Shown one piece after another: positions 1-64,000 of a stretch of 64,000 nt of DNA; positions within the stretch are counted from its first letter, which is position 1, and each line of letters starts with the position of its first letter. The stretch is from a virus: IMG/VR virus record IMGVR_UViG_3300029310_000398, positions 1 to 64,000 of that record; one strand, given 5' to 3'. Below the pieces are notes generated by a model. That model had not been told where the DNA came from. It did not search any database and saw only the letters and a list, made by a program, of their open reading frames with translations. The position numbers were made by a program, and so were the translations under genes.

Positions 1-18
1 TACGGGCGCTTTTCTTTT
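1..18 (+). terminator. 3' half of an intrinsic terminator, cut by the window edge
   Basis: GGGCGCTTTTCTTTTG matches the 3' arm plus T-run of the cassette-end terminator at 3611-3642. This implies at least one more cassette lies upstream of the window. Confidence 0.5.
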
Positions 19-29
19 GCCTGAAATCA

Positions 30-230
30 TTGACAAAATATCAAACTGTGGTAGTATAGAATTATAATTACGAAGCTATTTTTATAAAGGAGATTTATCT
101 CCGTTTTCAAGTCACCATACGTAAATTCAGACAGTTATCCCAATCTTGGGTGGCTGTCTTTTTTTATATATTTTTATACATTTTATATGCCCATAAGTCC
201 TTTTAATAGGCAGGGAGAAAGGAGAAAAAC
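30..230 (+). promoter_or_regulatory. Promoter-leader-terminator module, copy 1 (heads cassette 1)
   Basis: -35 TTGACA 30-35, 16-nt spacer, extended -10 TGgTAGTAT 49-57. A second perfect TATAAT lies at 63-68. Small hairpin GGAGA/TCTCC 89-102. Leader hairpin AGACAG..CTGTCT 129-159 with T-run to 165. Conserved CCC..GGGAGAAAGGAGAAA block runs up to ATG 231. Confidence 0.8.
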
Positions 231-1262
231 ATGGATGTGAAATCTCTCAACGGCTCATCCGGAAGATGGAGCGATATTAGTCTGGCCGTACCATTTGATA
301 CCGGCATGGATAGAAAGATTCGTGACAAGCTGATGGATGCCGTGGCGGAAGAACTGAAAGGCAACGCCAACTGCGGCTACGACCCTTTCGGGGCAGAACG
401 CTTCGGCATCAAGCGCCATAACTGTGGCTACATTCAGAAAAATGGCAGCTACATCGTCGGTATTGGTATCCGCATTGTGATGGATACGAATTACGATTCA
501 GACGTGTCCCGCGAGATTATTCGTCAGGATATGCTTCCTGCTGTGCAGCGTGTGGCAGCACAGTTCGGCGTAAGGGCAACCGTTGTGGAACGGAATTCGC
601 AACTCTTCGATGCGGAGTTGGAGGACAAAACAATCAGGCGAAATGTTCTCATCAATCTGTTTGAGTGCAGATTTTACCGCACAGTATTCCATGACGAAGC
701 GCAAGTTCCGACCGAAAAAATCGAGTGGGATGCCTACTGCGCTCACTGTGCGACTTTGCCACGGGACGTTCCGCCAAAACGTTTGCTGAATCCGAACGAT
801 TTCGGCATCACCTTCAAGAAGGGACGATATGAGTACGAACTTGTTGGTGTCTACAAGTACCGTCCGTGGAAGTACGTTGTTGGAAAGCGAATCGGCGAAG
901 TCTCTACTGGCAAGGAAATCCTCATTCCCCGTGAGGAGATGGAGCAGATTTGCTACGAGCTGCAATGCACAGACAAGGATGCTCTGGCCTTGGAAAATGC
1001 CAAGGACGAAGAAGCCGCATTCTACCGCAACAAAGAGTATATCCAGCATCGACTTGAACGCTTTGGCATCGACATTTCCTACCGTGAGATGTACTCGTAT
1101 GACGGACATGACTTTATCATCATCGGCATCCAGCCGAAAGCCCATACCTACCCCTTCGTGGTGCGTTGTGTGGATGAGGACGGTCCGATGTCCGGTAAGG
1201 TGAGCAAGCAGCGGTTATGGAACGTTTTGGACGTGATTGCTGCGGAACGCAAAAATCAATAG
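231..1262 (+). CDS. hypothetical protein (343 aa), first gene of cassette 1
   Basis: ATG follows the conserved GGGAGAAAGGAGAAAAAC RBS block. Uninterrupted 343-codon ORF. No motif I recognise. Confidence 0.8.
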   Translation: MDVKSLNGSSGRWSDISLAVPFDTGMDRKIRDKLMDAVAEELKGNANCGYDPFGAERFGIKRHNCGYIQKNGSYIVGIGIRIVMDTNYDSDVSREIIRQDMLPAVQRVAAQFGVRATVVERNSQLFDAELEDKTIRRNVLINLFECRFYRTVFHDEAQVPTEKIEWDAYCAHCATLPRDVPPKRLLNPNDFGITFKKGRYEYELVGVYKYRPWKYVVGKRIGEVSTGKEILIPREEMEQICYELQCTDKDALALENAKDEEAAFYRNKEYIQHRLERFGIDISYREMYSYDGHDFIIIGIQPKAHTYPFVVRCVDEDGPMSGKVSKQRLWNVLDVIAAERKNQ

Positions 1263-1276
1263 AAAGGAGAATACCC

Positions 1277-1510
1277 ATGCAGACATTCTTAGGCGCTGTC
1301 AGAGGTGTTGGTGTGATGCTGTTTGTGGCGTTCCTGCTGGTCGGCTCGTTGTGGCTCGGCCTTCATCACGTCACTTTCATCGGCGAAAAGTTCAAGGGAC
1401 GTACCGGCAGCTTGCTGGCCTACCTTGCACTCATCATCATCTTTGGCGGCGGGCTGGCATTGGCGGTCATTATCTCCATCCAGTGTCCTATCAGCCCGCT
1501 TCATCAGTAG
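1277..1510 (+). CDS. small membrane protein (77 aa, two hydrophobic helices)
   Basis: ATG 1277 is preceded by AAAGGAGAATACCC; the ORF-track start at 1217 lacks an SD. The sequence MQTFLGAVRGVGVMLFVAFLLVGSLWL...LALIIIFGGGLALAVIISI is strongly hydrophobic. Confidence 0.6.
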   Translation: MQTFLGAVRGVGVMLFVAFLLVGSLWLGLHHVTFIGEKFKGRTGSLLAYLALIIIFGGGLALAVIISIQCPISPLHQ

Positions 1511-1563
1511 GAATACATTTTGTTTCCCGTAAGACCTTTAAGGCTGGGAGAAAGGAGAAAATA

Positions 1564-3585
1564 ATGAGCAGAATTCATCTGTCCTTTTTAGCCCCCGGAA
1601 AGAATTCCGGATACAAAGATACCGTAACGGACATCTACTACAAGGGTATGAATGTGGGGTACATCATTGAGGACAAAAATAACCTCCGCGATGACGCCAA
1701 GAACTATATGGCATATCGGTTCGCCCATTGCGGCACTGATTATTGGGCTCGCGGCGAGTACATCTATGGCAGCCAATCTTCTACCATCGCAGGGGCAAAG
1801 GAGAAGTTCAGAGCTTGGTTCGAACGCGACGGCGTGGGCACTTACGAGAAGTCCGCGCCCAAGGTCAGGCAGCGGCACGCCACCGCACCTGAAACTCTCA
1901 CCTCTTACGTCTGCGGTAAGGCACTCCGCATGGTGGACTGGTCTGCCGTGCGCGATGGCGACATTCTGAACCCCATTTGCGGGGACATGAGTGAGCTGCA
2001 GCTTCACGAGTGCTTCCGTCGCTTTGCTGGCTGGTACAGAAACAAAAACAAGGTCTGGCAGCACGAAAGCGCATATTACGGTGAAAAGTATTTGGATACC
2101 GTGGTAGAAGATGTTTGTGTGGCGGAAACGCTGAAGGAAGAAGGCATTCGTGTCGTCTACGACGACTTTGCAAAGTTCAACACACTGAAACCCTATCCCC
2201 TCATCATGTTCGCCCACACATCGGCGGTCTCCCCTGCTTTCGCTGCACGGTGGATTGGCAAATCTTTGACCATGCTGCGAAAATGTGGCGGTCAGCTTCT
2301 CGCCATCCTTCCCTACTCCACACTGGCTGCAGACACTTCGCTGTCTTATATGCTGGAAACGAAGAGAATCAATGCCTCTATGTTCTATGTGGAGAAGGAG
2401 TTCAAGCGTGACAGAACGAGACGGACGGCTCCTGAGTGGGTAATTATCCATGTCAACGTCAAGCCGGCGAACGCATATAGCCGGAACGAAGCGGATGTAT
2501 TGAGCGAGAATCTTACGACTTTGCGTGACTACGAGGTTCAGAAGCCGTTCCTTCCCGATTGGCGGAAGAAGTTTCCGCAGGACATCATTGAGGAGTTTGA
2601 GCTCAAGGCTCGCATTTGCAATTCCTTCATTGGCTCCTACGAAGAGGTTAAGCCCTTTATAATGAGCGGCTCCGAGTGTTACGACCAGCCCTATGTCAAA
2701 CTGGCCGTGGACGACCATCCTTGGAGGGATTCCGGCGTTGAACTTCGAATGGCGTGCTTGGAGAAGATTCGAGCACACTTTTGGAACGTTTTCATGAGCA
2801 GAGTTGCGAACACCGACTGTATGCCTGATGGACTGAAGTCCGATTATGAGCGGCTTTTTACGGAGCTGAAGGACTATGACCTCAACGACTACACGGTGAA
2901 GCGGGTACTGGAGGACATCCACAGGAAGCTGCGTAGGGGTTGCACCACTTCCCTGCTGAACCTGTTCGATAGGCTGGGGAGCATGGGAAGTAGGCAATGG
3001 TATGATGTGTACGATTACGATGCGGACACGCTATCAAGTGAGAACACCCAGAAATATTGCTCTTTCGACAAGAAACAGACCGCTGGGTTCCGTTTGGTGT
3101 TCCCGAACCTCTCCATGTATTCCTACGTCTTCGACTGTTACAGAAATGCTTTCAATCAAGGTAAAGCCGCATATGTGGTGCATGATATGGAAAGCGCTCT
3201 GCATCTTCTCAACGGTGGCAAGAATATACCTAACGCTATCGACCCGATGACTGCTGTCAACGATAATGTCACAAACGGGAAAAGCGTCGGTAAAAGTATC
3301 GCATTCACGTTCTTTACCGGTTCTTTCTATAAGAAAGGCATTCTGAAGTTGAAGTTCAAGGACTCCGCCAAACTGCTCATCGACCGGCTGAACATTTTCG
3401 TCGGTATGAAGCGCGGCTGGCTGCCTGCTGACTACGGCACCAAGCCGTATGATGCTTTGAGTAACGCTGAAAAGAAAGTCATTGACAGCTTCCAAAGCCG
3501 TGAAGAGTATGATGCAGTCGTTGCAAATCCTGATGAGTACATCATCAAGGATTTCGACATTGAGAAGCTGTTTGAAGTGCGTTAA
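1564..3585 (+). CDS. large hypothetical protein (673 aa); possible degenerate SAM-methyltransferase-like core with a DUF4942-like C-terminus
   Basis: ATG 1564 follows GGGAGAAAGGAGAAAATA; the ORF-track start at 1237 is an in-frame upstream extension. ILNPICGDMSEL resembles MTase motif I. The position where NPPF/Y is expected reads YPLIMFAHTSA. Family recall only. Confidence 0.75.
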   Translation: MSRIHLSFLAPGKNSGYKDTVTDIYYKGMNVGYIIEDKNNLRDDAKNYMAYRFAHCGTDYWARGEYIYGSQSSTIAGAKEKFRAWFERDGVGTYEKSAPKVRQRHATAPETLTSYVCGKALRMVDWSAVRDGDILNPICGDMSELQLHECFRRFAGWYRNKNKVWQHESAYYGEKYLDTVVEDVCVAETLKEEGIRVVYDDFAKFNTLKPYPLIMFAHTSAVSPAFAARWIGKSLTMLRKCGGQLLAILPYSTLAADTSLSYMLETKRINASMFYVEKEFKRDRTRRTAPEWVIIHVNVKPANAYSRNEADVLSENLTTLRDYEVQKPFLPDWRKKFPQDIIEEFELKARICNSFIGSYEEVKPFIMSGSECYDQPYVKLAVDDHPWRDSGVELRMACLEKIRAHFWNVFMSRVANTDCMPDGLKSDYERLFTELKDYDLNDYTVKRVLEDIHRKLRRGCTTSLLNLFDRLGSMGSRQWYDVYDYDADTLSSENTQKYCSFDKKQTAGFRLVFPNLSMYSYVFDCYRNAFNQGKAAYVVHDMESALHLLNGGKNIPNAIDPMTAVNDNVTNGKSVGKSIAFTFFTGSFYKKGILKLKFKDSAKLLIDRLNIFVGMKRGWLPADYGTKPYDALSNAEKKVIDSFQSREEYDAVVANPDEYIIKDFDIEKLFEVR

Positions 3586-3610
3586 TTGTGAAAGGAGAAT
3601 CATCTACTGC

Positions 3611-3642
3611 GAAAAGCGTCCCTGACGGGGCGCTTTTCTTTT
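3611..3642 (+). terminator. intrinsic terminator closing cassette 1
   Basis: GAAAAGCGTCCC-TGAC-GGGGCGCTTTTC stem-loop with one mismatch, followed by TTTTCTTTT. Confidence 0.8.
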
Positions 3643-3654
3643 CGACTAAAACGA

Positions 3655-3855
3655 TTGACAAAATATCAAACTGTGGTAGTATAGAATTATAATCACGAAG
3701 CTATTTTTATAAAGGAGATTATCTCCGTTTTCCAAGTCACCATACGTAAATTCAGACAGTTATCCCAATCTTGGGGTAGCTGTCTTTTTTATATATTTTC
3801 ATACATTTTGAGTTCCCGTAAGTCCTTATCACAGGCAGGGAGAAAGGAGAAAACA
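3655..3855 (+). promoter_or_regulatory. Promoter-leader-terminator module, copy 2 (heads cassette 2)
   Basis: -35 at 3655-3660, TGgTAGTAT 3674-3682, TATAAT 3688-3693. Hairpin GGAGA-TTA-TCTCC 3714-3726. Leader terminator 3754-3785 with T-run to 3790. Conserved RBS block before ATG 3856. CGACTAAAA (3643-3651) abuts the -35. Confidence 0.8.
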
Positions 3856-4440
3856 ATGAGTATCACCAACACACGTCTCGCATACCTCTATCGTGACGCG
3901 GACAACTACAAGGTCCGGCATGAGGTCGTTTTCGCCGGCCAGATGTCGGAGGAAGAAAAGATGCGTATTATCGCCAGTCTCGATGACGGCGAATACTTCA
4001 TCCCCGGCCCTCTCGGTCTGAACGACGAGCGTTTCGGCAGTGAGACGGAGGCCGACCATCCCTTCTTTGAGTTTTGCTACTTTGAGGAGACCACGCATAA
4101 GCCGACGACCGACATCGCCATCGCCGAAATCGTCAAGCGGTTCGAGGACAATGCCCATCTCTGGAAGGATTACGAGACTTCCTTGGAAGACGTTGAACTC
4201 AACGAGGTAAACGACATCAAGATACCCGCACCTGACCCTGAGGAAGACCTCTCCCTTCGCGCCAAGTCCCTCCTGTTCGAAACGCTGGAGCTGTTCCGGA
4301 AGGAAATCAGCCCCAAGTTCTCTGACTGGAAGGATGCCGACGACTGGCTGTTCAGCAGCCTGAGTATCACCAAGGACGAGCTGCAGGCTATCTACGCCGA
4401 CCACGATGTGATGGTCTACGGCGAGTCTGCGGCGGATTGA
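3856..4440 (+). CDS. acidic hypothetical protein (194 aa)
   Basis: ATG 3856 follows GGAGAAAACA; the track start at 3808 reads through the leader. Very D/E-rich sequence, e.g. EDVELNEVNDIKIPAPDPEEDLS. Confidence 0.8.
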   Translation: MSITNTRLAYLYRDADNYKVRHEVVFAGQMSEEEKMRIIASLDDGEYFIPGPLGLNDERFGSETEADHPFFEFCYFEETTHKPTTDIAIAEIVKRFEDNAHLWKDYETSLEDVELNEVNDIKIPAPDPEEDLSLRAKSLLFETLELFRKEISPKFSDWKDADDWLFSSLSITKDELQAIYADHDVMVYGESAAD

Positions 4441-4449
4441 GAGGCTGCT

Positions 4450-4698
4450 ATGGGCATGGGACGAGTGCTAACATGGAAGTTTGTTATCCGCGATAGCGAT
4501 GGCTATACGCTTTGTGCTGCCCCCAAAGTATCCGGCTATGCCTACTATTGGTCAAAGCTGAACCATGATGGGGTGCATCCCCTCGTGTTCAACGATAGGG
4601 CACAGGCGCAAAGCTACCTCGATGCCATGCGTCACAACGAGCCGCGCAACCTCAGATGGAGCCAATGTCGGGTCGAAGGACCGTTCATTGATTTATAA
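4450..4698 (+). CDS. hypothetical protein (82 aa)
   Basis: GAGAGG SD lies 5 nt before the ATG. Tightly packed after the preceding gene. Confidence 0.65.
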   Translation: MGMGRVLTWKFVIRDSDGYTLCAAPKVSGYAYYWSKLNHDGVHPLVFNDRAQAQSYLDAMRHNEPRNLRWSQCRVEGPFIDL

Positions 4699-4725
4699 GG
4701 GTAAAAATTGAAAGGAGAAAAAGAT

Positions 4726-5388
4726 ATGTTCAAAATCATCAGCATCAACGAAACTCAGTTTTTCTGCAACGGCTGCGGGGAGGTATTCGTGTGGGAGTTT
4801 AACACCCCCGACAAGAAACCCCCTAAGGACTGGGATGGGCGGTACGACACCGCTTCCCTGTGCAGCATCAACGTTCCCGATTATCGTGGCGTGCCCGGAC
4901 TGTACCCCTCCGGCTTCGACACCAAGCTCGCCGAATACGATAAGGCAAAGTACGAAGCCTTCCTGAAAGGCGAATATCAGCCTCCTGTGGAAGACATGGA
5001 CTGGTACACGAAGGTGCCGCCCCTGCTGCGCTGGGGTTATTTCACCTGCTGGACCGACAGCCTGAACTTCCCCACCTACATCGCCACTGTGAACGGCCAG
5101 CCGTGTTTGCTGATTATCGCAGAGGCCGGTGAGGAGATGTCCAAAAAGGACGGAAAACGGAACGTCAGCATCCGCAAGGCGCTGATGGAGTCTGGCCGCA
5201 AGCTGGCTGAGAAGCTGAATGCGGATGAGAAGCTGAAGGAGCTGCACGCAGATGTGCTGTTCCCCAAGGACACGGATACACCGTTCTGCCAGTGGGAGCT
5301 GTACGTCGCCATCCCCGTGACAGAGAATGTCGCCTTTGAGGACATCAAGGCCGTAGCGGACGTGATGGACGAGTGCATCGACTACTGA
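4726..5388 (+). CDS. hypothetical protein (220 aa) with an N-terminal CxxC
   Basis: GAAAGGAGAAAAAGAT precedes ATG 4726. The track start at 4708 is a TTG inside the SD region. Confidence 0.75.
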   Translation: MFKIISINETQFFCNGCGEVFVWEFNTPDKKPPKDWDGRYDTASLCSINVPDYRGVPGLYPSGFDTKLAEYDKAKYEAFLKGEYQPPVEDMDWYTKVPPLLRWGYFTCWTDSLNFPTYIATVNGQPCLLIIAEAGEEMSKKDGKRNVSIRKALMESGRKLAEKLNADEKLKELHADVLFPKDTDTPFCQWELYVAIPVTENVAFEDIKAVADVMDECIDY

Positions 5389-5449
5389 TGCCCAAATGAG
5401 GGCGGGGAAGTCCCCGCCCTCTCTTGCGAAGAAGAAAGGAGAATACATT

Positions 5450-6133
5450 ATGACCTTTAAGTCTGACAGACCTGTCGGGCGGTACTGCATTGTGCCGAAT
5501 AGTTTGGTCGTGGACTACGACAAGACCATCATCTTCCGTGACCGGCGAGGTAATCCCGTGTTCACCCTGCCCAATGGCGGGAAACTGCTGATTACCGATG
5601 GGCCTCGTGCTGAACCCAAAGTCTACACCTGCCGGTTCATCGACGAGTCGCACTTCAAGCTGGCCGCAAAGGGCGAGGGTTCTTGGCCGTATCATCACGA
5701 CCAGTTCATTGAGCGTATGGAGTCCATGCGCGGCTGTACCTATCGTCCTGAAAAGTTCGACACACGGCTGGGTGTCTATCAGCGCATCTATTCTGACAGA
5801 ACCCGACTGACAGAGGAAGGAAAGCCTGTCACGTTTCGTGTCATGTTGGCACAGGAGTTTGACGACTTCGAGCGCCGCTGTTATGTGTCCTACTGCCGCA
5901 GCGAGAGCGTTGTGGCTGTGTCCACCTCTATCGTGTATCCCAAGAAAGAACGCTATAAGGAGTTCATTCCTGCAAAGGAATTTCTGGAGATGCTGCACGG
6001 TGAGCGTGCGATGTCCGAAACGCTCAACAGGATGCCGCCGTTTACTGACCTCAATATTGAGTTCATGACGGCGTTCATCACCGACAACGACGAGGTTGGT
6101 CATGTGGAACCCGCCGACGAGAAAGGAGACTGA
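5450..6133 (+). CDS. hypothetical protein (227 aa)
   Basis: GAAAGGAGAATACATT precedes ATG 5450. The track start at 5396 has no SD. Confidence 0.75.
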   Translation: MTFKSDRPVGRYCIVPNSLVVDYDKTIIFRDRRGNPVFTLPNGGKLLITDGPRAEPKVYTCRFIDESHFKLAAKGEGSWPYHHDQFIERMESMRGCTYRPEKFDTRLGVYQRIYSDRTRLTEEGKPVTFRVMLAQEFDDFERRCYVSYCRSESVVAVSTSIVYPKKERYKEFIPAKEFLEMLHGERAMSETLNRMPPFTDLNIEFMTAFITDNDEVGHVEPADEKGD

Positions 6134-6135
6134 AA

Positions 6136-7047
6136 ATGGAACGACTCACCATCCGCCTTCCTGATGGACAGGCTTGTGTTGACTGCAACCGCTGTAAGTC
6201 TGAGCGCACGGGAGAGTCTACCGATGTAAAGGAGATGTGCTCTACACTCTATTGCCGCAACCGGCTGAAAGACCGGCTGGCGGCTTTCGAGGACACTTTC
6301 CTTGACCCTGAAGAGCTGCTGACGCTCAGGCAGGAGAACGAGACCCTCCGCCGCATTCTGGGCGAGAGGTTCGGACCCGCCCCAGACGCCTCTGTACCTG
6401 AACTGGTCGGAGCCATCAGCGATAAGATGCGAGAGACAGGCGAAACCATCTACGCGCTTCGGCACGAGTTGGATGTTCTCAAGTCCACTTATCGCCCGAA
6501 CTGCGTCAACTGTGAGCACATCCACAGGGATAACTTCAACTGCACAGCCGTAGGTGGGTTCTGTACCGCTGTTCCTGCTGCCCATTGCCCGAAGCTGAAG
6601 GAGCTGATGGCTGAAAAGGCGGCGTCTCAGGAGAAACAGGCGAACGTGCCCCAAAGAGACCACAGCGAGTTTCTGGAACGTTGGGCCACAGAGCTGAACA
6701 ACAGAAACGAACGGAACGTTGTTCCTGCAGCTCTGAAGGCCGTCAAAGGCCTTGTAGTAGTCTATGCTGCGTCGGATGACCTCGTGGAAATCGAGGGCGC
6801 TATGACGCAGGAAATCGGCGCCTTTAACGGTGTTAAGCTGACTGCGAGTAAGACTCAAGGTTTCTTTGAGACAGCCGCTGGCGAGCCGGACATCGAGTTT
6901 CGTTGGTGCGATGACAACTCCGGCGACTCTGTCTGCCCGTGGTCTGTCATCTGCAACCTTCCCCATCGGAAGTTCGATATTCTCGATGATGAAGGGTATG
7001 TTTCCAGCGTTGGCATCGTACTGCATATCGACGACATTCCGGAGTAA
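6136..7047 (+). CDS. hypothetical protein (303 aa), Cys-rich N-terminus
   Basis: GAAAGGAGACTGAAA precedes the ATG. The MERLTIRLPDG..C..C..C opening followed by a short coiled segment is common in Firmicutes mobile-element proteins (recall only). Confidence 0.75.
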   Translation: MERLTIRLPDGQACVDCNRCKSERTGESTDVKEMCSTLYCRNRLKDRLAAFEDTFLDPEELLTLRQENETLRRILGERFGPAPDASVPELVGAISDKMRETGETIYALRHELDVLKSTYRPNCVNCEHIHRDNFNCTAVGGFCTAVPAAHCPKLKELMAEKAASQEKQANVPQRDHSEFLERWATELNNRNERNVVPAALKAVKGLVVVYAASDDLVEIEGAMTQEIGAFNGVKLTASKTQGFFETAAGEPDIEFRWCDDNSGDSVCPWSVICNLPHRKFDILDDEGYVSSVGIVLHIDDIPE

Positions 7048-7080
7048 GTGAGTTTCCAAAAAGTGAAAGGAGTATATTTT

Positions 7081-8319
7081 ATGAACAAGAACGACAAGGG
7101 CTATGTTATCTGCGTCACACCTACCGGCAGCGACCTGCCATTTGTGCCCAACGTGGAGCACATTCGGAGAAGTGATTCGAGTGACCTCCCAAACCGTGCG
7201 GCGGCGCGTAAGGCAGAAAAGGATGGTATCAAAATCATCCATGATATGCCCAACGTACCGGACTGGACGTACATTGACACGCCGCAGAACCGTGAGAAAA
7301 TCACCGCGTGGCTGAAGGAGCATCCTGAGATGTGCTTCAAGAAGAATGAGCCTGCCGTGTCTACGCGGTATAAGGCTACCCTTCTTGTCCCTTCCAAGGA
7401 TGCCGAAATGTGTCAGGAACTGCTGGATATGCCTTGTGGCGAGGAGCATATTCCCGCTGTGGAGTCCGGTATTGGCAAGTATGCCGGTGTTCGTTGCTTC
7501 GGCCTGACGTTCCCTGATGGCTATACCGCAACCGTCACTGTTTGCTCTGATGACAAGGGATTCTATGTCAATCCCGTCCTCTGGAATGAGGAAATGTCTG
7601 ATGTCATGTGTCTGGCTTCTGAAAGCGAGCTGGAGGGCATCTACACCTTTGATTACTGCGACAATGTGTATGTCATGGAAGTCGTCAAAGATACGTCCAC
7701 ACCGGCGCTCCACGCAACTACTATCAGAATTCCTGCTGTGGTCGCAACGAAGTATATCAGCTATATGCAGGGCGAGAATGTTCCCAACAATATCATCTAT
7801 GCAACAAATGTCGTTATCGCTGAATATACCAACAAGTTTGACAACGGCTTCACCGCCGTCCTTCAGATTATCCGAAGGGAAGCTAAAGTTGTTGCGAATC
7901 TCGCACTGTATGATGCGAACGGCATCAACGTCTGGAACATGGATGATGACCGTTTGTTGCTGTGTACCAGCAGGTTCAACTACGGCAACGGCACCTACGA
8001 GGTCACAATCACAGACGAGCCGGCACCCAGCGACGAGAAGCAGGGATACTGGACGGAAATCCGTCACGATTTTCACGAGGAGTCTCCCATCGGCTACGGC
8101 GATGTTATTACCGCTGTTTCCATTGATGGCTGGCGTACTCCCGACGATGACGCTGAAGGCGAGGTCATTGCCCGTGTTTTCCTGACCAAGAAAGGTGATA
8201 TGGTTATTGATTATATCAATGCCATTGCCCGTATTGATGTGCTGGCACAGGAGGCTATCGACGAAACCGTGAAGGAACTGCGCGAGCAGTTCGTCAGCGA
8301 GGAAGGCTCAGATGAGTAG
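7081..8319 (+). CDS. hypothetical protein (412 aa)
   Basis: GAAAGGAGTATATTTT precedes ATG 7081. Its 3' end overlaps the next gene by 8 nt. Confidence 0.75.
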   Translation: MNKNDKGYVICVTPTGSDLPFVPNVEHIRRSDSSDLPNRAAARKAEKDGIKIIHDMPNVPDWTYIDTPQNREKITAWLKEHPEMCFKKNEPAVSTRYKATLLVPSKDAEMCQELLDMPCGEEHIPAVESGIGKYAGVRCFGLTFPDGYTATVTVCSDDKGFYVNPVLWNEEMSDVMCLASESELEGIYTFDYCDNVYVMEVVKDTSTPALHATTIRIPAVVATKYISYMQGENVPNNIIYATNVVIAEYTNKFDNGFTAVLQIIRREAKVVANLALYDANGINVWNMDDDRLLLCTSRFNYGNGTYEVTITDEPAPSDEKQGYWTEIRHDFHEESPIGYGDVITAVSIDGWRTPDDDAEGEVIARVFLTKKGDMVIDYINAIARIDVLAQEAIDETVKELREQFVSEEGSDE

Positions 8320-8656
8320 ACCGAAAAGAGGCGATATCATTATCGCCAAATTCGACCCCACTGATGGGGCGATGAAGTTTGGTGTTACAAGCACCCTTCT
8401 CGTCGTAAGCAACGATACGCTGCACGGAGTAACAGATTTCGTCTGGGTGTGTCCGTTGTCCTACGAAACTGAGTACGGCCCATACCATGTTATACTCGAT
8501 GAGAAGACGTGTCCTCCTCGTAGCGGAACCGTCCTGTGTGAGTATGTAAGCTATTTCAACATCATGGCGAACAAGTACGATGTTGTAGGTCATCTGCCCG
8601 ATGAGGTTCTCACTGAGGTACGGTCTGTCCTCTGTAACATTTTTTCTTGTTCTTAA
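8312..8656 (+). CDS. MazF/PemK/CcdB-fold toxin-like protein (114 aa)
   Basis: The pattern PKRGDIIIAKFDP..G......LVVSND.......VCPLS matches the PemK/MazF N-terminal signature as I remember it. Start overlaps the upstream gene. Confidence 0.45.
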   Translation: MSRPKRGDIIIAKFDPTDGAMKFGVTSTLLVVSNDTLHGVTDFVWVCPLSYETEYGPYHVILDEKTCPPRSGTVLCEYVSYFNIMANKYDVVGHLPDEVLTEVRSVLCNIFSCS

Positions 8657-8661
8657 CCCGC

Positions 8662-8693
8662 GAAAAAGCTCCCTTCGGGGAGCTTTTTCTTTT
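8662..8693 (+). terminator. intrinsic terminator closing cassette 2
   Basis: GAAAAAGCTCCC-TTCG-GGGAGCTTTTTC perfect 12-bp stem followed by TTTT. Confidence 0.85.
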
Positions 8694-8704
8694 GCCTGAA
8701 ATCA

Positions 8705-8903
8705 TTGACAAAATATCAAACTGTGGTAGTATAGAATTATAATTACGAAGCTATTTTTATAAAGGAGATTATCTCCGTTTTCCAAGTCACCTTAAAGAAT
8801 CAAGACAGTTATCCCAATCTTGGGATGGCTGTCTTTTTTTATATATCTACATACATTTTTGTGTTCCCGTAAGTCCTTCAAGGCTGGGAGAAAGGAGAAA
8901 CAA
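8705..8903 (+). promoter_or_regulatory. Promoter-leader-terminator module, copy 3 (heads cassette 3)
   Basis: -35 at 8705-8710, TAGTAT 8727-8732, TATAAT 8738-8743. Small hairpin 8764-8776. Leader terminator 8803-8834 with T-run to 8840. RBS block before GTG 8904. Confidence 0.8.
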
Positions 8904-10067
8904 GTGAAAACCAAAGTTATCTTCGAGCGCACTGGCAAAAACATGGAGGCTATCCGTGAGGAAGTCATCGTCAACGGCGAAATCACTAAGGATGGTTTTG
9001 CTGTAATGATGGCAGCTACCAACGGCGATGGCACATTCGTACCGGCTGTTGTCGGTCTCCATGAGGTGAACGCCGCTGATGAGGCTGTGTATGCGAAGCT
9101 GGTCGGCATCGAATTCTGCGAAGCTAATCTCATCGCAACGTGCAGCGCGGACGTCCTCGTGGGGCGTTTCGTGAACGCGAACGGTGCGTGGGACGAGCTG
9201 CCCGTCAAGGGTCAGGCGCAGAGTGGTACTGCCCGTGTCGGCATTCCCTTTGTCTACGGACTTTACAACTTCACGCCGGTGCGTAACGGGGTGAACAAGA
9301 AGATTTCGTGGTGGATTTCCCGTCAGGGTATCGGCCACGCACTCTACTGCTTCACCTCCAACTACACCGCCGAAATCGGCTATCAGTTCCAGCACATCAG
9401 CAGCTATATCTCTATGTTCGAGGCACAGTTCGGCACCATCGACGGTAAGCCGGCGCCCGTACAGACACCTGCTGGTGGACGAAATGCGGATGATACCCGC
9501 TTCAAGGTCTACCCCAATGTAGGCCCTGCCTACATCGTCGAGGTTCCCTCTGCCGAGGTCGATAACATCGACGATTGGCTGAGTGAGCATATGGAGAGTG
9601 ATGCCACCTTTGTGGAGCTGAAAAGCACCGATTCCACCTCCAAAAACACGTCCTCTGACGACAATGCCGACATCCGCGTGCGGGACATCTGCGGCGATAA
9701 GTGCCAGTGCCATGTCTACTACGACAAGGCTTCCGGCCAGAACAAGATGCGTTTTTGGCTGAGAGCTGCTTTCCCCCGTCCCGCCGATATGATTGAGGTA
9801 CGCACGGCGCTGAAAGCGAACTTCGGCAGCGGCGCCGGCACTCACACCTATGATGATGGCTCCTTCGACGTCATCATTCAGAGGTTGGTGCCGTTCGCTT
9901 TCTCCAATGCGGATTTTGAGAGCTTCGCAGACAATGCGGTTACACTCATTGAGAATGTTCTGCACGCCAAGGCAACCAGTGTGAGCTGGAACGCCGGCCA
10001 TTGTGAGAGCGATGATGATGTACTTCTCACTGCGGAAGAGCAGAGCATCGTAAGCCGGCAAGCGTAA
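8904..10067 (+). CDS. hypothetical protein (387 aa)
   Basis: GTG 8904 has the same spacing from GGAGAAA as the ATGs of the other module copies. An alternative ATG lies at 8943. The track start at 8820 reads through the leader. Confidence 0.7.
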   Translation: MKTKVIFERTGKNMEAIREEVIVNGEITKDGFAVMMAATNGDGTFVPAVVGLHEVNAADEAVYAKLVGIEFCEANLIATCSADVLVGRFVNANGAWDELPVKGQAQSGTARVGIPFVYGLYNFTPVRNGVNKKISWWISRQGIGHALYCFTSNYTAEIGYQFQHISSYISMFEAQFGTIDGKPAPVQTPAGGRNADDTRFKVYPNVGPAYIVEVPSAEVDNIDDWLSEHMESDATFVELKSTDSTSKNTSSDDNADIRVRDICGDKCQCHVYYDKASGQNKMRFWLRAAFPRPADMIEVRTALKANFGSGAGTHTYDDGSFDVIIQRLVPFAFSNADFESFADNAVTLIENVLHAKATSVSWNAGHCESDDDVLLTAEEQSIVSRQA

Positions 10068-10080
10068 GGAGGTGTCTTCA

Positions 10081-10233
10081 GTGAACACAGTGATTTTTCC
10101 TGAGGACGTCGCCAACGCGGTACAGTCGGCTTACCTCCAAACCGAAGACGAGGATGTCAGAAATTTGCTTTTGTCCGTCGGCGCCGAGCTTCTTGATATC
10201 TCTCCTGATGAGATGTTTGAGATGATTCGTTGA
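10081..10233 (+). CDS. small hypothetical protein (50 aa), absent from the ORF track
   Basis: AAGGAGG lies 8 nt before GTG 10081. The ORF MNTVIFPEDVANAVQSAYLQTEDEDVRNLLLSVGAELLDISPDEMFEMIR fills an otherwise empty gap. Confidence 0.5.
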   Translation: MNTVIFPEDVANAVQSAYLQTEDEDVRNLLLSVGAELLDISPDEMFEMIR

Positions 10234-10258
10234 CAGTTGAAAGAAAGGAGAGACAGAA

Positions 10259-10528
10259 ATGACCCTGAAGGAGTTTGTTGAAAAAAACGGTAAAGAGAGA
10301 TGCGTTAGCAAGATGAGACAGTGGCAGTCTGTTACCATTGGCTTCATCGACGCCGATGGAAAAGACGATGAGACGGAATTCGACGTATACCGCGTGGACA
10401 CTTCCGCCGGTCTTGAAGAGCTGGCGCAGCTTTTCAACGATTTCTGTGCTGAAAACAATTTCCCCACGAACACGGTGCAGTCGGTTCGTGTGGTGAAGAG
10501 CGCGGACGACTACTCTGACCTTGCGTAA
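10259..10528 (+). CDS. hypothetical protein (89 aa)
   Basis: GAAAGGAGAGACAGAA precedes the ATG. Confidence 0.7.
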   Translation: MTLKEFVEKNGKERCVSKMRQWQSVTIGFIDADGKDDETEFDVYRVDTSAGLEELAQLFNDFCAENNFPTNTVQSVRVVKSADDYSDLA

Positions 10529-10560
10529 ATGCTCTGAAAAAAAGAAAGGAGAAAATAATC

Positions 10561-11406
10561 ATGGATTCCAAGAAAAAGACAAACAAGACTCGTTGTAGGG
10601 CTTGCCCCGCATCCGGTTTTTGCTCCGATGTCTGCTACAATAGGGATGTTCCTGATGCCACCTGTGCTCATGCCGTGAAGTACGATAAGCTGAATAAGCG
10701 TGTCGCTTCGCTGGAGGGACAGGTTGAGACGGTGAAGTTCATGCCGCTGAAGCAGCGAGACGCCGAGCTGGAAAAACTGTGGGATGAGTTCACGGATGTC
10801 CCGATGAATCCGGACACCGAGAAGATGGAGGATGCGTTCCTCCACTTCCCCGCCGGCACTCCTCGTGAAGACATCTGGCACTGGTTCGACGAACGCTATT
10901 CCAAGGGCATCGCTGCGCTGCTTTACGGTCGTGGCGAGGACAACACAGCTACCATCGCTACTCTGACTTATCGGAACGAGCTGTGCTGCGAGTGCGACTC
11001 TGAGTTGTGCGCCTTTGCGGATGCTTCCGGTATTTGCCGTGCTCCGTTCATTACCGGCGCCGCGCCGCGTATCCACGAGGATGGCTGCGACGATTTCTGC
11101 AGTAAGTGCGATGCGGGCTGCACGGCCAGCGTCGCAGACAAGACTTCTGAGGCTGGACGGTATATGGTCTTCACGGACAGTCCCTACGTCAGAGACGCTC
11201 AGATTTACTGCGGCACCATCGACGAAGATATCTATTCCGAGGAAAACGAGGATAACTGGTACGATACCAGCGGTCCTGTTCTGCTCGTTGACAGAGATTT
11301 CAAGACCCTCGATGAGCTGCGGAAAACGGTGATGAACTTCTATCCCGACATGGACCTTTGTACCCTGCGTGCCATTCGGGTCTCAGCGGAAACTGTCTGC
11401 CTGTAA
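10561..11406 (+). CDS. hypothetical Cys-rich protein (281 aa)
   Basis: GAAAGGAGAAAATAATC precedes the ATG. N-terminal C..C....C....C cluster. The central FLHFPAGTPREDIWHWFDERY segment resembles a domain common in Firmicutes conjugative elements (recall only). Confidence 0.75.
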   Translation: MDSKKKTNKTRCRACPASGFCSDVCYNRDVPDATCAHAVKYDKLNKRVASLEGQVETVKFMPLKQRDAELEKLWDEFTDVPMNPDTEKMEDAFLHFPAGTPREDIWHWFDERYSKGIAALLYGRGEDNTATIATLTYRNELCCECDSELCAFADASGICRAPFITGAAPRIHEDGCDDFCSKCDAGCTASVADKTSEAGRYMVFTDSPYVRDAQIYCGTIDEDIYSEENEDNWYDTSGPVLLVDRDFKTLDELRKTVMNFYPDMDLCTLRAIRVSAETVCL

Positions 11407-11420
11407 GGGAGGTGCCCACA

Positions 11421-11873
11421 ATGGATGCCTTTTTGGAAAAGCTCAAAAAGTCTTTTGTCGAACGTTTTACGTCTTTGATGGAAGACAACGGCGACTCCGT
11501 GACGGAAGCTGCGAGGATTATCGGTGTTGCTCCGGAAGCTGTCTCAACGTGGCTGCGTGGGCGTATCGTGCCGAGCATTGATTACTTCGCTAAAATTGCG
11601 GATGTTTACAATGTCTCTGTTGATTATCTGCTGGGTCAATCTGAGACCCAGCAGATAAAAGACATCCCCGATGAGGCGGCATATCCGGCTGTTCCCGCAC
11701 GAGCCTTCTACAACTCGGCACTACAGCTTATGGCAAAACAGAATTCTCTCATTTCCCAACAGAATGCGTTGTTGCAGCAACAGAACGCTATTCTGAAGGC
11801 AATGCAGCAGAAGGCCACTGTTGAGAACACATCTCTGCCTTCGACAGATGTGCCTCTTGGTTTGCCATTTTGA
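11421..11873 (+). CDS. XRE-family helix-turn-helix transcriptional regulator (150 aa)
   Basis: GGGAGGTGCCCACA precedes ATG 11421. The segment SVTEAARIIGVAPEAVSTWLRGRIVPSIDYFAKIADVYNVSVDYLLG is a classic HTH_3 pattern. Q-rich C-terminal coil. Confidence 0.8.
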   Translation: MDAFLEKLKKSFVERFTSLMEDNGDSVTEAARIIGVAPEAVSTWLRGRIVPSIDYFAKIADVYNVSVDYLLGQSETQQIKDIPDEAAYPAVPARAFYNSALQLMAKQNSLISQQNALLQQQNAILKAMQQKATVENTSLPSTDVPLGLPF

Positions 11874-11946
11874 GCAGAAAGGAGATTTTATAACCTTGGA
11901 GGGGGCTGTTGTTTGCAGCAGTCCTCTCTTTCTATACATAGTCTGT

Positions 11947-11976
11947 TTGACAGAGAGCGTACAAATGGGCTATAAT
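11947..11976 (+). promoter_or_regulatory. internal promoter for the toxin-antitoxin-like module
   Basis: TTGACA 11947-11952, 18-nt spacer, TATAAT 11971-11976, located 30 nt upstream of the 12007 gene. Confidence 0.6.
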
Positions 11977-12006
11977 AGAGTTGAAAATTGAAAGGAGGAT
12001 ACAACT

Positions 12007-12222
12007 ATGGAAGAATTCGTAAAGGGCGTATCCAAAACTTGCCTATATGAAGACCCTCACTGTGACGAAGAGGATGCGGAAATGGACCGTCGGATTTCGT
12101 CGGTAGCCTTTGAAGCCTATCAACGGGCAAAAATGAAAGGTATTCCTGTTGCTCGCTATGATGCAGAGAAAAAGTGTGCCTATTTACTGTATCCGGATGG
12201 GAGAATCGAGTATGTCAAATGA
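12007..12222 (+). CDS. small protein (71 aa), putative antitoxin partner of the zeta-like kinase
   Basis: GAAAGGAGGATACAACT precedes the ATG. Its stop overlaps the start of the P-loop gene (ATG 12212). The antitoxin role is inferred from position only. Confidence 0.5.
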   Translation: MEEFVKGVSKTCLYEDPHCDEEDAEMDRRISSVAFEAYQRAKMKGIPVARYDAEKKCAYLLYPDGRIEYVK

Positions 12223-12892
12223 GAAACAGCGGAAACCTTGCATTATCGTTTTCGCTGGGCCTAACGGGTCAGGTAAAAGCTCACTTACAAGTAGAGTAGA
12301 TATACTACCCCCGTATATCAACGCAGACGACATCAAAAAAGAAACTGGATGCAGCGATTTGGAAGCGGCACAGAAGGCTGATGCAATGCGCTTACAGTGT
12401 GTAGAATGGGGCGAAGATTTTACCTTCGAGACAGTTTTGTCCACGAATAAAAAACTGGAATTTCTAAAATATGCAAAAGAGCATGGGTATTTCATAAAAG
12501 GCTTTTTCGTTCTTACGAAAGACGCATCCGTAAACGTACTTCGTGTATGGGAACGTGTTCAATCTGGAGGCCACGACGTACCTGAAGAAAAGATTCGGTC
12601 TCGGTACGAAAAGTCTTTGGCAAGGGTTCAGGCCTTTGTTGACCTATGCGACATCTGCCATATTTATGACAACTCCGGCTCTTCAACGGATAGAATATTC
12701 AAGAAGGCACATGGCGACACCTATAAATGCAGGGAAAATGCTTTCTGGAGCAAACAGGAAATCTGTGACCTCGTAGGCATCAAAAGCAATAATGTTGGAG
12801 AACTTCTGCTTTCCGACTATGAGAAGAAGCTCTGTAATTCACTTAATAGTGCTACTGAGACTGAGGAGGACGTAGATAGAAATGACAAGTAG
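12212..12892 (+). CDS. zeta-toxin-family P-loop kinase-like protein (226 aa)
   Basis: Walker A FAGPNGSGKSS. The segment RVWERVQSGGHDVPEEKIRSRYEKS...IYDNS matches the zeta-toxin/COG4185 pattern as I recall it. Confidence 0.7.
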   Translation: MSNEKQRKPCIIVFAGPNGSGKSSLTSRVDILPPYINADDIKKETGCSDLEAAQKADAMRLQCVEWGEDFTFETVLSTNKKLEFLKYAKEHGYFIKGFFVLTKDASVNVLRVWERVQSGGHDVPEEKIRSRYEKSLARVQAFVDLCDICHIYDNSGSSTDRIFKKAHGDTYKCRENAFWSKQEICDLVGIKSNNVGELLLSDYEKKLCNSLNSATETEEDVDRNDK

Positions 12893-13592
12893 CCTTGAGG
12901 TATTACGCTCTCATGCTATCTACATCAACCCGTCATTCAGCGAAAAGCCTATTAAGATACCTTCACAGATGTATCCGCTGACGGGGACAATGGAAGTGTT
13001 TAGCTACGGCAACACACTTCCATTTCCCTCAGGTGTAGAGACCGACACCATTCGACAGGCCTTCGATGCCACGGAGGTCGATGTCGGCTACTGCTATCAG
13101 AACACCCAGCGCATTCTGGACGCTCTGGTTGCCGCAGGCGTGAAGAACGCCGTTCCGTATGCCGGCTGGCTCTTCGTAGGCGATGCCGTCCCTACCCACC
13201 ACAGCTTCATCGTCGTAGATGGCAAGCATATCATCGACCCTCTCATTCGATTCGATAAGATGAATCTGGAAGCCTATGCCAACGAGGATGGAACCAAGAC
13301 ACCGGATTCAATCCGTGGGGCTTTCACGGACGAGGTCATCGAGATGATGAAGCGTCCCCATTCCGAAGTTATGACATTCGGGCAGGCCAGTCCGTTGAAC
13401 TACTATGTGGCCGCAAAATGCAAGCCTTCAGAGGCGGTGGCGCGGTTCAGAAAGCTCATGACGGCTTTTCCAAAACATCCATCATATCAGAACATCAGAC
13501 CGGATGGGACAAACAAGACGCAGACGCTCTTCTATGAGAAACAAGGTAAGGATATGTACGCGCCGAAAATCAAAATGAAAGGAAATCTGTGA
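12882..13592 (+). CDS. hypothetical protein (236 aa) with a transglutaminase-like Cys-His-Asp core
   Basis: The spacing in GYCYQNTQRILDALVAAGV...HHSFIVVDGKHIIDP resembles the transglutaminase-like cysteine peptidase core, G.C....(L)..G(I/V)...H(A/S)(W/F)..V..G..(I)DP. Confidence 0.45.
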   Translation: MTSSLEVLRSHAIYINPSFSEKPIKIPSQMYPLTGTMEVFSYGNTLPFPSGVETDTIRQAFDATEVDVGYCYQNTQRILDALVAAGVKNAVPYAGWLFVGDAVPTHHSFIVVDGKHIIDPLIRFDKMNLEAYANEDGTKTPDSIRGAFTDEVIEMMKRPHSEVMTFGQASPLNYYVAAKCKPSEAVARFRKLMTAFPKHPSYQNIRPDGTNKTQTLFYEKQGKDMYAPKIKMKGNL

Positions 13593-13816
13593 GTATGGAT
13601 TATCCTTATATCCGTGCATGGAACAGGCTCATGAACGCCACTTCGGACGTCATCGAAAATGAAGTCGCGGCTGCCCGTAAAGAGAAGGCTCCACCGACTT
13701 CAGTTTACAAGCGTAAGGATGGTGTGTGGGAGATTTTCGAGGGAATCGTCCGTGGCGAAACGAAGCAGCAGCTTGCTGAACTTGTAGCAAAGATGGAAAA
13801 GCGCTCTAAGAAGTAA
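13589..13816 (+). CDS. hypothetical protein (75 aa)
   Basis: AAAGGAAATCT precedes GTG 13589; an ATG at 13595 is an alternative. Last gene of cassette 3. Confidence 0.6.
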   Translation: MSMDYPYIRAWNRLMNATSDVIENEVAAARKEKAPPTSVYKRKDGVWEIFEGIVRGETKQQLAELVAKMEKRSKK

Positions 13817-13818
13817 TT

Positions 13819-13848
13819 AAAGAGGCCCGAAAGGGCTTCTTTTTTTTT
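13819..13848 (+). terminator. intrinsic terminator closing cassette 3
   Basis: AAAGAGGCCC-GAAA-GGGCTTCTTT followed by a run of 9 T. Confidence 0.85.
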
Positions 13849-13861
13849 GGCTCTGTAATGA

Positions 13862-14061
13862 TTGACAAAATATCAAACTGTGGTAGTATAGAATTATAAT
13901 TACGAAGCTATTTTTATAAAGGAGATTATCTCCGTTTTCCAAGTCACCATACGTAAATTCAGACAGTTATCCCGTTTCGGGGATAGCTGTCTTTTTTATA
14001 TATTTTCATACATTTGTGTTCCCATAAGTCCTTATCATAGGCAGGGAGAAAGGAGAAATTC
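13862..14061 (+). promoter_or_regulatory. Promoter-leader-terminator module, copy 4 (heads cassette 4)
   Basis: -35 at 13862-13867, TAGTAT 13884-13889, TATAAT 13895-13900. Small hairpin 13921-13933. Leader terminator 13961-13992 has an altered loop and upper stem (CCCGTTTCGGGGA), with T-run to 13997. Confidence 0.8.
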
Positions 14062-14625
14062 ATGACTGACTATCCTAATGAAATTGCCCGTTTAGACGCA
14101 CAGCGTCGAAAGAATCACGATGCCACCGCCTATGAGGAGCTTGACAAGGCCTATACCGAATCCGGTCATACCGTGTTCATTATGGCACTCAACGCCCTCA
14201 TTTCGCTGGGACGTGATACCGTCGCGGCCATGGCGCATCCTGCGGCTATCGCTGCGACTATCCAAGGGAACATCTTTTCCGAGGATTTCAAGCTGGAGGT
14301 CGGACGTATCGCACTGATGATGGCAAACGCCGACATCGACGTTCTGTTGGCCGTTATTCAGCGCATAGTCGTCCCCTTCACTGACCCTCAGGGCAAGCGC
14401 ATCCCGTTCCTGCACCCCAACGGCGACGAGGAGGACGTCTGCCCCGTGTGTGGCGCCGAGGTCGAATATCAGGGCGACCGTGAAATCGACTACAACGATG
14501 GTACGGAGGTGAGCTGGGAATGCCCCGTCTGCAAGGCGTTTGGCAAGGCACTGTACCACGACACCTTCCTCCAGCACGATTCTGTGATTGATGGGAATGG
14601 TGATTGCGTACACGACCGTGTCTGA
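14062..14625 (+). CDS. hypothetical protein (187 aa) with a C-terminal zinc ribbon
   Basis: Conserved RBS block precedes the ATG. CPVCGAEVEY...WECPVCKAFG provides two CxxC pairs. Confidence 0.8.
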   Translation: MTDYPNEIARLDAQRRKNHDATAYEELDKAYTESGHTVFIMALNALISLGRDTVAAMAHPAAIAATIQGNIFSEDFKLEVGRIALMMANADIDVLLAVIQRIVVPFTDPQGKRIPFLHPNGDEEDVCPVCGAEVEYQGDREIDYNDGTEVSWECPVCKAFGKALYHDTFLQHDSVIDGNGDCVHDRV

Positions 14626-14667
14626 GCATTCCCGCACGCTATACTCAAGAAGAAAGGAGAAAGCACC

Positions 14668-15291
14668 ATGACCAAGAACTTCAAGACGGTCGTTGAAGCA
14701 CTGAACGAGACCGGCTTCTATCTGGCCTTCTGCAATCTTGTCGTAAACAAGATTGTAAGAATCCCCATCAAGAAAATTATCTCCGCTGCGGAGGGAAACA
14801 TTGATGGCATTTCCAACTGGCTGGAACACGCTGTGAAAGACGCCTGCTCCGCTTTTAATCAGGACGTTACCATCGACGACCGGATTATGAAGATGGAGGG
14901 CGAGATTCTGCGTGTCACCCATTTCTGCTTTGACCCCCGCATCCGCGAGGCTTTCAAAGAAATGGGCTATGAGCGCATCTCAGAGGTGTACGAGTCCCGT
15001 GGCATCAACATCGAGGACACCGGTATGTTGGAGAAGGTCAAAAGCGTGTTCTGTACCTACGTCTTTCTGCTGAACCAGCAGGATAAGACGCTTGGTATCG
15101 ACCTCTCCGTTGTCCCTTCTGTGGGTTCCTACAGCATTCGTTTCAACGAGTGCATTCAGGACTCCATCGTATTCAAGGACGAGGCGGCAGCGAAAGCATT
15201 TGCCAAGGCAAACGGATTGGAGAAGCCGTTCATTTCCTTCTACAAGATGACTGCTTATTGGCAGCCCCTTGAGGAAGGAGATGCGGTGTGA
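14668..15291 (+). CDS. hypothetical protein (207 aa)
   Basis: GAAAGGAGAAAGCACC precedes the ATG. Confidence 0.75.
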   Translation: MTKNFKTVVEALNETGFYLAFCNLVVNKIVRIPIKKIISAAEGNIDGISNWLEHAVKDACSAFNQDVTIDDRIMKMEGEILRVTHFCFDPRIREAFKEMGYERISEVYESRGINIEDTGMLEKVKSVFCTYVFLLNQQDKTLGIDLSVVPSVGSYSIRFNECIQDSIVFKDEAAAKAFAKANGLEKPFISFYKMTAYWQPLEEGDAV

Positions 15292-15731
15292 GCACTTCTC
15301 AAACCACTTCCCTGCCGCTTGCTGCTGTCCGCATTAAAAATGCACGGCTGTCTCTGGAACTATCTCAGAGTCAGCTTGCAGAAAGGTGTGAGGTGACTCC
15401 ACAGACCATCTACAAGTATGAGTCTGGGCGAGTGGAGAATATCCCCCTGAAGACTTTGGAACGCTTCGCCGAGGTACTGGGCGTCTCCCCTGCTTATCTG
15501 GCGGGCTGGACGAACTCACCTGCCGGCACCAGCGTTCTGGATATTCAGGTACGAGGAGCCACTCTGCTCTGTGCCACCTGCCCCATCTGCGGAAGCCTGA
15601 AGTTCGGCCCGAAGCACGGAAGTGCCTATGGACCCGAAGCCCGTTGCTCCGACTGCGGTACAACATTCCGTCTCGATGCCGACCAGTTTCCTCTGAAGAC
15701 TGTTCGGCTTGGTATGTCACTGCTGGCCTGA
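15288..15731 (+). CDS. XRE-family HTH regulator fused to a zinc ribbon (147 aa)
   Basis: GTG overlaps the upstream stop. LSQSQLAERCEVTPQTIYKYESGRVENIPLKTLERFAEVLGVSPAYLAGW is an HTH_3 pattern. C-terminal CATCPICG....CSDCG. Confidence 0.8.
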   Translation: MSTSQTTSLPLAAVRIKNARLSLELSQSQLAERCEVTPQTIYKYESGRVENIPLKTLERFAEVLGVSPAYLAGWTNSPAGTSVLDIQVRGATLLCATCPICGSLKFGPKHGSAYGPEARCSDCGTTFRLDADQFPLKTVRLGMSLLA

Positions 15732-15763
15732 GCGCCAGCTTTTTGAAAGAAAGGAGAAAAAAC

Positions 15764-16189
15764 ATGACTATCACCCGTAATATTCCGATTCCCGACCCCA
15801 AGGCCACTATCACTTTCGAAATCGAGCTGACCCGCAGCGAGCTGGAGACCGCGTATCGTGAACAGGAGCGATACTACCGGCTGATGGATGCGGAAGGCCA
15901 GCTCTGCACATATCTGGGTTTCGATGTCAGTGACTTCGACCCCGATAACGAGGACGACGCCGAGAAGCTGGAGAGCTTCAAGGAAAAGTTCGGTGACACT
16001 GAGCCGGCATCTCTGGTCGATGAGGAGTCTCCGAACTATGTGCTGAACGATATCGTCGCTCAGTTCGAGCACGATGCTGACTGCAACAATGACGTGAACT
16101 CCACGTGGCAGAACGCCGTCGAGAAAGTGCTGAACATCCTGCAGGCGCGTCTCAACTACGAGGCGGTCAGCGGCGGTGATGAGGCATGA
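15764..16189 (+). CDS. strongly acidic hypothetical protein (141 aa)
   Basis: GAAAGGAGAAAAAAC precedes ATG 15764. By my count there are 33 D/E against 11 K/R. Confidence 0.75.
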   Translation: MTITRNIPIPDPKATITFEIELTRSELETAYREQERYYRLMDAEGQLCTYLGFDVSDFDPDNEDDAEKLESFKEKFGDTEPASLVDEESPNYVLNDIVAQFEHDADCNNDVNSTWQNAVEKVLNILQARLNYEAVSGGDEA

Positions 16190-16506
16190 GTATTCTGAGA
16201 TTCCCTGACAAGCGTTATCTCAAGAATGCCATTTGCGGCACTGTCACGTTGCTGCCCATTGCGGTGGTAGACCCGAAACCTTGTGTTGTCTCTGCGAGGC
16301 TGTACCCGCATCGCTATGATGGTGCGGCACTGTATCGTTATATCGTAGTGGATGCGGAGAACATCGGCATTATCTACGATGACGCGCAGGGGTACGGGTA
16401 CAAGAACGCTGAGGCCGCAAAACGAGCGTTTTCACACAAGTATCGCGGAATGTATCCCTTTAACTATGTGTGGCCTCCCGTGCGGGAAGCCGAATTTTAC
16501 GAATAA
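16186..16506 (+). CDS. hypothetical protein (106 aa)
   Basis: ATG overlaps the upstream stop. It shares a DDAQG(Y/F)GY...A.KA motif with the - strand gene at 36995-37393. Confidence 0.7.
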   Translation: MSILRFPDKRYLKNAICGTVTLLPIAVVDPKPCVVSARLYPHRYDGAALYRYIVVDAENIGIIYDDAQGYGYKNAEAAKRAFSHKYRGMYPFNYVWPPVREAEFYE

Positions 16507-16567
16507 CACAGAAGCCCCTGCGTCCTCTCTTTTTGGAGAGGACGCGGGGCTGAAAGGAGAAAAAACT

Positions 16568-17374
16568 ATGATAAGGACTGTTGAGATGCCTATTTTGCAT
16601 CGTGAAATCGCGGAGTTCCTCGACCCTCGCATCCATGAGGCTGCGCCGGGAACTCCGTCGTTTGCACTGCATGGTTTTCGCATCGACGACCGCGAGTATG
16701 TGATGGACTGCCTGCCCACCGTGGGACTCATGGTGGGCTACCGCATCGTCGAGACCGGTGAACTGGTTTCAGCGCTGCAGTTCGACAAGGGTGTTTCTGA
16801 GGAAAAACAGATTTTCCATGCGTTGCTGTTTGCACCTTGTGCGAAATATCTGGCGACGAAAAACTGCGTGTCTTCCCTGCCTGACGGGTCGTATGGTGAT
16901 ATTGAGTGCTTCTATATCATCTACAAAAACCCTGAGGCACGATGCTGGCTGCCTCGCTGTGAGACTCCTGTCATCGGGGCCGGCAATGCCGAGCAGCGAT
17001 TCACGACAGAAGTGCGGCTGAATACGATGGATGGCTTTGTAAGCTATCTGTATTTCGATTTCACAACCCGTGGCTCTTGCGGTACAAACTTCTTCAACTC
17101 CGTCTGCGAGAACGTCCAGCGTATGCTGCGTGAGGATTGGGACGCTCTGGCTGCCACCGTACCCGCCGTTTCTTACGATGCGGGAAGTGAAATTCTGTCC
17201 ATCCCCTTCTCGAATGTAAATGGCGATTATACGCTGATGGATTTCGAGAAGAAGTGGGCAGGGGCGCATGAGCTCACCTCACTGGTCACGTCGATTCGGC
17301 TGGTCAAAAACGACATCACACTGTATAAAGACAGTCGTTTCGATGCGCCGGAAGTGGAGGTCGTCCATGAGTAA
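16568..17374 (+). CDS. hypothetical protein (268 aa)
   Basis: GAAAGGAGAAAAAACT precedes ATG 16568. The track start at 16352 overlaps the previous gene and has no SD. Confidence 0.75.
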   Translation: MIRTVEMPILHREIAEFLDPRIHEAAPGTPSFALHGFRIDDREYVMDCLPTVGLMVGYRIVETGELVSALQFDKGVSEEKQIFHALLFAPCAKYLATKNCVSSLPDGSYGDIECFYIIYKNPEARCWLPRCETPVIGAGNAEQRFTTEVRLNTMDGFVSYLYFDFTTRGSCGTNFFNSVCENVQRMLREDWDALAATVPAVSYDAGSEILSIPFSNVNGDYTLMDFEKKWAGAHELTSLVTSIRLVKNDITLYKDSRFDAPEVEVVHE

Positions 17375-17600
17375 GAAGGCTGATGACCGCGTATACAAAG
17401 TCAAAATCCAGCGGCCAATCTTTCCTCCCGATGCTCCGTTTCTGGCAATGAGCGAGTGCGGCTGCATCCAGCCGACACTTCTTCAGGCAACACCGGAGCT
17501 GAAGGGCCTGCTTGGGGAAAGGCTGAAGGTGTATTGTGATTGCAAAATCGTGGACACAAAACTTGTCATCCTGCGGGAACGCACGGGCGACAACTGGTGA
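17367..17600 (+). CDS. hypothetical protein (77 aa)
   Basis: ATG 17367 overlaps the upstream stop by 8 nt, consistent with translational coupling. The track start at 17268 lies inside the previous gene. Confidence 0.6.
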   Translation: MSKKADDRVYKVKIQRPIFPPDAPFLAMSECGCIQPTLLQATPELKGLLGERLKVYCDCKIVDTKLVILRERTGDNW

Positions 17601-17612
17601 AAGGAGAAAGAT

Positions 17613-18197
17613 ATGGGACGTAAAGCAACTCGTTCCGCCGAAGAAATAGCCAAGGCAAAACGGGATATGTTCATCAGAACCGCCGAAAAGCGTGTCGGAC
17701 GTATTCTGGACGGTCTGGATATGCTGGAGTGCCTGTCTACCCGTTATAGCGGGTACTACACTGAGGAACAGGTCAATGCCATGTTCAGTGCCATCCGCAA
17801 GAAGGTGGATGAAGCCGAGAAGAGCTTCCGGACGAACGGGAAAACAAAGCTGTTTTCCTTTTCCGATGAATCCACTTCCTGCGGAGAGTTCAACCTCGAA
17901 GCCGGCGAGCGCATCGGTATCTCGTTGAAGGTCATCAATGACTGCAATATGAGCGTAGCACCCAATAAGCTGGAAGTTGAGACCTTCCCTGACGGCAGCG
18001 AACCGACTTACTATGAGCTATTCAACAGCGAAGGTATGCTTTGCTGCTGTGATGGCGAGGTCGTCACTGTGGTACGCACCGGCGTCGATAAAAATGGCGT
18101 CGAAGCTGCGTGGTTGTATGCCACTGACTCCAACGGTGAGACTGGGCCTGAGTTTTCTCTGCCCATTGAAGCTCTGAAGGTCGGCGTGTTCCGCTGA
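17613..18197 (+). CDS. hypothetical protein (194 aa)
   Basis: GAAAGGAGAAAGAT precedes the ATG. Basic N-terminal helical segment. Confidence 0.75.
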   Translation: MGRKATRSAEEIAKAKRDMFIRTAEKRVGRILDGLDMLECLSTRYSGYYTEEQVNAMFSAIRKKVDEAEKSFRTNGKTKLFSFSDESTSCGEFNLEAGERIGISLKVINDCNMSVAPNKLEVETFPDGSEPTYYELFNSEGMLCCCDGEVVTVVRTGVDKNGVEAAWLYATDSNGETGPEFSLPIEALKVGVFR

Positions 18198-18217
18198 AAA
18201 AGGAAAGGAGAAAAAGA

Positions 18218-19621
18218 ATGAATCATTTTTGCTACAACTCTCTATTCGGGTTTTCTGAGAAGAAGCTGAAAAAAATGGAAGACAACCACCGTATCGTAGT
18301 GGATGGCGACCTCATCGACTCTGCAAAGGCATACGAAGACATTATGCAGAGTGATGTTTTCAGGCATATATCATGCCGATTCGTCCCGGAGGGCGATGTA
18401 AAAAATAAGAGGGGCATCAGAATATACGATAACGTTTTTCGGGCCTATGTAAAGGAACGCGGCTACGTGCTGCCTACTTCCGAGGCGAGCGACGTTTTCT
18501 TTGCCGAGGCTGAGAAGGGCGTTGTCGTGAATGTGACTGCCACGGAACTGGCGGAGCGCTATATTCGTGAACGGCTGCATCAGACCAAGGAAAAGCTCAT
18601 TCCTTTGTCTATGCTTGAGCTTCACCTCCTGCTGGTCATGGGCATCTGCAGCATAAAGGACGGCAAGCCGTTTGGCAAGGACGGGAAGTGGCTGAATGGC
18701 TACATCAATGTCTACAATGCTGCGACCTTCCCTGATTTGGTTTGCTACATCACCGGCAAGGATTGCAGAGTGGCGCCGTTTGCCTCGTACACATGGAACG
18801 AAATTCTCGCCGTGTGTGAAGGCAACAACAATCTGGCTGTTCGGGTATTCAACGCGCTTCGGGAGGATGCGACACACTCATGGACTCCTGAGGGAGTCGT
18901 TGCTTTCTTCACCGATTTAGGCATGGAGGACAGTGCCGGTGAGGATGACGACGAGGACAACCTCATCCACGTGGAGAAGCACTACGAGGTCTCTGACGGT
19001 CTGGCGAAGGCACTCGGTTACAAGGGCGACCTGTTCACCATGGACGTTGCGGATTTCAACCGTGTCTCTTCGCGGCTGGGGAACCTGCACTGCCTCGTCG
19101 AAGCCATCCCTGAAATCATCCATGACAGAGACTTCAGCCGGTTTTCTTCCATGAGCATGAACGGCTACTGGAACGTGCTTCTGAATTTGGCGCTGACCAA
19201 TCTCATTGAGGACCTGCGTATCCATGCTATTGCACGTAACTCCGATACTGGCGTTGTCATTGATGTCGATGGCAAGAAGCAGGAAGTCACTGGCGGCAAG
19301 AATACCTCCAAGGAGGAGTCATCGGAAAGTGAAGCCTTCTGGGACTTCAAGACCATTTGGCTGTACTGCCGAACGGCTGATTTTGCCAAGTCAAAGGACC
19401 GTGAGATGTTGCGGACTCTTTGGGACAATATGGTTGAGGACCAGCACATCGTTCCAAAGAGCGCTGAGTACAAGCTGCTGCTTGTTAAGCTCTGGGGCAT
19501 CTTGAATGCCGAAGAAACCGATGGACATATCACTGCCGGCAATCGCCCCACTCTTATCCGCAATCGTTTTTTCGGATTCTGGGATGATTTTGCCAAGTTC
19601 ATGGGTGAGCATCTTTCCTGA
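18218..19621 (+). CDS. hypothetical protein (467 aa), last gene of cassette 4
   Basis: GGAAAGGAGAAAAAGA precedes the ATG. Long clean ORF. Confidence 0.8.
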   Translation: MNHFCYNSLFGFSEKKLKKMEDNHRIVVDGDLIDSAKAYEDIMQSDVFRHISCRFVPEGDVKNKRGIRIYDNVFRAYVKERGYVLPTSEASDVFFAEAEKGVVVNVTATELAERYIRERLHQTKEKLIPLSMLELHLLLVMGICSIKDGKPFGKDGKWLNGYINVYNAATFPDLVCYITGKDCRVAPFASYTWNEILAVCEGNNNLAVRVFNALREDATHSWTPEGVVAFFTDLGMEDSAGEDDDEDNLIHVEKHYEVSDGLAKALGYKGDLFTMDVADFNRVSSRLGNLHCLVEAIPEIIHDRDFSRFSSMSMNGYWNVLLNLALTNLIEDLRIHAIARNSDTGVVIDVDGKKQEVTGGKNTSKEESSESEAFWDFKTIWLYCRTADFAKSKDREMLRTLWDNMVEDQHIVPKSAEYKLLLVKLWGILNAEETDGHITAGNRPTLIRNRFFGFWDDFAKFMGEHLS

Positions 19622-19657
19622 AAACTTTTCACAGCAAAGCACTGATTTTTCCACTAA

Positions 19658-19688
19658 GAAAAGCTCCTTCGGGGGCTTTTCTTTTTTT
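19658..19688 (+). terminator. intrinsic terminator closing cassette 4
   Basis: GAAAAGCTCC-TTCG-GGGGCTTTTC followed by TTTTTTT. Confidence 0.85.
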
Positions 19689-19775
19689 CTCAATTTTTGC
19701 TGAATTTGAAAGAAAGAAAACGCTCGAAAATGGCTTGGTTATGCGGTTTTCATGGACTATGTTTGTTCCTGTTCT

Positions 19776-19887
19776 CCCGACTAAAATCTCAAATTTTTAT
19801 TCGGTTTTTCCCGACTAAAGTTTAGTTCTTATAACTCTGATTTCCCGACTAAAATTGCAATTTGAAAATTCGGAAATCCCGACTAAA
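19776..19887. repeat. four direct CCCGACTAAA iterons with exact 34-bp phasing
   Basis: CCCGACTAAA occurs at 19776, 19810, 19844 and 19878. Each copy is preceded by a T/A-rich run. The array sits in a 250-bp non-coding gap just upstream of module copy 5. Confidence 0.85.
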
Positions 19888-19936
19888 ATCAAAAAACAGT
19901 GCAAATGTAATAAACGCAATTTGGTGCCTAAAATGA

Positions 19937-20115
19937 TTGACAAAATATCAAACTGTGGTAGTATAGAATTATAATTACGAAGCTATTTTTATAAAGGAGA
20001 TTATCTCCGTTTTCCAAGTCACCACATAAATTCAGACAGTTATCCCAATCTTGGGGTAGCTGTCTTTTTTTATATATTTATTGCATTTTTCGACAACAAA
20101 GAAAGGAGAAACACC
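19937..20115 (+). promoter_or_regulatory. Promoter-leader-terminator module, copy 5 (heads cassette 5)
   Basis: -35 at 19937-19942, TAGTAT 19959-19964, TATAAT 19970-19975. Small hairpin 19996-20008. Leader terminator 20034-20065 with T-run to 20071. This copy lacks the CCCGTAAG..GGGA block and has a plain GAAAGGAGAAA RBS. Confidence 0.8.
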
Positions 20116-20298
20116 ATGAAGTACAAGAAGCTCACCAAACATGAGCGAGACACGCACCCGTCCATTCACTGTACGGGCAGCGTGCGCGGCATGAAGGAAC
20201 GTGGGTTGTGGGACAAGGATGCCGAGTGTGTTCGCTGCGGCAACCACATCTACAACCTGTCCGTTACCATCCCGCCCTACCCTGCTGATGGCTGCTGA
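20116..20298 (+). CDS. hypothetical protein (60 aa)
   Basis: GAAAGGAGAAACACC precedes the ATG. Contains C..(n)..CVRCG cysteines. Confidence 0.65.
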   Translation: MKYKKLTKHERDTHPSIHCTGSVRGMKERGLWDKDAECVRCGNHIYNLSVTIPPYPADGC

Positions 20299-20331
20299 TG
20301 CAATCGACTTCAAAAGAAAGGAGAAATTATT

Positions 20332-20637
20332 ATGAATACATCTACGCTGCATTTCATCGACTGCACTCTGTCCACGTATCGGAACGAGCTGCTGTTCAAC
20401 CCTTCCAACAAGATGCCTGCCCGTGAGGTCAACGACGCACTGAGCAAGCTACTGGAGCTGCCGGAGGTCTGCGGTAAGGTGCGCGATACCCTGACCACCC
20501 ACCTGAACGACCGGCGTGGCTATGCCCGTGATTTGAGCAAGCCCGCGCCCACTGTCGCCGAGGTGATTACGTCCATGGAGTTCGCACTGGGTGCCGCATA
20601 TGCGGCAGCAATGAAGAAGAGAGGTGAGCAGAAGTGA
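20332..20637 (+). CDS. hypothetical protein (101 aa)
   Basis: GAAAGGAGAAATTATT precedes the ATG. Confidence 0.7.
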   Translation: MNTSTLHFIDCTLSTYRNELLFNPSNKMPAREVNDALSKLLELPEVCGKVRDTLTTHLNDRRGYARDLSKPAPTVAEVITSMEFALGAAYAAAMKKRGEQK

Positions 20638-20843
20638 GTAAGCATCGTTGGACTATCGAGGAACTGAAGAACGTCAATGACGCTCAGTTCGCTATGGCGA
20701 TTCTGATGGAACGCCGCAGTGAGTTATCGAATCCCTACACCCCGTTCGCACAGCGCCTTACCAGCGTCATCAATACGCTGACGGACATGGCTGTGGATGG
20801 CGGGCTGACAGACGAAGAAAGGAGTAAGAACAATGGCCGCTGA
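20634..20843 (+). CDS. hypothetical protein (69 aa); donor of the duplicated C-terminal tail
   Basis: GAGGTGAGCAGAA precedes GTG 20634. Its C-terminal 35 aa (YTPFAQRLTSV.NTLTDMAVDGGLTDEERSKNNG) recur at the end of the next gene. Confidence 0.65.
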   Translation: MSKHRWTIEELKNVNDAQFAMAILMERRSELSNPYTPFAQRLTSVINTLTDMAVDGGLTDEERSKNNGR

Positions 20844-21619
20844 AATGAGACTTTACCGCGTAACGGTTATCGGCAGCAATGCCGAAAGGAAGCGCGGAAA
20901 AGTGGTGGAAGAGGTCACAGTCAAGGTCGGAACCAAGTGGCTGACGGACGATAACGGTCGGCGTTACTACAAGGTGCCGCTTGAGGACGCAAACCGAAAC
21001 CTCTACTTCCAGCTCAACACCATGTACTGCATGGACTACCGGCTGTATCAGACAGAGCAGGCCGCCAAGGATTACCTTCGGCAAGCGGAACTGCGTGTGG
21101 CGCTTTGCAAGGCGGTGAGCAATTTCGGCTTCAACGCTCCCCTGCCTGTGCTGGAGAAGGTCATGGATACGCTGAAATACACCCCGTTCGCACAGCGTCT
21201 CACCAGCGTCTTCAATACGCTGACGGACATGGCTGTGGATGGCGGGTTGACGGACGAAGAAAGGAGCAAGAACAATGGCTGTTGAGATGAGACTCTACCG
21301 CGTGCCTATTATCGGTAGTAATGCCGAACGGCGGCACGGAAAGGTGGTGGATGAGGTCACGGTCAAGGTTGGAACCAAGTGGCTGACAGACAATAGAGAC
21401 TGTCGATACTACAAGGCTCCTTCCGAAGATGCGAACAGAAATCCCTATTTCCAGCAGAACTCCATGTACTGGAGTACAGATTACCGGCTGTATCAGACGG
21501 AACAGGCTGCCAAGGACTATCACCATCAGGCGGAATTGCTCATAGCTCTTCGCAGAGCCGTTGGCGACTTCGGCTTCAACGCCCCGTTGACCGTGCTGGA
21601 GAAGGTCATGGACACTCTC
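20736..21619 (+). repeat. tandem segmental duplication, 2 x 442 bp
   Basis: Unit 1 (20736-21177) and unit 2 (21178-about 21619) both begin TACACCCCGTTCGCACAGCG. By eye they align at roughly 85-90% identity at the ends and less in the middle. Confidence 0.8.
20833..21285 (+). CDS. hypothetical protein (150 aa), paralog A with a grafted tail
   Basis: GAAAGGAGTAAGAACA precedes the ATG. Residues 1-115 are paralogous to 21275-21643. The tail duplicates the C-terminus of 20634-20843. Confidence 0.7.
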   Translation: MAAEMRLYRVTVIGSNAERKRGKVVEEVTVKVGTKWLTDDNGRRYYKVPLEDANRNLYFQLNTMYCMDYRLYQTEQAAKDYLRQAELRVALCKAVSNFGFNAPLPVLEKVMDTLKYTPFAQRLTSVFNTLTDMAVDGGLTDEERSKNNGC

Positions 21620-21643
21620 AAGGAAGGCGGATGCTTGAAATGA
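21275..21643 (+). CDS. hypothetical protein (122 aa), paralog B
   Basis: GAAAGGAGCAAGAACA precedes the ATG. The opening MAVEMRLYRVPIIGSNAER.. parallels MAAEMRLYRVTVIGSNAER.. Confidence 0.7.
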   Translation: MAVEMRLYRVPIIGSNAERRHGKVVDEVTVKVGTKWLTDNRDCRYYKAPSEDANRNPYFQQNSMYWSTDYRLYQTEQAAKDYHHQAELLIALRRAVGDFGFNAPLTVLEKVMDTLKEGGCLK

Positions 21644-22419
21644 GTACAAAAATCTTTGACGCTTGGCGTATCAACTCTACCGACATCGGGGAGTTGGTCA
21701 AGCTCGGCAATGAGATTCGGGAAGTGCAGCAGAAGTCCTTCGTGGACGCTGTCTACAACTCGCTCGATTTCTGCCAGCTCGCTATCATCTTCGCCAAAAG
21801 GTCTGTAGAGAATGTCGAGGAACTCAGGCCTGTTTTTGCGTCAATCGCCGCGAACGTCGTTCACAAGTGTGTTCTGATGTACGACTGGACGCCGTCTTTC
21901 ACGATGACGGATAACGCCAAAAGCTCTGCGGAACAGATTCTGCAGAAGGAGGCTCAGAAACGGAAGATTTCATTGACAGTAGAGCAGAAGAAAAATTTGC
22001 TCGACGTTATCACTGAAATCTACGAAATCGTCTCCCGTGATTGGCAGGCGTCACTGCTGTTCCTCAGGGGCGATAATGGCAGTACCTACATGAAAGGGTT
22101 CAATCTCACCAGAGAAGCGACCCATTTCATCGACTCCCAATATCCCCGCTTTGAGTACACCGACCAGACGGAGATGAATATTTCAGACTTCAACGAGTAC
22201 ACACGGCAGTACATTGACGCTGCAAAGACGGAAGAAGAACGCTATGAGAGGCTCTTGGAGGCCCAGCACGAACGTGGAGAACTGTGGGACAAAGCATTCG
22301 CAGGCCAAAGTGTATGGCGCGATGCCGGTCTCTCCATCTCCCTTGTGCCGGCACAGCTTCAGGAACAGTTCGTGGCTATTCATTCCATCTGCAAAAAGGT
22401 GTTCGGTGTCGAAGCCTGA
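21631..22419 (+). CDS. hypothetical protein (262 aa)
   Basis: ATG 21631 overlaps the upstream gene end; ATG 21640 is an alternative. Long clean ORF. Confidence 0.7.
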   Translation: MLEMSTKIFDAWRINSTDIGELVKLGNEIREVQQKSFVDAVYNSLDFCQLAIIFAKRSVENVEELRPVFASIAANVVHKCVLMYDWTPSFTMTDNAKSSAEQILQKEAQKRKISLTVEQKKNLLDVITEIYEIVSRDWQASLLFLRGDNGSTYMKGFNLTREATHFIDSQYPRFEYTDQTEMNISDFNEYTRQYIDAAKTEEERYERLLEAQHERGELWDKAFAGQSVWRDAGLSISLVPAQLQEQFVAIHSICKKVFGVEA

Positions 22420-22443
22420 CGAAAAAAAGAAAGGAGAAAAATC

Positions 22444-23085
22444 ATGGAGAATAACCAAAAAAACGCTGCGGAGGTCAAGACCAGCGTCCCTGACCTGATT
22501 CCGTCCAACTACCGCGAAAAGGCAGAAGCACTGGGCTGGGTCATCGACGAGGACAAGGTCTGTGGTGTGTTCACGTTCAGGCAGTGGTCGCCTGCCGGCG
22601 AGGACTATTCCTTCGACCTGTACGCCGACGATGACTTCTGCGACGGTGTGGCTGCTGCGGTGCGCCGTGTCTACGATGACTTTGACATCGACGAACACGT
22701 TGGACTGTTCGCAGAGGCTTCTATGAGAGGTGAGTCCGGCGTTCCGAAGCTGTCGATTCTTGTCGATGACGCTAAGGAAATCGACGAGATGCTTCTCACG
22801 CTCGCCGAAGCGTTTGAAGACATCGAATCTGATACATCAGAGCGGGAGCAGAAGGCATATACCCGCTGCTGCCCCAACTGTGGTGGCGTATCTTTCTCTG
22901 GTCATCAGGTCCTCCACATTGATGTGTTGGTTGACATCGAAACGGGAGATTTCCTCGGAAATATCAACGACGAAATCGAATCTAACATCTACGAGTCGTC
23001 TGACCCCTACGGTCCATATCACTGCATGACCTGCGGATTTGAATGCGACAACCTTTCCGAGCTGGAAAAGAGCGAGGTGGAGTAA
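22444..23085 (+). CDS. acidic hypothetical protein (213 aa) with a C-terminal zinc ribbon
   Basis: GAAAGGAGAAAAATC precedes the ATG. Contains CCPNCGG....YHCMTCGFEC. Confidence 0.75.
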   Translation: MENNQKNAAEVKTSVPDLIPSNYREKAEALGWVIDEDKVCGVFTFRQWSPAGEDYSFDLYADDDFCDGVAAAVRRVYDDFDIDEHVGLFAEASMRGESGVPKLSILVDDAKEIDEMLLTLAEAFEDIESDTSEREQKAYTRCCPNCGGVSFSGHQVLHIDVLVDIETGDFLGNINDEIESNIYESSDPYGPYHCMTCGFECDNLSELEKSEVE

Positions 23086-23090
23086 CTCTA

Positions 23091-23252
23091 ATGTCGATTA
23101 TTCTTTACTTCGCACTGACCATTCTCGTGATGTGCGGCATATTCCTTGGCATAAGGAGACTGGACACACAGGACCTCTTGCCGCCAATCATCTGCAGCGT
23201 TTCTGTGGGCGTTATTATGGTGGAACTGTTCGCCCTTGTTCGGTGGTATTAA
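23091..23252 (+). CDS. small membrane protein (53 aa)
   Basis: ATG 23091 lies 6 nt after the upstream stop. Two hydrophobic segments. The track start at 23043 lies inside the previous gene. Confidence 0.5.
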   Translation: MSIILYFALTILVMCGIFLGIRRLDTQDLLPPIICSVSVGVIMVELFALVRWY

Positions 23253-23266
23253 CGGAGGTGAAGGAC

Positions 23267-23443
23267 GTGTTCAAAATGCTGACGAACCCCTTGTTTATAG
23301 CCTATGTCGTTCTTATCATCGCCGCAATGGTCGTCTCAGTCATAGCCGCAAAAAAATCAGACCAGCCAGAAATGCTTCCGGCTGCCTTTGGTACTATTGC
23401 GCTCACCATCGTTTTGGTTATTGTAGCGGTCATAACCGGTTAA
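23267..23443 (+). CDS. small membrane protein (58 aa)
   Basis: GGAGGTG lies 6 nt before GTG 23267. Two hydrophobic helices: LFIAYVVLIIAAMVVSVIAA and AAFGTIALTIVLVIVAVITG. Confidence 0.55.
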   Translation: MFKMLTNPLFIAYVVLIIAAMVVSVIAAKKSDQPEMLPAAFGTIALTIVLVIVAVITG

Positions 23444-23511
23444 ATTAAAGCCAGCGGGAGGGGCGCTCTGCCTCTCCCCTGCTTAAAAAAGAAAAGGAAG
23501 GAGATATTCGA

Positions 23512-23730
23512 ATGGCATACAGCATTGCTGAAATCGCGGCCATCAAAGCGGAGTATCCCGCAGGCACAAGAATCAGACTGAAACACATGGACGAAAGCAA
23601 GTTTCCTGTGGCAGACGGCACGACCGGTAAAGTCACTTATGTGGACGATAACGGCCAGATTCATATGCGTTGGGATAATGGCCGCACGCTGCCGCTCGTT
23701 CCGGGCGTCGATGATTTCGACAAAATCTGA
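23512..23730 (+). CDS. DUF4314-like small protein (72 aa)
   Basis: AAAGGAAGGAGATATTCGA precedes the ATG. The pattern G.R..L..M.....V..GT.G.V..VDD.GQIH..WDNG..L resembles DUF4314 of Firmicutes conjugative elements (recall only). Confidence 0.4.
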   Translation: MAYSIAEIAAIKAEYPAGTRIRLKHMDESKFPVADGTTGKVTYVDDNGQIHMRWDNGRTLPLVPGVDDFDKI

Positions 23731-23762
23731 GCTGTTTTTTTCAAAAAGAAAGGAGAAAAATT

Positions 23763-24803
23763 ATGGGTAATACATCTATCGGAGCCGCTGCATCTTTCTG
23801 CAACGAGAACACGCTGGTCAAGGTCTACCGCTATAATCCTAAGTACGACAGGTTCGAGACGACCTTCGTTCCTTTCAAGGACATCCGCAAGAGCGATTCT
23901 GTGAGCGTCTTTGCCAGTGATGGGCACGAGATGCACTTTTCCGTTCTCACAAATGCTTCTTTTAAGAAGGACGAGCGATACGGGAACGAGTGCGGTTGGT
24001 CTGTGAAAGTCACTGAGGACGGCGGCAAGACGGAGATGGTTCTTCGTCCCACCGATTTCGCGCCCTACATCATCAGCCTTTCCGTTACCGACGAAGGAGA
24101 GTGGCGCGGCTGCCGGCTGCTTTTCGAAAGCGTCCTCAACGACACCGAAGCTATCGTCAACAATATGCGGGCGCGATTCGAGCCGCGTGTTGCGCCGGAA
24201 AACACCTGCGGGCGGCATTCCGACACAGTTGCGGCCATGGCGAAGAGAGACCTTACTCGTGAGTGGACGGAGCAGTTCGGCTTCCGGCTCATTTCGGACA
24301 GCGTAAACTTCGCCCAGTGCAGTGTGAAGGACATTCTCTCTGATAAGTTCTTCAATCCCCCTGCCATGGAGTTGACGTTCTTCGCCTATTCCGACGGCGA
24401 GTATTCAGCGTCCCCCCTGTTCTTTGCCAAACTGCCCGATTTGGGCGAACGGTACAACAAGCCTGAGGGACGTGCTGCAATCGCAGAACTGCTGCAGAAG
24501 CTGGATGAGATGTACGGCGACCTGCCTGAAGACACAACAAAATGGGCTCTGGAGTATCAGCTTTGGGCTCGTATGCTGCTGGCAGAAGGTGCGGTCATGC
24601 TGAATCCGAAGCACCTCGACCTCCCCGACTGCGCCTACGAATTCAAAACGCTGGCTTTCGGTAATAAAATGCTGAAAGACAGCGGTGACGGTATTGCGTG
24701 GGCAAAGGCTGTCAAAACACCTATCAGCGTAATCGCCGAGGCGTGGGAGAATGACATGAGCGAGTCCGGCGATGAGGCTTTTACCTGCATCGTGACGGGC
24801 TGA
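23763..24803 (+). CDS. hypothetical protein (346 aa), paralog 1 of a tandem pair
   Basis: GAAAGGAGAAAAATT precedes the ATG. It shares FFAKLP.LG....PEG......L.KLDE.YGDLP..T..W.LEYQLWARMLL.EGAVMLNPK with the next gene. Confidence 0.8.
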   Translation: MGNTSIGAAASFCNENTLVKVYRYNPKYDRFETTFVPFKDIRKSDSVSVFASDGHEMHFSVLTNASFKKDERYGNECGWSVKVTEDGGKTEMVLRPTDFAPYIISLSVTDEGEWRGCRLLFESVLNDTEAIVNNMRARFEPRVAPENTCGRHSDTVAAMAKRDLTREWTEQFGFRLISDSVNFAQCSVKDILSDKFFNPPAMELTFFAYSDGEYSASPLFFAKLPDLGERYNKPEGRAAIAELLQKLDEMYGDLPEDTTKWALEYQLWARMLLAEGAVMLNPKHLDLPDCAYEFKTLAFGNKMLKDSGDGIAWAKAVKTPISVIAEAWENDMSESGDEAFTCIVTG

Positions 24804-24817
24804 AAGGAGAAAAACAT

Positions 24818-25870
24818 ATGGATATGCCGATTTCGAACAAGCGAAAGCTGCACTGCGACGAGAACGTACTGGTCCACATTGTGCGCTACTGCCATGATAC
24901 GGATGACGCAGATGGCGACGGCGTCAGAGAGGTGGAAATGTACGTCCCCTTCAAGCACATTTGCAAGGGCGATGCCATTGATATTCCTGATAAGGACACC
25001 GACGATGCCTTCAGAACAACCGCCTATGCTGCGGAAGACGCTTCGTACAACGAGGCTAAGGCGGGTGGTTGGTTTGTGCCGGTCGCCTGCACTGGGCAGA
25101 AAGATTACATTCTGAAGCCCGACGATTTCGCACCTTGGCTCGTGACACTGAGCGTTGTGTTCACGAACGGGTCGTCCTGCAAGCTCTTTTTCGAGTGCGT
25201 GGAACGAAGCGAAGAGAAGCTGCGGGCAAACATCCGCAGAATCTTTGACGATGTGCCGACGCTGCGGCATGAGATGGGCTTCGTTGCCCTCGTCCGCCAT
25301 ATGGCATGGAAGTACCTCACACCGGAAAGAACGGAGCCTCTCGGCTTCAGATTCCTTTCGGATGATGTCGTCTGGAGCAACTGCAAAGTGAAGGACATCC
25401 TTCCTGACCGGTTCTTCGCGGCGGCTGACATGAAGCTGACGTTTTACGCCTATGCGGAAGATGAGTATTCTGGGAATCCTCTGTTCTTTGCAAAGCTGCC
25501 GTATCTCGGTACGCATCACGGACATCCTGAAGGTTGTGTGATTTGCGCTTCCATCCTGCGGAAACTGGATGAGCTGTATGGCGACCTGCCGACGGAAACG
25601 TCCCGTTGGTCGCTGGAATACCAGCTCTGGGCGCGTATGCTGCTCTCTGAGGGAGCAGTTATGCTCAATCCGAAGTACATTGACTTGCGCCAAGACGGTG
25701 CGCTTGATGCGCTTCTGGAGGACATTCCGATGATTGATGGTTTCGCCGATGACGTCGCTTGGCGTCGTGTGGCAGGTGTACCCATCGACGAAATCCATGA
25801 AGTGTGGGATGCGAGTTCGGATGATGGTGTCGCTCCGTTCACCTATACCGTCCGAGCAAAAATCCTTTGA
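24818..25870 (+). CDS. hypothetical protein (350 aa), paralog 2
   Basis: GAAAGGAGAAAAACAT precedes the ATG. Collinear similarity to 23763-24803. Confidence 0.8.
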   Translation: MDMPISNKRKLHCDENVLVHIVRYCHDTDDADGDGVREVEMYVPFKHICKGDAIDIPDKDTDDAFRTTAYAAEDASYNEAKAGGWFVPVACTGQKDYILKPDDFAPWLVTLSVVFTNGSSCKLFFECVERSEEKLRANIRRIFDDVPTLRHEMGFVALVRHMAWKYLTPERTEPLGFRFLSDDVVWSNCKVKDILPDRFFAAADMKLTFYAYAEDEYSGNPLFFAKLPYLGTHHGHPEGCVICASILRKLDELYGDLPTETSRWSLEYQLWARMLLSEGAVMLNPKYIDLRQDGALDALLEDIPMIDGFADDVAWRRVAGVPIDEIHEVWDASSDDGVAPFTYTVRAKIL

Positions 25871-25902
25871 TTCTTTCGCTTCAAGACAAACCACATTTTT
25901 TC

Positions 25903-25933
25903 AAAAGAAGCTCCTTCGGGAGCTTCTTTTTTT
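25903..25933 (+). terminator. intrinsic terminator closing cassette 5
   Basis: AAAAGAAGCTCC-TTCG-GGAGCTTCTTTT perfect stem followed by TTT. Confidence 0.85.
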
Positions 25934-25946
25934 GCGCCAAAAGGAA

Positions 25947-26150
25947 TTGACAAAATATCAAACTGTGGTAGTATAGAATTATAATTACGAAGCTATTTTT
26001 ATAAAGGAGATTATCTCCGTTTTCAAGTCACCACAAAGAATCAAGACAGTTACTTCCCTTTTCTGGGAAGTGACTGTCTTTTTCTATATATAACATTTTT
26101 TGGATTCCCGTAAGTCCTTATTACAGGCTGGGAGAAAGGAGAAAAAGACC
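25947..26150 (+). promoter_or_regulatory. Promoter-leader-terminator module, copy 6 (heads cassette 6)
   Basis: -35 at 25947-25952, TAGTAT 25969-25974, TATAAT 25980-25985. Small hairpin 26006-26018. Leader terminator 26044-26079 has a rebuilt 15-bp stem (AGACAGTTACTTCCC/GGGAAGTGACTGTCT), with T-run to 26084. RBS block before ATG 26151. Confidence 0.8.
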
Positions 26151-28028
26151 ATGGCAAATTGTGTACTCTTCAGAAGTAAGAAAGGGTTCGACATCAGTAC
26201 CCTCCCCTTCGGGCTGAACCAAATGCCTAACCGCAGCACGACGACGTTCTCCAAGTGGAATGCGCCGCAGAGACCGTCTATGAAGGGGCAATCTACGCTG
26301 CACGCCTATGCAACCAGAGCATTTCTGGCATATCTGGGTATCCCCGGCTTTGTTGAGGACTATGCTCTGCTGCAGGTCTCTGACAATCTGTGGAGTGCTG
26401 AGTTCCGCGACAACTCTACCGGCACGACCGTGAAGACGCTGCTGTTCACTTATAAGACGGTGTTCCAGACCAATGCGCCTTCTGTCGGTAAACTGGGTGC
26501 CGCCGTGACGATGCCTTCCGGCCAGTGGGCGGGTACTCCGTCTATCGGTTCTGAGTCTGACGACATCGACCTCAGCGGCGCTATGCTGGCAATGACACCC
26601 CAAGTCCTGTCCCTCTACTACGAGGCACCGGAGTTGGCTGTCGTGGATGACAACTCGGAACTCAAGACCGTCCGTGACGAGATTCTCGCCCTGTGCGCCA
26701 AGTACCCCGCTGATTGGGGCGCTCACATGGTGGAAGCATCTACCGCCTTCAACTATCTGTATATCTTCAGTGATATGTTCTACTATGGCTGTGAGACGGG
26801 CAAAGTCCCGCTGAACGTCCAGAACGGGAACATGGATACGTTGACGCGGCAGAAGGTCAACAACGGCGCTTTCAACGGCACCATCATTGTCGGCACACCT
26901 ACCATCATCGGTGGCACAATGGCCGCCAACAGCACCTCAAGCTCTACCAAGGGCATGACCGTGAAGGCTGCCAAGCTCAGATACGCAGCGTGGGCTGACG
27001 CACACCCGTGGACGCCCGACGAGGAACTGCTGATTCCCACCTTCGATGATGACTTCAAGGTTCAGCCTGAGGTTATCGAGATGGCCGACAAAATCGTCGC
27101 TACGTCCAATATGCGCGTACCCTTCCGCAACTTCCTGTGGCGCGGCATTACCGGTTACGGTAAGTCTACCGGCACGAAGGTTCTGGCGTGCATCCTGCAC
27201 ACTCCTCGGCTGGAGCTGACCTGCCATACCGATATGCTGGCGAAGGACCTGATTTCTGAGTTCGTCCCCTGCAATCCCGTGGATGCGGCGCGTGGAGAAC
27301 TTCCCACGTTCGATGAGATTTCCTTCGACCCCGAATCCGCGTGGACGACCATGACGGGCGAGGATGGCACGGGCATCACATCTGAGGAATGCTTCGCAAA
27401 GTATTCTGAGCTGTTGGTTGCCCGCGCCGGCTGCACTTCCCCTGTGAAGGTGGTCGAGTCCGCTTTCGTGAAAGCCGTTTCTCGCGGTTACATCTGCGAG
27501 ATTCAGGAAATCAGCCGTATCAAGGACTCCGGCGTTATGGTCGCACTGAACCAGTACGACCTGCCGGGTGCTATGATTCCGCTGGTGGACGGCGGTTTCA
27601 CGTATCGTCAGAAGGATGCCGTTGTGGTATTCACGGATAACGTCGGCTATGCTTCCTGCCGCCCCATCGACCAGTCTGTTATTCGGCGTTGCCGGATGAT
27701 TTTCGACAGCACTGAAATCGAAAAGCAGGCTATGCTGGAGCGCATCAAGTACAACACCGGCTGGAGCCGTGACGACAAGACGCTGAACGCTCTGTACGAC
27801 GTGTTCGAGCAGATTCGGAGCTACTGCGCCGACAAGGAAATCACGGAAGGTTCCTGCACTATTTGCGAGCTGGAGTCTCTCGTCTGCTGTGTGCAGTGTG
27901 ACGACAGATACATGGCTCATTTGGAAGATTACATTGACACGTGCCTCATCGCCAAATGCACGAATGACCCCGTCGAGCAGAACGAGATTCGTTCCAATGC
28001 GGCGCAGGTCATCAGCAAGGTGGCGTAG
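26151..28028 (+). CDS. AAA+ ATPase, MoxR/CbbQ-like C-terminal module with a roughly 330-aa unknown N-terminal region (625 aa)
   Basis: Walker A WRGITGYGKSTGTK. Walker-B-like YICEIQEISRIK. A downstream VWA partner is the usual MoxR pairing. Confidence 0.6.
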   Translation: MANCVLFRSKKGFDISTLPFGLNQMPNRSTTTFSKWNAPQRPSMKGQSTLHAYATRAFLAYLGIPGFVEDYALLQVSDNLWSAEFRDNSTGTTVKTLLFTYKTVFQTNAPSVGKLGAAVTMPSGQWAGTPSIGSESDDIDLSGAMLAMTPQVLSLYYEAPELAVVDDNSELKTVRDEILALCAKYPADWGAHMVEASTAFNYLYIFSDMFYYGCETGKVPLNVQNGNMDTLTRQKVNNGAFNGTIIVGTPTIIGGTMAANSTSSSTKGMTVKAAKLRYAAWADAHPWTPDEELLIPTFDDDFKVQPEVIEMADKIVATSNMRVPFRNFLWRGITGYGKSTGTKVLACILHTPRLELTCHTDMLAKDLISEFVPCNPVDAARGELPTFDEISFDPESAWTTMTGEDGTGITSEECFAKYSELLVARAGCTSPVKVVESAFVKAVSRGYICEIQEISRIKDSGVMVALNQYDLPGAMIPLVDGGFTYRQKDAVVVFTDNVGYASCRPIDQSVIRRCRMIFDSTEIEKQAMLERIKYNTGWSRDDKTLNALYDVFEQIRSYCADKEITEGSCTICELESLVCCVQCDDRYMAHLEDYIDTCLIAKCTNDPVEQNEIRSNAAQVISKVA

Positions 28029-28107
28029 GCTTGTCCTGAAAGGAGAAGAGAGGCATGGAGCCTCTTTTCTTGCTTTCAGGACCGAAAGCAAGAAAGGAGA
28101 AAACATC

Positions 28108-28530
28108 ATGACTCACAACTATGAGAACGCCAAGTTCTTTAATCACGAGAGCTATAAGGCGCTTTGCGCTAAGGTCGGTGAGTGCATCAAAAACGGCGTC
28201 CAGTACGCTGATAAGATGCTCGACAACATCGAACGGCGCTGCGCCGGTGCTTTCCTCGACTATGTGACGACCGTTGATATGAGCGAAACTCGCATCATCA
28301 TCGCCCATAATCGTCTCGAAGGCGAAGACCTCATCGACACGCTGCAGACTATCGACGCGGGACGCCGGTCGGCACACGAGGCAGCTATGGCTGGATGCAG
28401 CATTCTCAACCGAATGGCTGTCGCCAACGGTATTGACCCCGTGTTCACTGGCAATCCTGAAGACCGTTTGCAGGTGGCAGATTTCTGCCTTGAGTTTACC
28501 GTTGAGATTTTCAAGAACCGGCACAAGTGA
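28108..28530 (+). CDS. hypothetical protein (140 aa) between the ATPase and VWA genes
   Basis: GAAAGGAGAAAACATC precedes ATG 28108. The track start at 27889 lies inside the ATPase gene. Confidence 0.7.
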   Translation: MTHNYENAKFFNHESYKALCAKVGECIKNGVQYADKMLDNIERRCAGAFLDYVTTVDMSETRIIIAHNRLEGEDLIDTLQTIDAGRRSAHEAAMAGCSILNRMAVANGIDPVFTGNPEDRLQVADFCLEFTVEIFKNRHK

Positions 28531-28552
28531 ATTTAGAAAGGAGAAATGACGC

Positions 28553-30781
28553 ATGGACCAGAAATCTATCTGGAGGCAAATCCGTGTGGGTGCCAATGAA
28601 ATGAGCGAGAAGCTCACGGATGCTGACATCTACACCAGTGAAGCGTTTCGGAGTCATGTGCAGGCGACGGTCGATTCGATGACGAAGGACCTTGACAAGC
28701 ACATCTCCGTTTCTCTGATGCATAACCCAAACTCAGACATCACCGCCTGTACTGATGGGAATAATCTTTATCAGAATACGGCGAATAGTGTCATCACGTG
28801 GTATAAGCTCCCCTCCTCACGATTCGCAACGGTTATGGGTATCGTCTATCACGAGTTGGCCCACATCCGATTCCACGACTTCCGCGCCGATGCGCTGGCA
28901 GACAAGGAATTGGAAGAGAACGGCACACTCTACGGACGGATGCCTGAACCGGACAACGAGACAGAACTGGATGAGATGAAGGAGGCGCTGAAGCATCCTG
29001 AATACCGCAAGGTGTTCAAGTCGCTGCGGGACGAACTCGTCAACTGCATCATCGACGCACACGACGAGGAGCGTATGAGCGACTACTACGGCGGCATTGT
29101 TGCACGTGGTATTGAGATGGCAGCATCTTCCCTTCAGGGACAGCTTCACACGCTGGAAGGCTATACGAATAACAAGAATGAGCCGCTGTCTATCATGACA
29201 AGCCTCGTTCTCCAGTTCGCACGATTTGGTGAAATCCTTGTTGCGGATGAGCAGACGCTCTATACCAATGAGTACGCCAAGAAGCTGACAGACATCTCAC
29301 AGGCCATTGAGCTTGCCACCAACACGGATAACCCTAAAGAGCTGTATGCTCAAATCAATGTGATGCTTCTCTTTATGTGGCCTTACATCAAGGACGCAAT
29401 AGATAAGTGTGACAAGCAGCAGAATGCTCAGGCAGGCCAAGGCCAGCAGGGGCAAGGTCAGCAGTCCGGCTCCGACCAGAACGGTCAGGGTGGGCAGCAG
29501 GGCCAGTCCTCTTCCGGCGGCAACTCCGGCGGCGGTCAAAACAGCCAGAACCAGCAGGGCGGCGGAGGTGTCTCCCAGCCCAGCGCAAATGCCATTCAGC
29601 AGGTGCTCCAGCAAATCGCTCAGGGCGCACAGAATGGCGGCGGCTCTCAGATGCCCAAGAACCAGAAGGCTTCCAACGTAGCCAAGCAAGCTACCAAGGA
29701 TGCTCAGTCTGCTGGTAAGAAAAAGGGCAAGAAGGGCGGCAGCGGTTCCGGCGGTAATGATGCCAATAAGGGCAACGTTCCCGCTGCTGTGGCTGGTAAG
29801 AACGGCGATGGAAAGGATAAGAATGAGAAGCAGGAGCAAGCTGACAATATGTTGGCAAATGTCCTGCAGACCATCATCTCCTCCGTTGCAGGCGACATGG
29901 CCGAAGCCCAGATGGAACAGGATTTGAAGTCACAAATCATCGCTGATGTTGACATCATGGACCGCAGCTCCACGCACAAGGGTCATAAAATCGACGTCAA
30001 ACGCGAGGTTGAAGTAACACCCGCAAACATCAAGCTCTACGGAGAAATGATGGAGGATGTGAAACAGTATTCCAAGCGTTTGGCGAAGCTGATGCAGCAG
30101 GAACTGAAAGACCTGCAAGATGGCGATGTCCGCAGAAATCGGATGTACGGTAGGGATATCGTAGCCAATGATATGTGGCGTCCCGACTGCCGGTACTTCA
30201 GCGACACCAAGCTGCCGCAGGACCTGCCTGACATGGCCGTGGCTGTTCTCGTTGACCAGTCCGGCTCCATGTGCGGACAGCGCATGGGCGCCGCTATGAA
30301 GGCCACCATGCTCCTGCATGACTTTGCAGAGCGTGTTCATGTTCCTGTCGCTGTGTACGGTCACAATGTGACCATGCATGGTAGGGTCAACCTGTTCGTC
30401 TATACGGACTTCCTGAAGGCTGGTAAGCGTGACAAGTATCGCCTTGCCAAGCTCTCCACCGGAGGCTGTAACCGTGACGGTGCAGCGCTGGAGGTCGTTG
30501 CGAACCTGCTGAATGCGAGACCTGAGCGCACGAAGCTCCTCATTATCATTTCGGATGGCAAGCCGAATGATGATTCCTATGGTGGAGATTCTGCGGCGAA
30601 GGACATCAAAGACATCGTAGCCCGCAATCGCCGGCGCGGTGTTGAGATTGTTGCAGCAGCTATCGGCGACGACAAAGCGTACCTCAAGAAGATTTACGGC
30701 GACCAGTTCCTTGACATTACTGACCTTTCCACCTTCCCCAAGGCAATGGTCAAAATCGTCAAGAAGCGGTTGAAGGTCTAA
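28553..30781 (+). CDS. HExxH metallopeptidase-like domain, Q/G-rich linker and von Willebrand A domain protein (742 aa)
   Basis: IVYHELAHIRFHDF gives HExxH plus a downstream H. Linker QQNAQAGQGQQGQGQQSGSDQNGQGGQQ... C-terminal VWA with MIDAS LVDQSGSM, plus NRDG and IIISDGKPND. Confidence 0.75.
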   Translation: MDQKSIWRQIRVGANEMSEKLTDADIYTSEAFRSHVQATVDSMTKDLDKHISVSLMHNPNSDITACTDGNNLYQNTANSVITWYKLPSSRFATVMGIVYHELAHIRFHDFRADALADKELEENGTLYGRMPEPDNETELDEMKEALKHPEYRKVFKSLRDELVNCIIDAHDEERMSDYYGGIVARGIEMAASSLQGQLHTLEGYTNNKNEPLSIMTSLVLQFARFGEILVADEQTLYTNEYAKKLTDISQAIELATNTDNPKELYAQINVMLLFMWPYIKDAIDKCDKQQNAQAGQGQQGQGQQSGSDQNGQGGQQGQSSSGGNSGGGQNSQNQQGGGGVSQPSANAIQQVLQQIAQGAQNGGGSQMPKNQKASNVAKQATKDAQSAGKKKGKKGGSGSGGNDANKGNVPAAVAGKNGDGKDKNEKQEQADNMLANVLQTIISSVAGDMAEAQMEQDLKSQIIADVDIMDRSSTHKGHKIDVKREVEVTPANIKLYGEMMEDVKQYSKRLAKLMQQELKDLQDGDVRRNRMYGRDIVANDMWRPDCRYFSDTKLPQDLPDMAVAVLVDQSGSMCGQRMGAAMKATMLLHDFAERVHVPVAVYGHNVTMHGRVNLFVYTDFLKAGKRDKYRLAKLSTGGCNRDGAALEVVANLLNARPERTKLLIIISDGKPNDDSYGGDSAAKDIKDIVARNRRRGVEIVAAAIGDDKAYLKKIYGDQFLDITDLSTFPKAMVKIVKKRLKV

Positions 30782-30791
30782 CAACAATTAA

Positions 30792-30819
30792 AGAGCCACC
30801 CTTCGGGGTGGCTCTCTTT
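30792..30819 (+). terminator. hairpin after the VWA gene (weak or partial terminator)
   Basis: AGAGCCACCC-TTCG-GGGTGGCTCT perfect 10-bp stem, but only a short CTTTG tail. Confidence 0.5.
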
Positions 30820-30835
30820 GAAAGGAGATAATGCT

Positions 30836-31072
30836 ATGGATTTAGGTTACATTGCTCCCTGCCCCGTGTGTGGTGGCAAAATCAAGCTGTATTCCCACTG
30901 TGGCAAGCCCGATTGTAAGGCTGTATGTCAGAGTTGCAAAAAGGGGTTTCCGTTCCACGCAAACCTGAAGACCTATGCCGGCACCAAAATCTACGCCAGC
31001 AGTATCAGGAAGAGTGTGCGGATGTGGAACAACACGGTTTCCAAGGAAGTTCTTGCTGATGTTGTTCTTTAA
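30836..31072 (+). CDS. Lar-family-like zinc-ribbon protein (78 aa), putative restriction alleviation
   Basis: GAAAGGAGATAATGCT precedes ATG 30836. CPVCGG.I.L....G...C.AVCQSC....(n)..MWNNT resembles the CPFCGG...C..C...WN(R) layout of Lar-family proteins (recall only). Confidence 0.45.
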   Translation: MDLGYIAPCPVCGGKIKLYSHCGKPDCKAVCQSCKKGFPFHANLKTYAGTKIYASSIRKSVRMWNNTVSKEVLADVVL

Positions 31073-31094
31073 GCCCATTTGCTGCAGGAAGGAG

Positions 31095-31123
31095 TTGATT
31101 TTCTGCATATAAAGATGTATAAT
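31095..31123 (+). promoter_or_regulatory. promoter of the fic gene
   Basis: TTGATT 31095-31100, 17-nt spacer, TATAAT 31118-31123, located 25 nt upstream of ATG 31148. Confidence 0.6.
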
Positions 31124-31147
31124 AATGTGCAGAAAGGAACTGGTGTT

Positions 31148-32194
31148 ATGAGAAAGTTTGATTATTCTTTCCTCGATACCGGGCTGCTTCCTGCAAGCCT
31201 TGTGAACATCACGAGCAAAATCTACTCTCTTCGGACTGAAGCCGGCTTCCGCAAGCAGGAGTTTGGAAAAATCTTCACTGAACTGGAATCCATTGCGCGA
31301 GTTCAGTCAGTAAAGAGCTCCAACGCCATTGAGGGCATCGTGACCAGCGACAAGCGCATTGCGGAAATCGTAAACCACAGCAGTGCGCCTCTGAACCATG
31401 ATGAGGCGGAAATTGCCGGATACAGAGATGCGCTCAACGCTGTGCATTCAGGATATGAGTACCTGTCCTTCGGCGTTCGTGACATTCTGCAGCTTCATGA
31501 AACCATGATGGCAGTCGCAGGCGACGAGCACGGTGGACAGTACAAAACGGATGACAATGTGATTCTGGAAGTCGCGGCGGATGGCACGCGGCGTGTGAGG
31601 TTTCGTCCCACACCTGCGGCAGAGACACCGGCTGCTATGGAGCAACTGGAACTGGCCTATTTGGATGCCTGTTCCAACTCCAATATCAGCCAGCTTCTTC
31701 TTATTCCCTGCGTTATTTTGGACTTCCTTTGTATCCATCCATTCCGTGACGGCAACGGCAGAATGTCGAGGTTGCTCTCCCTTCTGCTGCTCTACAAAAA
31801 CGGCTTCGATGTAGGAAAGTACATTTCTTTCGAGGAACAAATCAACCATCACAAGGCGTATTATTACGACGCACTGGAGCAATCCTCGAAGGGCTGGATG
31901 GAGAACAACAACGACTATGCGCCATTTATTCAAAACTTCTTGTCCATACTGTATCAGTGCTATAAGGAGTTGGATAAGCGGTTTGCAGTCGTCAATGGGA
32001 AGAAAATCACGAAGATGACGCGAATCGAAGCTACGGTACTTGGCAGCCTGATGCCAATTTCCAAAGCGGAGATATGCGCCATTCATCCTGATGTCAGCCC
32101 GTCCACCGTGGAGGCTGTGCTTGGACGCATGGTGAAGGAAGGGAGCATTAAACGTATCGGAATGTCCAAGAAGGCACGATATGTAAGAGCCTGA
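31148..32194 (+). CDS. fic: Fic-family protein (AMPylase/adenylyltransferase type) with a C-terminal winged-helix-like tail (348 aa)
   Basis: Canonical Fic motif HPFRDGNGRMSR. An N-terminal SNAIEG fits the (S/T)xxxE(G/N) auto-inhibitory helix. The MRKFDYSFL start is typical of the family. Confidence 0.9.
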   Translation: MRKFDYSFLDTGLLPASLVNITSKIYSLRTEAGFRKQEFGKIFTELESIARVQSVKSSNAIEGIVTSDKRIAEIVNHSSAPLNHDEAEIAGYRDALNAVHSGYEYLSFGVRDILQLHETMMAVAGDEHGGQYKTDDNVILEVAADGTRRVRFRPTPAAETPAAMEQLELAYLDACSNSNISQLLLIPCVILDFLCIHPFRDGNGRMSRLLSLLLLYKNGFDVGKYISFEEQINHHKAYYYDALEQSSKGWMENNNDYAPFIQNFLSILYQCYKELDKRFAVVNGKKITKMTRIEATVLGSLMPISKAEICAIHPDVSPSTVEAVLGRMVKEGSIKRIGMSKKARYVRA

Positions 32195-32229
32195 TTAAAG
32201 TCTATTAAGACAAGAAAGGAGAAAGCACA

Positions 32230-32439
32230 ATGACAGCCAAGCTGAAAAGTGATGCGCTGAGAGTTGTCAAGAGACTCCGCTGCTACGGCACGGACGCTGA
32301 AGACAACTTCGGCTGTGGCGATAAGCGGTGCAAGTACCGAGATGTGGACGGTGCCTGCAACATTAACAGCCTTGAAGCTGATGCTGCCGAAGTGATAGAG
32401 AAATTGTTGAAGGAGGTTGAAAAGTTTGAACATCGCTGA
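32230..32439 (+). CDS. hypothetical Cys-rich protein (69 aa)
   Basis: GAAAGGAGAAAGCACA precedes the ATG. Confidence 0.65.
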   Translation: MTAKLKSDALRVVKRLRCYGTDAEDNFGCGDKRCKYRDVDGACNINSLEADAAEVIEKLLKEVEKFEHR

Positions 32440-33790
32440 TGTGGTGATGAAATCCCGCAATGTCGAATCGTTCAGCAACCTCCTCCCTGCTGCGTCTGTC
32501 ACATCAGAGAAAGCAAAGGCGATTGCCAGTCGGAACGGCTATATGGCGCTCTATACAGCCGATGAACTGCGGAAGAAGTTTCATCTGACCGACGACATCA
32601 TTGAGAACCTCTACTATGGCTGCGGCTTCACCCCGTTCTATTACTGGGATAAGGATAAGGTCATATTCCCCTGCCACAGTCTCACAATGGCAGCCGACGG
32701 CGAGGATAAAACACCTGAAATCCGAGGGGCTGTTGAGCAACTGAAGGAGAAAATTGCTTCAGGCAACTGTAGTTTCATCATCACGGCACTCAACGACCGG
32801 ATGCGGATAGAGTATCTGAAGAAGCTCGTTGATGAGGGCTTTGATGGCGCGTACAAACTGTTCTATGATGTCTACCCTTTTTCCGATTACGGATGCTCCG
32901 CACTTGGACGGGACGGCATACTGAAGCTCAAGAGCATGAAAACACCGGAACAGATTCAGGCAACGGAGAAGGGGCTCAAGAAGTATCCCGACACCCTGAC
33001 GGTCTACCGTGGCGCCGGCGATGAAAGCGCAAGTCTGGAGGAGGCATTCTCTTGGACGCTGGACCCTGCCGTGGCCGTGTTCTTCGCCACACGCTTCCCG
33101 TCTGACAATGCGAAGGTATTTCGGGCTACAGTCGAAAAAGCCTCTGTCATTGAGTATTTCGAAGGCGTGGAGGCTGAAATTATCGTATCTCCTGATGACA
33201 TCAAGGAGGTTGAAGACTTTCCCCTCTATGGTATCGACTGGCTCAATGAGGCCGTGGATGACGGCGCGATAGATGACTTCTGGCTCTATCAGAGGACTGC
33301 CGACTATGATGCCGTTCCGTTCCAAATGGCAAGCAAACTACACGGAAAGGCTCATGCTGGCCGTGTCCTGTTCATGTGTATGCTGCTGGCATATATGAAG
33401 GGTCTGGACTTGGAAGACAAGGAAATTCTGATTGAGGCTGCACTGTATCACGACACAGGCAGACGTAGCGATTCCGAGGATAATACCCACGGTGGCGAGA
33501 GTGCAAGGATGCTGCAGGAAGCATATCCTGATACGGACCCCATCACACTGTTTCTGATGGAGTATCACTGCCGTCCCGATAAGGAAGGCTATGAGTTCAT
33601 CGAGAAACATTGGTTGGATAAGCAAGATGCACTGCGCGTCAAAACCCTCTTTGATATTTTCAAAGACGCCGATGGTCTTGACCGCGTGCGGCTCGGTAAT
33701 TATGAGTTGGATATGTTCCAGCTTCGTACCGAAGAAGCTCGCAAGCTGCCGCAAATCGCAAAAATAACTGAAGACCAACTGAAATTCTAA
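32426..33790 (+). CDS. ADP-ribosyltransferase-like (R-S-ExE) domain fused to an HD-domain phosphohydrolase (about 454 aa)
   Basis: LTVYRGAG (R), FSWTLD (S.T) and GVEAEIIVSP (ExE) appear in canonical order. The C-terminus carries H..H...(n)..LYHDTGR, an HD motif. The start is uncertain: TTG 32426 lies 9 nt after AGGAGG, with TTG 32417 or ATG 32447 as alternatives. Confidence 0.55.
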   Translation: MNIADVVMKSRNVESFSNLLPAASVTSEKAKAIASRNGYMALYTADELRKKFHLTDDIIENLYYGCGFTPFYYWDKDKVIFPCHSLTMAADGEDKTPEIRGAVEQLKEKIASGNCSFIITALNDRMRIEYLKKLVDEGFDGAYKLFYDVYPFSDYGCSALGRDGILKLKSMKTPEQIQATEKGLKKYPDTLTVYRGAGDESASLEEAFSWTLDPAVAVFFATRFPSDNAKVFRATVEKASVIEYFEGVEAEIIVSPDDIKEVEDFPLYGIDWLNEAVDDGAIDDFWLYQRTADYDAVPFQMASKLHGKAHAGRVLFMCMLLAYMKGLDLEDKEILIEAALYHDTGRRSDSEDNTHGGESARMLQEAYPDTDPITLFLMEYHCRPDKEGYEFIEKHWLDKQDALRVKTLFDIFKDADGLDRVRLGNYELDMFQLRTEEARKLPQIAKITEDQLKF

Positions 33791-33796
33791 ACTGAA

Positions 33797-33826
33797 AGCA
33801 CCTCTCGAAAGAGAGGTGCTTTTTTT
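33797..33826 (+). terminator. intrinsic terminator closing cassette 6 and the whole + strand block
   Basis: AGCACCTCTC-GAAA-GAGAGGTGCT perfect stem followed by TTTTTTT. Confidence 0.9.
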
Positions 33827-33841
33827 GTTATGTTACTTTCA

Positions 33842-34017
33842 AGTTGCAACTAACTTGCGACCAAAATACGCAAATACGCAAAGTCGCAACTGGATTTAAC
33901 TAATTGATTTGCAAACTATAGTTTGCACTTAGCTTTCGGTGTTTGTAAATTGCAGAGGTGTGCGGGAAATGAAAATATATGGCATATTGTGGTGAGAACC
34001 AGCGGGAACACAATATG
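33842..34017. promoter_or_regulatory. cluster of palindromes and inverted repeats at the strand-switch gap
   Basis: AGTTGCAACT 33842-33851. TTGCGAC/GTCGCAA at 33855-33861/33883-33889 flanks a tandem AAATACGCA x2. Perfect 18-bp palindrome TGCAAACTATAGTTTGCA 33910-33927. CATATTGTG/CACAATATG at 33983-33991/34009-34017. Confidence 0.6.
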
Positions 34018-34079
34018 TTGTGGAAAACTGTGTGGAAGAAGTGGAAAAGCGGCCCTACCAGATGCAGAGCCGCCTTTGC

Positions 34080-34283
34080 TTATTTTTTGGTTGTGGCGCC
34101 GACGGGGTCGATAAATCGCGTCGCCCACTCCTCCTTGCCGCAGCGAGGACAAGGGCGGTGCCAGTCATACATGAGGTGCCCGTCCACATCCACCTTGTCG
34201 GTCAGCGGAGCTACCTGTCCACAGGCAGTACAGAAGACGATGTAGCGGCGGTCTGCGCCTGCACGCTGCTTGCCGGCGGCCAT
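34080..34283 (-). CDS. small zinc-ribbon protein (67 aa)
   Basis: CTACG....CPRCG pairs. Its start overlaps the stop of the upstream gene. Confidence 0.6.
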   Translation of the reverse strand: MAAGKQRAGADRRYIVFCTACGQVAPLTDKVDVDGHLMYDWHRPCPRCGKEEWATRFIDPVGATTKK

Positions 34284-34555
34284 TAAGATGCCTCCTCAAC
34301 AGCGCTGACCAGCGGACGCTCATCCAATATACCGACAACTGTACGCAGAGGCTCAGAACCGCCAAAAGCAGCAACGATGTGCTTCAAAGCACTCTCAGGA
34401 ACGGAGAAGCTGTCCGAGGCACAGATGCCAACGGTCTTACCCTTCTTTGTGTCCACTGTCACGAAATCTCCGGTATGGAGCGCACAACCGTCAGGGACGG
34501 AGAACAGGAAGGTCTGCGGGCATTTGGGGTGCTTGATGATGACGACATTGCTCAT
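34283..34555 (-). CDS. hypothetical protein (90 aa)
   Basis: Tightly packed in the - strand operon. No motif recognised. Confidence 0.65.
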   Translation of the reverse strand: MSNVVIIKHPKCPQTFLFSVPDGCALHTGDFVTVDTKKGKTVGICASDSFSVPESALKHIVAAFGGSEPLRTVVGILDERPLVSAVEEAS

Positions 34556-34558
34556 AAT

Positions 34559-34777
34559 TTAATCCTCCTTATCCAATTCAACGCCGCAATGGATGCAGCG
34601 GTTCAATTTGATGGCACACTCAGGGCAAAGTGTGTCTGCAGGTGTGTTGGAACAGATAATGAACTTGCCGCATTCGAGACAATGGCTTTCAGAAAATGCG
34701 TGAAGAACGATGCGATTGAAGCATTTGGCGCAATGCTTGTATGTCAGCCGTGAGGTTACGGTAGTTGCAGCTTCCAT
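34559..34777 (-). CDS. Cys-rich zinc-finger protein (72 aa)
   Basis: Four CxxC pairs: CAKC, CLEC, CPEC, CIHC. Directly abuts the 725-aa gene. Confidence 0.65.
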   Translation of the reverse strand: MEAATTVTSRLTYKHCAKCFNRIVLHAFSESHCLECGKFIICSNTPADTLCPECAIKLNRCIHCGVELDKED

Positions 34778-36955
34778 TTAGGATACCTCCTTCTGGGTGA
34801 ACCAGCTCAAGAATTTCGATACGTTGCGGGAATGGAGACTATGGACATCCTCGGCGAGCTTCCACTCGGACAGGTCTACCATCCAAGAGGGGTGCTCCGC
34901 CGTAAAGCCGGGGCAAGCATGGTCGATGTGCTCTTTTTCGGATGCCTCGCGCTGGCGGATGTGCTGCAGAGCCACGTTCAGGTACTTGATACCATAGGCG
35001 TAATCCACGCACTTACCTCCGATAATCCATCCACCGAGGTTCTTGGTATTGATGGCGTAAGTCAGCCACTCGGAGTTCATAAAAGCGAGATTGATGTATT
35101 CGTCGCGGAATACCTCAAAATTGGAACGGGCGCGTTTCTTGCCCTCGTCATCATACCAACGGCGATTTATGGACTCGCCCTTCTCCACAGACACGAAGAA
35201 ATGCGGCTTAGTCTCCATGACAGTTTCAATGATTTCGGCGTCGTCGCCGAGATTACTGCCATCGCCATATGTGGCATAGCGAATGCCATTAAAGAGATAA
35301 TAGGTACGCTGCTCCGGTGCATCATACTCCACCAGATTGATGGGATAGATGGCGCAGTCAGAAACGGAACAGTCGTGGGTGCGGTTGCGGTCTCCCCTGC
35401 CACGGTCATTCCAGTAAGGCCTATACCTGTATTCTCTCTCCGGAGTCAAAGAAAGGACGGTCAAGATACTATCACCCTTCTTTGCATCAGGCTTGTTGCA
35501 TCGCTCCACGATGTCTACAAAGCTGCCGTATCGGTTGTCGGTCAACCAGCGGTCAGCCATGGAAAACACGACATACTCGGAGGATTTGGAGATTTTGACG
35601 CCAGCCGGAAGAGAAAGGATGTTGGAGCTATCCACCACGCCCTGCAGAATATTGAACAGAAAGATGCGGGATACCATCTCCACGACCATGCTGCGGGCCT
35701 GTGTACGCTCTTCCTTCACACGCTGTTTGCGCTGGTGCTCATCCTCCTGACCGATATATTCCGTATTCACACGGAAATCCTTGGGGTTCACATCCATGAT
35801 GAAATCGTCCGTTACATGAACTTCCTCAGGGTCAGTCCAGCCTATATAGACGTTCTCGCCATTACGAATGACAATACCGATGGTGTTACCGTGATAGATA
35901 TTGTAGCTGTCCAGCATATTGCTCCACGTCTCATGACCAAAGAAGTGCTTGCCAGTCTTGCTGAGGCGAACCAGCGCAACACACTTCTCGCTGGGAGCAA
36001 AGGTATCCAGCGCAACAGGAGACGCTGCGAGAAACTCCTCGAAATACTTCAGCTTGCTTTCTTTCATGTTGTAAATGGAAGCAAGACGCCCCATCTCTTC
36101 ATCGAGAAAACGGAGCTTCTGAAACAGGACGACCGGTTCCTTTTCCGGTGCGTTCCGTCCAGTGCGGATACGGGTAAAGTTGATTGTCTCACCCATGTAG
36201 CAGCGGATAGCATAAATCTGAGATTCCAACAGGTAAATCTGATTGTTCATCATTTCTACCTGTTCCTCCAGAGCCTCGCGTTTGGCGGACAGCTCTGCCA
36301 TCAGTTTGTCCTTTTTCTGCTCCAAGGCTGCCATGGCACGCTCGACCTCTTCCTTGAGGGCGCGAAGTTCTTCGCTGGTGCCATTTCTCGTTGCCTCAAT
36401 ATCGGCCTTGAGCGAGTTCAGCTCCGCCTCACGGTCGGACAGACCTTCACGTACTTGAGAGACAGAAAGAGCCTCAGGCACGGATGCCGGCAGCGTCGAT
36501 GAAGCTCCATGCGTTGCGAGGGCTCGCATCTCGCCCACGGACATTTCGGAATAGTCCTTGACCGGCACATACTCCGCCACCAGAGAGTCCGGCTGGTAGA
36601 GAAAGAATCTGCGGCTGCCGAGACCAACGACCATACCGATGCCCTTATAATTGCTATATACGTTGGCGGGCTGCTCATAGGTCTTGCAGTAGTCGATGAA
36701 CTCAGAAAGGTTCTTGAGATAGTCCTCAATGTGTTTCCGCCACCATCTCTCATTGGTGTCACTATCTCGTGAGAGACTGGACAGGTCCGTAAGCCCCAAA
36801 AAGAGCGTTGCATCGTCTCTGTCATTCTCTCTGATAATGCGAGTTTCTTCCTGTCGGGCCTTTTCAAAGCGCCATTCACGGCTTCTCGCTGCCCACTCAT
36901 TCTTGTACGCCTCGATGTCATTGAAGCGCACCGTCCCCAAAATGGTGTTCTTCAT
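34778..36955 (-). CDS. large hypothetical protein (725 aa) with a central coiled coil
   Basis: Long clean ORF. Heptad-like segment REAELNSLKADIEATRNGTSEELRALKEEVERAMAALEQKKDKLMAELSAKREALEEQVEMMNNQIYLLESQIY. No catalytic motif recognised. Confidence 0.8.
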   Translation of the reverse strand: MKNTILGTVRFNDIEAYKNEWAARSREWRFEKARQEETRIIRENDRDDATLFLGLTDLSSLSRDSDTNERWWRKHIEDYLKNLSEFIDYCKTYEQPANVYSNYKGIGMVVGLGSRRFFLYQPDSLVAEYVPVKDYSEMSVGEMRALATHGASSTLPASVPEALSVSQVREGLSDREAELNSLKADIEATRNGTSEELRALKEEVERAMAALEQKKDKLMAELSAKREALEEQVEMMNNQIYLLESQIYAIRCYMGETINFTRIRTGRNAPEKEPVVLFQKLRFLDEEMGRLASIYNMKESKLKYFEEFLAASPVALDTFAPSEKCVALVRLSKTGKHFFGHETWSNMLDSYNIYHGNTIGIVIRNGENVYIGWTDPEEVHVTDDFIMDVNPKDFRVNTEYIGQEDEHQRKQRVKEERTQARSMVVEMVSRIFLFNILQGVVDSSNILSLPAGVKISKSSEYVVFSMADRWLTDNRYGSFVDIVERCNKPDAKKGDSILTVLSLTPEREYRYRPYWNDRGRGDRNRTHDCSVSDCAIYPINLVEYDAPEQRTYYLFNGIRYATYGDGSNLGDDAEIIETVMETKPHFFVSVEKGESINRRWYDDEGKKRARSNFEVFRDEYINLAFMNSEWLTYAINTKNLGGWIIGGKCVDYAYGIKYLNVALQHIRQREASEKEHIDHACPGFTAEHPSWMVDLSEWKLAEDVHSLHSRNVSKFLSWFTQKEVS

Positions 36956-36994
36956 TGTCCTTTCACCTCTTTTTTTGACTACCCTTTTTTGATT

Positions 36995-37393
36995 TTAAGT
37001 TTTGCAGTAGCGGATAAAGTCCTGCGCCGAGAACGGCAGGTTATCGTATCCGCAGTCCTTCAAATAACGGGAAACAACAGCAGAGCTCATACTGATACGT
37101 CCATCACCAGATGCCTTCATATGTTGCAAGCAGATGTCAGCATAACCATCTACCACATCAAGGTGCTCCAGACACCACTTCTCTACGCGGCGTTTGCGGG
37201 CCGCCAGAGACCGCTGTTCGGGATGCGGCATCTTCTTATAGGTGTACGCCTTTGCCGCCTTCTCGCGGCTCGTGTAGCCGAAACCTTGGGCATCATCCAG
37301 TACCGCACCGGTCTTGGGTTGTATGACAATGTAGCGCGGCTCATATTCTGAGGAAAGTTCCCGCGAATATACAACTTTGAAATAGTCTGCCAT
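36995..37393 (-). CDS. hypothetical protein (132 aa), first gene of the - strand operon
   Basis: AGGTGACTTATGA precedes the ATG on the - strand. It shares the DDAQGFGY..(n)..KAAKA motif with 16186-16506. Confidence 0.75.
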   Translation of the reverse strand: MADYFKVVYSRELSSEYEPRYIVIQPKTGAVLDDAQGFGYTSREKAAKAYTYKKMPHPEQRSLAARKRRVEKWCLEHLDVVDGYADICLQHMKASGDGRISMSSAVVSRYLKDCGYDNLPFSAQDFIRYCKT

Positions 37394-37489
37394 TCATAAG
37401 TCACCTGCCATTCCACCGATTTTTGTACGCTTGCTCATGTTCGGATATTCAACCTTTTGTGCGCTTTGTATGGCAAGTTCCTGCTTCTA

Positions 37490-37539
37490 CGACGGAGTTC
37501 GTCTCCGCAGGCGTTAATTCCGGTTGTACCATCCGTACT
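37490..37539 (-). repeat. direct repeat A (about 50 nt) of an unknown element
   Basis: CGACGGAGTTCGTCTCCGCAGGCGTTAATTCCGGTTGTACCATCCGTACT is roughly 80% identical to copy B, 273 bp away. Confidence 0.7.
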
Positions 37540-37544
37540 TCTTT

Positions 37545-37567
37545 ATGTGTGCAATCATTGCACACAT
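37545..37567. promoter_or_regulatory. perfect 23-bp palindrome
   Basis: ATGTGTGCAAT-C-ATTGCACACAT, followed by TTTT on the + strand. Confidence 0.6.
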
Positions 37568-37762
37568 TTTCCGAAATCCCTTTCTTACGAGGGATAACCA
37601 TGTTATTTTGGTGTCTTATACACCGGCCAATATGCACGCAGTTTGGTATACAATCCTGTTATTTCAGAGCCTCATACACCCGACACAGGCATATTCAGTT
37701 CCCTGAAGTGCTGGCACTACCTCTCACATGATTAACCAGCCAACAAAGTCTTCCTGTTTCAC

Positions 37763-37813
37763 CGACGGACATCCATCTCCACAGGCGTAAATTCCGGTTA
37801 TACCGTCCGTACT
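37763..37813 (-). repeat. direct repeat B, ending 8 nt from the tRNA-Ser 3' end
   Basis: CGACGGACATCCATCTCCACAGGCGTAAATTCCGGTTATACCGTCCGTACT. Confidence 0.7.
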
Positions 37814-37821
37814 CGTTTTTG

Positions 37822-37909
37822 TGGCGGAGAGAGTGGGATTCGAACCCACGGATGCTTTCACATCGCCGGATTTCAAGACCGGTGCTTTCGACCACTCAGC
37901 CATCTCTCC
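37822..37909 (-). tRNA. tRNA-Ser (anticodon UGA), type II with a long variable arm and encoded CCA
   Basis: The reverse complement reads GGAGAGATGGCTGAGTGGTCGAAAGCACCGGTCTTGAAATCCGGCGATGTGAAAGCATCCGTGGGTTCGAATCCCACTCTCTCCGCCA. It has a 7-bp acceptor stem, a GGTTCGAATCC T-arm and a CTTGAAA anticodon loop. The anticodon-stem closing pair is U-U. Confidence 0.9.
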
Positions 37910-37951
37910 GTATGACCCGCCGCAGGGAGTGCCTACGGCGGGATATTGTGT

Positions 37952-39388
37952 TTACTCAGCGTCGCCCGAAGAGGTAGCGGTAGACTCAACACTGGAAGTA
38001 GATGCGGGAACTGCGACCTTACCACCGACAAAGCCGGCCAGCAGGCTCCGCAGGTCGATACCCAGACCGTTCAGCATACCGTTGGAAACCTGAGTGGTAG
38101 AAGAAACGATGTCCTCAATCAGCTTTGTGCTGTTACCCTCGCCGTACATGGTGATGGAGTCCACGTTGGAGAGAGGTGCAGCCACGTTCTTGGCGATTTC
38201 GGGCAGTGCGTTCATAATCATCTCGACCACTGCGGCCTCACCATACTTCTTCATGGCCTCAGCCTTACGGTCGATACCCTCCGCTTCGGCCAGAGCCTTG
38301 GCCTTGATAGTCTCGGCTTCTGCGGCACCAACGGCCTTGATACCTTCGGCAATCTGCTCCTGCTCAAAGCGCTTGGCCTCGGCTTCCTGTTTACGGGCGT
38401 ACAGCTCTGCTTCGGCCTTCTTTTCGGCAGCATACTTATCAGCATCCGCCTTCTTGCGGATATCGGCATCAAGCCGACGCTCCTGCAGCGTGATTTCACG
38501 CTCGGCCAGTTCTGCTTCCTTTTCACGCTTCGCAATATCGGCATCGGTAGAAGCAATATCAAGGCTCCGGCGCTGCTTCTGTTCCTCAATTCTATAGGCA
38601 GCATCGGCGGCAGCCTTCTTGATGTCGGAGGTCTCCTTCAGCTCGGCCTGCTTCACAGCCAGCTCGGTCTGCCGAATAGAAATCTGCGTATCGGATGCGA
38701 CCTGAGCCTCGTTCGCCTGACGCGCTGCTTCCGCCTGAGCAATCTGGATATCGCGCTCCGCTTCAGCCTTGGCGATAGAAGCATTTTTCTGGATTTGACT
38801 CATATTATCCTGACCCAGAGCATTGATGAGGCCCTTCTCGTCAGTCACACGCTGGATGTTGCAGGAGATAATCTCGATACCCAACGCATTCATGTCAACC
38901 TGCGCCTTTGACTGGATTTCATCACCGAATTTCTTGCGGTCATTGCAGATTTCCTTGAGCGTTATAGTACCGATAATCTCTCTCATGTTTCCCTGAAGAG
39001 AGTCCGAAATCGCTTGCTCGAAACCACGGGCATCAGTGATGTTTAGGAAGTTCCGCATAGCCAGCTTGATGCCCTCATCATCAGTCCGGACACGGACCTT
39101 GGCGACAGCATCCACGTCAACACCGATAAAGTCCAGTGTGGGGATGTAGCCATCGGATTTGATGTCCACGGAAATCTGACGGACAATCAGCTTATCGACA
39201 CGCTCCAGAAACGGAACGCGGACACCGGCACGGCCAATGAGAATTTTGGGCTTCTTACGAAGACCAGAGATAATATACGCCATATCGGGCGGCGCCTTGA
39301 TGTACCCCAAAATACAGATGATGAGGACCGCAATCACAATAATTGCGGGGACGAGAACAGCTTTGTTCCCAAAAATCAGGTCAAACAT
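37952..39388 (-). CDS. flotillin-like SPFH/band-7 protein (478 aa)
   Basis: N-terminal TM helix, then an SPFH-type region (ISGLRKKPKILIGRAGVRVPFLERV..) and a long A/E/K-rich flotillin-type coiled coil (AKAEAERDIQIAQAEAARQANEAQ..). Confidence 0.85.
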   Translation of the reverse strand: MFDLIFGNKAVLVPAIIVIAVLIICILGYIKAPPDMAYIISGLRKKPKILIGRAGVRVPFLERVDKLIVRQISVDIKSDGYIPTLDFIGVDVDAVAKVRVRTDDEGIKLAMRNFLNITDARGFEQAISDSLQGNMREIIGTITLKEICNDRKKFGDEIQSKAQVDMNALGIEIISCNIQRVTDEKGLINALGQDNMSQIQKNASIAKAEAERDIQIAQAEAARQANEAQVASDTQISIRQTELAVKQAELKETSDIKKAAADAAYRIEEQKQRRSLDIASTDADIAKREKEAELAEREITLQERRLDADIRKKADADKYAAEKKAEAELYARKQEAEAKRFEQEQIAEGIKAVGAAEAETIKAKALAEAEGIDRKAEAMKKYGEAAVVEMIMNALPEIAKNVAAPLSNVDSITMYGEGNSTKLIEDIVSSTTQVSNGMLNGLGIDLRSLLAGFVGGKVAVPASTSSVESTATSSGDAE

Positions 39389-39414
39389 AGTTCTTTCTCC
39401 TTTGTTCTATTTTT

Positions 39415-40203
39415 TTAATTAGCGGAGTATTCCGCGTCCGCCCAGTTTAGGCCGGTGCCGTAATCAATCTTGACACCGGGCTGCACATTATAGCAAAACA
39501 CACAGAACTCAATGGTATCATCTTCCACAGAAAGGGCTTCCATCAAGACACCGTTCGCTACAAGGTTGTCGCCTTCAAAAACGGGAGTCACACGATACAG
39601 AACGTGGTTGTTTGTTTCGTGAACATAATCAGCAATCTCGTTCTCAAACGGCAGCATACCAGTTACATTGAGGTAGCGGGTTCCGGTGATGAGGTTCTTG
39701 ACGTTGGCATTCTCGCCGGTGAGCTGATAGCCCAGAAGGTGACAGCGATTGTAGAGGTACTTGCCATCCACGCAGTCGTATTTGTTCAGGTGCCAGCCTG
39801 ACGGCTTCACTGAACCGATAGACCCGCGCTCCTCCGTAGGCATCAGCTCTTGGCACACATTTGCGTAGGCCGGCCCGCAGCGTCCGAGGTCATCCAAGTC
39901 GGTGAACAGCTCGAAAGGCTCGGTGGTGATGTCGTCCTCGGTGAAGTACGGCACATTACCATTCACGACGGTATACGGCTCTCCGCTGAATGACTCTATG
40001 TCGTCCAGCGAGAACTCCGTCGAATACCCTGTCTGGATACTCTCCTGCGTATCGCTATACGGAGGGTTGGTGTCGGGAGTGGAGGTGTTCGTAAGCTGAG
40101 GAATCAGCTTCGCACCATAGAACACCGCGATTGCTACCAAGAAGGCAAGCAAACCGCGAACGACATTCATATTTGTCTGTTTCTTCTTCGGTTTCTTAGC
40201 CAT
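39415..40203 (-). CDS. membrane-anchored or secreted DNA/RNA non-specific endonuclease (262 aa)
   Basis: N-terminal K-rich segment plus TM. YNRCHLLGYQLTGENANVKNLITGTRYLN matches the (D/N)R(G/C)HL..(n)..N..N core of Gram-positive DNA-entry-type nucleases (recall only). Confidence 0.7.
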   Translation of the reverse strand: MAKKPKKKQTNMNVVRGLLAFLVAIAVFYGAKLIPQLTNTSTPDTNPPYSDTQESIQTGYSTEFSLDDIESFSGEPYTVVNGNVPYFTEDDITTEPFELFTDLDDLGRCGPAYANVCQELMPTEERGSIGSVKPSGWHLNKYDCVDGKYLYNRCHLLGYQLTGENANVKNLITGTRYLNVTGMLPFENEIADYVHETNNHVLYRVTPVFEGDNLVANGVLMEALSVEDDTIEFCVFCYNVQPGVKIDYGTGLNWADAEYSAN

Positions 40204-40247
40204 GATGCCAAAAATTTCCTTTCTTAAAAGATTGTTTTTACAGTTTG

Positions 40248-40276
40248 ACTATAACACGAACATAAAAAAATGTCAA
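40248..40276 (-). promoter_or_regulatory. promoter of the nuclease gene
   Basis: On the - strand: TTGACA (40276-40271), 17-nt spacer, TATAGT (40253-40248). It lies in a 33-nt block repeated at 59645-59677. Confidence 0.7.
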
Positions 40277-40296
40277 GTCAATGTGAGCCAAATTGC

Positions 40297-40324
40297 TTGA
40301 CAATATGTTCGAATGTGGTAATAT
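40297..40324 (+). promoter_or_regulatory. divergent promoter related to the cassette-module promoter
   Basis: TTGACA 40297-40302, 16-nt spacer, TGgTAATAT 40316-40324. TTGACAATATGTTCGAATGTGGTAATATAGAAT aligns with the module core TTGACAAAATATCAAACTGTGGTAGTATAGAAT. Confidence 0.7.
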
Positions 40325-40405
40325 AGAATATGTAATAAGTGCAGGTAATAAGGGCATTTGGGGAATGTTGCCCACAACGTCACCTGCAAGCGGAGGTGCT
40401 TTTTT

Positions 40406-40639
40406 ATGCTTGAAAAACTTGTCAAAATATTTGAAATTGTAAGGGACTGGGTTCTTGCGCTTACGCCTTCGCAAATTGTGAGTCTGCTGGTTCTGATTGC
40501 CGCCCTGTATGTGGCACGTAAGGTCGTCAGGAAGGGACTGTCTATTGCACTGACCATCGTTGCAGTGCTGGCTGGTCTGTATTTCCTCGTACCCAGCATC
40601 TTCTATACAATCATCGGCTGGCTCACCACAATTTTCTAA
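40406..40639 (+). CDS. small membrane protein (77 aa)
   Basis: GGAGGTG lies 8 nt before ATG 40406. Two hydrophobic helices. Confidence 0.65.
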   Translation: MLEKLVKIFEIVRDWVLALTPSQIVSLLVLIAALYVARKVVRKGLSIALTIVAVLAGLYFLVPSIFYTIIGWLTTIF

Positions 40640-40670
40640 ACTTCAACCAACTACTGAAAGGACAATTACT

Positions 40671-41108
40671 ATGAGCAGCTATGAAAAATTTAAGACGGTG
40701 TGGACCGTAGGCAACATCATCGTTATCTACCTCCTCAATGCATTCATTTTGAAGAAGGCGGGGTATCCCATCTGGGCTGGCTTCACGCCGATTTACAACA
40801 TCTTCTGCCTTTTCTATTCCACTTACGGACATACCCGTTACGTATGGCTGATGCTGGTGCCTATCGTCAACATCGTCCTTACCATCGTAACGTGGGTGAA
40901 GTTCGTATCCATGTTTGGTGTGGACTATCAGGGGTTTACCAGCTATCACAGACCGAAAATGGTGTTCTGGATGGCTCTGTTCCCTGCTATCGTCTATGCG
41001 ATTTTGGCTTTTGACCCCACAGAGTACAAAGGCCCCTACCCCGGCCCTGACCCCTTTAAGAAAAATCCTATTCCCGCCGCTGACAACAACGGTGGTGCGA
41101 ATATGTAA
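40671..41108 (+). CDS. polytopic small membrane protein (145 aa)
   Basis: AAAGGACAATTACT precedes ATG 40671. Three to four hydrophobic segments. KKAGYPIWAGFTPIYNIF resembles DUF5684-type proteins (weak recall). Confidence 0.65.
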   Translation: MSSYEKFKTVWTVGNIIVIYLLNAFILKKAGYPIWAGFTPIYNIFCLFYSTYGHTRYVWLMLVPIVNIVLTIVTWVKFVSMFGVDYQGFTSYHRPKMVFWMALFPAIVYAILAFDPTEYKGPYPGPDPFKKNPIPAADNNGGANM

Positions 41109-41137
41109 AACCACAGAAAGAAAGGAAGTAGATACCC

Positions 41138-42631
41138 GTGGCACGAGATAACACGTGGACTTTCACTGCAGAGGAAGTTGCACAAATCACCAAGTTGCCC
41201 AAGCGTCAGTTCAAGCTGGGCGCCGGCAACATCTGCACCGGATATTTCGATGATGCCAACAGTCGCTTCTATGAGTGCGACGATAACGGTAAGCTGACCG
41301 GACGTGTAGGCAGCGCAAAGAAGCAGACGACCATCGTTGTACCCGCAACCAATGGAGGAGATGACCCGCCCCCTGTTCCCCCTGAAAAGAAGGAACCTCC
41401 CAAGAAAGAGCCCGCAAAGAAGCCTGAACCTCCGAAGCCTGAACCGACACCTCCCCCCTCAGGTACGGCTGACGCTCCCGACTGGCGGGAGCTGAAGCGG
41501 CAGGAGGAGGAACGCCTGAAAGCCGAGAAGCAGCGGGAACGTGAGGAAAAGAAAAAGCGCAAGCCCGTCGTGTCCGCCAGTGATGCTGCTGGAACCAGTA
41601 TGGTGCCTGTAAGCCCGTTCAAGCGGTTTATGAAAAAGGTCGTCCTGCCCATCGTGGCCGTGGTCGCCTGCGGCGCTATTGCTTTCTGTGTATATTCCAT
41701 TCTGGCAAACCGCTCTACGCCCATCGGTTATCAGTACCCCACAGTGCTTCAGCGTTCCGATGGTACGACTGTTACCACGTCTTACGTACACGGCGACAGT
41801 GTTCAGGTCATTCAGGTCACGGACGATGTCCTGCCGGGGACGCAGTTCTCCAAGGACAATCTGGCCGTGGCTACCATTCCCGCTGACGTCTACAACTGTG
41901 CTGTAGCTATCGGCTCCAAGTTGTGCAACGTGGATATGGCGAACACAGTCGTAGGAAAGTATGCCACCGAGTACATCGGCGCAGGTCAAATCCTTCGTAT
42001 CGACCAGTTCAGCGTCAACAGCACTACAGGAGCTTCCGTTGCTGCAAATCCTTGGCTGGCTGAGGATGGCGAGGATGTCCGCGATTACCTGTGGGAAGAT
42101 GATACCAGCTTCCTGATGTTCGGTCGTGAGGCGGTCATCACTATCACCCGCACTGTGGACGATAACAACGCCGCTCTCCGCGAGGAGCTGTATGCAGATG
42201 ACCCCACTATCGAGTACACCATCAGCGAGAAAGACGAGCATAATCGTCGGCATGAGACCATCAAGCTGAACGCTGTTGTCAGTGACCTCTTGAACTCCGA
42301 CGGCACCCTGTTGTATGATGTATACGCCAAGTTGGGTGCTATCCCGCAGGGCGAACTGAGCCAGTATGTGAAGAACCATGTCAGTGTTGCAAAGATGGTT
42401 CCCACCATCGTGCGCTTCCGCATGACAGAGAAGGCTGCCACCGTGTATGATGCAGCAATGGTCACGGGCGCTGATGTGACGCTCACCAGCGGCACAGTAA
42501 CGACCGTGGAGCTGCTGGAGGAACTGGAAGCCAACACTCCCGAACGTGCCGCACAGCTCAACATCTGCCAGTTCGTAGACCGTATCCTCTGCGGAGATAA
42601 CACCGTACAGAACACTGACCCTGTGCAGTAA
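41138..42631 (+). CDS. single-pass membrane protein (497 aa) with a P/K/E-rich linker
   Basis: GTG start after AAAGGAAG. PPPVPPEKKEPPKKEPAKKPEPPKPEPTPPP linker, TM helix VVLPIVAVVACGAIAFCVYSIL, large C-terminal ectodomain. Confidence 0.7.
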   Translation: MARDNTWTFTAEEVAQITKLPKRQFKLGAGNICTGYFDDANSRFYECDDNGKLTGRVGSAKKQTTIVVPATNGGDDPPPVPPEKKEPPKKEPAKKPEPPKPEPTPPPSGTADAPDWRELKRQEEERLKAEKQREREEKKKRKPVVSASDAAGTSMVPVSPFKRFMKKVVLPIVAVVACGAIAFCVYSILANRSTPIGYQYPTVLQRSDGTTVTTSYVHGDSVQVIQVTDDVLPGTQFSKDNLAVATIPADVYNCAVAIGSKLCNVDMANTVVGKYATEYIGAGQILRIDQFSVNSTTGASVAANPWLAEDGEDVRDYLWEDDTSFLMFGREAVITITRTVDDNNAALREELYADDPTIEYTISEKDEHNRRHETIKLNAVVSDLLNSDGTLLYDVYAKLGAIPQGELSQYVKNHVSVAKMVPTIVRFRMTEKAATVYDAAMVTGADVTLTSGTVTTVELLEELEANTPERAAQLNICQFVDRILCGDNTVQNTDPVQ

Positions 42632-42653
42632 AAGTTTTGAGGAGGACAAAAAC

Positions 42654-43343
42654 ATGAAAAAGTATCTTGTCTTGGTGCTGGCTGCGCTGATGCTGCTGAC
42701 TATCGCCGGCTGCGGAAAGAAGAACGGAGACAATCCCGCTGACGACCCGAAGTACAATCTGGAAAATCCAGAACCTATTCCCGATGGTATGGAGGATACC
42801 AAGGGCTATATCGGTGATGGAAAGTACCGCAACGACGTGAAGCTGACCTGCACCCTGCAGTCTGGCTACGAGGTCACGCTGGGCATGGGCGACAAGGACG
42901 CAGGTTCCAACGCCGTCTACCTGAACCCCACCTGTTCCAACCCCAACGGCGCGGTTTTCTATATCGAAGCCGAGCGCATGATGTTCCCTCAGTATTCTAC
43001 CCCGATGGAACTCGCCACTGTTAAGCTGGCCGACTTCCCCGCCATGGATACCAACAGCATCGTTGCTTTCCAGTGGTATGAAGACATCATGGGTGTGGAT
43101 GCCGTCTATCACGACGTAGATAACTACGGCGTGGCATGGCAGGACTCCAGCCTTGTGGATGGCGACTCCGGTTCTGAAACGCTGACCATCAAGGTCTGCG
43201 ATAAGGTTACTGGCGAAGAGCTGGGAACAGTCGTTGCCCACATCGACTATGATGCTGAGAATGACATCTACTTCCTCGCCGATATGAGCGAGGTCATCGA
43301 AAACGCCGACGGTGCTGTTGACACCACAGTTCCTGCGACATAA
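42654..43343 (+). CDS. lipoprotein (229 aa)
   Basis: GAGGAGGACAAAAAC precedes the ATG. Signal peptide with lipobox LLTIAGC. Confidence 0.8.
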   Translation: MKKYLVLVLAALMLLTIAGCGKKNGDNPADDPKYNLENPEPIPDGMEDTKGYIGDGKYRNDVKLTCTLQSGYEVTLGMGDKDAGSNAVYLNPTCSNPNGAVFYIEAERMMFPQYSTPMELATVKLADFPAMDTNSIVAFQWYEDIMGVDAVYHDVDNYGVAWQDSSLVDGDSGSETLTIKVCDKVTGEELGTVVAHIDYDAENDIYFLADMSEVIENADGAVDTTVPAT

Positions 43344-43362
43344 AAAAGAAAGGAGAACAAAT

Positions 43363-43815
43363 ATGCCCGCTATTATCAGTGATTCCAAGCAGCAGCAGGC
43401 ACTTCAGCAGGTCATGGATGGCCTGAAAGCTGTTTCCGACATCAATACTATGCTGGATATTGCCGCGAAGGATAACGCCTTTACAGTGTCCGCAAAGAGC
43501 CGCAAGAAGCCCACAATCGTCGTTGATGAACAGGCTGCCACCCGTATTCAGGGCGCTATTAAGGCGTACCGCGATAAGATGGTCAAGAAGATTCGTGATA
43601 CAGCCGACAAACAGCGTATTGCTTTGTCCGATGAGGACGAGGCAATCCTCGACTGGGGCGTTGGTACTTCCGCAGCAGAACCCGTCGAGGACACCGCCGA
43701 GGCTTCCGATGCCGATGAGGACGATACCGCTGACGGCGAATCCGCAGAGGAAATCGCGGAAGCCGATGAACCTACAGGGACTCCCGAAAACGCCAATCCC
43801 TACACACTGTATTAA
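43363..43815 (+). CDS. hypothetical protein (150 aa) with a highly acidic tail
   Basis: GAAAGGAGAACAAAT precedes ATG 43363. C-terminal EPVEDTAEASDADEDDTADGESAEEIAEADEP. Confidence 0.7.
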   Translation: MPAIISDSKQQQALQQVMDGLKAVSDINTMLDIAAKDNAFTVSAKSRKKPTIVVDEQAATRIQGAIKAYRDKMVKKIRDTADKQRIALSDEDEAILDWGVGTSAAEPVEDTAEASDADEDDTADGESAEEIAEADEPTGTPENANPYTLY

Positions 43816-43825
43816 GCCAAATCGG

Positions 43826-43858
43826 AAGCCCTCGCCTATCGGCGGGGGCTTTTCTTTT
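43826..43858 (+). terminator. intrinsic terminator
   Basis: AAGCCCTCGCC-TATC-GGCGGGGGCTT followed by TTCTTTT. Confidence 0.75.
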
Positions 43859-43865
43859 ATATGCT

Positions 43866-43893
43866 GAAGAAAGCCGGCCCTTTAGGGCCGGCT
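43866..43893 (-). terminator. intrinsic terminator of the - strand gene 43896-44432
   Basis: AGCCGGCCC-TTTA-GGGCCGGCT stem, followed on the - strand by TTTCTTC. Confidence 0.7.
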
Positions 43894-43895
43894 GT

Positions 43896-44432
43896 TTAGT
43901 TATCACGAGAGTTCAGTTCCGCTTTGACTTCCTCGGTATCCTTGGCATCCGCAGGAACGTAAATTTCCTGATAGGCCAGAAGGCGCGTAGCATCTTTGGC
44001 GCGGACGTAGATGGTATATTTGAAGCCGGGGAACAGGTCTTTGTTCTTCCGGTCAGGAAGATTGAACACATGAGCTTCCTGTTCCTCGTCCTCTCCAGTT
44101 ACAAAGATGACTTCCTTGCTGTCACGCGGCCAATTCCGCGACCGCACAGAACGGCACGTAGCCACATGGCAGATGATGTCGCCGTTTTCCCATTCTGTTC
44201 GCAGATGCAGTGCGGTGTAGACCACATATGCTGCCAGCAGAAGAATGGCACAGGCAAAAGGAATCATGGATGCAAAGTGTGTTTTTTGAAGGACGAGGGT
44301 CGCAATCAGAATGACTACAATAGCTCCAGCCATCAACAGGCCTTTGGTCGTCATCTGCTGCAGAGCTGCGGGATAAGGGCGTTCTTCGTCGAGGTGCTCG
44401 TCATAATTGCACACGGAGTTTTTGTCGGACAT
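43896..44432 (-). CDS. membrane protein (178 aa)
   Basis: The start overlaps the upstream stop (TAATG). Two TM helices, then a soluble domain. Confidence 0.7.
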   Translation of the reverse strand: MSDKNSVCNYDEHLDEERPYPAALQQMTTKGLLMAGAIVVILIATLVLQKTHFASMIPFACAILLLAAYVVYTALHLRTEWENGDIICHVATCRSVRSRNWPRDSKEVIFVTGEDEEQEAHVFNLPDRKNKDLFPGFKYTIYVRAKDATRLLAYQEIYVPADAKDTEEVKAELNSRDN

Positions 44433-45082
44433 TATGCATCACCTCCAATACGAGACCGCGAGGGTGCGATACGGCGTCCGCGATAGAACAGACGGGTATT
44501 CGCTTCACGACCAGTCACGGAGCCAATGACCAAGGCCATTTCCTCAGGAGTAGCCATTCCATTTGCCATGTTGCAGGATGCAAACGCAACCGCCATCATC
44601 TTCTCCACAGGAACGTCGATAACCGCCGCAACTGCCTTTGCACGGGACTGGGGCATCTCCTTATAGGGGTATGTGGAGAACAAATACTGAGCAAGGCCCT
44701 GCACGCCTGCAAGCTGCTCCAGATAATCCAGCGTGACTCCCTCCTTGTTCAGATAATCCGCAATGAGGGGATATCCTTCGCTGAAATACCATGAGTGAGC
44801 GCCACGAATGTTGTTGCAGAGCATCGTAACATCGGACAGGGAAATTCCAGTTGCCTCCGCAGCAGAGGTGACAGATGAATCTTTGTTGGTGGCAAAGTAA
44901 CTGATGACAGCACGTACCTGCTCCTCATCCAGAACAGGACGGGGATATCGCCTTGCCTTCTCGTTGGGAAAGGGAATTTTCTGCAGGTGCAGATACACCT
45001 GCTGGCGAGAGATGTTGAGATTTTCGGCAATCTCCTGAACAGAGTAGCCGTTCCACCTCATAAGACCTACATAGGTCGCCAT
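44432..45082 (-). CDS. HTH DNA-binding protein (216 aa)
   Basis: ATG 45082 opens MATYVGLMRWNGYSVQEIAENLNISRQQVYLHLQKI, a sigma-region-4/resolvase-type HTH. The 89 extra N-terminal codons in the track ORF have no SD and overlap ydjM. The SD at 45082 is weak. Confidence 0.6.
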   Translation of the reverse strand: MATYVGLMRWNGYSVQEIAENLNISRQQVYLHLQKIPFPNEKARRYPRPVLDEEQVRAVISYFATNKDSSVTSAAEATGISLSDVTMLCNNIRGAHSWYFSEGYPLIADYLNKEGVTLDYLEQLAGVQGLAQYLFSTYPYKEMPQSRAKAVAAVIDVPVEKMMAVAFASCNMANGMATPEEMALVIGSVTGREANTRLFYRGRRIAPSRSRIGGDA

Positions 45083-45131
45083 GCGCTCGCCCCACTGCAC
45101 GTTTTCTGACTTACGTGTATCATTTGTTGAC

Positions 45132-45680
45132 TCACACAAATCTAATCGCCTCCTTGAAAAAATCGCCGGACTCGTAGACAAAACTGACAGTACAGAGAAT
45201 GGCAACACACGCCAAAATGAACGAGAAAGTATGTCCAGATGCACCATCGGTCTTGATGCCGAAAATCCAGAAGCGGTGGGAAATCGGCCAAAGAAGAGGA
45301 ACGCCGGCTTTGTTGAAAAGGTCGAGCAAGATATGAGTTGCTCCACCAATTACAAACGCGAGGATATAGGGCAGCCATTCAATGCCCAGAAACAGCCTCA
45401 GGGCTGCGTACAAGGCCGCCCAAATGAAAGGAGCATGAGTGATACCCCTATGCCCAAAGAGGGCGTTTACGGCAGCGGAGACGGGTTTATTCTTACGCCC
45501 CGCCTTGCTGCACGGAAGGTCGATGTCAGGCGCGAGAGAACCTGCCATGGACAGACCAACCACTCCGAGGGCCGGAAGCAATCCCTCCGGTGCCGGAAGC
45601 TCGAACAGTCCGTTGATTTGTGCCTGCACAAGCAGCAGGCCAGCCGTGTAACCGGCAAAAGTATGGGTTCGCCCGTCCAT
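45132..45680 (-). CDS. YdjM-family membrane-bound metal-dependent hydrolase (182 aa)
   Basis: GGAGGTGAACT precedes the ATG. HRGITHAP and GGATHILLD motifs with several TM helices are typical of DUF457/YdjM (recall only). Confidence 0.7.
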   Translation of the reverse strand: MDGRTHTFAGYTAGLLLVQAQINGLFELPAPEGLLPALGVVGLSMAGSLAPDIDLPCSKAGRKNKPVSAAVNALFGHRGITHAPFIWAALYAALRLFLGIEWLPYILAFVIGGATHILLDLFNKAGVPLLWPISHRFWIFGIKTDGASGHTFSFILACVAILCTVSFVYESGDFFKEAIRFV

Positions 45681-45716
45681 AGTTCACCTCCTATAAAAGT
45701 GGACGGGGTACAGCAC

Positions 45717-45778
45717 AATAACAAGAATCTTGTTATTCCTATCGAAAATTGCAGAAAAATAACAAGCATCTTGAACAA
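45717..45778. promoter_or_regulatory. two operator-like palindromes in the ydjM 5' region
   Basis: Perfect 21-bp AATAACAAGA-A-TCTTGTTATT at 45717-45737 and an imperfect second copy AATAACAAGCATCTTGAACAA at 45758-45778. Both lie between the promoter and the ATG. Confidence 0.55.
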
Positions 45779-45814
45779 ATGTTCTGGCGAATTTTTGTTA
45801 ATTGGAACACTTGT

Positions 45815-45844
45815 ACTATACCACAAAGTATGATAGAATGTCAA
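45815..45844 (-). promoter_or_regulatory. promoter upstream of ydjM
   Basis: On the - strand: TTGACA (45844-45839), 18-nt spacer ending TGG, TATAGT (45820-45815). Confidence 0.65.
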
Positions 45845-45881
45845 TCACGATATGACGATACCGCATTGATAGGAACGCAGA

Positions 45882-48158
45882 TTACCTACGACCGGAACGC
45901 CGGCCACGAGAGCTGCTGCGCGATGTGCTGCGGCTACCGGAACGGCTGCCGCTGCCAGAACGCGAGGACGTACCTGCAGGCTTGGTATTGTTGAACTGAA
46001 GCGTGAAGTTCGGTCCCCAATCGCTGCGCTGGCTATCATCCATCACGAGGTCTGCGGCGAACGTGCCGCCGTCCTTCTTGGTCAGCTTCGTCTTGTGGAC
46101 GGGCTTGCCGTCGAGAAAGTTCTTGACATCCTTCTCGGTAAAGGTAATGTGCTGGAACAGTGAAGGTTTGGGCTTCTTCCAGATGGTAAACTTACAACCG
46201 TTCTTCCAGTTGGAGCAACCGAAGCCAATCTTTCCTTCGATGATGTTCCCGCCACAGCGGGGACACACACCAATCGGTGTATAGCCCTTTCGAGTAGGGA
46301 TAATGCTGGGGTCAACTTTCGGATGCGGCTGCTGCAAGAAATCCTTGAGCATAGCGAGAACGTTCTGTTCCAGCTTTTCCGGTGTTGCCTTCCCCTCATG
46401 TATCTCTTCCTGAATGACCCACCACAAAGCGGTAAGGTCAGGACCACGAAGAGCGTCAGGGAGAATGCGATACAGCTCGCGTCCGAGAGGTGTCGAGATA
46501 AGGGACTTCCCTTTCTCCTGTAAGAAACCTCTGGAGATAAGTCCGGAGATTATCTGGTCGCGGGTAGCACTGGTTCCAATGGCGCCGTTATTTTCCTCCA
46601 CGTCAGCATCCTTCTTGAGAAGCGTGCTTTTGATGAAAGGGTCGGTCACATATTTGGCGATACGGCTCATGTCCTTTGCCAATGTGTACTGGGTATAGCG
46701 AGGAGGCGGATTGGTCTCCTTCTCCAAAACCTGAGCATCGGAAACAAAGGCGTCGTAGCTGCCGGCAGGTATCATACTCAATGCCGTAGGTGTATCAACA
46801 CCCTCGCGCATCATCACCAGATAACCGGGCTTCAGGACGCCAGTGCTGGAAGCCTCCAATGTGGCGCCGTCCGGCAGGGGAACGGCCAGCTTTGTAGTTT
46901 CCTTCTCGGCAGGCGGGAAAAACTGGATAAGGTAATACTTGCAGATTGCAAGATATACGTTCCGTTCCCTCTCTGTCATCTTATTGAGGTCGAGGCTCAC
47001 ATTCTGGGGGATGATACCGAAATGGGCTTCAATTTTGGAGTCATCAAAGCAGCGGCCCTTCGTCTTGAAATCCATGCCTTGAATGGGATTGAAGTTGCCC
47101 TTCCCTACCGTGTTGATGTTTGCGATGACAGTACGGGACGTGGCAGGTGCTTCCGCGAAGTAGTTTTCGGGGAGGTAGCGCACCTGAGTACGGTTGTAGG
47201 TAATGGCGTTATAGTTATCACGCAAGGACTGTGTGATTTCCATTGTGTCATCCAGCTTATAGCCAAAATTCTTCAGGCAGTAGCCCTGCAGCTCCAGCAT
47301 ATCGAATGGCAGAGGCGGCTGCTCCTTGGAGACCTTCTTCGTGATGGTCGCTCCGGAGAACTGCTTTCCCGCAACCATCGCAGCCTTGCTCTCTGCGTAA
47401 GGCTTATCCAAGATAAGCCCGTCGGTCAGATGAGGGTCATCCTTCTTCGGCTTGTACTTTGCTTCAATGACTTTACCCGCAACGGAGGTGTTTGCCATGA
47501 CTTCATAGTATTTCGTCTTTACGTGGTTCTCAATGAGCTTATCACGCTCTACCACGAGCCCCAGCGTCGGGGACTGCACACGGCCAACCGTCAGCGAAGC
47601 ATTATTGACCAAAGAATAATAGCGGCTCATATTGACGCCAACCATCAGGTCCGCAACGCTGCGGGCATAGGCAGACCACCCCATGTTCTCAAAGGAACGG
47701 TTATCTTTGAGGTTATTGAGCGCACGCTGCAACGCAGGGATAGAAGTGTCGCCTGTCGCCAGACGGTAGACAGGCCCACGATAGTGATGCCAGCGAAGCA
47801 GTTCATCAATAAGGAGCTGTCCCTCTTCGTCAGGGTCGCCGGCGTGTATAACACAGCTACACTGTTTTAGCAGCTCGCCAATGCGGGTAACGCGCTCATT
47901 GGGGTTCACTCCCCTTCCATTGTATTCTTTGATTTTGGTCTGCCAGTTAGGAAAGTAAATGGGCAGTGCAGACAAATCCCATTTCCCCAGAGTGGTATCG
48001 TAATCTTCAGGTTCTTTCAAAGACAAAAGGTGGCCCTGAGAACACACAATGACGTAATCACCTTTTACGGTCGCTCCACGGTCAGAACGTGCCGTGCCGG
48101 GGATAGCTTGAGCAATCAAATCTCCAAGCTGTTTTTTCTCAGCAAGTATTAGTTTAAT
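45882..48158 (-). CDS. topB: DNA topoisomerase III (type IA), about 758 aa, with proposed ATT start
   Basis: Type IA architecture: Toprim opening (I)KLILAEKKQLGDLIAQAIPG, then CSQGHLLSL and a long core, C-terminal zinc ribbon CPRCGG...GCSNWKNGC, and an S/R-rich tail. The first canonical start (TTG 48119) would delete the Toprim LILAEK strand. Confidence 0.85.
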   Translation of the reverse strand: MKLILAEKKQLGDLIAQAIPGTARSDRGATVKGDYVIVCSQGHLLSLKEPEDYDTTLGKWDLSALPIYFPNWQTKIKEYNGRGVNPNERVTRIGELLKQCSCVIHAGDPDEEGQLLIDELLRWHHYRGPVYRLATGDTSIPALQRALNNLKDNRSFENMGWSAYARSVADLMVGVNMSRYYSLVNNASLTVGRVQSPTLGLVVERDKLIENHVKTKYYEVMANTSVAGKVIEAKYKPKKDDPHLTDGLILDKPYAESKAAMVAGKQFSGATITKKVSKEQPPLPFDMLELQGYCLKNFGYKLDDTMEITQSLRDNYNAITYNRTQVRYLPENYFAEAPATSRTVIANINTVGKGNFNPIQGMDFKTKGRCFDDSKIEAHFGIIPQNVSLDLNKMTERERNVYLAICKYYLIQFFPPAEKETTKLAVPLPDGATLEASSTGVLKPGYLVMMREGVDTPTALSMIPAGSYDAFVSDAQVLEKETNPPPRYTQYTLAKDMSRIAKYVTDPFIKSTLLKKDADVEENNGAIGTSATRDQIISGLISRGFLQEKGKSLISTPLGRELYRILPDALRGPDLTALWWVIQEEIHEGKATPEKLEQNVLAMLKDFLQQPHPKVDPSIIPTRKGYTPIGVCPRCGGNIIEGKIGFGCSNWKNGCKFTIWKKPKPSLFQHITFTEKDVKNFLDGKPVHKTKLTKKDGGTFAADLVMDDSQRSDWGPNFTLQFNNTKPAGTSSRSGSGSRSGSRSTSRSSSRGRRSGRR

Positions 48159-48223
48159 GTGGAAACACGACCTTTCCTTGGAAATGATGAAATCTGTCGT
48201 TTTTTATTCCCGTTTATAACTCT

Positions 48224-48252
48224 ATACTATCATGTGTATAAAATTTTGTCAA
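48224..48252 (-). promoter_or_regulatory. promoter of topB
   Basis: On the - strand: TTGACA (48252-48247), 17-nt spacer, TAGTAT (48229-48224). Confidence 0.65.
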
Positions 48253-48536
48253 GTTCGCAAAGAGGTGATGTCTATATCTTGTATGTGGAAGGTGAACATG
48301 ATAGAAGGACAAATTGGAAGTATTTGGAAACATTAGAATTGTAACCTTTCTGCGTAAAACTTTGTGAAAATCGGACAAAATTAACTGTTTTCAGCAGTAT
48401 ATTCTGCTATAGATTGCTTTCGCAATAAGACACATTGCACAAAATAATTTCACAATTATCCGTCAAAATGACGGTAAATTTTGCACAAAAGAGCATGAAA
48501 ACCGCAAAATCAACGAACGCTTAATACAGGAGCCCC

Positions 48537-48565
48537 TTGACATTTTCCTACATCTGTGCTACACT
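48537..48565 (+). promoter_or_regulatory. promoter driving a leader of about 320 nt before the 48890 gene
   Basis: TTGACA 48537-48542, 17-nt spacer ending TGc, TACACT 48560-48565. Confidence 0.6.
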
Positions 48566-48889
48566 CAAGCCGTAATCTAAACGATGCTGGTGGGGAAGTA
48601 CCACTGCCCCGAAACTGGTCGAGTTTAGGTTCAATAAAGTGAAACACATAAGTGCTGGTAGAGACCTGTCAAAGTCCATCTGCCGCAAAAAGCACTCACT
48701 ATCTCTTTTGCGGCTAAGGATTTAATCAAGGGGATATCAGCGCTATTTTTTGTGCTTCATTTCCGGTTTCTCTCTCCCTACGAAAGATTGAAACCGAGTT
48801 CGAATGCCAGTGGAATTGGCATCGTTTATATGGCAGAAAGGTATAAAACAAGCGCTCAGGTTTACAGGAAAAGAGGAGGTCGGTAACAT

Positions 48890-49459
48890 ATGGCGGCGCA
48901 GCACGGCAGCACTAACAAGCATGGAAGCAGCAACAAAAAAGGCCCCACCGAAGGGGGCAAAATCGACGACCTAATTGAAGATTTCCTCAAATATTTGAGG
49001 TGCGAAGACAACGAAGTAGTTCGCAAATCAGTAGAGAAAGCGGTGCAGGACCCTCTCTCCCTGATGGACATGATGATAAGCGTCATGGAATTTATGGGAG
49101 ACGACCCCGACACAGCAAAACACCTTCTCGACATGGCAGAGCTCCGGCTCGCCACGTTGGTGAAAAATGCGGAAATATACGGTGTCATTGCCAAGCATGA
49201 GCTCACCCCTGAAGAAAAATGCCTTAATCACGCATTCACAGCCAGACAGGTTCTCTCGATGTGGCGCTACAGGAAGGAGCACCTCATCATCACGCCGATT
49301 GACCGCATTTACACCTGCATGGAGGACTTCATCACCGATGTGGCGAACGATAACGACTTCTCCCGTCAGAAGGCCAGTGCGGTCATTCAACAGAACGAGG
49401 CTGGTTACTATCAGTTCGTCGAGGGCATCGGACTTATCGTTTACGCCAAGGACGACTAA
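48890..49459 (+). CDS. hypothetical protein (189 aa)
   Basis: GAGGAGG lies 10 nt before the ATG. No motif recognised. Confidence 0.75.
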   Translation: MAAQHGSTNKHGSSNKKGPTEGGKIDDLIEDFLKYLRCEDNEVVRKSVEKAVQDPLSLMDMMISVMEFMGDDPDTAKHLLDMAELRLATLVKNAEIYGVIAKHELTPEEKCLNHAFTARQVLSMWRYRKEHLIITPIDRIYTCMEDFITDVANDNDFSRQKASAVIQQNEAGYYQFVEGIGLIVYAKDD

Positions 49460-49544
49460 TCGGCGACTTAACCTTACCGACAACTTAATATAGGAACGCA
49501 CAAAGATTGCGGTTATGATTATTATAATACATGATATAATTTAA

Positions 49545-49580
49545 GGAGAGCAACCCGACTATGGATTGCTCTCCTTTTTT
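49545..49580 (+). terminator. intrinsic terminator
   Basis: GGAGAGCAA-(12-nt loop containing CCCGACTA)-TTGCTCTCC followed by TTTTTT. Confidence 0.8.
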
Positions 49581-49581
49581 C

Positions 49582-51099
49582 TTATTCAGTTTTATCGTTC
49601 CCTCCGTCCGGCTTTTGTCGCAAACGCAAAACACGCCGGATGAATGGGCGGACGTATGTCTCGTCAGGTGCAAGGGAGTAGCCCAGCGCCTCCGCGTACT
49701 CCACCGCTTCGCGGGAGGGGGTTCTCCCCTCACCTACCTTACGGATAAAGCCCTGAATGGCTCTGGGAGCCTCCTCATAGGCTTCGTCGCCCTTGCGGGT
49801 GTATCCACCCTTCCCTGTCGCTTCCGCGCCGTCGTAGACGTTCCTGAGGCGTCCTCCGCGACCGTAGTAGCTTATGGAAACATCATCAAACTTCCGGATA
49901 CCCTTATCATCGAGGGACAGGTACTTGATATGGTCGCTTAGGTGCGCCAGCAGCTCTGGACCTTTGCGCGTTACGGCACAGGCGTAGAGTGTCAGGATGA
50001 GCCTCTCGAAGTTTCCGTAAATGACTCTATCTTCCGAATCGAGGAAAATCGAAAAGAAGAACCCAGTCTTGGTATCATAGTACCCACTCAAGTCTCCCTC
50101 GCAGGTGTCCAGACGGTAAAGCATATAGATGGAATCACCGTATAGAGTTTCCTTGAGCAAGACCTTTCGGATGATGTCTTTATCGCTTGTGAACTCGAAT
50201 ACAGCACCGTTTGCAGGGAGCGTCGAGCTTCGTTTCGTTCGCAGCAGTTCATGCATCTCATCAGGCAGCATCGGAGGCAGCGCAACAATAGAAAAGAACT
50301 TATTTGCGATGGCAGAAAAGCGGTTCTGCGGGAGTATGTCAAAGGTGTACTCATTGATGAGCGCCGCCATACTTGCAATCTGGTTGGAGAAGATTCTATC
50401 CACCTGCGTGTAGAGTTCTAAATCATCTGTGTTTTGGATATAGTCATATCCCCACTTACCGTAGATTTCCTTGATTTGAGCATTCAGTTCCAATGGGGAA
50501 CGGATTTTCCCGTCGAGATGACGACGCTCCAGTTCAAAGGATGGTTTGTCCAAGAAGGGGTAGGTATCTTCCATAACCAGTAGTTCACCGGTTGTTTTCA
50601 TACCGCAGACGACCTTGGTCAAATCGAACTTGTCAGGGCGCAGGTATTCCGTCTGTTGCAGGAGGATACTGAAGTAACAGTACACCACATCAATATTGAT
50701 GTTCGATTGATTCTCTTCCTTTGCGGTAAAGAGGAGCCGAGATGCGGCCATGAGGAAATCAAAGAACAAGGCGTACTCGGATTCCTTCTTGATTTTGTGA
50801 GCCGTAGCATTGAAGAAGCTGTGCAGTCCCTTGATAAATTTGTCGGGATTGGCGCCGGCCAGCTCTACCTGAGACTCGTATAGCCGAGAAAACGCCTTGC
50901 CCTCGATGTCACTGCAGAAGAAATACAACGACGATGACAACTCCGAGAACGGAATATTTTGCAATGTACTCACAGTGACGACCGCAGTATTCATAGTCCT
51001 CCGCTGCAATAGGTTTGCCGGTCCATAACCGTCACCGTATTTCCGGTCGAACCAGTTGCGCCACTTTTTTACGAGGGTGTAATCTGCATCCATTGCCAT
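49582..51099 (-). CDS. hypothetical protein (505 aa)
   Basis: Long clean ORF starting 36 nt downstream of the stop of the 236-aa gene. No motif recognised. Confidence 0.75.
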   Translation of the reverse strand: MAMDADYTLVKKWRNWFDRKYGDGYGPANLLQRRTMNTAVVTVSTLQNIPFSELSSSLYFFCSDIEGKAFSRLYESQVELAGANPDKFIKGLHSFFNATAHKIKKESEYALFFDFLMAASRLLFTAKEENQSNINIDVVYCYFSILLQQTEYLRPDKFDLTKVVCGMKTTGELLVMEDTYPFLDKPSFELERRHLDGKIRSPLELNAQIKEIYGKWGYDYIQNTDDLELYTQVDRIFSNQIASMAALINEYTFDILPQNRFSAIANKFFSIVALPPMLPDEMHELLRTKRSSTLPANGAVFEFTSDKDIIRKVLLKETLYGDSIYMLYRLDTCEGDLSGYYDTKTGFFFSIFLDSEDRVIYGNFERLILTLYACAVTRKGPELLAHLSDHIKYLSLDDKGIRKFDDVSISYYGRGGRLRNVYDGAEATGKGGYTRKGDEAYEEAPRAIQGFIRKVGEGRTPSREAVEYAEALGYSLAPDETYVRPFIRRVLRLRQKPDGGNDKTE

Positions 51100-51135
51100 T
51101 TCCGTCTACACTCCTTTTGCTTTACGTCGTTCTTT

Positions 51136-51846
51136 TTATTTTACCCCATTAAAAGGAAAATTTCCACACGTTTCTTTTTCATATAACCGTTTTCTTATTT
51201 TGTCAGTTATTCCAGTGGAAATCAAAACGCTATTCATTCTTTGCATTTCTTTGTATAATTCAGGTTTTGCGGCATTACAGTGACCAATAGGAAAGAGCAC
51301 AATATTACCCGTACAACAATTACCCTTAATATTCTTGAGCGCCGTTGTTGTACGTATATCATCCCATGCAGAAATTATGAACAAACGATATGCACTTATA
51401 AAGCGAGCCACAATTAAGGAATCTTTCGTTCCTACTTGCAGATTAAGCAAAGGCATTGCCATCAGTTCATATTGTTCCAATAAGTCAACTTTGTGTTTTA
51501 GCGCAGTATTCATAAGCCAAGGGTCATCTTCAAAGTCTAAGAAACAATAATTATTAAAAATATTTACTAATGTCTGATATTCAAGGAGCCCTTCTGTATA
51601 TGACCCAATAGCATCTACAAACTCCTCAATACAAAAAGATGCATCCTGAACACATTGTAACAATCCTACTAAATCTCTTTTATATTGAATTGCCGTGCTT
51701 TCACGTATCTGCTTACGTGTTTCTATTAAGGAGAAATAAGCAATAACAAGCGAAATCATCGCAACAATGGGTGTAGCCAAATCAGCAATTAAACATATTT
51801 GCTCATAAGTAAAAAATGGCAACATGATTGGCACATACAAAAGCAT
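51136..51846 (-). CDS. hypothetical membrane-anchored protein (236 aa) in a low-GC patch
   Basis: AAAGGATGACTCTAT precedes the ATG. Two N-terminal hydrophobic helices. Spot G+C counts give 25-30% here versus 45-55% in the flanks. Confidence 0.7.
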   Translation of the reverse strand: MLLYVPIMLPFFTYEQICLIADLATPIVAMISLVIAYFSLIETRKQIRESTAIQYKRDLVGLLQCVQDASFCIEEFVDAIGSYTEGLLEYQTLVNIFNNYCFLDFEDDPWLMNTALKHKVDLLEQYELMAMPLLNLQVGTKDSLIVARFISAYRLFIISAWDDIRTTTALKNIKGNCCTGNIVLFPIGHCNAAKPELYKEMQRMNSVLISTGITDKIRKRLYEKETCGNFPFNGVK

Positions 51847-51965
51847 ATAGAGTCATCCTTTCTATAAAATTATAATAGGAGCATGAGCACTTTTTACAGG
51901 CTCATGCTCCCGTTATAGACCTTCTCTTTTTAGTAGTTACGAATAAGCAAGGATACGGCCTAAAC

Positions 51966-52346
51966 CTACTCGGCATCATCCTCTTTGCGCCGGAAGTCTG
52001 AATTGGGCTGATTTGCTTCATCCTTAGCCCTATTATTGCTTTTCTTAAAAGCAATAATCCCACAGACCAATCCTCCGATAGCGAAGATAGGCATAAGCAC
52101 TCCGAGGGCACCGATAATACAACAGCCAACACCTACGCTGCTGAGGATAATAACAGTCTTGTTGTTAGCCTTAATGCCGCGTACCAAACCGATAATAGAA
52201 AATACGGCACCTACGCAAAGAATAAGGTAGAAAATGATTGCCACTACAATGAGTCCACCAGTCAATGCAAGCAATGTGTCAGTAGGAAAAGACTGAACAC
52301 CATTGACAATAACATCGCTTCCATTCCCACCATAAGGAAAATCCAT
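51966..52346 (-). CDS. small polytopic membrane protein (127 aa)
   Basis: ATG 52346 opens MDFPYGGNGSDVIV.. The track ORF carries 71 extra N-terminal codons that overlap the adhesin terminator. Three G/I/V-rich TM helices. Confidence 0.65.
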   Translation of the reverse strand: MDFPYGGNGSDVIVNGVQSFPTDTLLALTGGLIVVAIIFYLILCVGAVFSIIGLVRGIKANNKTVIILSSVGVGCCIIGALGVLMPIFAIGGLVCGIIAFKKSNNRAKDEANQPNSDFRRKEDDAE

Positions 52347-52383
52347 AGTTTTACTCTCTTTCCGGGGAGGTCCACTCCCCTGC

Positions 52384-52431
52384 TTTTTATTTTTGTAAAA
52401 ACAGGGGCGCAGGCACAAGGTCTGCGCCCCT
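52384..52431 (-). terminator. intrinsic terminator of the adhesin gene
   Basis: CAGGGGCGCAG-(9 nt)-CTGCGCCCCTG 11-bp stem, followed on the - strand by TTTTTAC. Confidence 0.85.
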
Positions 52432-52468
52432 GAATTCACTTTTGAGTGATGCTCAGGCGGGGTTATGC

Positions 52469-55400
52469 TTACTCGGCGAACTGCTCCTTCTTGCGACGGA
52501 ACATGAACATCGCCGTAGCGCAGCAAGCGATGGCACTGAACGTACCCAGCATAGCCCACAGGCCGATGCCTTCATCGCCGGTCTGGACGCTATCGCGGAA
52601 GTACACCGTCTGAGCGCCGTCCATCAGGTCGTTGTGCGTTGCAATGACATTGCCGGCTTCGGCCTTGCCTTCGTACAGTGTCTCGAACACAACGATGGCG
52701 TGGTCCTTCAGCTTGGATGCGTCGAACTTGAACGTAACGTTCACAGCGCCATTGGCGGACTTGGGAGTGAAGGTGGTGGAGGCGGTAATCAGGTTGCCGT
52801 TGTTGTCCTTCAGGGCAACGCCGGTATCCTTATCCATCAGCGTACCAACCAGCACGTAGGTCTTACCCACGGTCAGGCCGGTGTAGTTGACAGTATCCAC
52901 GATTTTCACGTTCTTGCCAGCCACGGAGTTCTTCTTGTCCTTGCCGTCGAAGGTGGCAGTCGTAGAGATGCTCGGACCGGAATAGGTCGGGATGCGCTTG
53001 ATAGTCACGGTCTGGTCAACATCGTTGATGTCGGTGTGAGTAGCGACCGTAGTGCCATTGCGGGTCAGAGTCTCGAACACGACCAGTGTCTTGCCGCCCA
53101 GAATGGACGCATCGAACACGAAGCTCACATCCACAGTACCGTCAGAAGACTTAGCCTCAAATTCGGTAGTAGCGGTGATTTCCTTGTTGTTGCGGCCCAG
53201 AACGGGCTTGCCGGTAGCTTTGTCCATCAGAGTGCCGGTCACGGTATACTTATTACCAGCAATCAGGCCCTTGTAGGACACGGTATCAATCAGCTCAACC
53301 TTGCTGTAGGCCCAGAATTCCTTCTTGCCATCAGCAGCGTTCTTGGCAGAGGTCTTGATTTCGGGATTATTGACGGTCACGGTCTGGTCAGCATCATTGA
53401 TGTCGGCGTGGACAGCGATTTCAATATCCTTGTACTGCAGGGACTCGAACACGACGATGGACTCGCCACGCAGCAGAGAAGCGTCGAGGACGAAGATGAC
53501 GTCCACGGTGCCCTTGGAAGCCTCGGCGGTGAAGGTGGTGGAAGCGGTAATTTCCTTACCGTCCTTATCCTTCAGAGGCTCGTTGGTGGCCTTGTTCATC
53601 AGCTTACCGGAGACAGTGTACTTCTCACCGACAATCAGGCCGGAGTAAGACACGGTATCCTTGATTTCAGCGCGAGCTTCGGGGTCAAGAGTCTTGCCGT
53701 TGGTGGCGTTGTTCACGGCCTTGGTGCCGATTTCTGGAACGCCGATGGTAACGGTCTGGCCCTCATCGTTGATGTCCTCATGGCTCACAAACACGGGCTT
53801 ATCGGAGTCACCGGGAACAATCTCGTTGCCCAGATACACACGCTCGAATACCACCAGAGACTTGCCGGCCAGCTCAGTGGCATTGAAGACGAACTTCACG
53901 TCCACAGTGCCAGTAGCCTGCTCAGGAGTGAACACCTTGTAGGCGGTAATGGGCTCGCCCTTGGCATCGGTGACGGGCTTGCCGGTTGCCTTATCCATCA
54001 GAGTACCGATAGCAATGAACTCCTTACCCACAGGCATATTCTCATAGGAGATGGTATCAACCAGAATCACATCGTCCAGAGGCATAAATTCCTTGCCGCC
54101 GGCGGAGTTCTTCGCGGTAGTACCAATCTTGGGATTCAGGACGGTCACGGTCTGGTCAACATCGTTGATGTCGGCATGAGTCGCAACGACCTTCTCACCA
54201 CGCTTCAGGTCCTCGAAAGCAACGAGGGACTCGCCGCCCAGCAGAGAAGCATCGAAGGTGAACTCCAGCTCCACATAGCCGGTAAAGTCAGCCTCGGCCT
54301 TGAAGGTCTTGGAAGCAGTGATGCGGTTGCCCTGAGCATCCAGCAGAGGCTCACCGGTGGACTTGACCACCAGATAGCCCTCGACCGTATAGGTCTTGTT
54401 GGGGATGACATCAGTGCATTCCACCTTATCAATGATAGTGACGGAGGTGGAGGGAATGATTTCCTTGTTGCCGTCCTTATCGGTGGCAGTGGTCTTGACC
54501 TTGGGGGTCACGGCCTCATCCTCAGCGACGATGCTCACGGTCACAAGACCGGTCTCAGCGTCCAGAGAGATGGTGTCGGGAGTGACATCAAAGCGGATGG
54601 GAGTGTCCATCAGCTCGTAGCCCTTGGGGGCCTTGGTCTCGACCAGATGATAGCCCTCGCCATAAGGCAGGACCAGAGGAGTCACAAAGTAACCCTCGTC
54701 ATTGGTCACGAATGTATCAATATACTTGACAGTGGGATAAGTGACCTTCTGAGACACCTTGTTGCCATCGGGGTCATAAATCTGGAATTCAGCGCCGCCC
54801 CAAGGAATGACTTCGCCATCGAACTCATCGACCTTCACAACGCGCAGATACGCAGTGATGGGGCCGTTGTTGACAGCCAAATCATGATGGTCACGGTCAA
54901 CTTCGCCAACCAGAACGGTGAACTCAGGCGCGAGCCCCGCACCCTTATCCCCGGCCTTGGTCTGATGCACCACATAGGTGCCGTAGGGCAGCTCGATGGA
55001 CTTGCCGCTGTAACCCAAGACGTTGGTCGTCAGGATACCGCGCTCGTCATCCTTAGCGTTCTCGTAAGAGCCGGCGGACTGCAGCCAATACTTGAACTCT
55101 GCACCGCCCTCGAACTTAGCGGGACCGGAGGTGCCGTCGGAGATGAACTTGGTGATGGCGAAGGTGCCGCGATTGATGACCTCGACAGAGGTAATCTGGG
55201 GAGCAACGTTGTGTTCGATACGGTAGTTCTCCGGCTCGGCGCCGACGCGATACACGCCCTCATCAATCTGATAGCCAGTGGGCGCCTTGATTTCACGGAT
55301 GGTGTAATCATAGCCGCAGATGTACTCGTCAGTGGTGAGCTTGCCATCGCTGCCGATAACGTACTCCTTCACCAGCTCGTCACCCTTATACAGACCGTAC

Positions 55401-58099
55401 ACAGCACCCTCAAAGACACCATCACCGCGAGGGATGTTGCCAGTCTCAGCGTCCGTCTTCTCCACAGTGACCTTCCACTTCTTCAGTACGTTGCTCACAG
55501 CCGTATCGGTCGTCTTCTGGTACTCGACCACAAGACCTTCCTGAACAGCGGGGATGACGTACTTCACAGCGGTATCGACCTCTTCCAGCGTGTAGTTGTT
55601 GCCAATCAGGACGTCCTTGAAGATGGCGACGCCGTCAGCGTTGGTGGTAGCGGTCATGTCCACAGCATCGCCGGAAATGGCCGTGCCGTACAGACGGAAG
55701 GTAATACCCTCGACCAGACCATCCTCGGAGGTCTTAGTCACGCGCAGGTCGCCGCGCTTGAGCTTGTTGTAGACTTCCACATCAGTGGTGTTGCCCAGCG
55801 TCACCTTGACACCAGCCTTCACCTCAGGAACAAGGTACTTCGCAGCGGTGTTGACTTCCTCAACGCTGTAATTGTTACCAATCAGAACGTTATTGAAAGT
55901 AGCGATACCGTTTGCGTCAGTAACAGCGGTCATGTCAACGGTCTCACCGTTGATGGCCGTACCGTACAGCCGGAACGTGATACCGGCGGTCTTACCGTCC
56001 TCAGAGGTCTTCTTGACCTCAACGGCACCGCGAGCCAGCTTGTTCTCGAACTGCAGGTTGGTCGTCTTGTTCAGAGAAATGGTCACACCCTCCTGAATGG
56101 CGGGAACGACATATCTCTCAGCGGTGTTGATTTCCTGCACGGTGTAGTTGTTACCGATAAGGATATCCTTAAACAGAATCACACCGTTCTCATCGGTGGT
56201 AGCCGTCTCGTTGACAGCCGCACCGGAGATGGAAGTACCGGACAGGCGGAAAGTCATACCGGACACGAAGCCATCTTCGGAAGTCTTCGTGATTTTCAGA
56301 TTACCGCGAGCCAGCTTATTCTCGAACTTGGCTTCAGTGGCGGCGTTGTACTCAACGACAACACCAGCCTGAACTTCAGGAACCACATACTTTGCAGCGG
56401 TATTGATTTCCTCAAGTTTGTAGTTCTTACCAATGGGAACGTTGTTGAAAGTGGCAACGCCGTTCGCATCGGTAGTAGCAGTCATGTTCACGGACGTACC
56501 GGCAGCGGAAGTGCCGGACAGCCGGAAGGTATGACCGGCAACCTGACCATCCTCAGACATCTTCGTAATCTTGACAGTGCCCTTCTTCAGAACGTTGTTG
56601 AAGCTCACTGTTTTGACGTCTCCGATTGCGATGGTCACAGTCTGAGATGTCGTCGGAATGTAGTTTTCCGACGTCTTCTCTGTCACAGTGTACGTACCGG
56701 GCTGCAGGTCAGCAATGGTGATTTTGCCGTTGGCAGCAGTTGCCACGGTTTTGCTGAAACCGTTGGGACCGGTCACGGTGAAGCTCACGCCGCCAACCTT
56801 GCTATCCTCAGAGGTCTTGGCAATGGTCAGGTCTCCGGTGGTCTTCGTGACCTTTGCTCTGACGTAAGCCGTAACAGGGTCAGGCCAACCATTCAGAGCA
56901 ACGCAGTCCTGCTTGCCTCCGCCAGCGACAAGAACATAGGCGTTGACGCTATCGGGGTCAATCACATTACCCTCGGAAGGATTGGAGGCGATACCATCCA
57001 GCATACTCTTCGCTGCCTCGGCTGTGGCGTTGATTGTCAGATTGTAACCGCTTTGGATTGTTTCCACCCCGGCCAGATTGAACGTAAAGTCTTCGAAGTT
57101 CGGAAGAACTCTGTTTGAGTCGTACTCTGTTGCTGTCCACTTAGAGCCATCCCACTCAAGTTCAATATCTTTTCTGAAATCTGTGGGACGGTAAACAGCA
57201 AAGCTGGGGATTTCAGCGTGCTGGTTAATCATGCTCCAAATGTAATCGTGAGCAGCCTTGATATAAGGTGCAACTTCAGGGTCATAAGCATGACCGGGAC
57301 CCACAAACAGGTCACTCAAGTCTGAGTAAGGGCCAACAATCTCCCAAATTACTTCCTGAGTAGCGCACCATGCATACGTGCCATTGCCGGCATAAGACAG
57401 AAGTGTTCTATCATCCACACCACCATATCCGTAGGCAAGAGCAAGACGGACATCATCGCTACCCCAAAAAGTATTTGCATCAACAGAAGTGCCACTACCG
57501 GGAGCTCCCTTGTGAGGTTCGATACAATAAGCGGGCTGGCCGTTGAAATATTTTACAACAGCGCTTGTATACGGCTCAAATGTTGACAGCCACGTACTGT
57601 TGTAACTCATATCGTCACCGGTCGTAATGGTTCCGGAGGAACGAGCGGGTGCTCTCATGGCACTGATAGCTCTGGGTGCGTTCTGCGCTGACCCGTAAAG
57701 GACGGAAACGCTCACAGGCGTATCTTCTCCAGCGTAGGGGTCCTGAAGCCCCTCCTCCGTCACGGACGTTTTGACAGACTCATCCTTACCAGCCCCGGAT
57801 TTATCTTCACCCAGAGCAGCCTGCCCATTTTCGGAGGAGCTTTCTTTATCCTCAATGACGGGAGAATCAGACTTCTCACTGTCATCAGGATTCTTTGTGT
57901 CTTCTGTGGCGTTATAAACCAAATCGCCATCGCCAGAATCAGTCTTCCCGACCTCCACAGGGTCAGAAACACTTCCGATAACGACCGAATTACTGCCGCC
58001 ATCCGCATCCGCTGCATACACGGATGTCGGGAGCAATCCGACCACCATCACCAGCGTCAGCAACATAGCTACTACGCCACGCAGCTTCTTGTGTTTCAT
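52469..58099 (-). CDS. giant cell-wall-anchored adhesin (1876 aa): signal peptide, thioester-type head, CnaB/SpaA-type repeats, Thr-Gln ester-bond (VaFE-type) repeats, sorting signal
   Basis: Signal peptide MKHKKLRGVVAMLLTLVMVVGLLPTSVYA. AYCIEP (Cys192) and ATQEVIW (Gln248) resemble the TQxA thioester domain. The repeats carry HxDxxDxxQT motifs such as HADINDVDQTVTV. C-terminal VQTGD, hydrophobic helix and RRKKE. Confidence 0.85.
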   Translation of the reverse strand: MKHKKLRGVVAMLLTLVMVVGLLPTSVYAADADGGSNSVVIGSVSDPVEVGKTDSGDGDLVYNATEDTKNPDDSEKSDSPVIEDKESSSENGQAALGEDKSGAGKDESVKTSVTEEGLQDPYAGEDTPVSVSVLYGSAQNAPRAISAMRAPARSSGTITTGDDMSYNSTWLSTFEPYTSAVVKYFNGQPAYCIEPHKGAPGSGTSVDANTFWGSDDVRLALAYGYGGVDDRTLLSYAGNGTYAWCATQEVIWEIVGPYSDLSDLFVGPGHAYDPEVAPYIKAAHDYIWSMINQHAEIPSFAVYRPTDFRKDIELEWDGSKWTATEYDSNRVLPNFEDFTFNLAGVETIQSGYNLTINATAEAAKSMLDGIASNPSEGNVIDPDSVNAYVLVAGGGKQDCVALNGWPDPVTAYVRAKVTKTTGDLTIAKTSEDSKVGGVSFTVTGPNGFSKTVATAANGKITIADLQPGTYTVTEKTSENYIPTTSQTVTIAIGDVKTVSFNNVLKKGTVKITKMSEDGQVAGHTFRLSGTSAAGTSVNMTATTDANGVATFNNVPIGKNYKLEEINTAAKYVVPEVQAGVVVEYNAATEAKFENKLARGNLKITKTSEDGFVSGMTFRLSGTSISGAAVNETATTDENGVILFKDILIGNNYTVQEINTAERYVVPAIQEGVTISLNKTTNLQFENKLARGAVEVKKTSEDGKTAGITFRLYGTAINGETVDMTAVTDANGIATFNNVLIGNNYSVEEVNTAAKYLVPEVKAGVKVTLGNTTDVEVYNKLKRGDLRVTKTSEDGLVEGITFRLYGTAISGDAVDMTATTNADGVAIFKDVLIGNNYTLEEVDTAVKYVIPAVQEGLVVEYQKTTDTAVSNVLKKWKVTVEKTDAETGNIPRGDGVFEGAVYGLYKGDELVKEYVIGSDGKLTTDEYICGYDYTIREIKAPTGYQIDEGVYRVGAEPENYRIEHNVAPQITSVEVINRGTFAITKFISDGTSGPAKFEGGAEFKYWLQSAGSYENAKDDERGILTTNVLGYSGKSIELPYGTYVVHQTKAGDKGAGLAPEFTVLVGEVDRDHHDLAVNNGPITAYLRVVKVDEFDGEVIPWGGAEFQIYDPDGNKVSQKVTYPTVKYIDTFVTNDEGYFVTPLVLPYGEGYHLVETKAPKGYELMDTPIRFDVTPDTISLDAETGLVTVSIVAEDEAVTPKVKTTATDKDGNKEIIPSTSVTIIDKVECTDVIPNKTYTVEGYLVVKSTGEPLLDAQGNRITASKTFKAEADFTGYVELEFTFDASLLGGESLVAFEDLKRGEKVVATHADINDVDQTVTVLNPKIGTTAKNSAGGKEFMPLDDVILVDTISYENMPVGKEFIAIGTLMDKATGKPVTDAKGEPITAYKVFTPEQATGTVDVKFVFNATELAGKSLVVFERVYLGNEIVPGDSDKPVFVSHEDINDEGQTVTIGVPEIGTKAVNNATNGKTLDPEARAEIKDTVSYSGLIVGEKYTVSGKLMNKATNEPLKDKDGKEITASTTFTAEASKGTVDVIFVLDASLLRGESIVVFESLQYKDIEIAVHADINDADQTVTVNNPEIKTSAKNAADGKKEFWAYSKVELIDTVSYKGLIAGNKYTVTGTLMDKATGKPVLGRNNKEITATTEFEAKSSDGTVDVSFVFDASILGGKTLVVFETLTRNGTTVATHTDINDVDQTVTIKRIPTYSGPSISTTATFDGKDKKNSVAGKNVKIVDTVNYTGLTVGKTYVLVGTLMDKDTGVALKDNNGNLITASTTFTPKSANGAVNVTFKFDASKLKDHAIVVFETLYEGKAEAGNVIATHNDLMDGAQTVYFRDSVQTGDEGIGLWAMLGTFSAIACCATAMFMFRRKKEQFAE
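52595..54502 (-). repeat. five tandem ester-bond-type Ig repeats (aa 1200-1835, about 125-130 aa each)
   Basis: Recurrent pattern ..TTA.......(I/L)(I/V)DTV.Y.(G)L..G..Y...G.LM(D/N)KATG.P.......I.A...F......G.V.V.F.F(D/N)AS.L.G...VVFE......H.DI(N)D..QTV. Confidence 0.8.
55478..56581 (-). repeat. four tandem 92-aa CnaB/SpaA-type repeats (aa 507-874) within the adhesin
   Basis: Units of G.(L/V)K(I/V)TKTSEDG...G.TFRL.GT...G..V.MTA.TD.NG.A.F..V.IG.NY...E..TA.(K/R)Y..P repeat with a period of about 276 nt. A more divergent unit lies at aa 422-506. Confidence 0.8.
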
Positions 58100-58298
58100 G
58101 GTTTTTGAAATCTCCTTTCAAAAAGTTTTGAAGATTAACCGGCCTTCCTACCTTTACATGAATATGATATTTTGCCAAGTTCGAGATGTGAAAAAGGTAG
58201 GAGACCGACGCTCTCCATAATCCCATAGTAGCATATTCGATTATATTGTCAACACATCTGAAGCTGCAAATTTTTTGATGTTTTATAAAGAGTTCAAA

Positions 58299-58330
58299 GC
58301 AAAAAAAAGCAGCGGCATCGCCGCTGCTTT
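58299..58330 (-). terminator. intrinsic terminator of the lipoprotein gene (bidirectional shape)
   Basis: GCAGCGG-CATCG-CCGCTGC stem, flanked by A8 on one side and T4 on the other. Confidence 0.75.
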
Positions 58331-58351
58331 TCTAAATTTAATTGAAACTTG

Positions 58352-59533
58352 TTACGCTGCGTAGTAAACGAAAATCTCGTGGTATCCAGCAGAGGCATTC
58401 CAACGAACCACGCAGTTGACGGCGGAAGCGCAACCCTCAGGGACTTCATCAACAGGACTCCAACGCCCAAGGCGGATGGCAGTTTCCTTAACATAATCCA
58501 CCTTCTGCTTAATTGCAGACTCAACCCATTCCTGATTCCAACAAGACTCAGGACAATCGCGCTCCAAGTAAATGGGAGGGAAATAGCTTCTGCTGCCATC
58601 CCAAATCTCAAAACCTACGCTTTCCGCGTAAGCATTTCCAGCAGCCATAGCTGCGGAACAGTCGATATCAGCCTTGGTGGGCTTGGTGGGCTCGGTGGGA
58701 GTAGTAGAACCACCACCAGTGGAACCGCTGTTGTCGTCAGAGGGCTTGCTGGGAGTAGTGCTGCCACCGTTGTTGCCGGTGTTACCGGTGTTACCGCCGG
58801 AGGGCTGGTCAGGCGTGGTAGTCTGCTTGTTGTTCTGGTAGTAGGCCCAAGCCTCGTCAGCAGTACGACCGCCGGCTGCCTTCTTGGAACCCGCGCCCCA
58901 CTGACCGTCAGCGGTCACGCCATACCAACGCTGCAGCTCCTTCACCTGAGCAGTAGTCAGGCTGCCGTTGTCATAGCTGGGAGTAGAGGGCTTCTGAGAG
59001 GGAGTCTCCGTCTTGGTGTCATTCTTGGTATCGCTCTTGTTGTCAGACTTGTTATCCGTCTTCGTGTCGGTCTTTGTGTCCGTCTTGGAGGTATCCTGCT
59101 TATTGTCAGCGGGCTTCTTCTCATCCTTCTTGGACTCGTCAACCTTGGTCTCGGTCTTCTTGTCGTCGGCCTTGACCTCATCCTTGGCATCGGTCTTATC
59201 CTCGGTCTTCTGAGCATCATCGACCTTGGGTTCCTCCGCCTTCTCATCTGCCACGTTTCCGGACTGCTCGACATAAGCGGTGATATCCTCCGCCTTGACG
59301 ACCACATTGCCATCCGCATCCAGCACATTGCCGTCCGCATCCAGCGTGAAGTCGGTCACTGCCTTGCCGTCCTTGTCCACCAGAACCTTTTCGCCGGTCT
59401 CAGTCGTCTGCACGTAGCATCCGATTTCCTCGCCGGTCTTGGTTTCCTCGCTGGCCTTGTTACCACAGGCCACCAAACTCATGGTCATCACCAGAGCCAG
59501 CAGCAGGGCCATAAAATTCTTCATCTTTTTCAT
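58352..59533 (-). CDS. lipoprotein (about 394 aa) with a K/D/T-rich linker and a peptidoglycan-binding-like motif
   Basis: AAGAAAGGAAC precedes ATGACAATG; start at 59533, or 59539 as an alternative. Lipobox MSLVACG. LQRWYGVTADGQWGAGS resembles PG_binding_1. The 112-114 extra N-terminal codons in the track ORF run across the promoter. Confidence 0.75.
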   Translation of the reverse strand: MKKMKNFMALLLALVMTMSLVACGNKASEETKTGEEIGCYVQTTETGEKVLVDKDGKAVTDFTLDADGNVLDADGNVVVKAEDITAYVEQSGNVADEKAEEPKVDDAQKTEDKTDAKDEVKADDKKTETKVDESKKDEKKPADNKQDTSKTDTKTDTKTDNKSDNKSDTKNDTKTETPSQKPSTPSYDNGSLTTAQVKELQRWYGVTADGQWGAGSKKAAGGRTADEAWAYYQNNKQTTTPDQPSGGNTGNTGNNGGSTTPSKPSDDNSGSTGGGSTTPTEPTKPTKADIDCSAAMAAGNAYAESVGFEIWDGSRSYFPPIYLERDCPESCWNQEWVESAIKQKVDYVKETAIRLGRWSPVDEVPEGCASAVNCVVRWNASAGYHEIFVYYAA

Positions 59534-59645
59534 TGTCATAGTTCCTTTCTTAAAATTCAAAATTTGCTCAGGGAATGTATTCAAATAAATGACCAGTGCG
59601 CGAGGATTTGTTCTGTGGAAACTTGACATTATTTTTGATGTGCTG

Positions 59646-59674
59646 ACTATAACACGAATATAAAAAAATGTCAA
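59646..59674 (-). promoter_or_regulatory. promoter of the lipoprotein gene, twin of the nuclease promoter
   Basis: On the - strand: TTGACA (59674-59669), 17-nt spacer, TATAGT (59651-59646). The 33-nt block 59645-59677 differs from 40247-40279 at one position. Confidence 0.7.
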
Positions 59675-59809
59675 GTCTCGATTTTGTAAAAATATGAATC
59701 CGAGGTGCAAAAAGCACAAGGTCTTGTGTTCCAAAAAATCTGAAACCCTTGATGTAGCAACAGCTTCAGCAGTCCACTGCCCTCCAAATTTCTCCTGAAA
59801 ATTTTTTGC

Positions 59810-59840
59810 AAAAAAATTGAGCCGGAGGTTTTCTCCGGCC
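59810..59840 (-). terminator. intrinsic terminator of the second adhesin gene
   Basis: GCCGGAG-(5 nt)-CTCCGGC stem, followed on the - strand by TCAATTTTTTT. Confidence 0.7.
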
Positions 59841-59880
59841 CAATTTTGGGTTTCTATGAGGTTTGCTGACCCCATTTAAG

Positions 59881-62800
59881 TTATTTGTTCTTCTTGCGCT
59901 TGATGGTGGACACGACAACAACCACAACTACCGCACCCAGAGCAATCGCTCCGATTGCGATGTAGATGCCGATTCCGCTATCGCCGGTCTTGGGAGAAAC
60001 GGTGACAGTCACAGTTTGACCAGCATCATTGATATCGGTATGACTCAGGTACAGAGTGCCAGCCACGTCCTTACCGACGTACATCTCCTCAAATACGACA
60101 ATCTTCGCACCCTTGATGTTCCCCGCGTTAAAGGAGAACTTCATATCAACGGAGCCATCGGAGGTCTTCGGGGTAAATGTCAGCGTGGAGGTCACTTCCC
60201 TATCGTTCGTGTCGCGGAGCGCCACGCCCGTCTGAGAATCCATCAACTTACCAACCAGCGTGTAGGTCTGGCCGACAGTCAGACCGGAGTAGCTCACGGT
60301 ATCCACAATCACAAGGCGAGAGGCATAGCCGCTGGACTTTGCGCCATTGGCAAATGTTGCCGTCGTGCTCATGGTAGGACCGCTGCGATAATGGATACGG
60401 TCAACGGTCACGGTCTGCTCCTCATCCGTGATGTCGGCGTGAGCAGCGATACTCATGTTGTCGTAGAAGAGTTCCTCGTAGACGACAAGGGTCTTCCCTG
60501 CCACGGAACGAGCGCTGAAGATGAAGGATACGGTCGTTGTGCTATCAGCCTTTTCAGGAGTAAAGGTCGCTGTTGCGGTCAAAGGCTTATTGTCCTTGTC
60601 CATTACGGCCTTACCCTCGAACTTGTCGCCAGTCTTCACCTTCTCCATCAGAGTACCGACCAGTGTGTACTCATGGCCGGGAATGAGACCTGTGTAGGTC
60701 ACAGTATCGACCAGTTCGGCCTTTTCATACGGTGAGAAAGTCTTCTTTCCGGTGGAGGCATTGGAAGCAGATGTCTTGACAGACGGGTTTGTGAAGGTAA
60801 CGGTCTGAGCAGCATCCTCCAAGTCCTCGTGAGTTGTCAGTGCGGTTTCATCGCCCTCATTATAGAAGAGGTACTCGAAAACAACGACATCCTTACCTGC
60901 AAGGGCTTTACCATCGAACTCGAATACCACACCGACGGAACCGGAAAGCGCATCGGGAGTAAAGGATGTAGATGCTGTGACAGGATTGCCGTCCTTATCA
61001 TTCACTGCCTCGCCAGATGCCTTATCCATCAGCTTTCCGACAAGCGTATACTTGTGGGCAGCGGAGAGATGGTCATACTTCACGGTATCGACCAAAACAA
61101 CCTTTTCTGCAGGGTCGAACAGCTTTCCGCCATCGGCCTTGTTGGTCGCAGTAGTACCAACAATAATGGGAGCCTTGACGTCAACAGACTGGTCTTCGTC
61201 ATTGATATCCTTGTGAGATGCAACAACAGAATTACCATAGTACAGGTTCTCAAAAACGACCAGCGTACGTCCAAAGAAAGTACGTGCGTCGAACTTGAAC
61301 TCAACAACCACGGAACCACTCTCCGCCTCAGGCGTAAAGGTGGCCTCTGCGGTGATGGTCTTCCCTTCTGTGTTCTCTACGGGCTTGCCGGTTGCCTTAT
61401 CCATCAGAGTACCGACAACCTTGTACGTATGCCCGACGATGAGGCCTTCGTAGGTCACGGTATCCTTCAGTACGACATCAGCAGTAGGCTCAAACACCTT
61501 CGTGCTATCAGCGGCGTTCTCAGCGGAGGTCTTGATGGAAGACTTCACCACGGTCACGGTCTGGTCAGCATCCTCAATATCCTTATGAGCCGCAACAGGG
61601 TTCTTATCGTCGGCATTAAAGAACAGCTCTTCAAATACCACGATGTCACGTCCCTTTACGGAGGAGGCGTCAAACTCGATTGCAGCGACGACCGAGCCGG
61701 CAGTGCTCTCCGGAGCGAACTGCATCTCCGCAACAACAGGTACACCGTTGTTCAGCACAGGCTCACCGGTGGTCTTGTCAACCAAGCTGCTTCTCAGCGT
61801 GTAGGTGTGACCGGTAGACAGGTGGCGATACACCACGGTATCGTTGATGATAGAGGTTTCAGAGGCATCAATGAGCTTGCCCTCATCAACTGCGCTCACC
61901 GCGATAGTTCGCATAATTTCAGGGTTATGGACCGTGGTGGTTTGCTCCTCATCATTGATATCCTCGTGAGATGCAATGACAGTCCCGTTAAACAGGAGCT
62001 TCTCAAATGCCACGATAGTCTTACCGTACAGTTCGGTTGCAGCAAAGGTAAACTCGACATCGACCGTACCGCAGGCAGCTTCGGGGACGAACTCGACGGA
62101 AGCAGTTACGATGTTTCCATCAATATCCTTGATGGCTTTCCCAGTTTCCTCATCCATCAGGGTTCCGGTCACGGTGTACTTGTGTCCCACAATAAGGTTG
62201 TTGTAGAACACAGTATCCTTCAGCGTGACCGTGGTATCCGGCTCAAACACCTTACCGTTATCCCCTTTGTTCACGGCAACAGTCTGTACTTCAGGGTTCG
62301 TCACAGAGACGGTCTGGCTGCCATCGTCGATATCCTTATGGACTGCAACAGGTTCCGTATCATCGGCATTGAAGTAGATTTCCTCGAATACGACGATGTC
62401 CTTTCCCTTCATGAAAGAAGCATTGAAAGTGAACTGCATATCCACAGAGCCACTTGTTGCCGAAGGCGTGAAGGTCTGTTCGAATACAACCTCTGCTCCG
62501 CCGTTCTTGATAGGTTCACCAGTCTCCTTGTTCATCAACGTACCATGCAACGTGTATTCGTGGCCGGTGGAGAGATGCTCATAGGCGACAGTATCAGTAA
62601 TTTTTACGTTTGCTGCGGGGTCGATGAACTTACCGCCATCAAGTGTTCCAACTGCTGTCGTACCAGTGATATTGGGGTTATGGACCTGCACGGTCTGACC
62701 CTTATCATTGATATTTTCGTGAGAGGCAATCTCGGTATCGTTGTAGAAAATCTTCTCAAATACCACGAGGTCTTTGCCGAACAGCCCGGTAGCAGCAAAG

Positions 62801-64000
62801 GTGAACTCAACATCAATGCTGCCGCTGGCATCCTTTGCCTTGAAGGTCTTCTCAACTGTAATCGCATCACCATTTGCATCGACCACAGGCTTACCGGTTG
62901 CCTTATCCATCAGCGTTCCGGAAACCTTATATGTATGACCGTCAATCAGGCCAGTGAAGGAAACAGTATCCAGAATAGTGACCTTCTTTTCAGGTTCAAG
63001 CATTTTGCTGCCATCAGCCTTATTGGAAGCTGTGGTCTTAACAGTGGGTTTCGCTACCGTTACAGTCTGCCCTTCATCGTCAAGGTCTTTGTGGGATGCA
63101 ACCGCAACAGACTGCTGCTCGTAGAACAGTTCCTCGAAAACTACGATGTCCTTACCCTGCATACCCGTTGCATCGAAAGTAAACTCCATGTCGATGCTGC
63201 CGTATGCCTTCTTTGCGGTGAAGGATTTCTCAACGACAATAGGCATTCCGTTCAGCAGAACAGGCTCACCAGAAGTCTGATAAACCAGTGTCCCACGCAG
63301 CTTATAGTCATGCTTTGCTGACAGGTGTTCATACTTAACAGTATCGCGGATTACGACGTTTCCGGCTGCATCAATGAATTTTCCGCCGCCCTCGCCGTTC
63401 TCTGCGGTTGTATCAGACAGTTCAGGCATATAGAACGTTGCAGACTGGTCAACATCATTGATGTCTTCATGCTTGGCGATGATATTTCCATCATAGAAAA
63501 CAGTCTCAAACGCCACGACCGTCTTCCCAAACAGCGCTGAGGAGTCAAACGTAAAGTAGACATCAACAGAACCGTCGGAAGATGTGGGTACAAAAATCGT
63601 CTTGCCAGTGATTTCACCGTTTCCGCCAACCAGCACACGGCCAGTAGCCTTATCCATCAGGCGGCCTTCAGCAACATAGGTATGGCCGGGGATGAGATTA
63701 TGGTAGTTCACGGTATCGACAAGAACAGTAGCCAAGGAAGAGACGAAGAACTGGTTCTTGTCAGGGCTTGCGTTCATCGTCGTACCAATGCTGGGCTCGG
63801 TGACAATCACGGTCTGCGCTTCATCACGGAGGTCAGTGTGCTTTGCACAAGGCTCTGTATCATCTTCATTGAAGAATAGTTCCTCAAAGACCACAACACT
63901 CTTGCCTGCGAGCTGAGAGGCATTCAAAGTGAATGTCATATCCACGGAGCCAAAAGTCCGCTTCGGTGTAAACTTGATAGATACAACCGTGTTGGGCAGT
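59881..64000 (-). CDS. second giant repeat adhesin, C-terminal 1373 codons only (5' end beyond the window)
   Basis: The frame stays open to nt 64000; the codons upstream of the track's Met read LPNTVVSIKFTPKRTFGSVD with no stop. About ten VaFE/ester-type repeats with H.DI(N/D)D..QTV. C-terminal SPKTGD, hydrophobic helix and KRKKNK. Confidence 0.85.
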   Translation of the reverse strand, partial: LPNTVVSIKFTPKRTFGSVDMTFTLNASQLAGKSVVVFEELFFNEDDTEPCAKHTDLRDEAQTVIVTEPSIGTTMNASPDKNQFFVSSLATVLVDTVNYHNLIPGHTYVAEGRLMDKATGRVLVGGNGEITGKTIFVPTSSDGSVDVYFTFDSSALFGKTVVAFETVFYDGNIIAKHEDINDVDQSATFYMPELSDTTAENGEGGGKFIDAAGNVVIRDTVKYEHLSAKHDYKLRGTLVYQTSGEPVLLNGMPIVVEKSFTAKKAYGSIDMEFTFDATGMQGKDIVVFEELFYEQQSVAVASHKDLDDEGQTVTVAKPTVKTTASNKADGSKMLEPEKKVTILDTVSFTGLIDGHTYKVSGTLMDKATGKPVVDANGDAITVEKTFKAKDASGSIDVEFTFAATGLFGKDLVVFEKIFYNDTEIASHENINDKGQTVQVHNPNITGTTAVGTLDGGKFIDPAANVKITDTVAYEHLSTGHEYTLHGTLMNKETGEPIKNGGAEVVFEQTFTPSATSGSVDMQFTFNASFMKGKDIVVFEEIYFNADDTEPVAVHKDIDDGSQTVSVTNPEVQTVAVNKGDNGKVFEPDTTVTLKDTVFYNNLIVGHKYTVTGTLMDEETGKAIKDIDGNIVTASVEFVPEAACGTVDVEFTFAATELYGKTIVAFEKLLFNGTVIASHEDINDEEQTTTVHNPEIMRTIAVSAVDEGKLIDASETSIINDTVVYRHLSTGHTYTLRSSLVDKTTGEPVLNNGVPVVAEMQFAPESTAGSVVAAIEFDASSVKGRDIVVFEELFFNADDKNPVAAHKDIEDADQTVTVVKSSIKTSAENAADSTKVFEPTADVVLKDTVTYEGLIVGHTYKVVGTLMDKATGKPVENTEGKTITAEATFTPEAESGSVVVEFKFDARTFFGRTLVVFENLYYGNSVVASHKDINDEDQSVDVKAPIIVGTTATNKADGGKLFDPAEKVVLVDTVKYDHLSAAHKYTLVGKLMDKASGEAVNDKDGNPVTASTSFTPDALSGSVGVVFEFDGKALAGKDVVVFEYLFYNEGDETALTTHEDLEDAAQTVTFTNPSVKTSASNASTGKKTFSPYEKAELVDTVTYTGLIPGHEYTLVGTLMEKVKTGDKFEGKAVMDKDNKPLTATATFTPEKADSTTTVSFIFSARSVAGKTLVVYEELFYDNMSIAAHADITDEEQTVTVDRIHYRSGPTMSTTATFANGAKSSGYASRLVIVDTVSYSGLTVGQTYTLVGKLMDSQTGVALRDTNDREVTSTLTFTPKTSDGSVDMKFSFNAGNIKGAKIVVFEEMYVGKDVAGTLYLSHTDINDAGQTVTVTVSPKTGDSGIGIYIAIGAIALGAVVVVVVVSTIKRKKNK

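Follow-up and report, generated by a model that had tools for sequence, protein, structure and literature searches.

The window, a 64,000-nt stretch of DNA analysed over its whole length, contains six near-identical, co-oriented modules, each of which heads a gene cassette and leads, within approximately 140 bp, from a strong predicted promoter through a leader of about 100 nt into a strong predicted terminator. The module occurs widely in related elements, its promoter and leader are homogenised within a lineage, its predicted hairpin is maintained by selection, and cassettes are shuffled at its copies. Tentatively, we propose that the module may function as a promoter-proximal termination gate that would be opened by an element-specific antitermination factor.

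A repeat search of the window yielded a family of six direct repeats of 175 nt (9-183, 3634-3808, 8684-8858, 13841-14015, 19916-20090, and 25926-26100). An exact 33-nt core, TTGACAAAATATCAAACTGTGGTAGTATAGAAT, occurs six times in the 64 kb, always on the + strand, with starts at 30, 3655, 8705, 13862, 19937, and 25947 and no further copy in the window; the number expected from shuffled sequences is 0. These matches bear out the six co-oriented copies reported at the same starts in a first-pass annotation of this DNA. Across the six copies about 87 bp are invariant, barring one substitution and 1-nt indels. A covariance model of the module, built from 35 unique copies, scored the six copies at 118-131 bits and the next-best match in the window at 22.6 bits. 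Sequence scans also confirmed, in 6/6 copies, the anatomy described earlier, i.e., promoter, leader of about 100 nt, intrinsic terminator, and RBS of a co-oriented cassette, the RBS of the first gene being located approximately 55-65 nt 3' of the T-run. The features are as follows.

30..166, + strand: module copy 1; terminator hairpin 129-159, T-run 160-166
30-35 and 49-57, + strand: predicted promoter of module copy 1; -35 TTGACA (30-35), TGn plus -10 TAGTAT (49-57)
63-68, + strand: second perfect TATAAT of module copy 1; putative transcription start at about 64; GGAGA/TCTCC hairpin at 89-102
190..230, + strand: common translation-initiation element CCCRTAAGNCCTY..AGGCWGGGAGAAAGGAG before the first gene of cassette 1
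231..3585, + strand: cassette 1; unknown 343-aa protein and DUF4942 protein
3655..3791, + strand: module copy 2; terminator hairpin 3754-3785
3856..8656, + strand: cassette 2; seven ORFs, the last encoding a MazF/PemK-like toxin
8662..8689, + strand: terminator at the end of cassette 2; 12 pairs and T-run, directly upstream of the next module
8705..8842, + strand: module copy 3; terminator hairpin 8802-8835
8904..13592, + strand: cassette 3; includes HTH_3/RstR-like and Zeta-toxin-like proteins
13862..13998, + strand: module copy 4; terminator hairpin 13961-13992, upper stem and loop altered, compensated
14062..19621, + strand: cassette 4; nine ORFs, one encoding an HTH_3 protein
19937..20072, + strand: module copy 5; terminator hairpin 20034-20065
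20116..25870, + strand: cassette 5; small, Cys-rich first ORF, tandem pair of ProQ_C-like ORFs, unknowns
25947..26085, + strand: module copy 6; terminator hairpin 26043-26080 of 16 pairs, different upper stem, fully compensated
26151..33790, + strand: cassette 6; AAA_5-like ATPase, DUF3232, VWA protein, Zn-ribbon, Fic/SoFic-like, HD
About 3611-3638, 13819-13842, 19656-19683, about 25903-25930, and 33794-33823, + strand: equivalent cassette-end terminators
3815-3855, 8866-8903, 14021-14061, and 26107-26150: further translation-initiation elements; one more at 1526-1563, before an internal gene of cassette 1

The computed hairpins and T-runs agree with the 3' ends predicted earlier at 165, 3790, 8840, 13997, 20071, and 26084. 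Copies 2, 3, 4, and 6 are directly preceded by a G+C-rich hairpin and a T-run, and the earlier description of each module as lying right after the previous terminator applies to these copies and to the truncated left edge of copy 1. It does not apply to copy 5, which follows the terminator at 19656-19683 at a distance of approximately 250 bp, with four 11-bp repeats inside this gap. Copy 5 is also the copy that lacks the common translation-initiation element, for which 6 matches were obtained versus 0.87 expected. The AAA-VWA pair of cassette 6 also follows a homologous module in distant conjugative elements.

The window belongs to an element of approximately 175-190 kb from human-gut metagenomes, with genes for partition and replication, a relaxase, a T4SS ATPase, and giant adhesins; this element is a conjugative plasmid of uncultured human-gut Firmicutes. 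It carries 13 co-oriented modules spanning about 96 kb, and the six-fold reiteration noted in the first-pass annotation is correct for the window but understates this scale. Homologous but diverged modules were identified in at least six related lineages. They are multi-copy in lineages D and E, while lineages F and G, two smaller, distant conjugative elements, have one copy exactly at the head of the T4SS operon (AAA-VWA-ERF-primase-TrbC-VirB4-M23). The F and G modules display the same architecture and the common terminator base AGACAG/CUGUCU-U5-7-AUAUAU. Apart from a short motif, the leaders of A/B, D, E, F, and G show no sequence conservation. Promoter and leader are 98.9% identical among the six paralogs and 87.6% identical between lineages A and B; in the latter comparison, adjacent coding DNA is 78.8% identical. 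Linker plus terminator is 74-83% identical. These values indicate selection together with lineage-specific uniformity, and, judged by identity, promoter and leader are homogenised within a lineage. Such a pattern is what one would predict from a single trans-acting factor acting on every copy.

In 6/6 copies, a consensus scan identified the promoter TTGACA-16-TAGTAT with an upstream TG, scoring 10/12. By sequence, this corresponds to a sigmaA/sigma70 promoter, with hexamers 16-18 bp apart and the optional TGn. Lineages A, B, and D have kept the -35 hexamer and TGnTAG(T/G)AT; the spacer varies within and between lineages, and the sequence of the upstream flank of the module is not conserved. 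Lineages A and B share a perfect TATAAT at about +1 to +6, which is partly conserved in D and F and is not conserved in E and G. Consensus scans of the six copies detected no promoter-like site between terminator and first gene. The lone antisense promoter-like site, TTTATA-16-TATAAT (88->61), would give a transcript beginning upstream of the sense start site. The earlier reasoning, by which the predicted order of promoter and terminator makes a short RNA the default and leaves the cargo dependent on read-through, holds.

The first 57 nt or so of the leader are nearly invariant and are followed by a variable linker of about 10 nt and the terminator; from the putative start site to the terminator there are only 57-70 nt, rich in A+U. 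This region contains, at about +10 to +20, the motif RGAAG(N)UAU and, in addition, a GGAG/CUCC hairpin of only 4-5 bp, and its DNA includes three short palindromes, ATTATAAT, TTTATAAA, and GGAGA..TCTCC. Since the GGAG..CUCC element tolerates loops of 3 or 4 nt with variable sequence, it fits an RNA hairpin and not a dimeric DNA operator. The predicted folding energies of the leaders (approximately 105 nt) are -25 to -36 kcal/mol, with z-scores between -4.0 and -7.0, and 0/200 shuffles folded as well. All six copies have a predicted terminator of 12-16 pairs followed by T5-7. Among 35 unique leaders, double compensatory changes were observed in 8/13 terminator pairs, and the hairpin was intact in 50/50 unique leaders (dG -18 to -29 kcal/mol). 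Compensation was also seen among the paralogs of lineages D and E. Prediction and covariation together identify an intrinsic terminator, i.e., a G+C-containing hairpin of conserved structure with a U-run, and the pattern of substitutions indicates that this predicted hairpin is under structural selection. The folds found conserved by RNAalifold were the terminator alone, plus the 5-bp hairpin in lineage A. In the leader alignments RNAalifold revealed no conserved antiterminator fold as an alternative to the terminator, because the variable linker and the freely covarying stem part the invariant leader from the terminator. A riboswitch, a RAT-type attenuator, and a tRNA/protein attenuator were rejected, as no leader segment pairs with a terminator strand.

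Cassette order differs between contigs. One downstream cassette, d6, was found with the upstream partners u1, u6, u10, and u13, and alternative joins also occurred for d4 (with u4 and u8), d7 (with u7 and u12), and d11 (with u4 and u6). Assemblies break within modules. Because the neighbours of a given cassette thus change from contig to contig, we concluded that the modules are recombination junctions. Sequence identity marks the near-identical heads and the common translation-initiation element as the sites of homologous recombination by which cassettes are lost, gained, and reordered from one plasmid variant to another. A reiterated promoter/stem-loop motif at the boundaries of variable cassettes, serving as recombination junction, is PeSL-like by functional analogy only.

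No module matched Rfam, and in the window only a tRNA-Ser passed the gathering threshold; with permissive thresholds the best scores on a module were 9-16 bits (E >= 1.5), and in a scan of five related loci nothing passed. The module is thus no catalogued RNA family. The first-pass annotation had named an Rfam family, an IS end, or an att site as matches that would overturn its claim; none was found, and this check did not overturn it. An IS end or att site was rejected since all copies are direct and co-oriented, without inverted partner or target duplications. No transposase adjoins the modules (IscB and TnpB are located elsewhere), and Pfam scans of the window ORFs found no tyrosine recombinase adjoining the array. 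An integron was likewise rejected, because every cassette has its own promoter and the repeats are direct, approximately 140-175 bp long, and not attC-like palindromes.

With regard to regulators, phmmer --max detected no NusG/KOW paralog in about 660 kb of element DNA (best E 0.84-1.8), the queries being approximate sequences of RfaH, E. coli NusG, and B. subtilis NusG; the DNA sampled took in all but about 20 kb of the 190-kb contig. KOW/NGN and the ConAn1 family PF17362 were absent among the Pfam matches listed for about 100 window and backbone ORFs and 148 further ORFs, one scan listing the best 25 of 46 families. No Q-like gene was recognised in the sampled element DNA, and since the promoter spacer is variable there is no conserved lambda-Q-type site. 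The inspection for a NusG-paralog, Q-like, or RNA-binding antiterminator gene suggested earlier therefore recognised none in the sampled element DNA. Assignment to an RfaH/LoaP/UpxY regulon is not supported, no NGN+KOW protein being detected in the sampled element DNA, nor is assignment to conAn, as PF17362 is not among the Pfam families listed for the sampled DNA and the leader has 57-70 nt versus 260-600 nt for conAn2. Countertranscript attenuation (pCF10 prgQ/Anti-Q, pIP501, pT181) was rejected as no overlapping antisense RNA and no alternative fold are predicted. No antisense match of >= 14 nt exists elsewhere in the window.

In the proposed gate, the strong housekeeping-sigma promoter (TTGACA, 16 bp, TGn-TAGTAT) would start a transcript whose first 57 nt or so, with RGAAG(N)UAU and the small GGAG/CUCC hairpin, are nearly invariant. 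Past the variable linker of about 10 nt, this transcript would meet the long-stem intrinsic terminator of 13-16 bp. By default, RNA polymerase would halt there, at a presumably high efficiency, and an RNA of about 100 nt would be released; the cassette of 3.4-7.6 kb would be transcribed solely upon read-through. The postulated element-specific factor, in response to some presumed inducing signal, would recognise the conserved 5' leader and, like N/nut, Q, LoaP, or conAn, modify the elongation complex, without refolding the leader. If this is true, the 13 cassettes would be switched together, and the same device would switch the T4SS operon in the smaller relatives.

Such a regulon under one antiterminator was the first of two readings offered in the first-pass annotation. 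It is favoured by the position at T4SS-operon heads in relatives, by the lineage-specific uniform leaders, and by the lack of an alternative fold; a conjugation operon behind a perfect 16-bp terminator would need regulated read-through. In Gram-positive conjugation operons, antitermination is an established control, as for conAn (PMC8191782) and canT of Tn916 (PMC11658703). Against this reading, no NusG/KOW or ConAn1 gene was found in the sampled element DNA and no conserved Q-like site in the promoter spacer, and the stems fall into the conAn-resistant length class: with pLS20 conAn in B. subtilis, stems above 14 bp resist antitermination, and the module stems of 13-17 bp match this class, which by analogy suggests that they may resist it as well. 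Nor does the A+U-rich leader with its 4-5-bp hairpin resemble put, EAR, or conAn2, antiterminator RNAs that are self-sufficient. In addition, processive read-through would pass the cassette-end terminators, so that 13 separate promoters would be partly redundant. The earlier interpretation is partly supported: its anatomy and its short-RNA logic are retained, and either of its two readings may apply.

The other of these readings, extended here to 13 copies of a small-RNA gene, holds that the terminated RNA of about 100 nt is functional and that cassette expression is terminator leak; we consider it unlikely. As a candidate activity, the pyrimidine stretch UCUCCGUUUUCC would pair with GGGAGAAAGGAGA, the purine-rich ribosome-binding region shared by the cassette genes, and thereby repress translation or sponge ribosomes. 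A strong promoter running straight into a long-stem terminator is the standard layout of an sRNA gene, termination at stems of 13-17 bp would be very efficient and may not yield to antitermination, the translation-initiation element is conserved beyond Shine-Dalgarno needs, and thirteen identical copies would provide a high dosage. The predicted duplex of leader and RBS region reaches -19 to -23.5 kcal/mol for 5/6 first genes and one internal gene, compared to -12.8 +/- 3.2 kcal/mol for shuffled leaders, 4% of which reach the observed value. However, this complementarity is of marginal significance (p about 0.04 in a single test), a strong SD will pair with any C/U-rich stretch, and copy 5, without the complementary region, yields -10.5 kcal/mol. 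No extended antisense target occurs in the window, where the best matches of 12-13 nt are at chance level. As the leader is not conserved among A/B, D, E, F, and G beyond the short motif, a common sRNA target is unlikely, and the single copy in F and G heads a T4SS operon whose expression must cross it.

We also doubt that the module is a constitutive attenuator or insulator without dedicated regulator, passing a fixed small fraction of the strong promoter's output. It would keep potentially toxic cargo (MazF, Zeta, Fic) low, its heads would be near-identical by gene conversion, and its main evolutionary role would be that of portable recombination sites, a plasmid analogue of the PeSL motifs of T4-type phages. 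PeSLs, composite terminator/promoter motifs, mediate indels and swaps by homologous recombination (PMC4122927), and one cassette joined to differing upstream cassettes, assembly breaks inside modules, toxin-like genes in the cassettes, and a regulator not found in the sampled element DNA all fit such a role; 98.9% identity within versus 87.6% between lineages is a signature of concerted evolution. Recombination, however, requires homology alone, neither the promoter-then-terminator order nor a hairpin kept by compensatory changes across seven lineages, and a fixed strong terminator would permanently throttle the conjugation operon. The leader is, moreover, better conserved between lineages than coding DNA, which argues for selection for sequence and not mere homogenisation. 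That the unit acts as DNA is highly improbable, whether as a repressor operator array giving zygotic induction as with Reg576, as a leading-region site for priming or a single-strand promoter, or as an IS end or att site. In p576, one repressor does govern reiterated near-identical promoters of establishment genes (PMC6294495), the cargo resembles the accessory/anti-defence content of leading regions, all cassettes are co-oriented, and the leader DNA has three short palindromes. However, promoter spacer and upstream flank are not conserved, the spacing of the GGAGA/TCTCC half-sites varies (3 versus 4 nt), and the single strand has no long hairpin from which a duplex promoter could form. There were no terminal inverted repeats or target duplications, no adjacent recombinase, and no Rfam or IS match, and a repressor at the promoter would leave the selected terminator unexplained.

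The termination gate, as proposed, resembles the PR'-qut-tR'/Q system (6S RNA) of phage lambda in its strong constitutive promoter, the strong terminator within 100-200 nt, the short default RNA, and a long downstream unit that is expressed only after modification of the polymerase, the last being proposed for the module. The A and B modules have their second TATAAT at about +1 to +6, the position of a sigma-dependent pause element in lambda. Unlike lambda, the module has no Q homolog in the sampled DNA and no conserved -35/-10 spacer, the place of Q binding; its second TATAAT is lost in E and G, and it occurs in 13 copies, not one, on a Firmicutes plasmid and not a phage. With lambda N/nut (boxA + boxB) and rrn leaders it has in common a short linear motif and a small hairpin upstream of terminators, and with lambda N also a presumed lineage-specific recognition, as by the N proteins of lambdoid phages, and sites repeated per genome (nutL, nutR). 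However, no N-like protein was recognised, the hairpin loop, in boxB the contact of N, is not conserved, and the likeness to boxA is by eye only. LoaP of Firmicutes antibiotic/polysaccharide clusters, RfaH/ops, and UpxY of Bacteroides likewise act on a promoter, a short conserved leader element, a terminator, and a long operon. The leader element is a hairpin for LoaP and the 12-nt ops for RfaH, and UpxY acts on one 5'UTR type per locus, across eight loci; by comparison, RGAAGNUAU differs from ops, and 13 near-identical targets are unusual. In pCF10 prgQ/IRS1/Anti-Q the conjugation-operon promoter also runs into a terminator, with a short RNA as default and read-through activating conjugation; that system depends on alternative leader folds and on a countertranscript that overlaps the leader, whereas the antisense site of the module would not overlap the transcript.

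A further comparison is with conAn of pLS20 (PMC8191782) and canT of Tn916 (PMC11658703), Gram-positive conjugative elements in which terminators guard the conjugation operon and an antitermination device, encoded by the element and placed at the operon head, opens it; the F and G modules sit at the head of the T4SS operon. Both devices are single-copy and cis-acting. The conAn2 region, situated after the conAn1 gene, spans 260-600 nt (PMC8191782), and its GC-rich box and stem-loops precede the first terminator; the module, in contrast, has a leader of 57-70 nt and long-stem terminators. The PeSLs of T4-type phages (PMC2839356, PMC4122927) are similarly small composite motifs between variable ORF cassettes and points of homologous recombination, but have no sequence relation to this module of a Firmicutes plasmid. 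In PeSLs the terminator precedes the promoter, which makes an ordinary gene boundary, whereas the order promoter-leader-terminator of the module stops its own transcript. The leading-region anti-defence islands (PMC11541004) are alike in their co-oriented cargo, mostly of unknown function. Finally, several similar sigmaA promoters head co-regulated accessory/establishment operons on the Gram-positive conjugative plasmid p576 (PMC6294495). These Reg576 promoters have no leader terminator and are controlled by a repressor at promoter-flanking operators, whereas in the module flanks and spacer are variable and the transcribed leader and the terminator are conserved.

A repeat search of the window returned a single family of six direct 175-nt copies starting at 9, 3634, 8684, 13841, 19916, and 25926. 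The 33-nt core TTGACAAAATATCAAACTGTGGTAGTATAGAAT gave six exact matches, all on the + strand and none elsewhere in the 64 kb, where 0 were expected; the repeat is real and far beyond chance. In a six-way alignment, approximately 87 bp were invariant save for one substitution and 1-nt indels. A consensus scan identified the promoter TTGACA-16 bp-TAGTAT with an upstream TG in all six copies, as well as terminator-like hairpins of 12–16 pairs followed by a T-run at 129–159, 3754–3785, 8802–8835, 13961–13992, 20034–20065, and 26043–26080. The leaders of about 105 nt folded at −25 to −36 kcal/mol (z −4.0 to −7.0), and a covariance model of the module (R1) scored the six copies at 118–131 bits, with a runner-up in the window of 22.6 bits. 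This runner-up (49482–49581) is an unrelated AT-rich promoter-like stretch with a terminator, AAGGAGAGCAACC..GGAUUGCUCUCCUUUUUU; the 48–52 kb region is an island of low G+C content (0.42–0.47 vs ~0.52). The module coordinates, predicted 3' ends, and anatomy proposed in the first-pass annotation were borne out. Its statement that each module directly follows the preceding terminator holds except for copy 5, which is separated from it by about 250 bp. In the gap between the cassette-4 terminator and module 5, TCCCGACTAAA occurs four times, exactly and with a strict period of 34 bp (19775–19887; 0.78 matches expected). These repeats resemble iterons, a centromere, or an array bound by a regulator and are absent at the orthologous place in the related type B plasmids. 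The parts of a module are listed below for copy 1.

Features of module copy 1
30–35, + strand: −35 hexamer
49–57, + strand: TGn and −10
63–68, + strand: second, perfect TATAAT
~64, + strand: putative transcription start
to ~+57, + strand: invariant leader, containing ACGAAGCUAU
89–102, + strand: small hairpin GGAGA-UUA-UCUCC; 5' arm SD-like, 3' arm running on as UCUCCGUUUUCC
~10–12 nt between leader and terminator, + strand: variable linker
129–159, + strand: terminator hairpin
160–166, + strand: U-run, then AUAUAU

The first start codon lies about 55–65 nt past the U-run. Ahead of it, five of the six copies share a second element, CCCRTAAGNCCTY..AGGCWGGGAGAAAGGAG, which also precedes one internal gene (6 matches vs 0.87 expected). 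This translation-initiation element, in which a loop of variable length separates the two parts, is located at 190–230, 1526–1563, 3815–3855, 8866–8903, 14021–14061, and 26107–26150. It may fold into a small hairpin (CCU/AGG, CCC/GGG) that ends in a double SD, shows partial complementarity to the leader, and is also kept in the related plasmid lineages B, C, and D. The terminator stem of lineage A, to which the window belongs, holds TTATCCC (129–159 and equivalents), the same heptamer as the Reg576 operator of Bacillus pumilus p576 (PMC6294495); as it is not kept in copy 6 or lineage B, we took this as coincidence.

Among 88 type-A copies (52 unique), the only variable parts were four promoter-spacer positions, the linker, and, within the terminator, the loop and upper stem. 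Type B plasmids, which we reached via the adhesin and the VWA protein, carry a module 78–84% identical to that of type A. Common to both types are the −35, TGnTAGTAT, the second TATAAT, TACGAAG, UAUUUUUAUAA(A)GGAG, UAUCUCCGUUUU, C(A)AGUCAC, the stem base GACAG/CUGUC, and the U-run. The promoter spacer is not conserved between A and B, which argues against a Q-type site or an operator at this position. The GGAG..CUCC element has loops of 3 or 4 nt of variable sequence, a variation that fits an RNA hairpin and not a dimeric DNA site. RNAalifold on 35 unique leaders predicted the terminator alone, with 13 pairs, 8 of them with double compensatory changes, and a hairpin of −18 to −29 kcal/mol is kept in all of 50 unique leaders. 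Promoter and leader are 98.9% identical among the six paralogs and 87.6% identical between lineages A and B, compared to 78.8% for the DNA of the adjoining AAA gene and 74–83% for linker and terminator. These figures indicate purifying selection on the 5' part, along with its homogenisation inside each lineage. In the terminator, the upper stem moves with its cassette, CUUCCC..GGGAAG being common to copy 6 and its type-B ortholog.

More distant elements were reached through homologs of the cassette-6 ATPase. Two of these (37–38% protein identity) have a single promoter-leader-terminator unit ahead of an AAA-VWA-ERF-primase-TrbC pilin-VirB4-like-M23 peptidase operon.

Modules of the two distant elements
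L098, 9739–9880: TTGACA-17-TATACT with TG, ~65-nt leader, AAGACAGUCUUUACUCAAUGAGUGAAGGCUGUCUU, then U7
L105, 4571–4712: module heading the AAA-VWA...M23 peptidase operon

Two module copies each occur in lineage D (L121), where they flank an AAA-VWA cassette, and in lineage E (L122, L123), where the terminator shows compensatory changes; lineage C contigs end inside the module. Model R1 scored the distant sites at 25–30 bits (E 0.01–0.08 in 350 kb), at the same places as found by eye. All lineages share a 60–70-nt leader with a modest hairpin and a perfect 15–17-bp terminator, followed by U5–7 and then AUAUAU (AUUU in lineage G). A sigmaA-type promoter is likewise a common feature, standing out clearly in A, B, D, F, and G though not evident in E. 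The motif RGAAG(N)UAU occurs 13–16 nt past the −10 in all lineages but G. Chromosomal AAA-VWA homologs of Lachnospiraceae (L102–L104) were set aside, as they are not in mobile elements; the R1 search, including L102 and L103, gave no match there. Rfam at gathering and permissive thresholds returned nothing in the window modules or the related loci, and the possibility raised in the first-pass annotation that the core matches an Rfam family found no support.

By exact-pattern scan, the module was present in IMG/VR contigs of 54–191 kb and in 27 stretches of metagenome contigs, largely from human gut, while two module patterns gave 0 matches in GTDB representative genomes. A scan with a type-C leader pattern likewise gave 0 matches, and megablast matched no known phage or plasmid. 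The 190,756-bp contig 3300045988_183936 carries 13 modules, all on one strand, at about 3980–22112 and 127032–188849. The window is contiguous across the ends of this contig, which argues for a circular molecule with an array of ~96 kb. Cassette genes mostly lack a Pfam match, exceptions being DUF4942, MazF, Zeta toxin, two HTH_3, AAA_5/DUF3232/VWA, Fic (SoFic in PADLOC), and HD. Cassette 5 contains a tandem duplication (20736–21621; 294-nt and 143-nt repeat pairs, 77–83% identical) with two paralogous ORFs that have weak ProQ C-terminal-like matches (E ~2e-3). The right half of the window encodes topoisomerase III, thioester/TQ-domain adhesins, a Band7 protein, a non-specific nuclease, and tRNA-Ser. 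Backbone segments add ParA/ParB, a 3801-aa adhesin, a TraG/VirB4-type ATPase, a RepL/LexA-like replication HTH, a DnaG zinc ribbon, an N6-methylase, and a tip pilin, and a MobA/VirD2 relaxase domain is encoded on a 15-kb metagenome contig that also bears the module. Despite its listing in IMG/VR, the element is not a phage but a conjugative megaplasmid or, possibly, an integrative element. Surface proteins of very large size are encoded at 52469–58099 (−) and 59881–63945 (−) and at 4148–15553 of contig L078; their domains include thioester, SpaA, and up to 11 T-Q ester-bond domains, and an ortholog on the 190-kb contig has 3801 aa. They are typical Gram-positive conjugation or adhesion proteins.

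Two further observations concern related contigs. About 6 kb past a module in the downstream direction, L057 (OLSQ01000054.1) carries the 3' half of a SigF/SigG-like gene for a sporulation sigma factor (12536–13021). It starts abruptly, with MIVGEIRRYLRDN..., and G+C jumps at its 5' edge. Skin-type intervening elements interrupt sporulation sigma genes, and the element or a neighbouring insert may do so here, which would suggest a spore-forming host of ~60% G+C. The module promoter recurs in the type-A contigs L043 (8200–10035, −), L044, and L045, where it is identical through TAGTATAGAA and devoid of leader and terminator. In L043, it precedes a ~340-nt structured 5' region and a 494-aa IscB (PLMP N-terminus; RRXRR PF14239, E 1e-49), with TnpB (OrfB_IS605) ~7 kb away. 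The arrangement resembles an omega-RNA/IscB unit that uses the standard promoter of the plasmid; it is absent from the window and, in the related contigs, lies at roughly the position of the window's 48–52 kb island.

The sequences establish the promoter and terminator signals, selection on both the hairpin and the 5' leader, uniformity throughout a lineage, a position ahead of T4SS operons, and the shuffling of cassettes; how the modules are expressed we infer. RNA polymerase might be modified by a factor recruited via the 5' leader and would then read through the terminator. We tentatively prefer this factor-dependent reading, at somewhat short of an even chance, over a functional short RNA or a fixed leak through the terminator, because a switch is needed where a perfect 16-bp terminator precedes a conjugation operon, because antitermination typically opens Gram-positive conjugation operons (PMC8191782, PMC11658703), and because a co-evolving trans-factor predicts leaders that are lineage-specific yet uniform within an element. 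Several results count against it. The NusG-paralog or Q-like gene envisaged in the first-pass annotation did not turn up: phmmer found no NusG-like or RfaH paralog in ~660 kb of fetched element DNA, and no ConAn1-like or Q-like gene was among the Pfam matches listed for the window and backbone ORFs. Pfam, PHROGs, PADLOC, and NCBIfam recognized as regulators in the cassette and backbone ORFs only HTH_3/RstR-like proteins (cassettes 3 and 4) and one 305-aa protein (44432–45349, −) whose HTH is sigma-r4/YlxM-like, none of them linked to the modules. Moreover, the leader is weakly structured. In pLS20, ordinary terminators have an average stem of 9 ± 2 bp and those above 14 bp resist conAn antitermination, a class into which the module stems of 13–17 bp fall.

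If the short RNA itself were the product, it could act through UCUCCGUUUUCC of the leader, which pairs with the GGGAGAAAGGAGA shared by cassette ribosome-binding regions at −19 to −23.5 kcal/mol; shuffled leaders gave −12.8 ± 3.2 kcal/mol and 4% of them reached the observed value, a marginal difference, and across lineages the leader is not conserved. An attenuator that works by refolding is unlikely because the variable linker insulates the invariant leader from the terminator and the stem covaries freely, and a Q-type DNA site is disfavored by the varying promoter spacer. Control by a countertranscript is also unlikely: the antisense promoter called in lineage A, weaker in lineage B, would not overlap the sense RNA, and a search for trans antisense targets of the leader within the window gave chance-level matches only. 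Other candidates were rejected. No ATG, GTG, or TTG follows the SD-like AAAGGAG, and indels in the linker disrupt, from copy to copy, the sole long frame, which starts at AUU; this disfavors a leader peptide. No long hairpin rebuilds the −35/−10 of a single-strand (Frpo-like) promoter, and the consensus scan called no promoter between terminator and first gene.

The 400 bp on either side of 121 module copies were clustered into upstream (u) and downstream (d) flanks. Identical downstream cassettes were found with differing upstream cassettes across contigs, for example d6 with u1, u6, u10, and u13; d4 with u4 and u8; d7 with u7 and u12; d11 with u4 and u6; and d1 with u1 and u11. In contig L019, one junction bears the terminator type of the deleted cassette, indicating a crossover within the downstream translation-initiation element. 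Taken together, the changed neighbours and this junction indicate that both the heads and the translation-initiation element are recombination junctions, the latter being able to serve as a second recombination site. Many short-read contigs (metagenome, Logan) start or stop inside the module or this element, at contig positions 1–63 (L048, L059, L060, L065, L066, L097, and L100). As the repeats fragment plasmid assemblies, MAG-based surveys probably under-report these plasmids. Independent of mechanism, the modules are a plasmid counterpart of the PeSL motifs of T4-type phages (PMC4122927), which are alike as recombination heads but have the opposite order of elements. These regulatory heads shuffle 3–8-kb cassettes whose genes are for the most part unknown and in some cases toxin- or anti-defence-like, a gene flux missed by integron or IS annotation; the motif (model R1) provides a ready marker for such elements and explains their fragmented assemblies.

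Less probable, and rather doubtful in our view, is the wider proposal of a single regulon, in which about half of the genome of conjugative plasmids of human-gut Clostridia (~96 kb with 13 or more exchangeable cassettes; the T4SS operon in smaller relatives) would be controlled via a new leader (RGAAGNUAU, mini-hairpin, and long-stem terminator) read by a new lineage-specific antitermination factor outside NusG paralogs, Q, N, and ConAn1, with the heads doubling as an integrase-free, homology-driven platform for cassette exchange. If the modules do act as terminator gates, they would represent a new antitermination (or attenuation) system over conjugation and a very large accessory load in abundant plasmids of uncultured gut Firmicutes. 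They would also provide a small, portable expression head of 140 bp, 'off-by-default', that might be useful for engineering Clostridia.

A literature search found no description of the module. It would work like lambda PR'-tR'/Q, N/nut, LoaP/RfaH leaders, conAn/canT, and prgQ-IRS1, but does not match the defining features of any of them. Judged by its sequence, the module appears to be a promoter-proximal terminator gate, a device of a known kind; what seems unusual is its 13-fold reiteration, the ~96 kb it covers, and its putative dual role in regulation and recombination.

Follow-up and report, generated by a model that had tools for sequence, protein, structure and literature searches.

What does a perfect −10-like hexamer, TATAAT, do in what are predicted to be the first transcribed bases of a promoter that recurs, together with its leader and a terminator, before one operon after another of the same genetic element? 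The window (the whole stretch of DNA that was analysed, 64 kb in length) is part of a 191,807-bp contig and carries six near-identical cassettes, all on the plus strand, with TTGACA at 30, 3655, 8705, 13862, 19937, and 25947, in a plus-strand block that extends from 1 to 33.8 kb. The repeated promoter-leader-terminator cassette is confirmed as genuine and beyond chance: a core 42-mer has 6 matches with at most one mismatch in the window and 0 expected matches (100 shuffles). In each cassette, the order is TTGACA-16 nt-TGgTAGTAT, TATAAT 5 bases on, TACGAAGMTATTTTTATAA (almost invariant across copies), a 5-bp hairpin, GTTTTC..AGTCAC, and the terminator. The six copies are as follows.

30 to 165, plus strand: cassette copy 1, with TATAAT at 63-68, hairpin at 89-102, and terminator at 129-165; upstream of the gene at 231-1262.
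3655 (TTGACA) to 3790 (end of the terminator), plus strand: cassette copy 2, upstream of a gene for a 194-aa protein with its start codon at 3856.
8705 to 8840, plus strand: cassette copy 3, with TATAAT at 8738-8743, hairpin at 8764-8776, and terminator at 8803-8840; upstream of the gene at 8904-10067.
13862 to 13997, plus strand: cassette copy 4, with TATAAT at 13895-13900, hairpin at 13921-13933, and terminator at 13961-13997; upstream of the gene at 14062-14625.
19937 to 20071, plus strand: cassette copy 5, with TATAAT at 19970-19975, hairpin at 19996-20008, and terminator at 20034-20071; upstream of a 60-aa Cys/His-rich ORF at 20116-20298 and lacking the 5′-UTR hairpin.
25947 to 26083, plus strand: cassette copy 6, with TATAAT at 25980-25985, hairpin at 26006-26018, and terminator at 26044-26083, the stem of the latter being different but compensated; upstream of an AAA-type gene at 26151-28028.

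An earlier note on this DNA had described the six copies as near-identical from TTGACA to GTCACC, and their alignment bears this out with three differing places in all, i.e. T or C at 3694, a loop that is longer by one T in copy 1, and a difference of a single C in GTTTTC(C); the sequence 5′ of the −35 is not conserved among the six copies. Most operons close with their own terminator just before the next promoter. Hairpin-plus-T runs comparable to the one before copy 2 lie upstream of cassettes 3, 4, 5, and 6, and a terminator scan has matches at 8662-8689, 13819-13842, and 19656-19683, all upstream of cassettes. The anatomy is given here for copy 2.

3611 to 3639, plus strand: terminator of the preceding operon, GCGTCCC-TGAC-GGGGCGC followed by TTTTCTTTT, read from the sequence.
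3655 to 3682, plus strand: promoter, with the −35 TTGACA at 3655-3660, a 16-nt spacer, and the −10 TAGTAT at 3677-3682.
3672 to 3676, plus strand: TGTGg, the −16/extended −10 element; the spacer ends in TGG at 3674-3676.
3683 to 3687, plus strand: linker AGAAT, 5 nt, variable in relatives.
3688 to 3693, plus strand: perfect −10-like TATAAT, predicted −1 to +5.
3694 to 3713, plus strand: initially transcribed sequence CACGAAGCTATTTTTATAAA, +6 to +25, predicted to be unpaired.
3714 to 3726, plus strand: hairpin GGAGA-TTA-TCTCC, +26 to +38, with GGAGA at 3714-3718, TTA at 3719-3721, and TCTCC at 3722-3726.
3727 to 3741, plus strand: semi-conserved tail GTTTTCCAAGTCACC, a short U run right after the hairpin and then AGTCAC.
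3754 to 3790, plus strand: intrinsic terminator, a 14-pair stem AGACAGTTATCCC/GGGGTAGCTGTCT and a T run, about +66 to +102.
3806 to 3858, plus strand: conserved 5′-UTR hairpin and ribosome-binding site, TTCCCGTAAGTCCTT..AGGCAGGGAGAAAGGAGAAAACA-ATG, with the ATG at 3856.

Across the copies, the initially transcribed stretch reads (C/T)ACGAAG(C/A)TATTTTTATAAA and is nearly invariant; GTCACC, at 3736-3741 in copy 2, is followed by 12 variable bases before the terminator.

Most genes in the window have no family match. Those that do encode a DUF4942 methylase-like protein, PemK and Zeta toxins, DUF4314, DUF3232, an AAA/VWA pair, Fic, and HD proteins, and two genes for XRE-type HTH proteins (11421-11873 and 15288-15731) lie within cassette-driven operons; relatives add SSB, a primase-like protein, YqaJ, helicases, and further toxin-antitoxin pairs. 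The other half of the window encodes a topoisomerase and a nuclease as well as a tRNA; it also holds the genes of two surface proteins of very large size that carry thioester, TQ, and SpaA repeats. Of these two, the complete protein (52469-58099) has at its end a VQTGD motif, followed by a membrane anchor and a basic tail. These features of the surface proteins point to a Clostridia-type bacterium as the probable host. The contigs carry a viral label in IMG/VR, and a YopX gene adjoins the window; a MobC-like relaxosome protein is present in these elements, and judged by its gene content the element looks more like a large conjugative or mobilisable element than a virus. Among the ~70 proteins of the 64-kb window (192-kb contig), no member of a Q, AlpA, NusG-paralog, or sigma-like family and no match to the NusG/KOW family was found; the same four kinds of regulator were not found either among the best 25 of 45 families obtained from 147 neighbouring protein clusters.

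Next, the position of TATAAT relative to transcription. A promoter scan returned one plus-strand promoter per copy, TTGACA/16/TAGTAT with TG and 10/12 matches, and neither a −35 partner 16–18 nt upstream of TATAAT nor a TG in front of it. In agreement with what the earlier note had proposed, TTGACA-16-TGgTAGTAT is, as predicted by the scan, the only complete sigma-A-type promoter on the plus strand of the cassette. Because TATAAT has no −35 partner and no TG, the predicted start site is most likely A3689, seven bases past the −10. This would place TATAAT (3688-3693) at −1 to +5, in agreement with the earlier suggestion that it falls in the initially transcribed region. In lambda PR′, the gap between the −10 and the second hexamer is 6 nt, compared with 5 nt in the cassette. 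TATAAT is also one half of the palindrome ATTATAAT and so gives a TATAAT on the minus strand; here, the scan found a match TTTATA-16-TATAAT at every window copy, and as read from the sequences its −35 is weak, with 3/6 matches in the relatives that we refer to as class B. Because a TATAAT 5 nt past a −10 also occurs in at least 33 unrelated AT-rich phage promoters, all of which lead directly into a ribosome-binding site without a terminator, this tandem arrangement alone is not diagnostic. What counts, as far as the alignments can tell, is the strict retention of TATAAT beside variable neighbours in an element with ~51% G+C.

This retention is documented by relatives of the cassette. Exact-pattern scans located it in 36 stretches of IMG/VR contigs of 54–190 kb and in 40 human-gut metagenome stretches, and two further scans with patterns that did not include TATAAT added relatives, giving 133 unique copies from IMG/VR and human-gut metagenome contigs. 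Two patterns had 0 matches to the core in the 185,579 species genomes of GTDB, and a blastn search against annotated phages and plasmids had no match. The first genes downstream of the cassettes fall into only about 16 families that are syntenic among relatives; therefore, the contigs are syntenic relatives of each other with cassettes before ~16 kinds of operon. A set of 91 unique copies was selected with TTGACA-N13-TGGTAGTAT and features beyond +40 as the sole criteria, TATAAT not being among them. TATAAT is kept in 90 of these 91 copies, the single change being TATGAT, and TACGAAG is likewise kept in 90/91, the exception being the C at 3694 of the window. Around these motifs the picture is different: the spacer between the −35 and −10 hexamers is free and is the most variable stretch in the 91 copies, while the two hexamers are invariant in all copies, and the linker between the −10 and TATAAT is polymorphic, with positions 30 and 32 splitting 54/37 and 49/42 and with at least seven variants (AGAAT, AGAAG, AGTAG, AATAG, ATTAG, GGTAG, and GATAG). 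In class B (L090, L094, L095, and L119), the spacer differs even among copies of one contig while −10 to +38 is constant, so that homogenisation alone would be insufficient; this argues for selection, rather than mere homogenisation, as the probable source of the constancy. What stays invariant in sequence across relatives thus begins with TGGTAGTAT at the extended −10 and reaches about +22; an initiating polymerase covers approximately this stretch. Accordingly, the 87-bp invariant core of the earlier description holds within this element and not across its relatives, in which the spacer and the hairpin sequence change. One truncated copy (L138) consists of promoter, TATAAG, and terminator only.

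The core from −17 to +22 is common to two otherwise unrelated backbones, i.e. the ~190-kb elements and a small ICE-like element in which a cassette variant (class D) lies in the order HTH, cassette, HTH, Rep-like protein, and FtsK-like protein. Within the sequence compared, the two backbones share only a lipoprotein and a MobC-like gene. Because the same core is found in two backbones that share almost no genes, it fits a core that would be read by the host polymerase itself. We also considered a regulator common to both kinds of element and rejected it, since only the lipoprotein and the MobC-like protein are shared in the sequence compared and the HTH proteins are not orthologous.

The leader hairpin, previously placed about 25 nt beyond TATAAT, begins 20 nt past the end and 26 nt past the start of this hexamer, and this earlier value was therefore roughly right. 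It is the sole structure predicted in +1 to +67 (−5.7 kcal/mol), and its fold energy by itself is no different from that of shuffled sequences (z = −0.5). In the 133 unique copies, the stems are GGAGA/UCUCC, GGCGC/GCGCC (or GUGCC), GGUGC/GCACC, GGAGC/GCUCC, and GGAGG/UCUCC, that is, four Watson-Crick variants plus G-U variants, and the loops are UUA, UUUA, GUA, AAAA, AUUA, and AUAA; the pairs were counted by a script, as MAFFT shifts the 5′ arm by one column between classes. Based on these compensatory stem changes in relatives, and not on fold energy, the alignments indicate that the hairpin is real and conserved as a structure and not as a sequence. For this reason, the strict conservation at the DNA level that had been claimed for the core does not hold for the hairpin across relatives. 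It had also been suggested that the hairpin may form in RNA or in DNA, as in put or ops elements; because structure and not sequence is conserved, an RNA hairpin fits better than a sequence-specific, ops-like DNA site. Searches of Rfam returned only a tRNA at the gathering threshold for the window and a best match far below threshold for the cassette (E = 0.35).

The terminator was found in 133/133 unique copies, each with a stem and at least five U residues, and in 32 copies compared it keeps 12 pairs, of which 9 have compensatory double changes. No alternative antiterminator fold is predicted in the leader, which has ~62 nt and one 5-bp hairpin; because there is no competing leader fold, read-through would have to act on the polymerase. 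Two other functions of the leader were considered and rejected. A predicted long-range pairing of UCUCCGUUUUCC with the downstream GGGAGAAAGGAGA in the Shine-Dalgarno region shows no covariation, and cassettes with a GCGCC arm keep the same ribosome-binding site. A leader peptide is not possible because no start codon is suitably spaced from GGAGA, and GGAGA itself is missing in class D.

Our working hypothesis, which we rank first but regard as quite possible rather than probable, is that the cassette is a multi-copy promoter-proximal pause/antitermination gate. It takes the observed anatomy, copy number, pattern of constraint, covariation of hairpin and terminator, and geometric match to known promoters, and from there we infer a start site, a pause, a need for read-through, and the existence of a factor. 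Specifically, the host sigma-A polymerase would start at a strong and probably constitutive promoter, most likely at A3689. Because a strong terminator lies ~100 nt past a strong promoter in every copy, the default product would be a ~100-nt RNA stopped at about +66 to +102, and expression of the downstream operon would require that the polymerase be made terminator-resistant within the leader. For a sigma-dependent pause element, TATAAT at −1 to +5 is the leading candidate: sigma region 2 would bind this hexamer again, in the non-template strand, and so keep the polymerase at about +12 to +17, and the sequence from +6 to +25, the hairpin at +26 to +38, and then GUUUUC would complete a loading or pausing site for a putative factor. 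Since the same module stands before operons of ~16 first-gene families, one such factor could switch on the whole set of operons together. This geometry has precedents. PalpB of P. aeruginosa has a −10-like box, CACGAT, at −1 to +5 with a terminator downstream, and AlpA loads at the sigma-dependent pause of this promoter (PMC9371919). At lambda PR′, the −10-like box causes a pause at +16/17, and a T-N-Y-G motif stabilises the scrunched paused complex (PMC9191641).

Several points speak against the gate. The argument is underpinned by the predicted start site, and a start downstream of TATAAT would defeat it; moreover, the terminators at the operon ends would be redundant under a fully processive antiterminator. 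The earlier note had likened the site to the lambda PR′ pause at which Q loads. In this comparison the geometry and the constraint stand, and the variability of the −35/−10 spacer, the absence of TNYG, and the failure to find a Q, AlpA, or NusG-paralog family among the proteins compared count against it, and we consider the earlier interpretation overall as partly supported. We know of no description of antitermination coupled to sigma-dependent pausing in Firmicutes. Taking the gate hypothesis further, identical cassettes would keep many operons of a ~190-kb conjugative-plasmid-like element of gut Clostridia poised, and one polymerase-modifying factor, unrelated to Q, AlpA, N, and NusG paralogs, would release them all; with such an antitermination regulon, which we regard as doubtful, Firmicutes would gain their first sigma-dependent pause-loading system, and no earlier system of this type would be massively multi-copy.

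The alternative that survives best, which we nevertheless consider unlikely, is that a repressor encoded by the element uses the invariant DNA between the −10 and about +22 as its operator, such that all cassette promoters would fire on cell entry and later be shut off together; TATAAT would be kept as a part of the operator and the terminator would be a mere attenuator or insulator. Large Firmicute mobile elements in which many promoters share one conserved element are known, namely SPbeta with SPBRE/MrpR and p576 with EGeRS2/Reg (PMC10516654, PMC8708921), and Aca repressors are a further parallel. Candidate repressors are at hand in the two XRE-type HTH proteins encoded inside cassette-driven operons of the window and in the two HTH genes between which the cassette lies in the small ICE-like elements, and the gene content (SSB, the DUF4942 methylase-like protein, toxin-antitoxin pairs, and Fic) resembles that of an establishment or anti-defence region. 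However, the four HTH proteins are only 21–25% identical and their recognition helices differ, even though both kinds of element have the identical DNA core. The conserved stretch does contain TTATAA-N14-TTATAA, but the left TTATAA is GTATAA in class B, and no extended dyad or direct repeat was found when looked for in this stretch. Finally, an operator leaves a strong covarying terminator and a covarying hairpin in 133 copies unexplained.

The leader could instead act as RNA, namely as a nut- or LoaP-like site bound by an antiterminator that rides with the polymerase. The bound parts would be the unpaired AUAAUUACGAAGMUAUUUUUAUAA and the 5-bp hairpin, and TATAAT would be kept as an RNA or promoter-escape sequence and not as a target of sigma. 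In the hairpin it is the structure that is conserved, whereas stems and loops are lineage-specific, and the boxB variants of lambda, P22, and phage 21 parallel such lineage-specific hairpins; nut sites and LoaP leaders also resemble the cassette in the order of linear conserved element, small hairpin, and terminator. In addition, control by termination and antitermination is common in Gram-positive conjugative elements (PMC8191782, PMC11658703). We regard this alternative as distinctly unlikely: no N-like or NusG-like protein was found among the window proteins or the neighbouring families listed, no Rfam family matches, and the loops differ between identical flanks, so that any one protein bound to all of them would need to be indifferent to the loop.

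We give a comparably low probability to a portable expression unit that is kept uniform by recombination, similar to a PeSL, in which TATAAT would have no special role after initiation and would be conserved because it forms an AT-rich strong start region or because it provides a minus-strand −10 from ATTATAAT. PeSLs of T4-type phages are repeated strong promoters with stem-loops and serve as recombination sites (PMC2839356, PMC4122927), the minus-strand match described above is present at every window copy, and the tandem-hexamer layout recurs in the at least 33 unrelated phage promoters. However, linker and spacer vary within and between contigs and TATAAT does not, which homogenisation is insufficient to explain; the −35 of the minus-strand match is weak and falls to 3/6 matches in class B; and a PeSL has its stem-loop before the start and lies next to variable ORFans, whereas here the terminator is at +66 and the downstream genes belong to ~16 conserved families. 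The weakest alternative, which we consider very unlikely, is that the ~100-nt terminated transcript is itself the product, i.e. an abundant multi-locus small RNA (regulator, decoy, or sponge) with the downstream genes fed by low constitutive read-through, because, despite a typical layout (a strong promoter, then a conserved 5′ part without pairing, a small hairpin, a U-rich stretch, and a terminator), many copies per element, and the truncated L138, which keeps only promoter, TATAAG, and terminator, there is no complementary target of at least 11 nt in the 64-kb window (only scattered 10-mers) and no Rfam match, the pairing of UCUCCGUUUUCC with the Shine-Dalgarno region does not covary, and every copy is exactly upstream of an operon with a conserved ribosome-binding-site leader.

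Promoter-proximal pausing with antitermination is known from single sites in lambdoid phages and at one Pseudomonas locus. If the gate hypothesis is correct, uncultivated mobile elements of human gut Firmicutes would employ this logic once more, now as a portable module that controls a whole set of accessory or establishment operons. The 133 variants represent a natural mutational scan of a candidate pause and loading site, and the cassette offers a way to search for a new factor of antitermination or repression. Should the operator or the small-RNA alternative be correct instead, the cassette still marks a regulon and helps to annotate the genes of these elements, almost all of which have no assigned function.

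Compared with known systems, the cassette differs in anatomy from PeSLs, conAn, and canT to an extent that rules out membership in these groups. Like the cassette, PeSLs of T4-type phages are repeated ~100-bp modules in which an early promoter close to consensus is joined to a stem-loop terminator and a ribosome-binding site (PMC2839356, PMC4122927). However, a PeSL blocks incoming transcription by a stem-loop within or ahead of its promoter, whereas the cassette has its terminator inside its own transcript, and PeSLs flank variable ORFans whereas the genes downstream of the cassettes are syntenic. conAn of the pLS20 family and canT of Tn916 share with the cassette the control by termination and antitermination in Gram-positive conjugative elements, but they are large structured RNAs of 260–600 nt and ~340–450 nt, respectively, that occur once per element and act in cis (PMC8191782, PMC11658703); by contrast, the cassette leader has ~62 nt and a single 5-bp hairpin and is repeated many times.

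SPBRE/MrpR of SPbeta and EGeRS2/Reg of p576 are similar to the cassette in that one conserved element is found at many promoters of accessory or establishment operons (PMC10516654, PMC8708921). SPBRE and EGeRS2 are short operators (15 bp, or TTATCCCnnTTATCCC) that are bound by a known repressor and that have no conserved transcribed leader, hairpin, or promoter-proximal terminator, all of which the cassette has; conversely, the cassette, also repeated at many promoters, has no clear operator symmetry, and its HTH candidates are not conserved between the two kinds of element. With lambda N/nut and LoaP, the cassette shares a small, lineage-specific hairpin and a conserved linear leader sequence upstream of terminators. 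It differs from lambda nut in that there is no boxA-like consensus by eye and no small arginine-rich candidate, from nut and LoaP in that the terminator follows the leader at once with no gene in between and in that a −10-like box is foreign to both, and from the targets of RfaH and LoaP in that no NusG-paralog gene was found in the window and the transcribed leader contains no ops sequence.

The differences from the Q/qut system of lambda PR′-tR′ and from AlpA/PalpB are of another kind. [quoted passage not shown] In all three, nonetheless, a strong sigma-70-type promoter is followed by a −10-like hexamer in the first transcribed bases (as predicted in the case of the cassette), and, as in lambda PR′-tR′ and PalpB-tB, where an unmodified polymerase makes only a short RNA that ends at a nearby intrinsic terminator (PMC9371919, PMC9191641), an intrinsic terminator is close by. 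By this analogy, the layout of the cassette would seem to resemble PalpB even more than lambda PR′.

Behind cassettes 1, 2, 3, 4 and 6 of the window, each cassette being a plus-strand unit of promoter, TATAAT, conserved leader, small hairpin and intrinsic terminator, a conserved 5'-UTR hairpin, TTCCCGTAAGTCCTT..AGGCAGGGAG, lies immediately 5' of the ribosome-binding site GAAAGGAGAAA:

3806-3858, plus strand, 5'-UTR hairpin and ribosome-binding site behind cassette 2
181-233, 8864-8907, 14012-14064 and 26098-26150, further sites behind cassettes 1, 3, 4 and 6
1524-1567, additional site preceding the internal gene at 1564

This last gene has the hairpin in front of it yet lacks a promoter cassette. 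The hairpin might serve to stabilise the RNA, to mark a processing site or to act in translation. Within the cassettes themselves, the palindrome ATTATAAT yields a second TATAAT on the minus strand (3686-3713, and at the equivalent position in every cassette) with TTTATA 16 nt upstream, giving 10/12 matches. The pair may form a divergent promoter, and its transcript would enter the roughly symmetrical terminator upstream of the cassette.

The first gene behind cassette 5, which is without the usual UTR hairpin, is 20116-20298, and its 60-aa Cys/His-rich product, conserved across cassette classes A and B, had no family match and is possibly a small regulator. Further into this region, a tandem duplication at 20736-21621, with repeats of 294 nt (83% identical) and 143 nt (77% identical), has given rise to two adjoining paralogous genes, 20833-21285 and 21275-21643, both of which weakly match the phage ProQ C-terminal-like domain. 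The operon behind cassette 3 contains a promoter of its own:

11947-11976, perfect consensus promoter TTGACA-18-TATAAT inside operon 3

This promoter has an XRE-type HTH gene (11421-11873) on one side and on the other a 71-aa ORF, after which comes a gene for a Zeta-like toxin (12212-12892), an arrangement that looks like a self-contained toxin-antitoxin module.

Variant promoters were found in relatives collected from IMG/VR and human-gut metagenome contigs:

L138 (IMG/VR contig 3300045988_183936), 600-700, minus strand, truncated cassette
L084, 6334-6480, cassette-type promoter TTGACA-N13-TGGTAGTAT

The truncated cassette, oriented opposite to the remaining copies listed on its contig, retains an unchanged promoter followed by TATAAG and then at once by a different strong terminator, without the conserved leader and the small hairpin. 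The L084 promoter, behind which two small membrane proteins of 135 and 128 aa are encoded, is without TATAAT, leader and terminator; some promoters of these elements lack the putative gate.

The minus-strand genes of the window are separated from the cassette block by a strand-switch region containing a tRNA gene:

37825-37909, minus strand, tRNA gene (62 bits)
52469-58099 and 59881-64000, minus strand, two very large surface proteins
58352-59539, lipoprotein gene between the two surface-protein genes

Both surface proteins are composed of ~375-390 nt repeats with T-Q ester, SpaA and thioester domains, and in the one that is complete, 52469-58099, there are both a signal peptide and a sortase-type anchor, VQTGD. 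Of the genes in the window, only the lipoprotein gene was also found in the small ICE-like elements, which carry class D cassettes (loci L037-L069):

L039, 4768-5748, class D cassette with a GGCGC-AAAA-GCGCC hairpin

This cassette is flanked by two XRE-type HTH genes, with a ~270 nt untranslated leader beyond its terminator and Rep-like and FtsK-like genes downstream. The ~190-kb and the small ICE-like elements each encode a MobC-like relaxosome protein (L043, 1996-2325; L063), which suggests that both kinds are mobilisable or conjugative, despite their viral listing in IMG/VR.

Follow-up and report, generated by a model that had tools for sequence, protein, structure and literature searches.

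Two operons of the 64-kb window analyzed here (the whole 64,000-nucleotide stretch of viral DNA) are separated by four boxes that likely form a phased direct-repeat array for a dedicated DNA-binding protein, as suggested by their fixed core and register, drifting spacers, single orientation, and unstructured duplex. As to its role, we tentatively favor an accessory nucleoprotein site of the operator or insulator type, which would act locally and in cis on the flanking operons. A backbone centromere or origin is unlikely for an array that sister elements can do without, that occurs only once in the element, and that is placed in a variable cargo region. The first-pass annotation had likened the repeats to partition centromeres, plasmid replication iterons, and arrays bound by a dedicated regulator; the last option is supported in kind by the invariant cores, fixed spacing, and drifting spacers, whereas the first two are disfavored by the absence of the array from sisters and of Par or Rep matches from the flanking operons.

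The 10-mer CCCGACTAAA occurs at positions 19776, 19810, 19844, and 19878, only on the plus strand, and allowing one mismatch adds no further copy on either strand of the 64-kb window. The underlying 11-nt core, TCCCGACTAAA, starts at 19775, 19809, 19843, and 19877 in a single orientation, with a period of exactly 34 bp, and the conserved unit in register reads TCCCGACTAAA[A/G]T, that is, 11 invariant positions followed by A or G and then T. These results bear out the earlier description of four same-orientation copies at exact 34-bp phasing, coordinates included, and its placement of the array in a noncoding gap between the terminator of module 4 (19656-19690) and module 5 (promoter at 19937-19964). 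The boxes are as follows.

19775..19787, plus strand: box 1, TCCCGACTAAAAT, exact match, unchanged in all array-bearing relatives
19809..19821, plus strand: box 2, TCCCGACTAAAGT, 11-nt core invariant; position 12 varies (G here, T in locus L042)
19843..19855, plus strand: box 3, TCCCGACTAAAAT, exact match
19877..19889, plus strand: box 4, TCCCGACTAAAAT, centered ~88 bp upstream of the predicted transcription start

The four boxes fit in a 112-bp fragment. Their centers lie at about −88, −122, −156, and −190 from the predicted start site; box 4 ends 47 bp upstream of the −35 element, and together the boxes span 47-160 bp upstream of it. Outside the core, the other 24 positions of each 34-bp unit show 40% identity between units, compared to 31% predicted from composition, and when the 12 invariant columns among the 34 were permuted, none of 100,000 permutations placed 11 of them in a row. 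An invariant core amid diverged spacers of fixed length argues that the array is not a recently duplicated minisatellite.

The comparison with relatives points in the same direction. All 10 array-bearing loci that were read (L002, L004, L011, L042, L043, L221, L247 to L249, and the window itself) keep four copies in the 34-bp register; another 21 contigs were grouped by look-up with the three loci that it returned, their sequences lying outside the ten read. The carriers are close relatives, with a neighboring 467-aa protein that is at least 87% identical, and the most diverged of them, L042, has flanking genes that are 87.5-90% identical to those of the window. Between L042 and the window, none of the 44 core positions has changed, compared to 6 of 72 spacer positions and 8 of the 49 positions between box 4 and the −35 element, and the three spacers are free of indels; cores and register are thus kept while neighboring noncoding bases change at 8-16%. 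The probability of seeing no change in 44 core positions, calculated from this one moderately diverged relative, is ~0.01 if unconstrained divergence is ~10% and ~0.13 if the local block diverges at ~4.5%. We take this as suggestive, although not conclusive, evidence that selection maintains the boxes and their register but leaves the spacer sequences free to drift.

These observations bear on the possibility that the array is a nonfunctional hitchhiker, either a decayed minisatellite or a captured repeat without a present role. The array is indeed lineage specific and dispensable, unrelated tandem repeats containing the same 9-mer are common in public genomes, and one Lachnospiraceae chromosome has four CCCGACTAAAAA units arrayed 32-34 bp apart (L096). 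Yet neutral decay would not spare 11 contiguous columns while others drop to 40% identity, nor does it fit the way in which L042 retains cores and register next to changing noncoding bases, and we therefore consider a hitchhiker rather unlikely.

A genome-wide scan for three copies of CCGACTAAA, permissive by design, gave at least 120 loci, nearly all of them unrelated tandem repeats or REP-like palindromes; the element itself did not appear among the matches listed. Three families of repeats recurred there. In metagenome-assembled genomes (MAGs) of Lachnospiraceae and other Clostridia, intergenic tandem arrays with a 53-bp period consist of inverted-repeat units, CCCGACTAAA-N17/18 (purine rich)-TTTAGTCGGG (L052, L054, L061, L064, L069, L075, L076, L081, L109, L112, L122, L141, L150, and L159). 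Several of these hairpin arrays occur per genome, beside unrelated housekeeping genes, in hosts of 28-45% G+C, and no link to the array in the window is evident beyond the common 10-mer. In Bacteroidales MAGs, 12 loci have three direct copies of CAAAAAGTCCGACTAAAAAGTGTA at 32-33-bp spacing (L048, L050, L066, L068, L071, L087, L091, L105, L108, L117, L127, and L143), and in at least 10 of them the copies adjoin a conserved gene for a ~432-aa AAA_14/DUF4143 ATPase, so that they are probably a conserved regulatory array of that gene family. Neither of these, nor the third family, intergenic repeats of mitis-group streptococci, has a Par or Rep context, and all three were treated as unrelated to the array studied here.

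Near and distant BLAST searches with the region gave no match in phage and plasmid collections, the motif pair turned up in metagenomes in just one more copy of the element, and a literature search for the motif returned primers and similar sequences only. Several identities, namely −10 elements of alternative σ factors, T7/T3-type promoters, the Spo0A box, the KorB operator, and the CsrA motif, were set aside because the fits are partial and the 64 kb contain no other copies. A 31-codon hydrophobic open reading frame over boxes 1 and 2 (19730-19825, MAWLCGFHGLCLFLF...) is probably spurious, given its weak Shine-Dalgarno sequence and a stop codon that is not conserved in L042.

On neither strand does the region 19690-19936 fold better than its shuffles (z of +1.2 and +0.55), which argues for a duplex site rather than a hairpin element. 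For the same reason, single-stranded DNA promoters of the Frpo type, sso/ssi sites, and hairpin repeats were excluded. CRISPR-type repeats are ~28-37 nt long, usually with a hairpin, and alternate with spacers at a period of at least 60 nt; a CRISPR array or RNA anti-CRISPR repeats were rejected here, where conservation is confined to 11-13 nt, the boxes recur every 34 nt, and hairpins are absent. The folding result also weighs against an RNA-level element, in which a minus-strand transcript with four UUUAGUCGGGA motifs would be read by an RNA-binding protein. Such a transcript could start from a promoter-like TTTATA-16-TATAAT at 19995-19968 that is directed into the array, and two paralogues encoded downstream in module 5, with subthreshold matches to Phage_ProQ_C_like, could supply the binder. 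However, besides the lack of structure above shuffles on both strands and of any Rfam match other than weak ones to terminators, exact 34-nt phasing has no obvious rationale in RNA, and module 5 also exists without the array; we give this alternative hardly any credence. The promoter-like site itself is present on the minus strand of every cassette, directed back over the main promoter toward the upstream gap, and may possibly give rise to an antisense or divergent transcript. The paralogues (150 and 122 aa) result from a tandem gene duplication (20736-21029/21178-21471 and 21034-21176/21479-21621) with 77-83% DNA identity.

The gap that holds the array is itself unusual. It measures ~250 bp, with 33.6% G+C compared to a window mean of 51%, and module 5 is the only module with such a gap, the distance from terminator to promoter being ~12 nt in the other five of six. 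Its parts and borders are the following.

19656..19690, plus strand: intrinsic terminator that closes module 4, the upstream operon; relatives lacking the array have it too
19689..19930, no strand: 242-bp AT-rich array segment, delimited by blastn breakpoints; a sister lineage has a 62-65-bp spacer instead
19690..19775, no strand: nonrepeat DNA to the left of the boxes, with higher conservation than the array spacers
19937..19964, plus strand: module-5 σA-type promoter (TTGACA, 16 bp, TG-n-TAGTAT), identical in the six cassettes of the window
20034..20072, plus strand: terminator-like hairpin in the cassette leader, with a stem that covaries between cassettes

Window and L042 are 97.4% identical over 19622-19775, compared to 91.7% in the array spacers. 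The left part of the gap (19690-19775) is also better conserved between the two than the flanking genes are, and it contains a purine run (19708-19720) complementary to the T-run of the terminator.

The first-pass annotation had further pointed to related motifs next to the −35 element of module 2 (at 3643) and in a terminator loop (at 49554); both turn out to lie at chance level. The former, CGACTAAAAcga, is one variant of a generic A-rich linker of ~12 nt that joins terminator and −35 element in every module, others being GCCTGAAATCA, ACAGCAAAAGCGA, GGCTCTGTAATGA, and TAGTTTGAAATGA, among more. An 8-mer such as that at 49554 is expected about twice in the 128 kb of two-strand sequence, and the window shows no excess of 13-mer matches at three mismatches or fewer (12, compared to 13.6 expected).

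Outside its close relatives, the array is dispensable. In IMGVR contig 3300045988_183830 (174 kb), the module-3 terminator is joined directly to the cassette and genes of module 5, so that module 4 and the array are both missing while the same promoter and operon are present. The array is also absent from two sets of relatives that keep module 4: L228 and L229, a diverged lineage whose HTH protein is 70% identical, and L234 to L238, in which the last gene of the module encodes shorter forms of 359-371 aa. In both, the homologous terminator is followed by a 62-65-bp spacer to the cassette. A blastn comparison with the short-form lineage gives 95% identity up to 19273, a break at 19274-19588, 80-84% identity over the terminator, and a second break at 19689-19930, after which similarity resumes in the cassette. 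Conservation of motif and spacing in relatives, on which the first-pass annotation had staked its reading, is therefore only half of what is seen: both are kept in close relatives, and the array is absent from sister elements. No replacement array was found in the regions of the sister elements that were read. The annotation had also suggested looking for further copies in the complete element; in whole-collection scans, the related 105-190-kb contigs contain no second motif cluster at spacings of 10-85 bp, and ~400 kb of related sequence contain no other noncoding array with three or more copies of any 9-mer. Comparison of these sequences shows that the array is optional for the element and is its sole cluster of the motif.

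This distribution counts against an accessory partition centromere of the parC type, in which an adaptor would coat the repeats into a solenoid-like segrosome moved by a filament-forming or ParA-type NTPase. The layout is similar to that of parC(C) of pCW3 from Clostridium perfringens, a ParMRC (type II) centromere with four 17-bp repeats in 192 bp (PMC9426499): four separated repeats of one orientation extend over ~110-190 bp of AT-rich DNA, in the AT-rich ~200 bp upstream of a promoter, with one cluster per element or, here, per 105-190-kb contig. A nonintegral helical phasing would also suit DNA wrapping. What type II and type Ib centromeres have in common is thus present as far as the direct-repeat array of four same-orientation boxes is concerned, binding of an adaptor being putative, but modules 4 and 5 show no operon for an NTPase and an adaptor. 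In pCW3, parC immediately precedes parM-parR and the three are conserved together, whereas the present array has no flanking ATPase or adaptor genes. The ParB-, ParR-, or RepA-like genes that the first-pass annotation had proposed to search for do not appear in the flanking operons: Pfam and PHROG searches of modules 4 and 5 gave no Rep, ParA, ParB, ParM, TubZ, or RHH family match, and a motif scan of these operons found neither a Walker A nor an actin phosphate-1 motif, which leaves no detectable actin-like, tubulin-like, or Walker-type ATPase and no RHH adaptor there. Nor is the array conserved with the backbone (183830, L228, L229, and L234 to L238): it sits in a variable cargo region, and the short-form sisters, which are ~95% identical in the adjoining module-4 genes (the one shared stretch compared), lack it without replacement in the regions read. 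A centromere of this type is in our view unlikely.

Replication-related iterons, whether as an origin, as a copy control locus acting by handcuffing, or as a polar fork barrier with an initiator or terminator protein, fare worse still. Iterons are usually 17-22 bp long at ~22-bp spacing, which is about two helical turns, next to rep and with a matching set at the origin, as in P1 incA and F incC, and auxiliary iteron arrays can be dispensable. The array resembles these theta-replicon iterons in its same-orientation repeats with a conserved core and variable spacers. It also lies in AT-rich DNA directly downstream of a large orphan gene, whose 467-aa product has no Pfam, PHROG, or PDB match and no feature that would mark it as a Rep protein, and its ACTAAA core is loosely similar to that of the Bacillus RTP Ter site. 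It differs from iterons in its 34-bp period and in having no matching set in the 105-190-kb contigs. Moreover, there is no cluster of DnaA boxes and no switch in GC skew at 19.8 kb, where the cumulative skew keeps rising, the flanks contain no Rep family match, and the array is missing from sister elements. Taken together, this makes a role in replication very improbable.

If the array serves a dedicated protein, the most conspicuous candidate is next door. The break at 19274-19588 described above falls in the 3' part of the gene for the 467-aa protein, and it defines, together with the array segment (19689-19930), the two adjacent features that separate the lineage of the window from its short-form sisters.

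19274..19621, plus strand: codes for the C-terminal ~116 aa of the 467-aa protein and is restricted to the array-bearing lineage

As part of the operator or insulator reading, and held just as tentatively, the array may have been gained together with this orphan C-terminal extension. The extension is the leading partner candidate by linkage only, and a weak one, since its co-occurrence with the array probably reflects a single evolutionary event. The 467-aa protein has close homologs only, with no Pfam, PHROG, PDB, or remote match, its AlphaFold model is unusable (pLDDT of 34), and when 1.84 billion representative proteins were searched exhaustively by HMMER, the C-terminal domain retrieved only itself. 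Alternative candidates are the XRE-HTH/Zn-ribbon protein encoded in the same operon (15288-15731) or a host factor.

The array has to be seen against the peculiar organization of the element around it. The window contains six promoter cassettes of ~175 bp (9-183, 3634-3808, 8684-8858, 13841-14015, 19916-20090, and 25926-26100; −35 boxes at 30, 3655, 8705, 13862, 19937, and 25947), which share an identical 33-bp promoter, TTGACAAAATATCAAACTGTGGTAGTATAGAAT. Each has a leader of ~95 nt with a short GGAGA..TCTCC hairpin and, as a further part, the terminator-like hairpin, whose stem covaries between copies, and most copies have a conserved ribosome-binding region, TTCCCGTAAGTCC...GGGAGAAAGGAGAAA. 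To express the genes that follow, transcription would have to read through two leader hairpins. Every cassette precedes a same-strand block of genes whose functions are mostly unassigned, the recognizable domains including DUF4942, zeta toxin, XRE HTH, AAA_5 with VWA, Fic, and HD. The remainder of the window encodes a topoisomerase III, a flotillin-like protein, a nonspecific nuclease, a tRNA-Ser, and two giant adhesins with TQ and thioester domains; tblastn of the topoisomerase against plasmids gave matches of at most 42% identity in unrelated taxa. The tRNA-Ser(TGA) gene lies amid cargo genes (37822-37909, minus strand). The giant surface proteins, of 1,876 and 1,354 aa (52469-58099 and 59881-63945, minus strand), carry 5 and 11 TQ ester-bond domains, to which the larger one adds SpaA-fold repeats and a thioester domain, a makeup typical of Gram-positive adhesins on conjugative elements. 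Related contigs of 105-190 kb have 8-9 cassettes, and genes for a large serine recombinase, a RecD2-like helicase, and a YqaJ exonuclease are found in related contigs. The length of 188-198 kb at which many independent assemblies stop points to ~190 kb for the complete element, a Gram-positive mobile element of the human gut.

Near-identical relatives differ by entire operons between cassettes, with junctions in the cassettes (3808-8656 and 13862-19936 in the window; L004 and L033). Module 2, for example, is missing from IMGVR contig 183585, as module 4 is from contig 183830. This pattern implies that modules shuffle, presumably through homologous recombination between the repeated cassettes, and it leaves little for the boxes to do as arm-type sites of a recombinase or transposase marking a module junction. 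Direct repeats do lie at a junction of operon gain and loss, and relatives encode the large serine recombinase and carry IS605/IscB-type insertions, but neither the window nor the contigs have an inverted partner or a second site, no recombinase gene is adjacent, and recombination between identical cassettes already explains module exchange; we regard arm sites as extremely improbable. The insertions themselves sit at differing points of module 4 and its neighbors (L042 7848-9332, L228 1667-3136, L232 4431-5717, and L236 3564-4682); they contain RRXRR/HNH (IscB-like) genes or an IS605 OrfB/TnpB gene and attest to an active traffic of small elements in the module-4 region.

The closest parallels to this organization are the establishment regulons of the Gram-positive conjugative plasmids p576 and pLS20, in which a conserved regulatory sequence stands in front of each variable operon (PMC6294495, PMC8708921). 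In p576, several establishment operons have near-identical promoters and are controlled via direct-repeat operators of an RHH repressor, different operator configurations giving different responses to the one repressor (PMC6294495). The element studied here likewise divides its cargo into operons, each headed by a near-identical strong σA promoter and a regulatory sequence. Despite the similar arrangement, its cassettes differ from the establishment-gene regulatory sequences (EGeRS) of these plasmids in sequence and structure, and the array, although also made of short direct repeats near a promoter, differs from the operators. Reg576 heptamers (TTATCCC) form contiguous pairs that abut the −35 element or the ribosome-binding site at every promoter of the regulon, whereas the present boxes are 11-13 bp long, 34 bp apart, 47-160 bp upstream of the −35 element, and found at one of the six cassettes of the window. 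Contiguous heptamers at a −35 element or ribosome-binding site, as in the Reg576/EGeRS2 type, are lacking, degenerate copies of the motif are not enriched, and modules 4 and 5 have no match to the RHH family through which Reg576 works. TTATCCC, the exact Reg576 heptamer, does occur in the terminator stem, once per cassette (20040-20050 and the equivalent position elsewhere), probably by coincidence, since compensatory variants replace it in other cassettes.

The likeness of the surrounding operons to an establishment or anti-defense region, with DUF4942, zeta toxin, and Fic next to numerous strongly acidic proteins, would suit a decoy, i.e., a titration site that sequesters a DNA-binding protein of the host or of a rival element for incompatibility or anti-defense. 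The array is optional cargo with no partner encoded nearby, as a decoy would be, but the idea is purely speculative, nothing points to a target protein, and four sites make a small sink, which together render it very unlikely. The acidic proteins, many of which are encoded in modules 4 and 5 (14062-25870), have net charges of −15 to −34 and no family assignment and are reminiscent of DNA-mimic anti-restriction proteins. A more adventurous combination, which we hold to be decidedly unlikely though not negligible, is that array and orphan C-terminal domain form an undescribed cis-acting DNA-protein pair, optional cargo in such a region: either a self-contained module for tethering or as a decoy, or else a switch made of wrapped nucleoprotein by which one operon leaves a uniform multipromoter regulon.

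In the operator or insulator reading that we prefer, a sequence-specific DNA-binding protein would dock on the array with one protomer or dimer per box. As 34 bp correspond to ~3.2 helical turns, neighboring protomers would be rotated by ~85 degrees and the four boxes would complete roughly one turn of a superhelix. Binding to a single face is thus less likely than a cooperative complex with wrapped DNA; for classical cooperative repressors, a 3.2-turn spacing is unusual. Such a complex would most likely act locally as an operator, silencer, or insulator, either giving its own control to one of at least six otherwise identical promoters or shielding the two operons from each other. With boxes at about −88 to −190, any effect on the promoter would require looping, wrapping, or spreading instead of simple occlusion. 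This distance counts against an operator, as does the existence of the module-5 promoter and operon without the array in contig 183830.

The array thus adds a new example, confined to one lineage, to a familiar kind of feature, and the modular promoter-leader cassettes that head exchangeable cargo operons are the more notable feature of the element. Without a partner, the repeats would look ordinary and be of interest to their lineage alone. Should there be a specific binder, on the other hand, the four 11-bp boxes in 112 bp would offer a compact handle on the regulation of ~190-kb mobile elements of the human gut, a very common and uncharacterized class, and the binder would either show how a uniform regulon singles out one operon or reveal a new DNA-binding domain.
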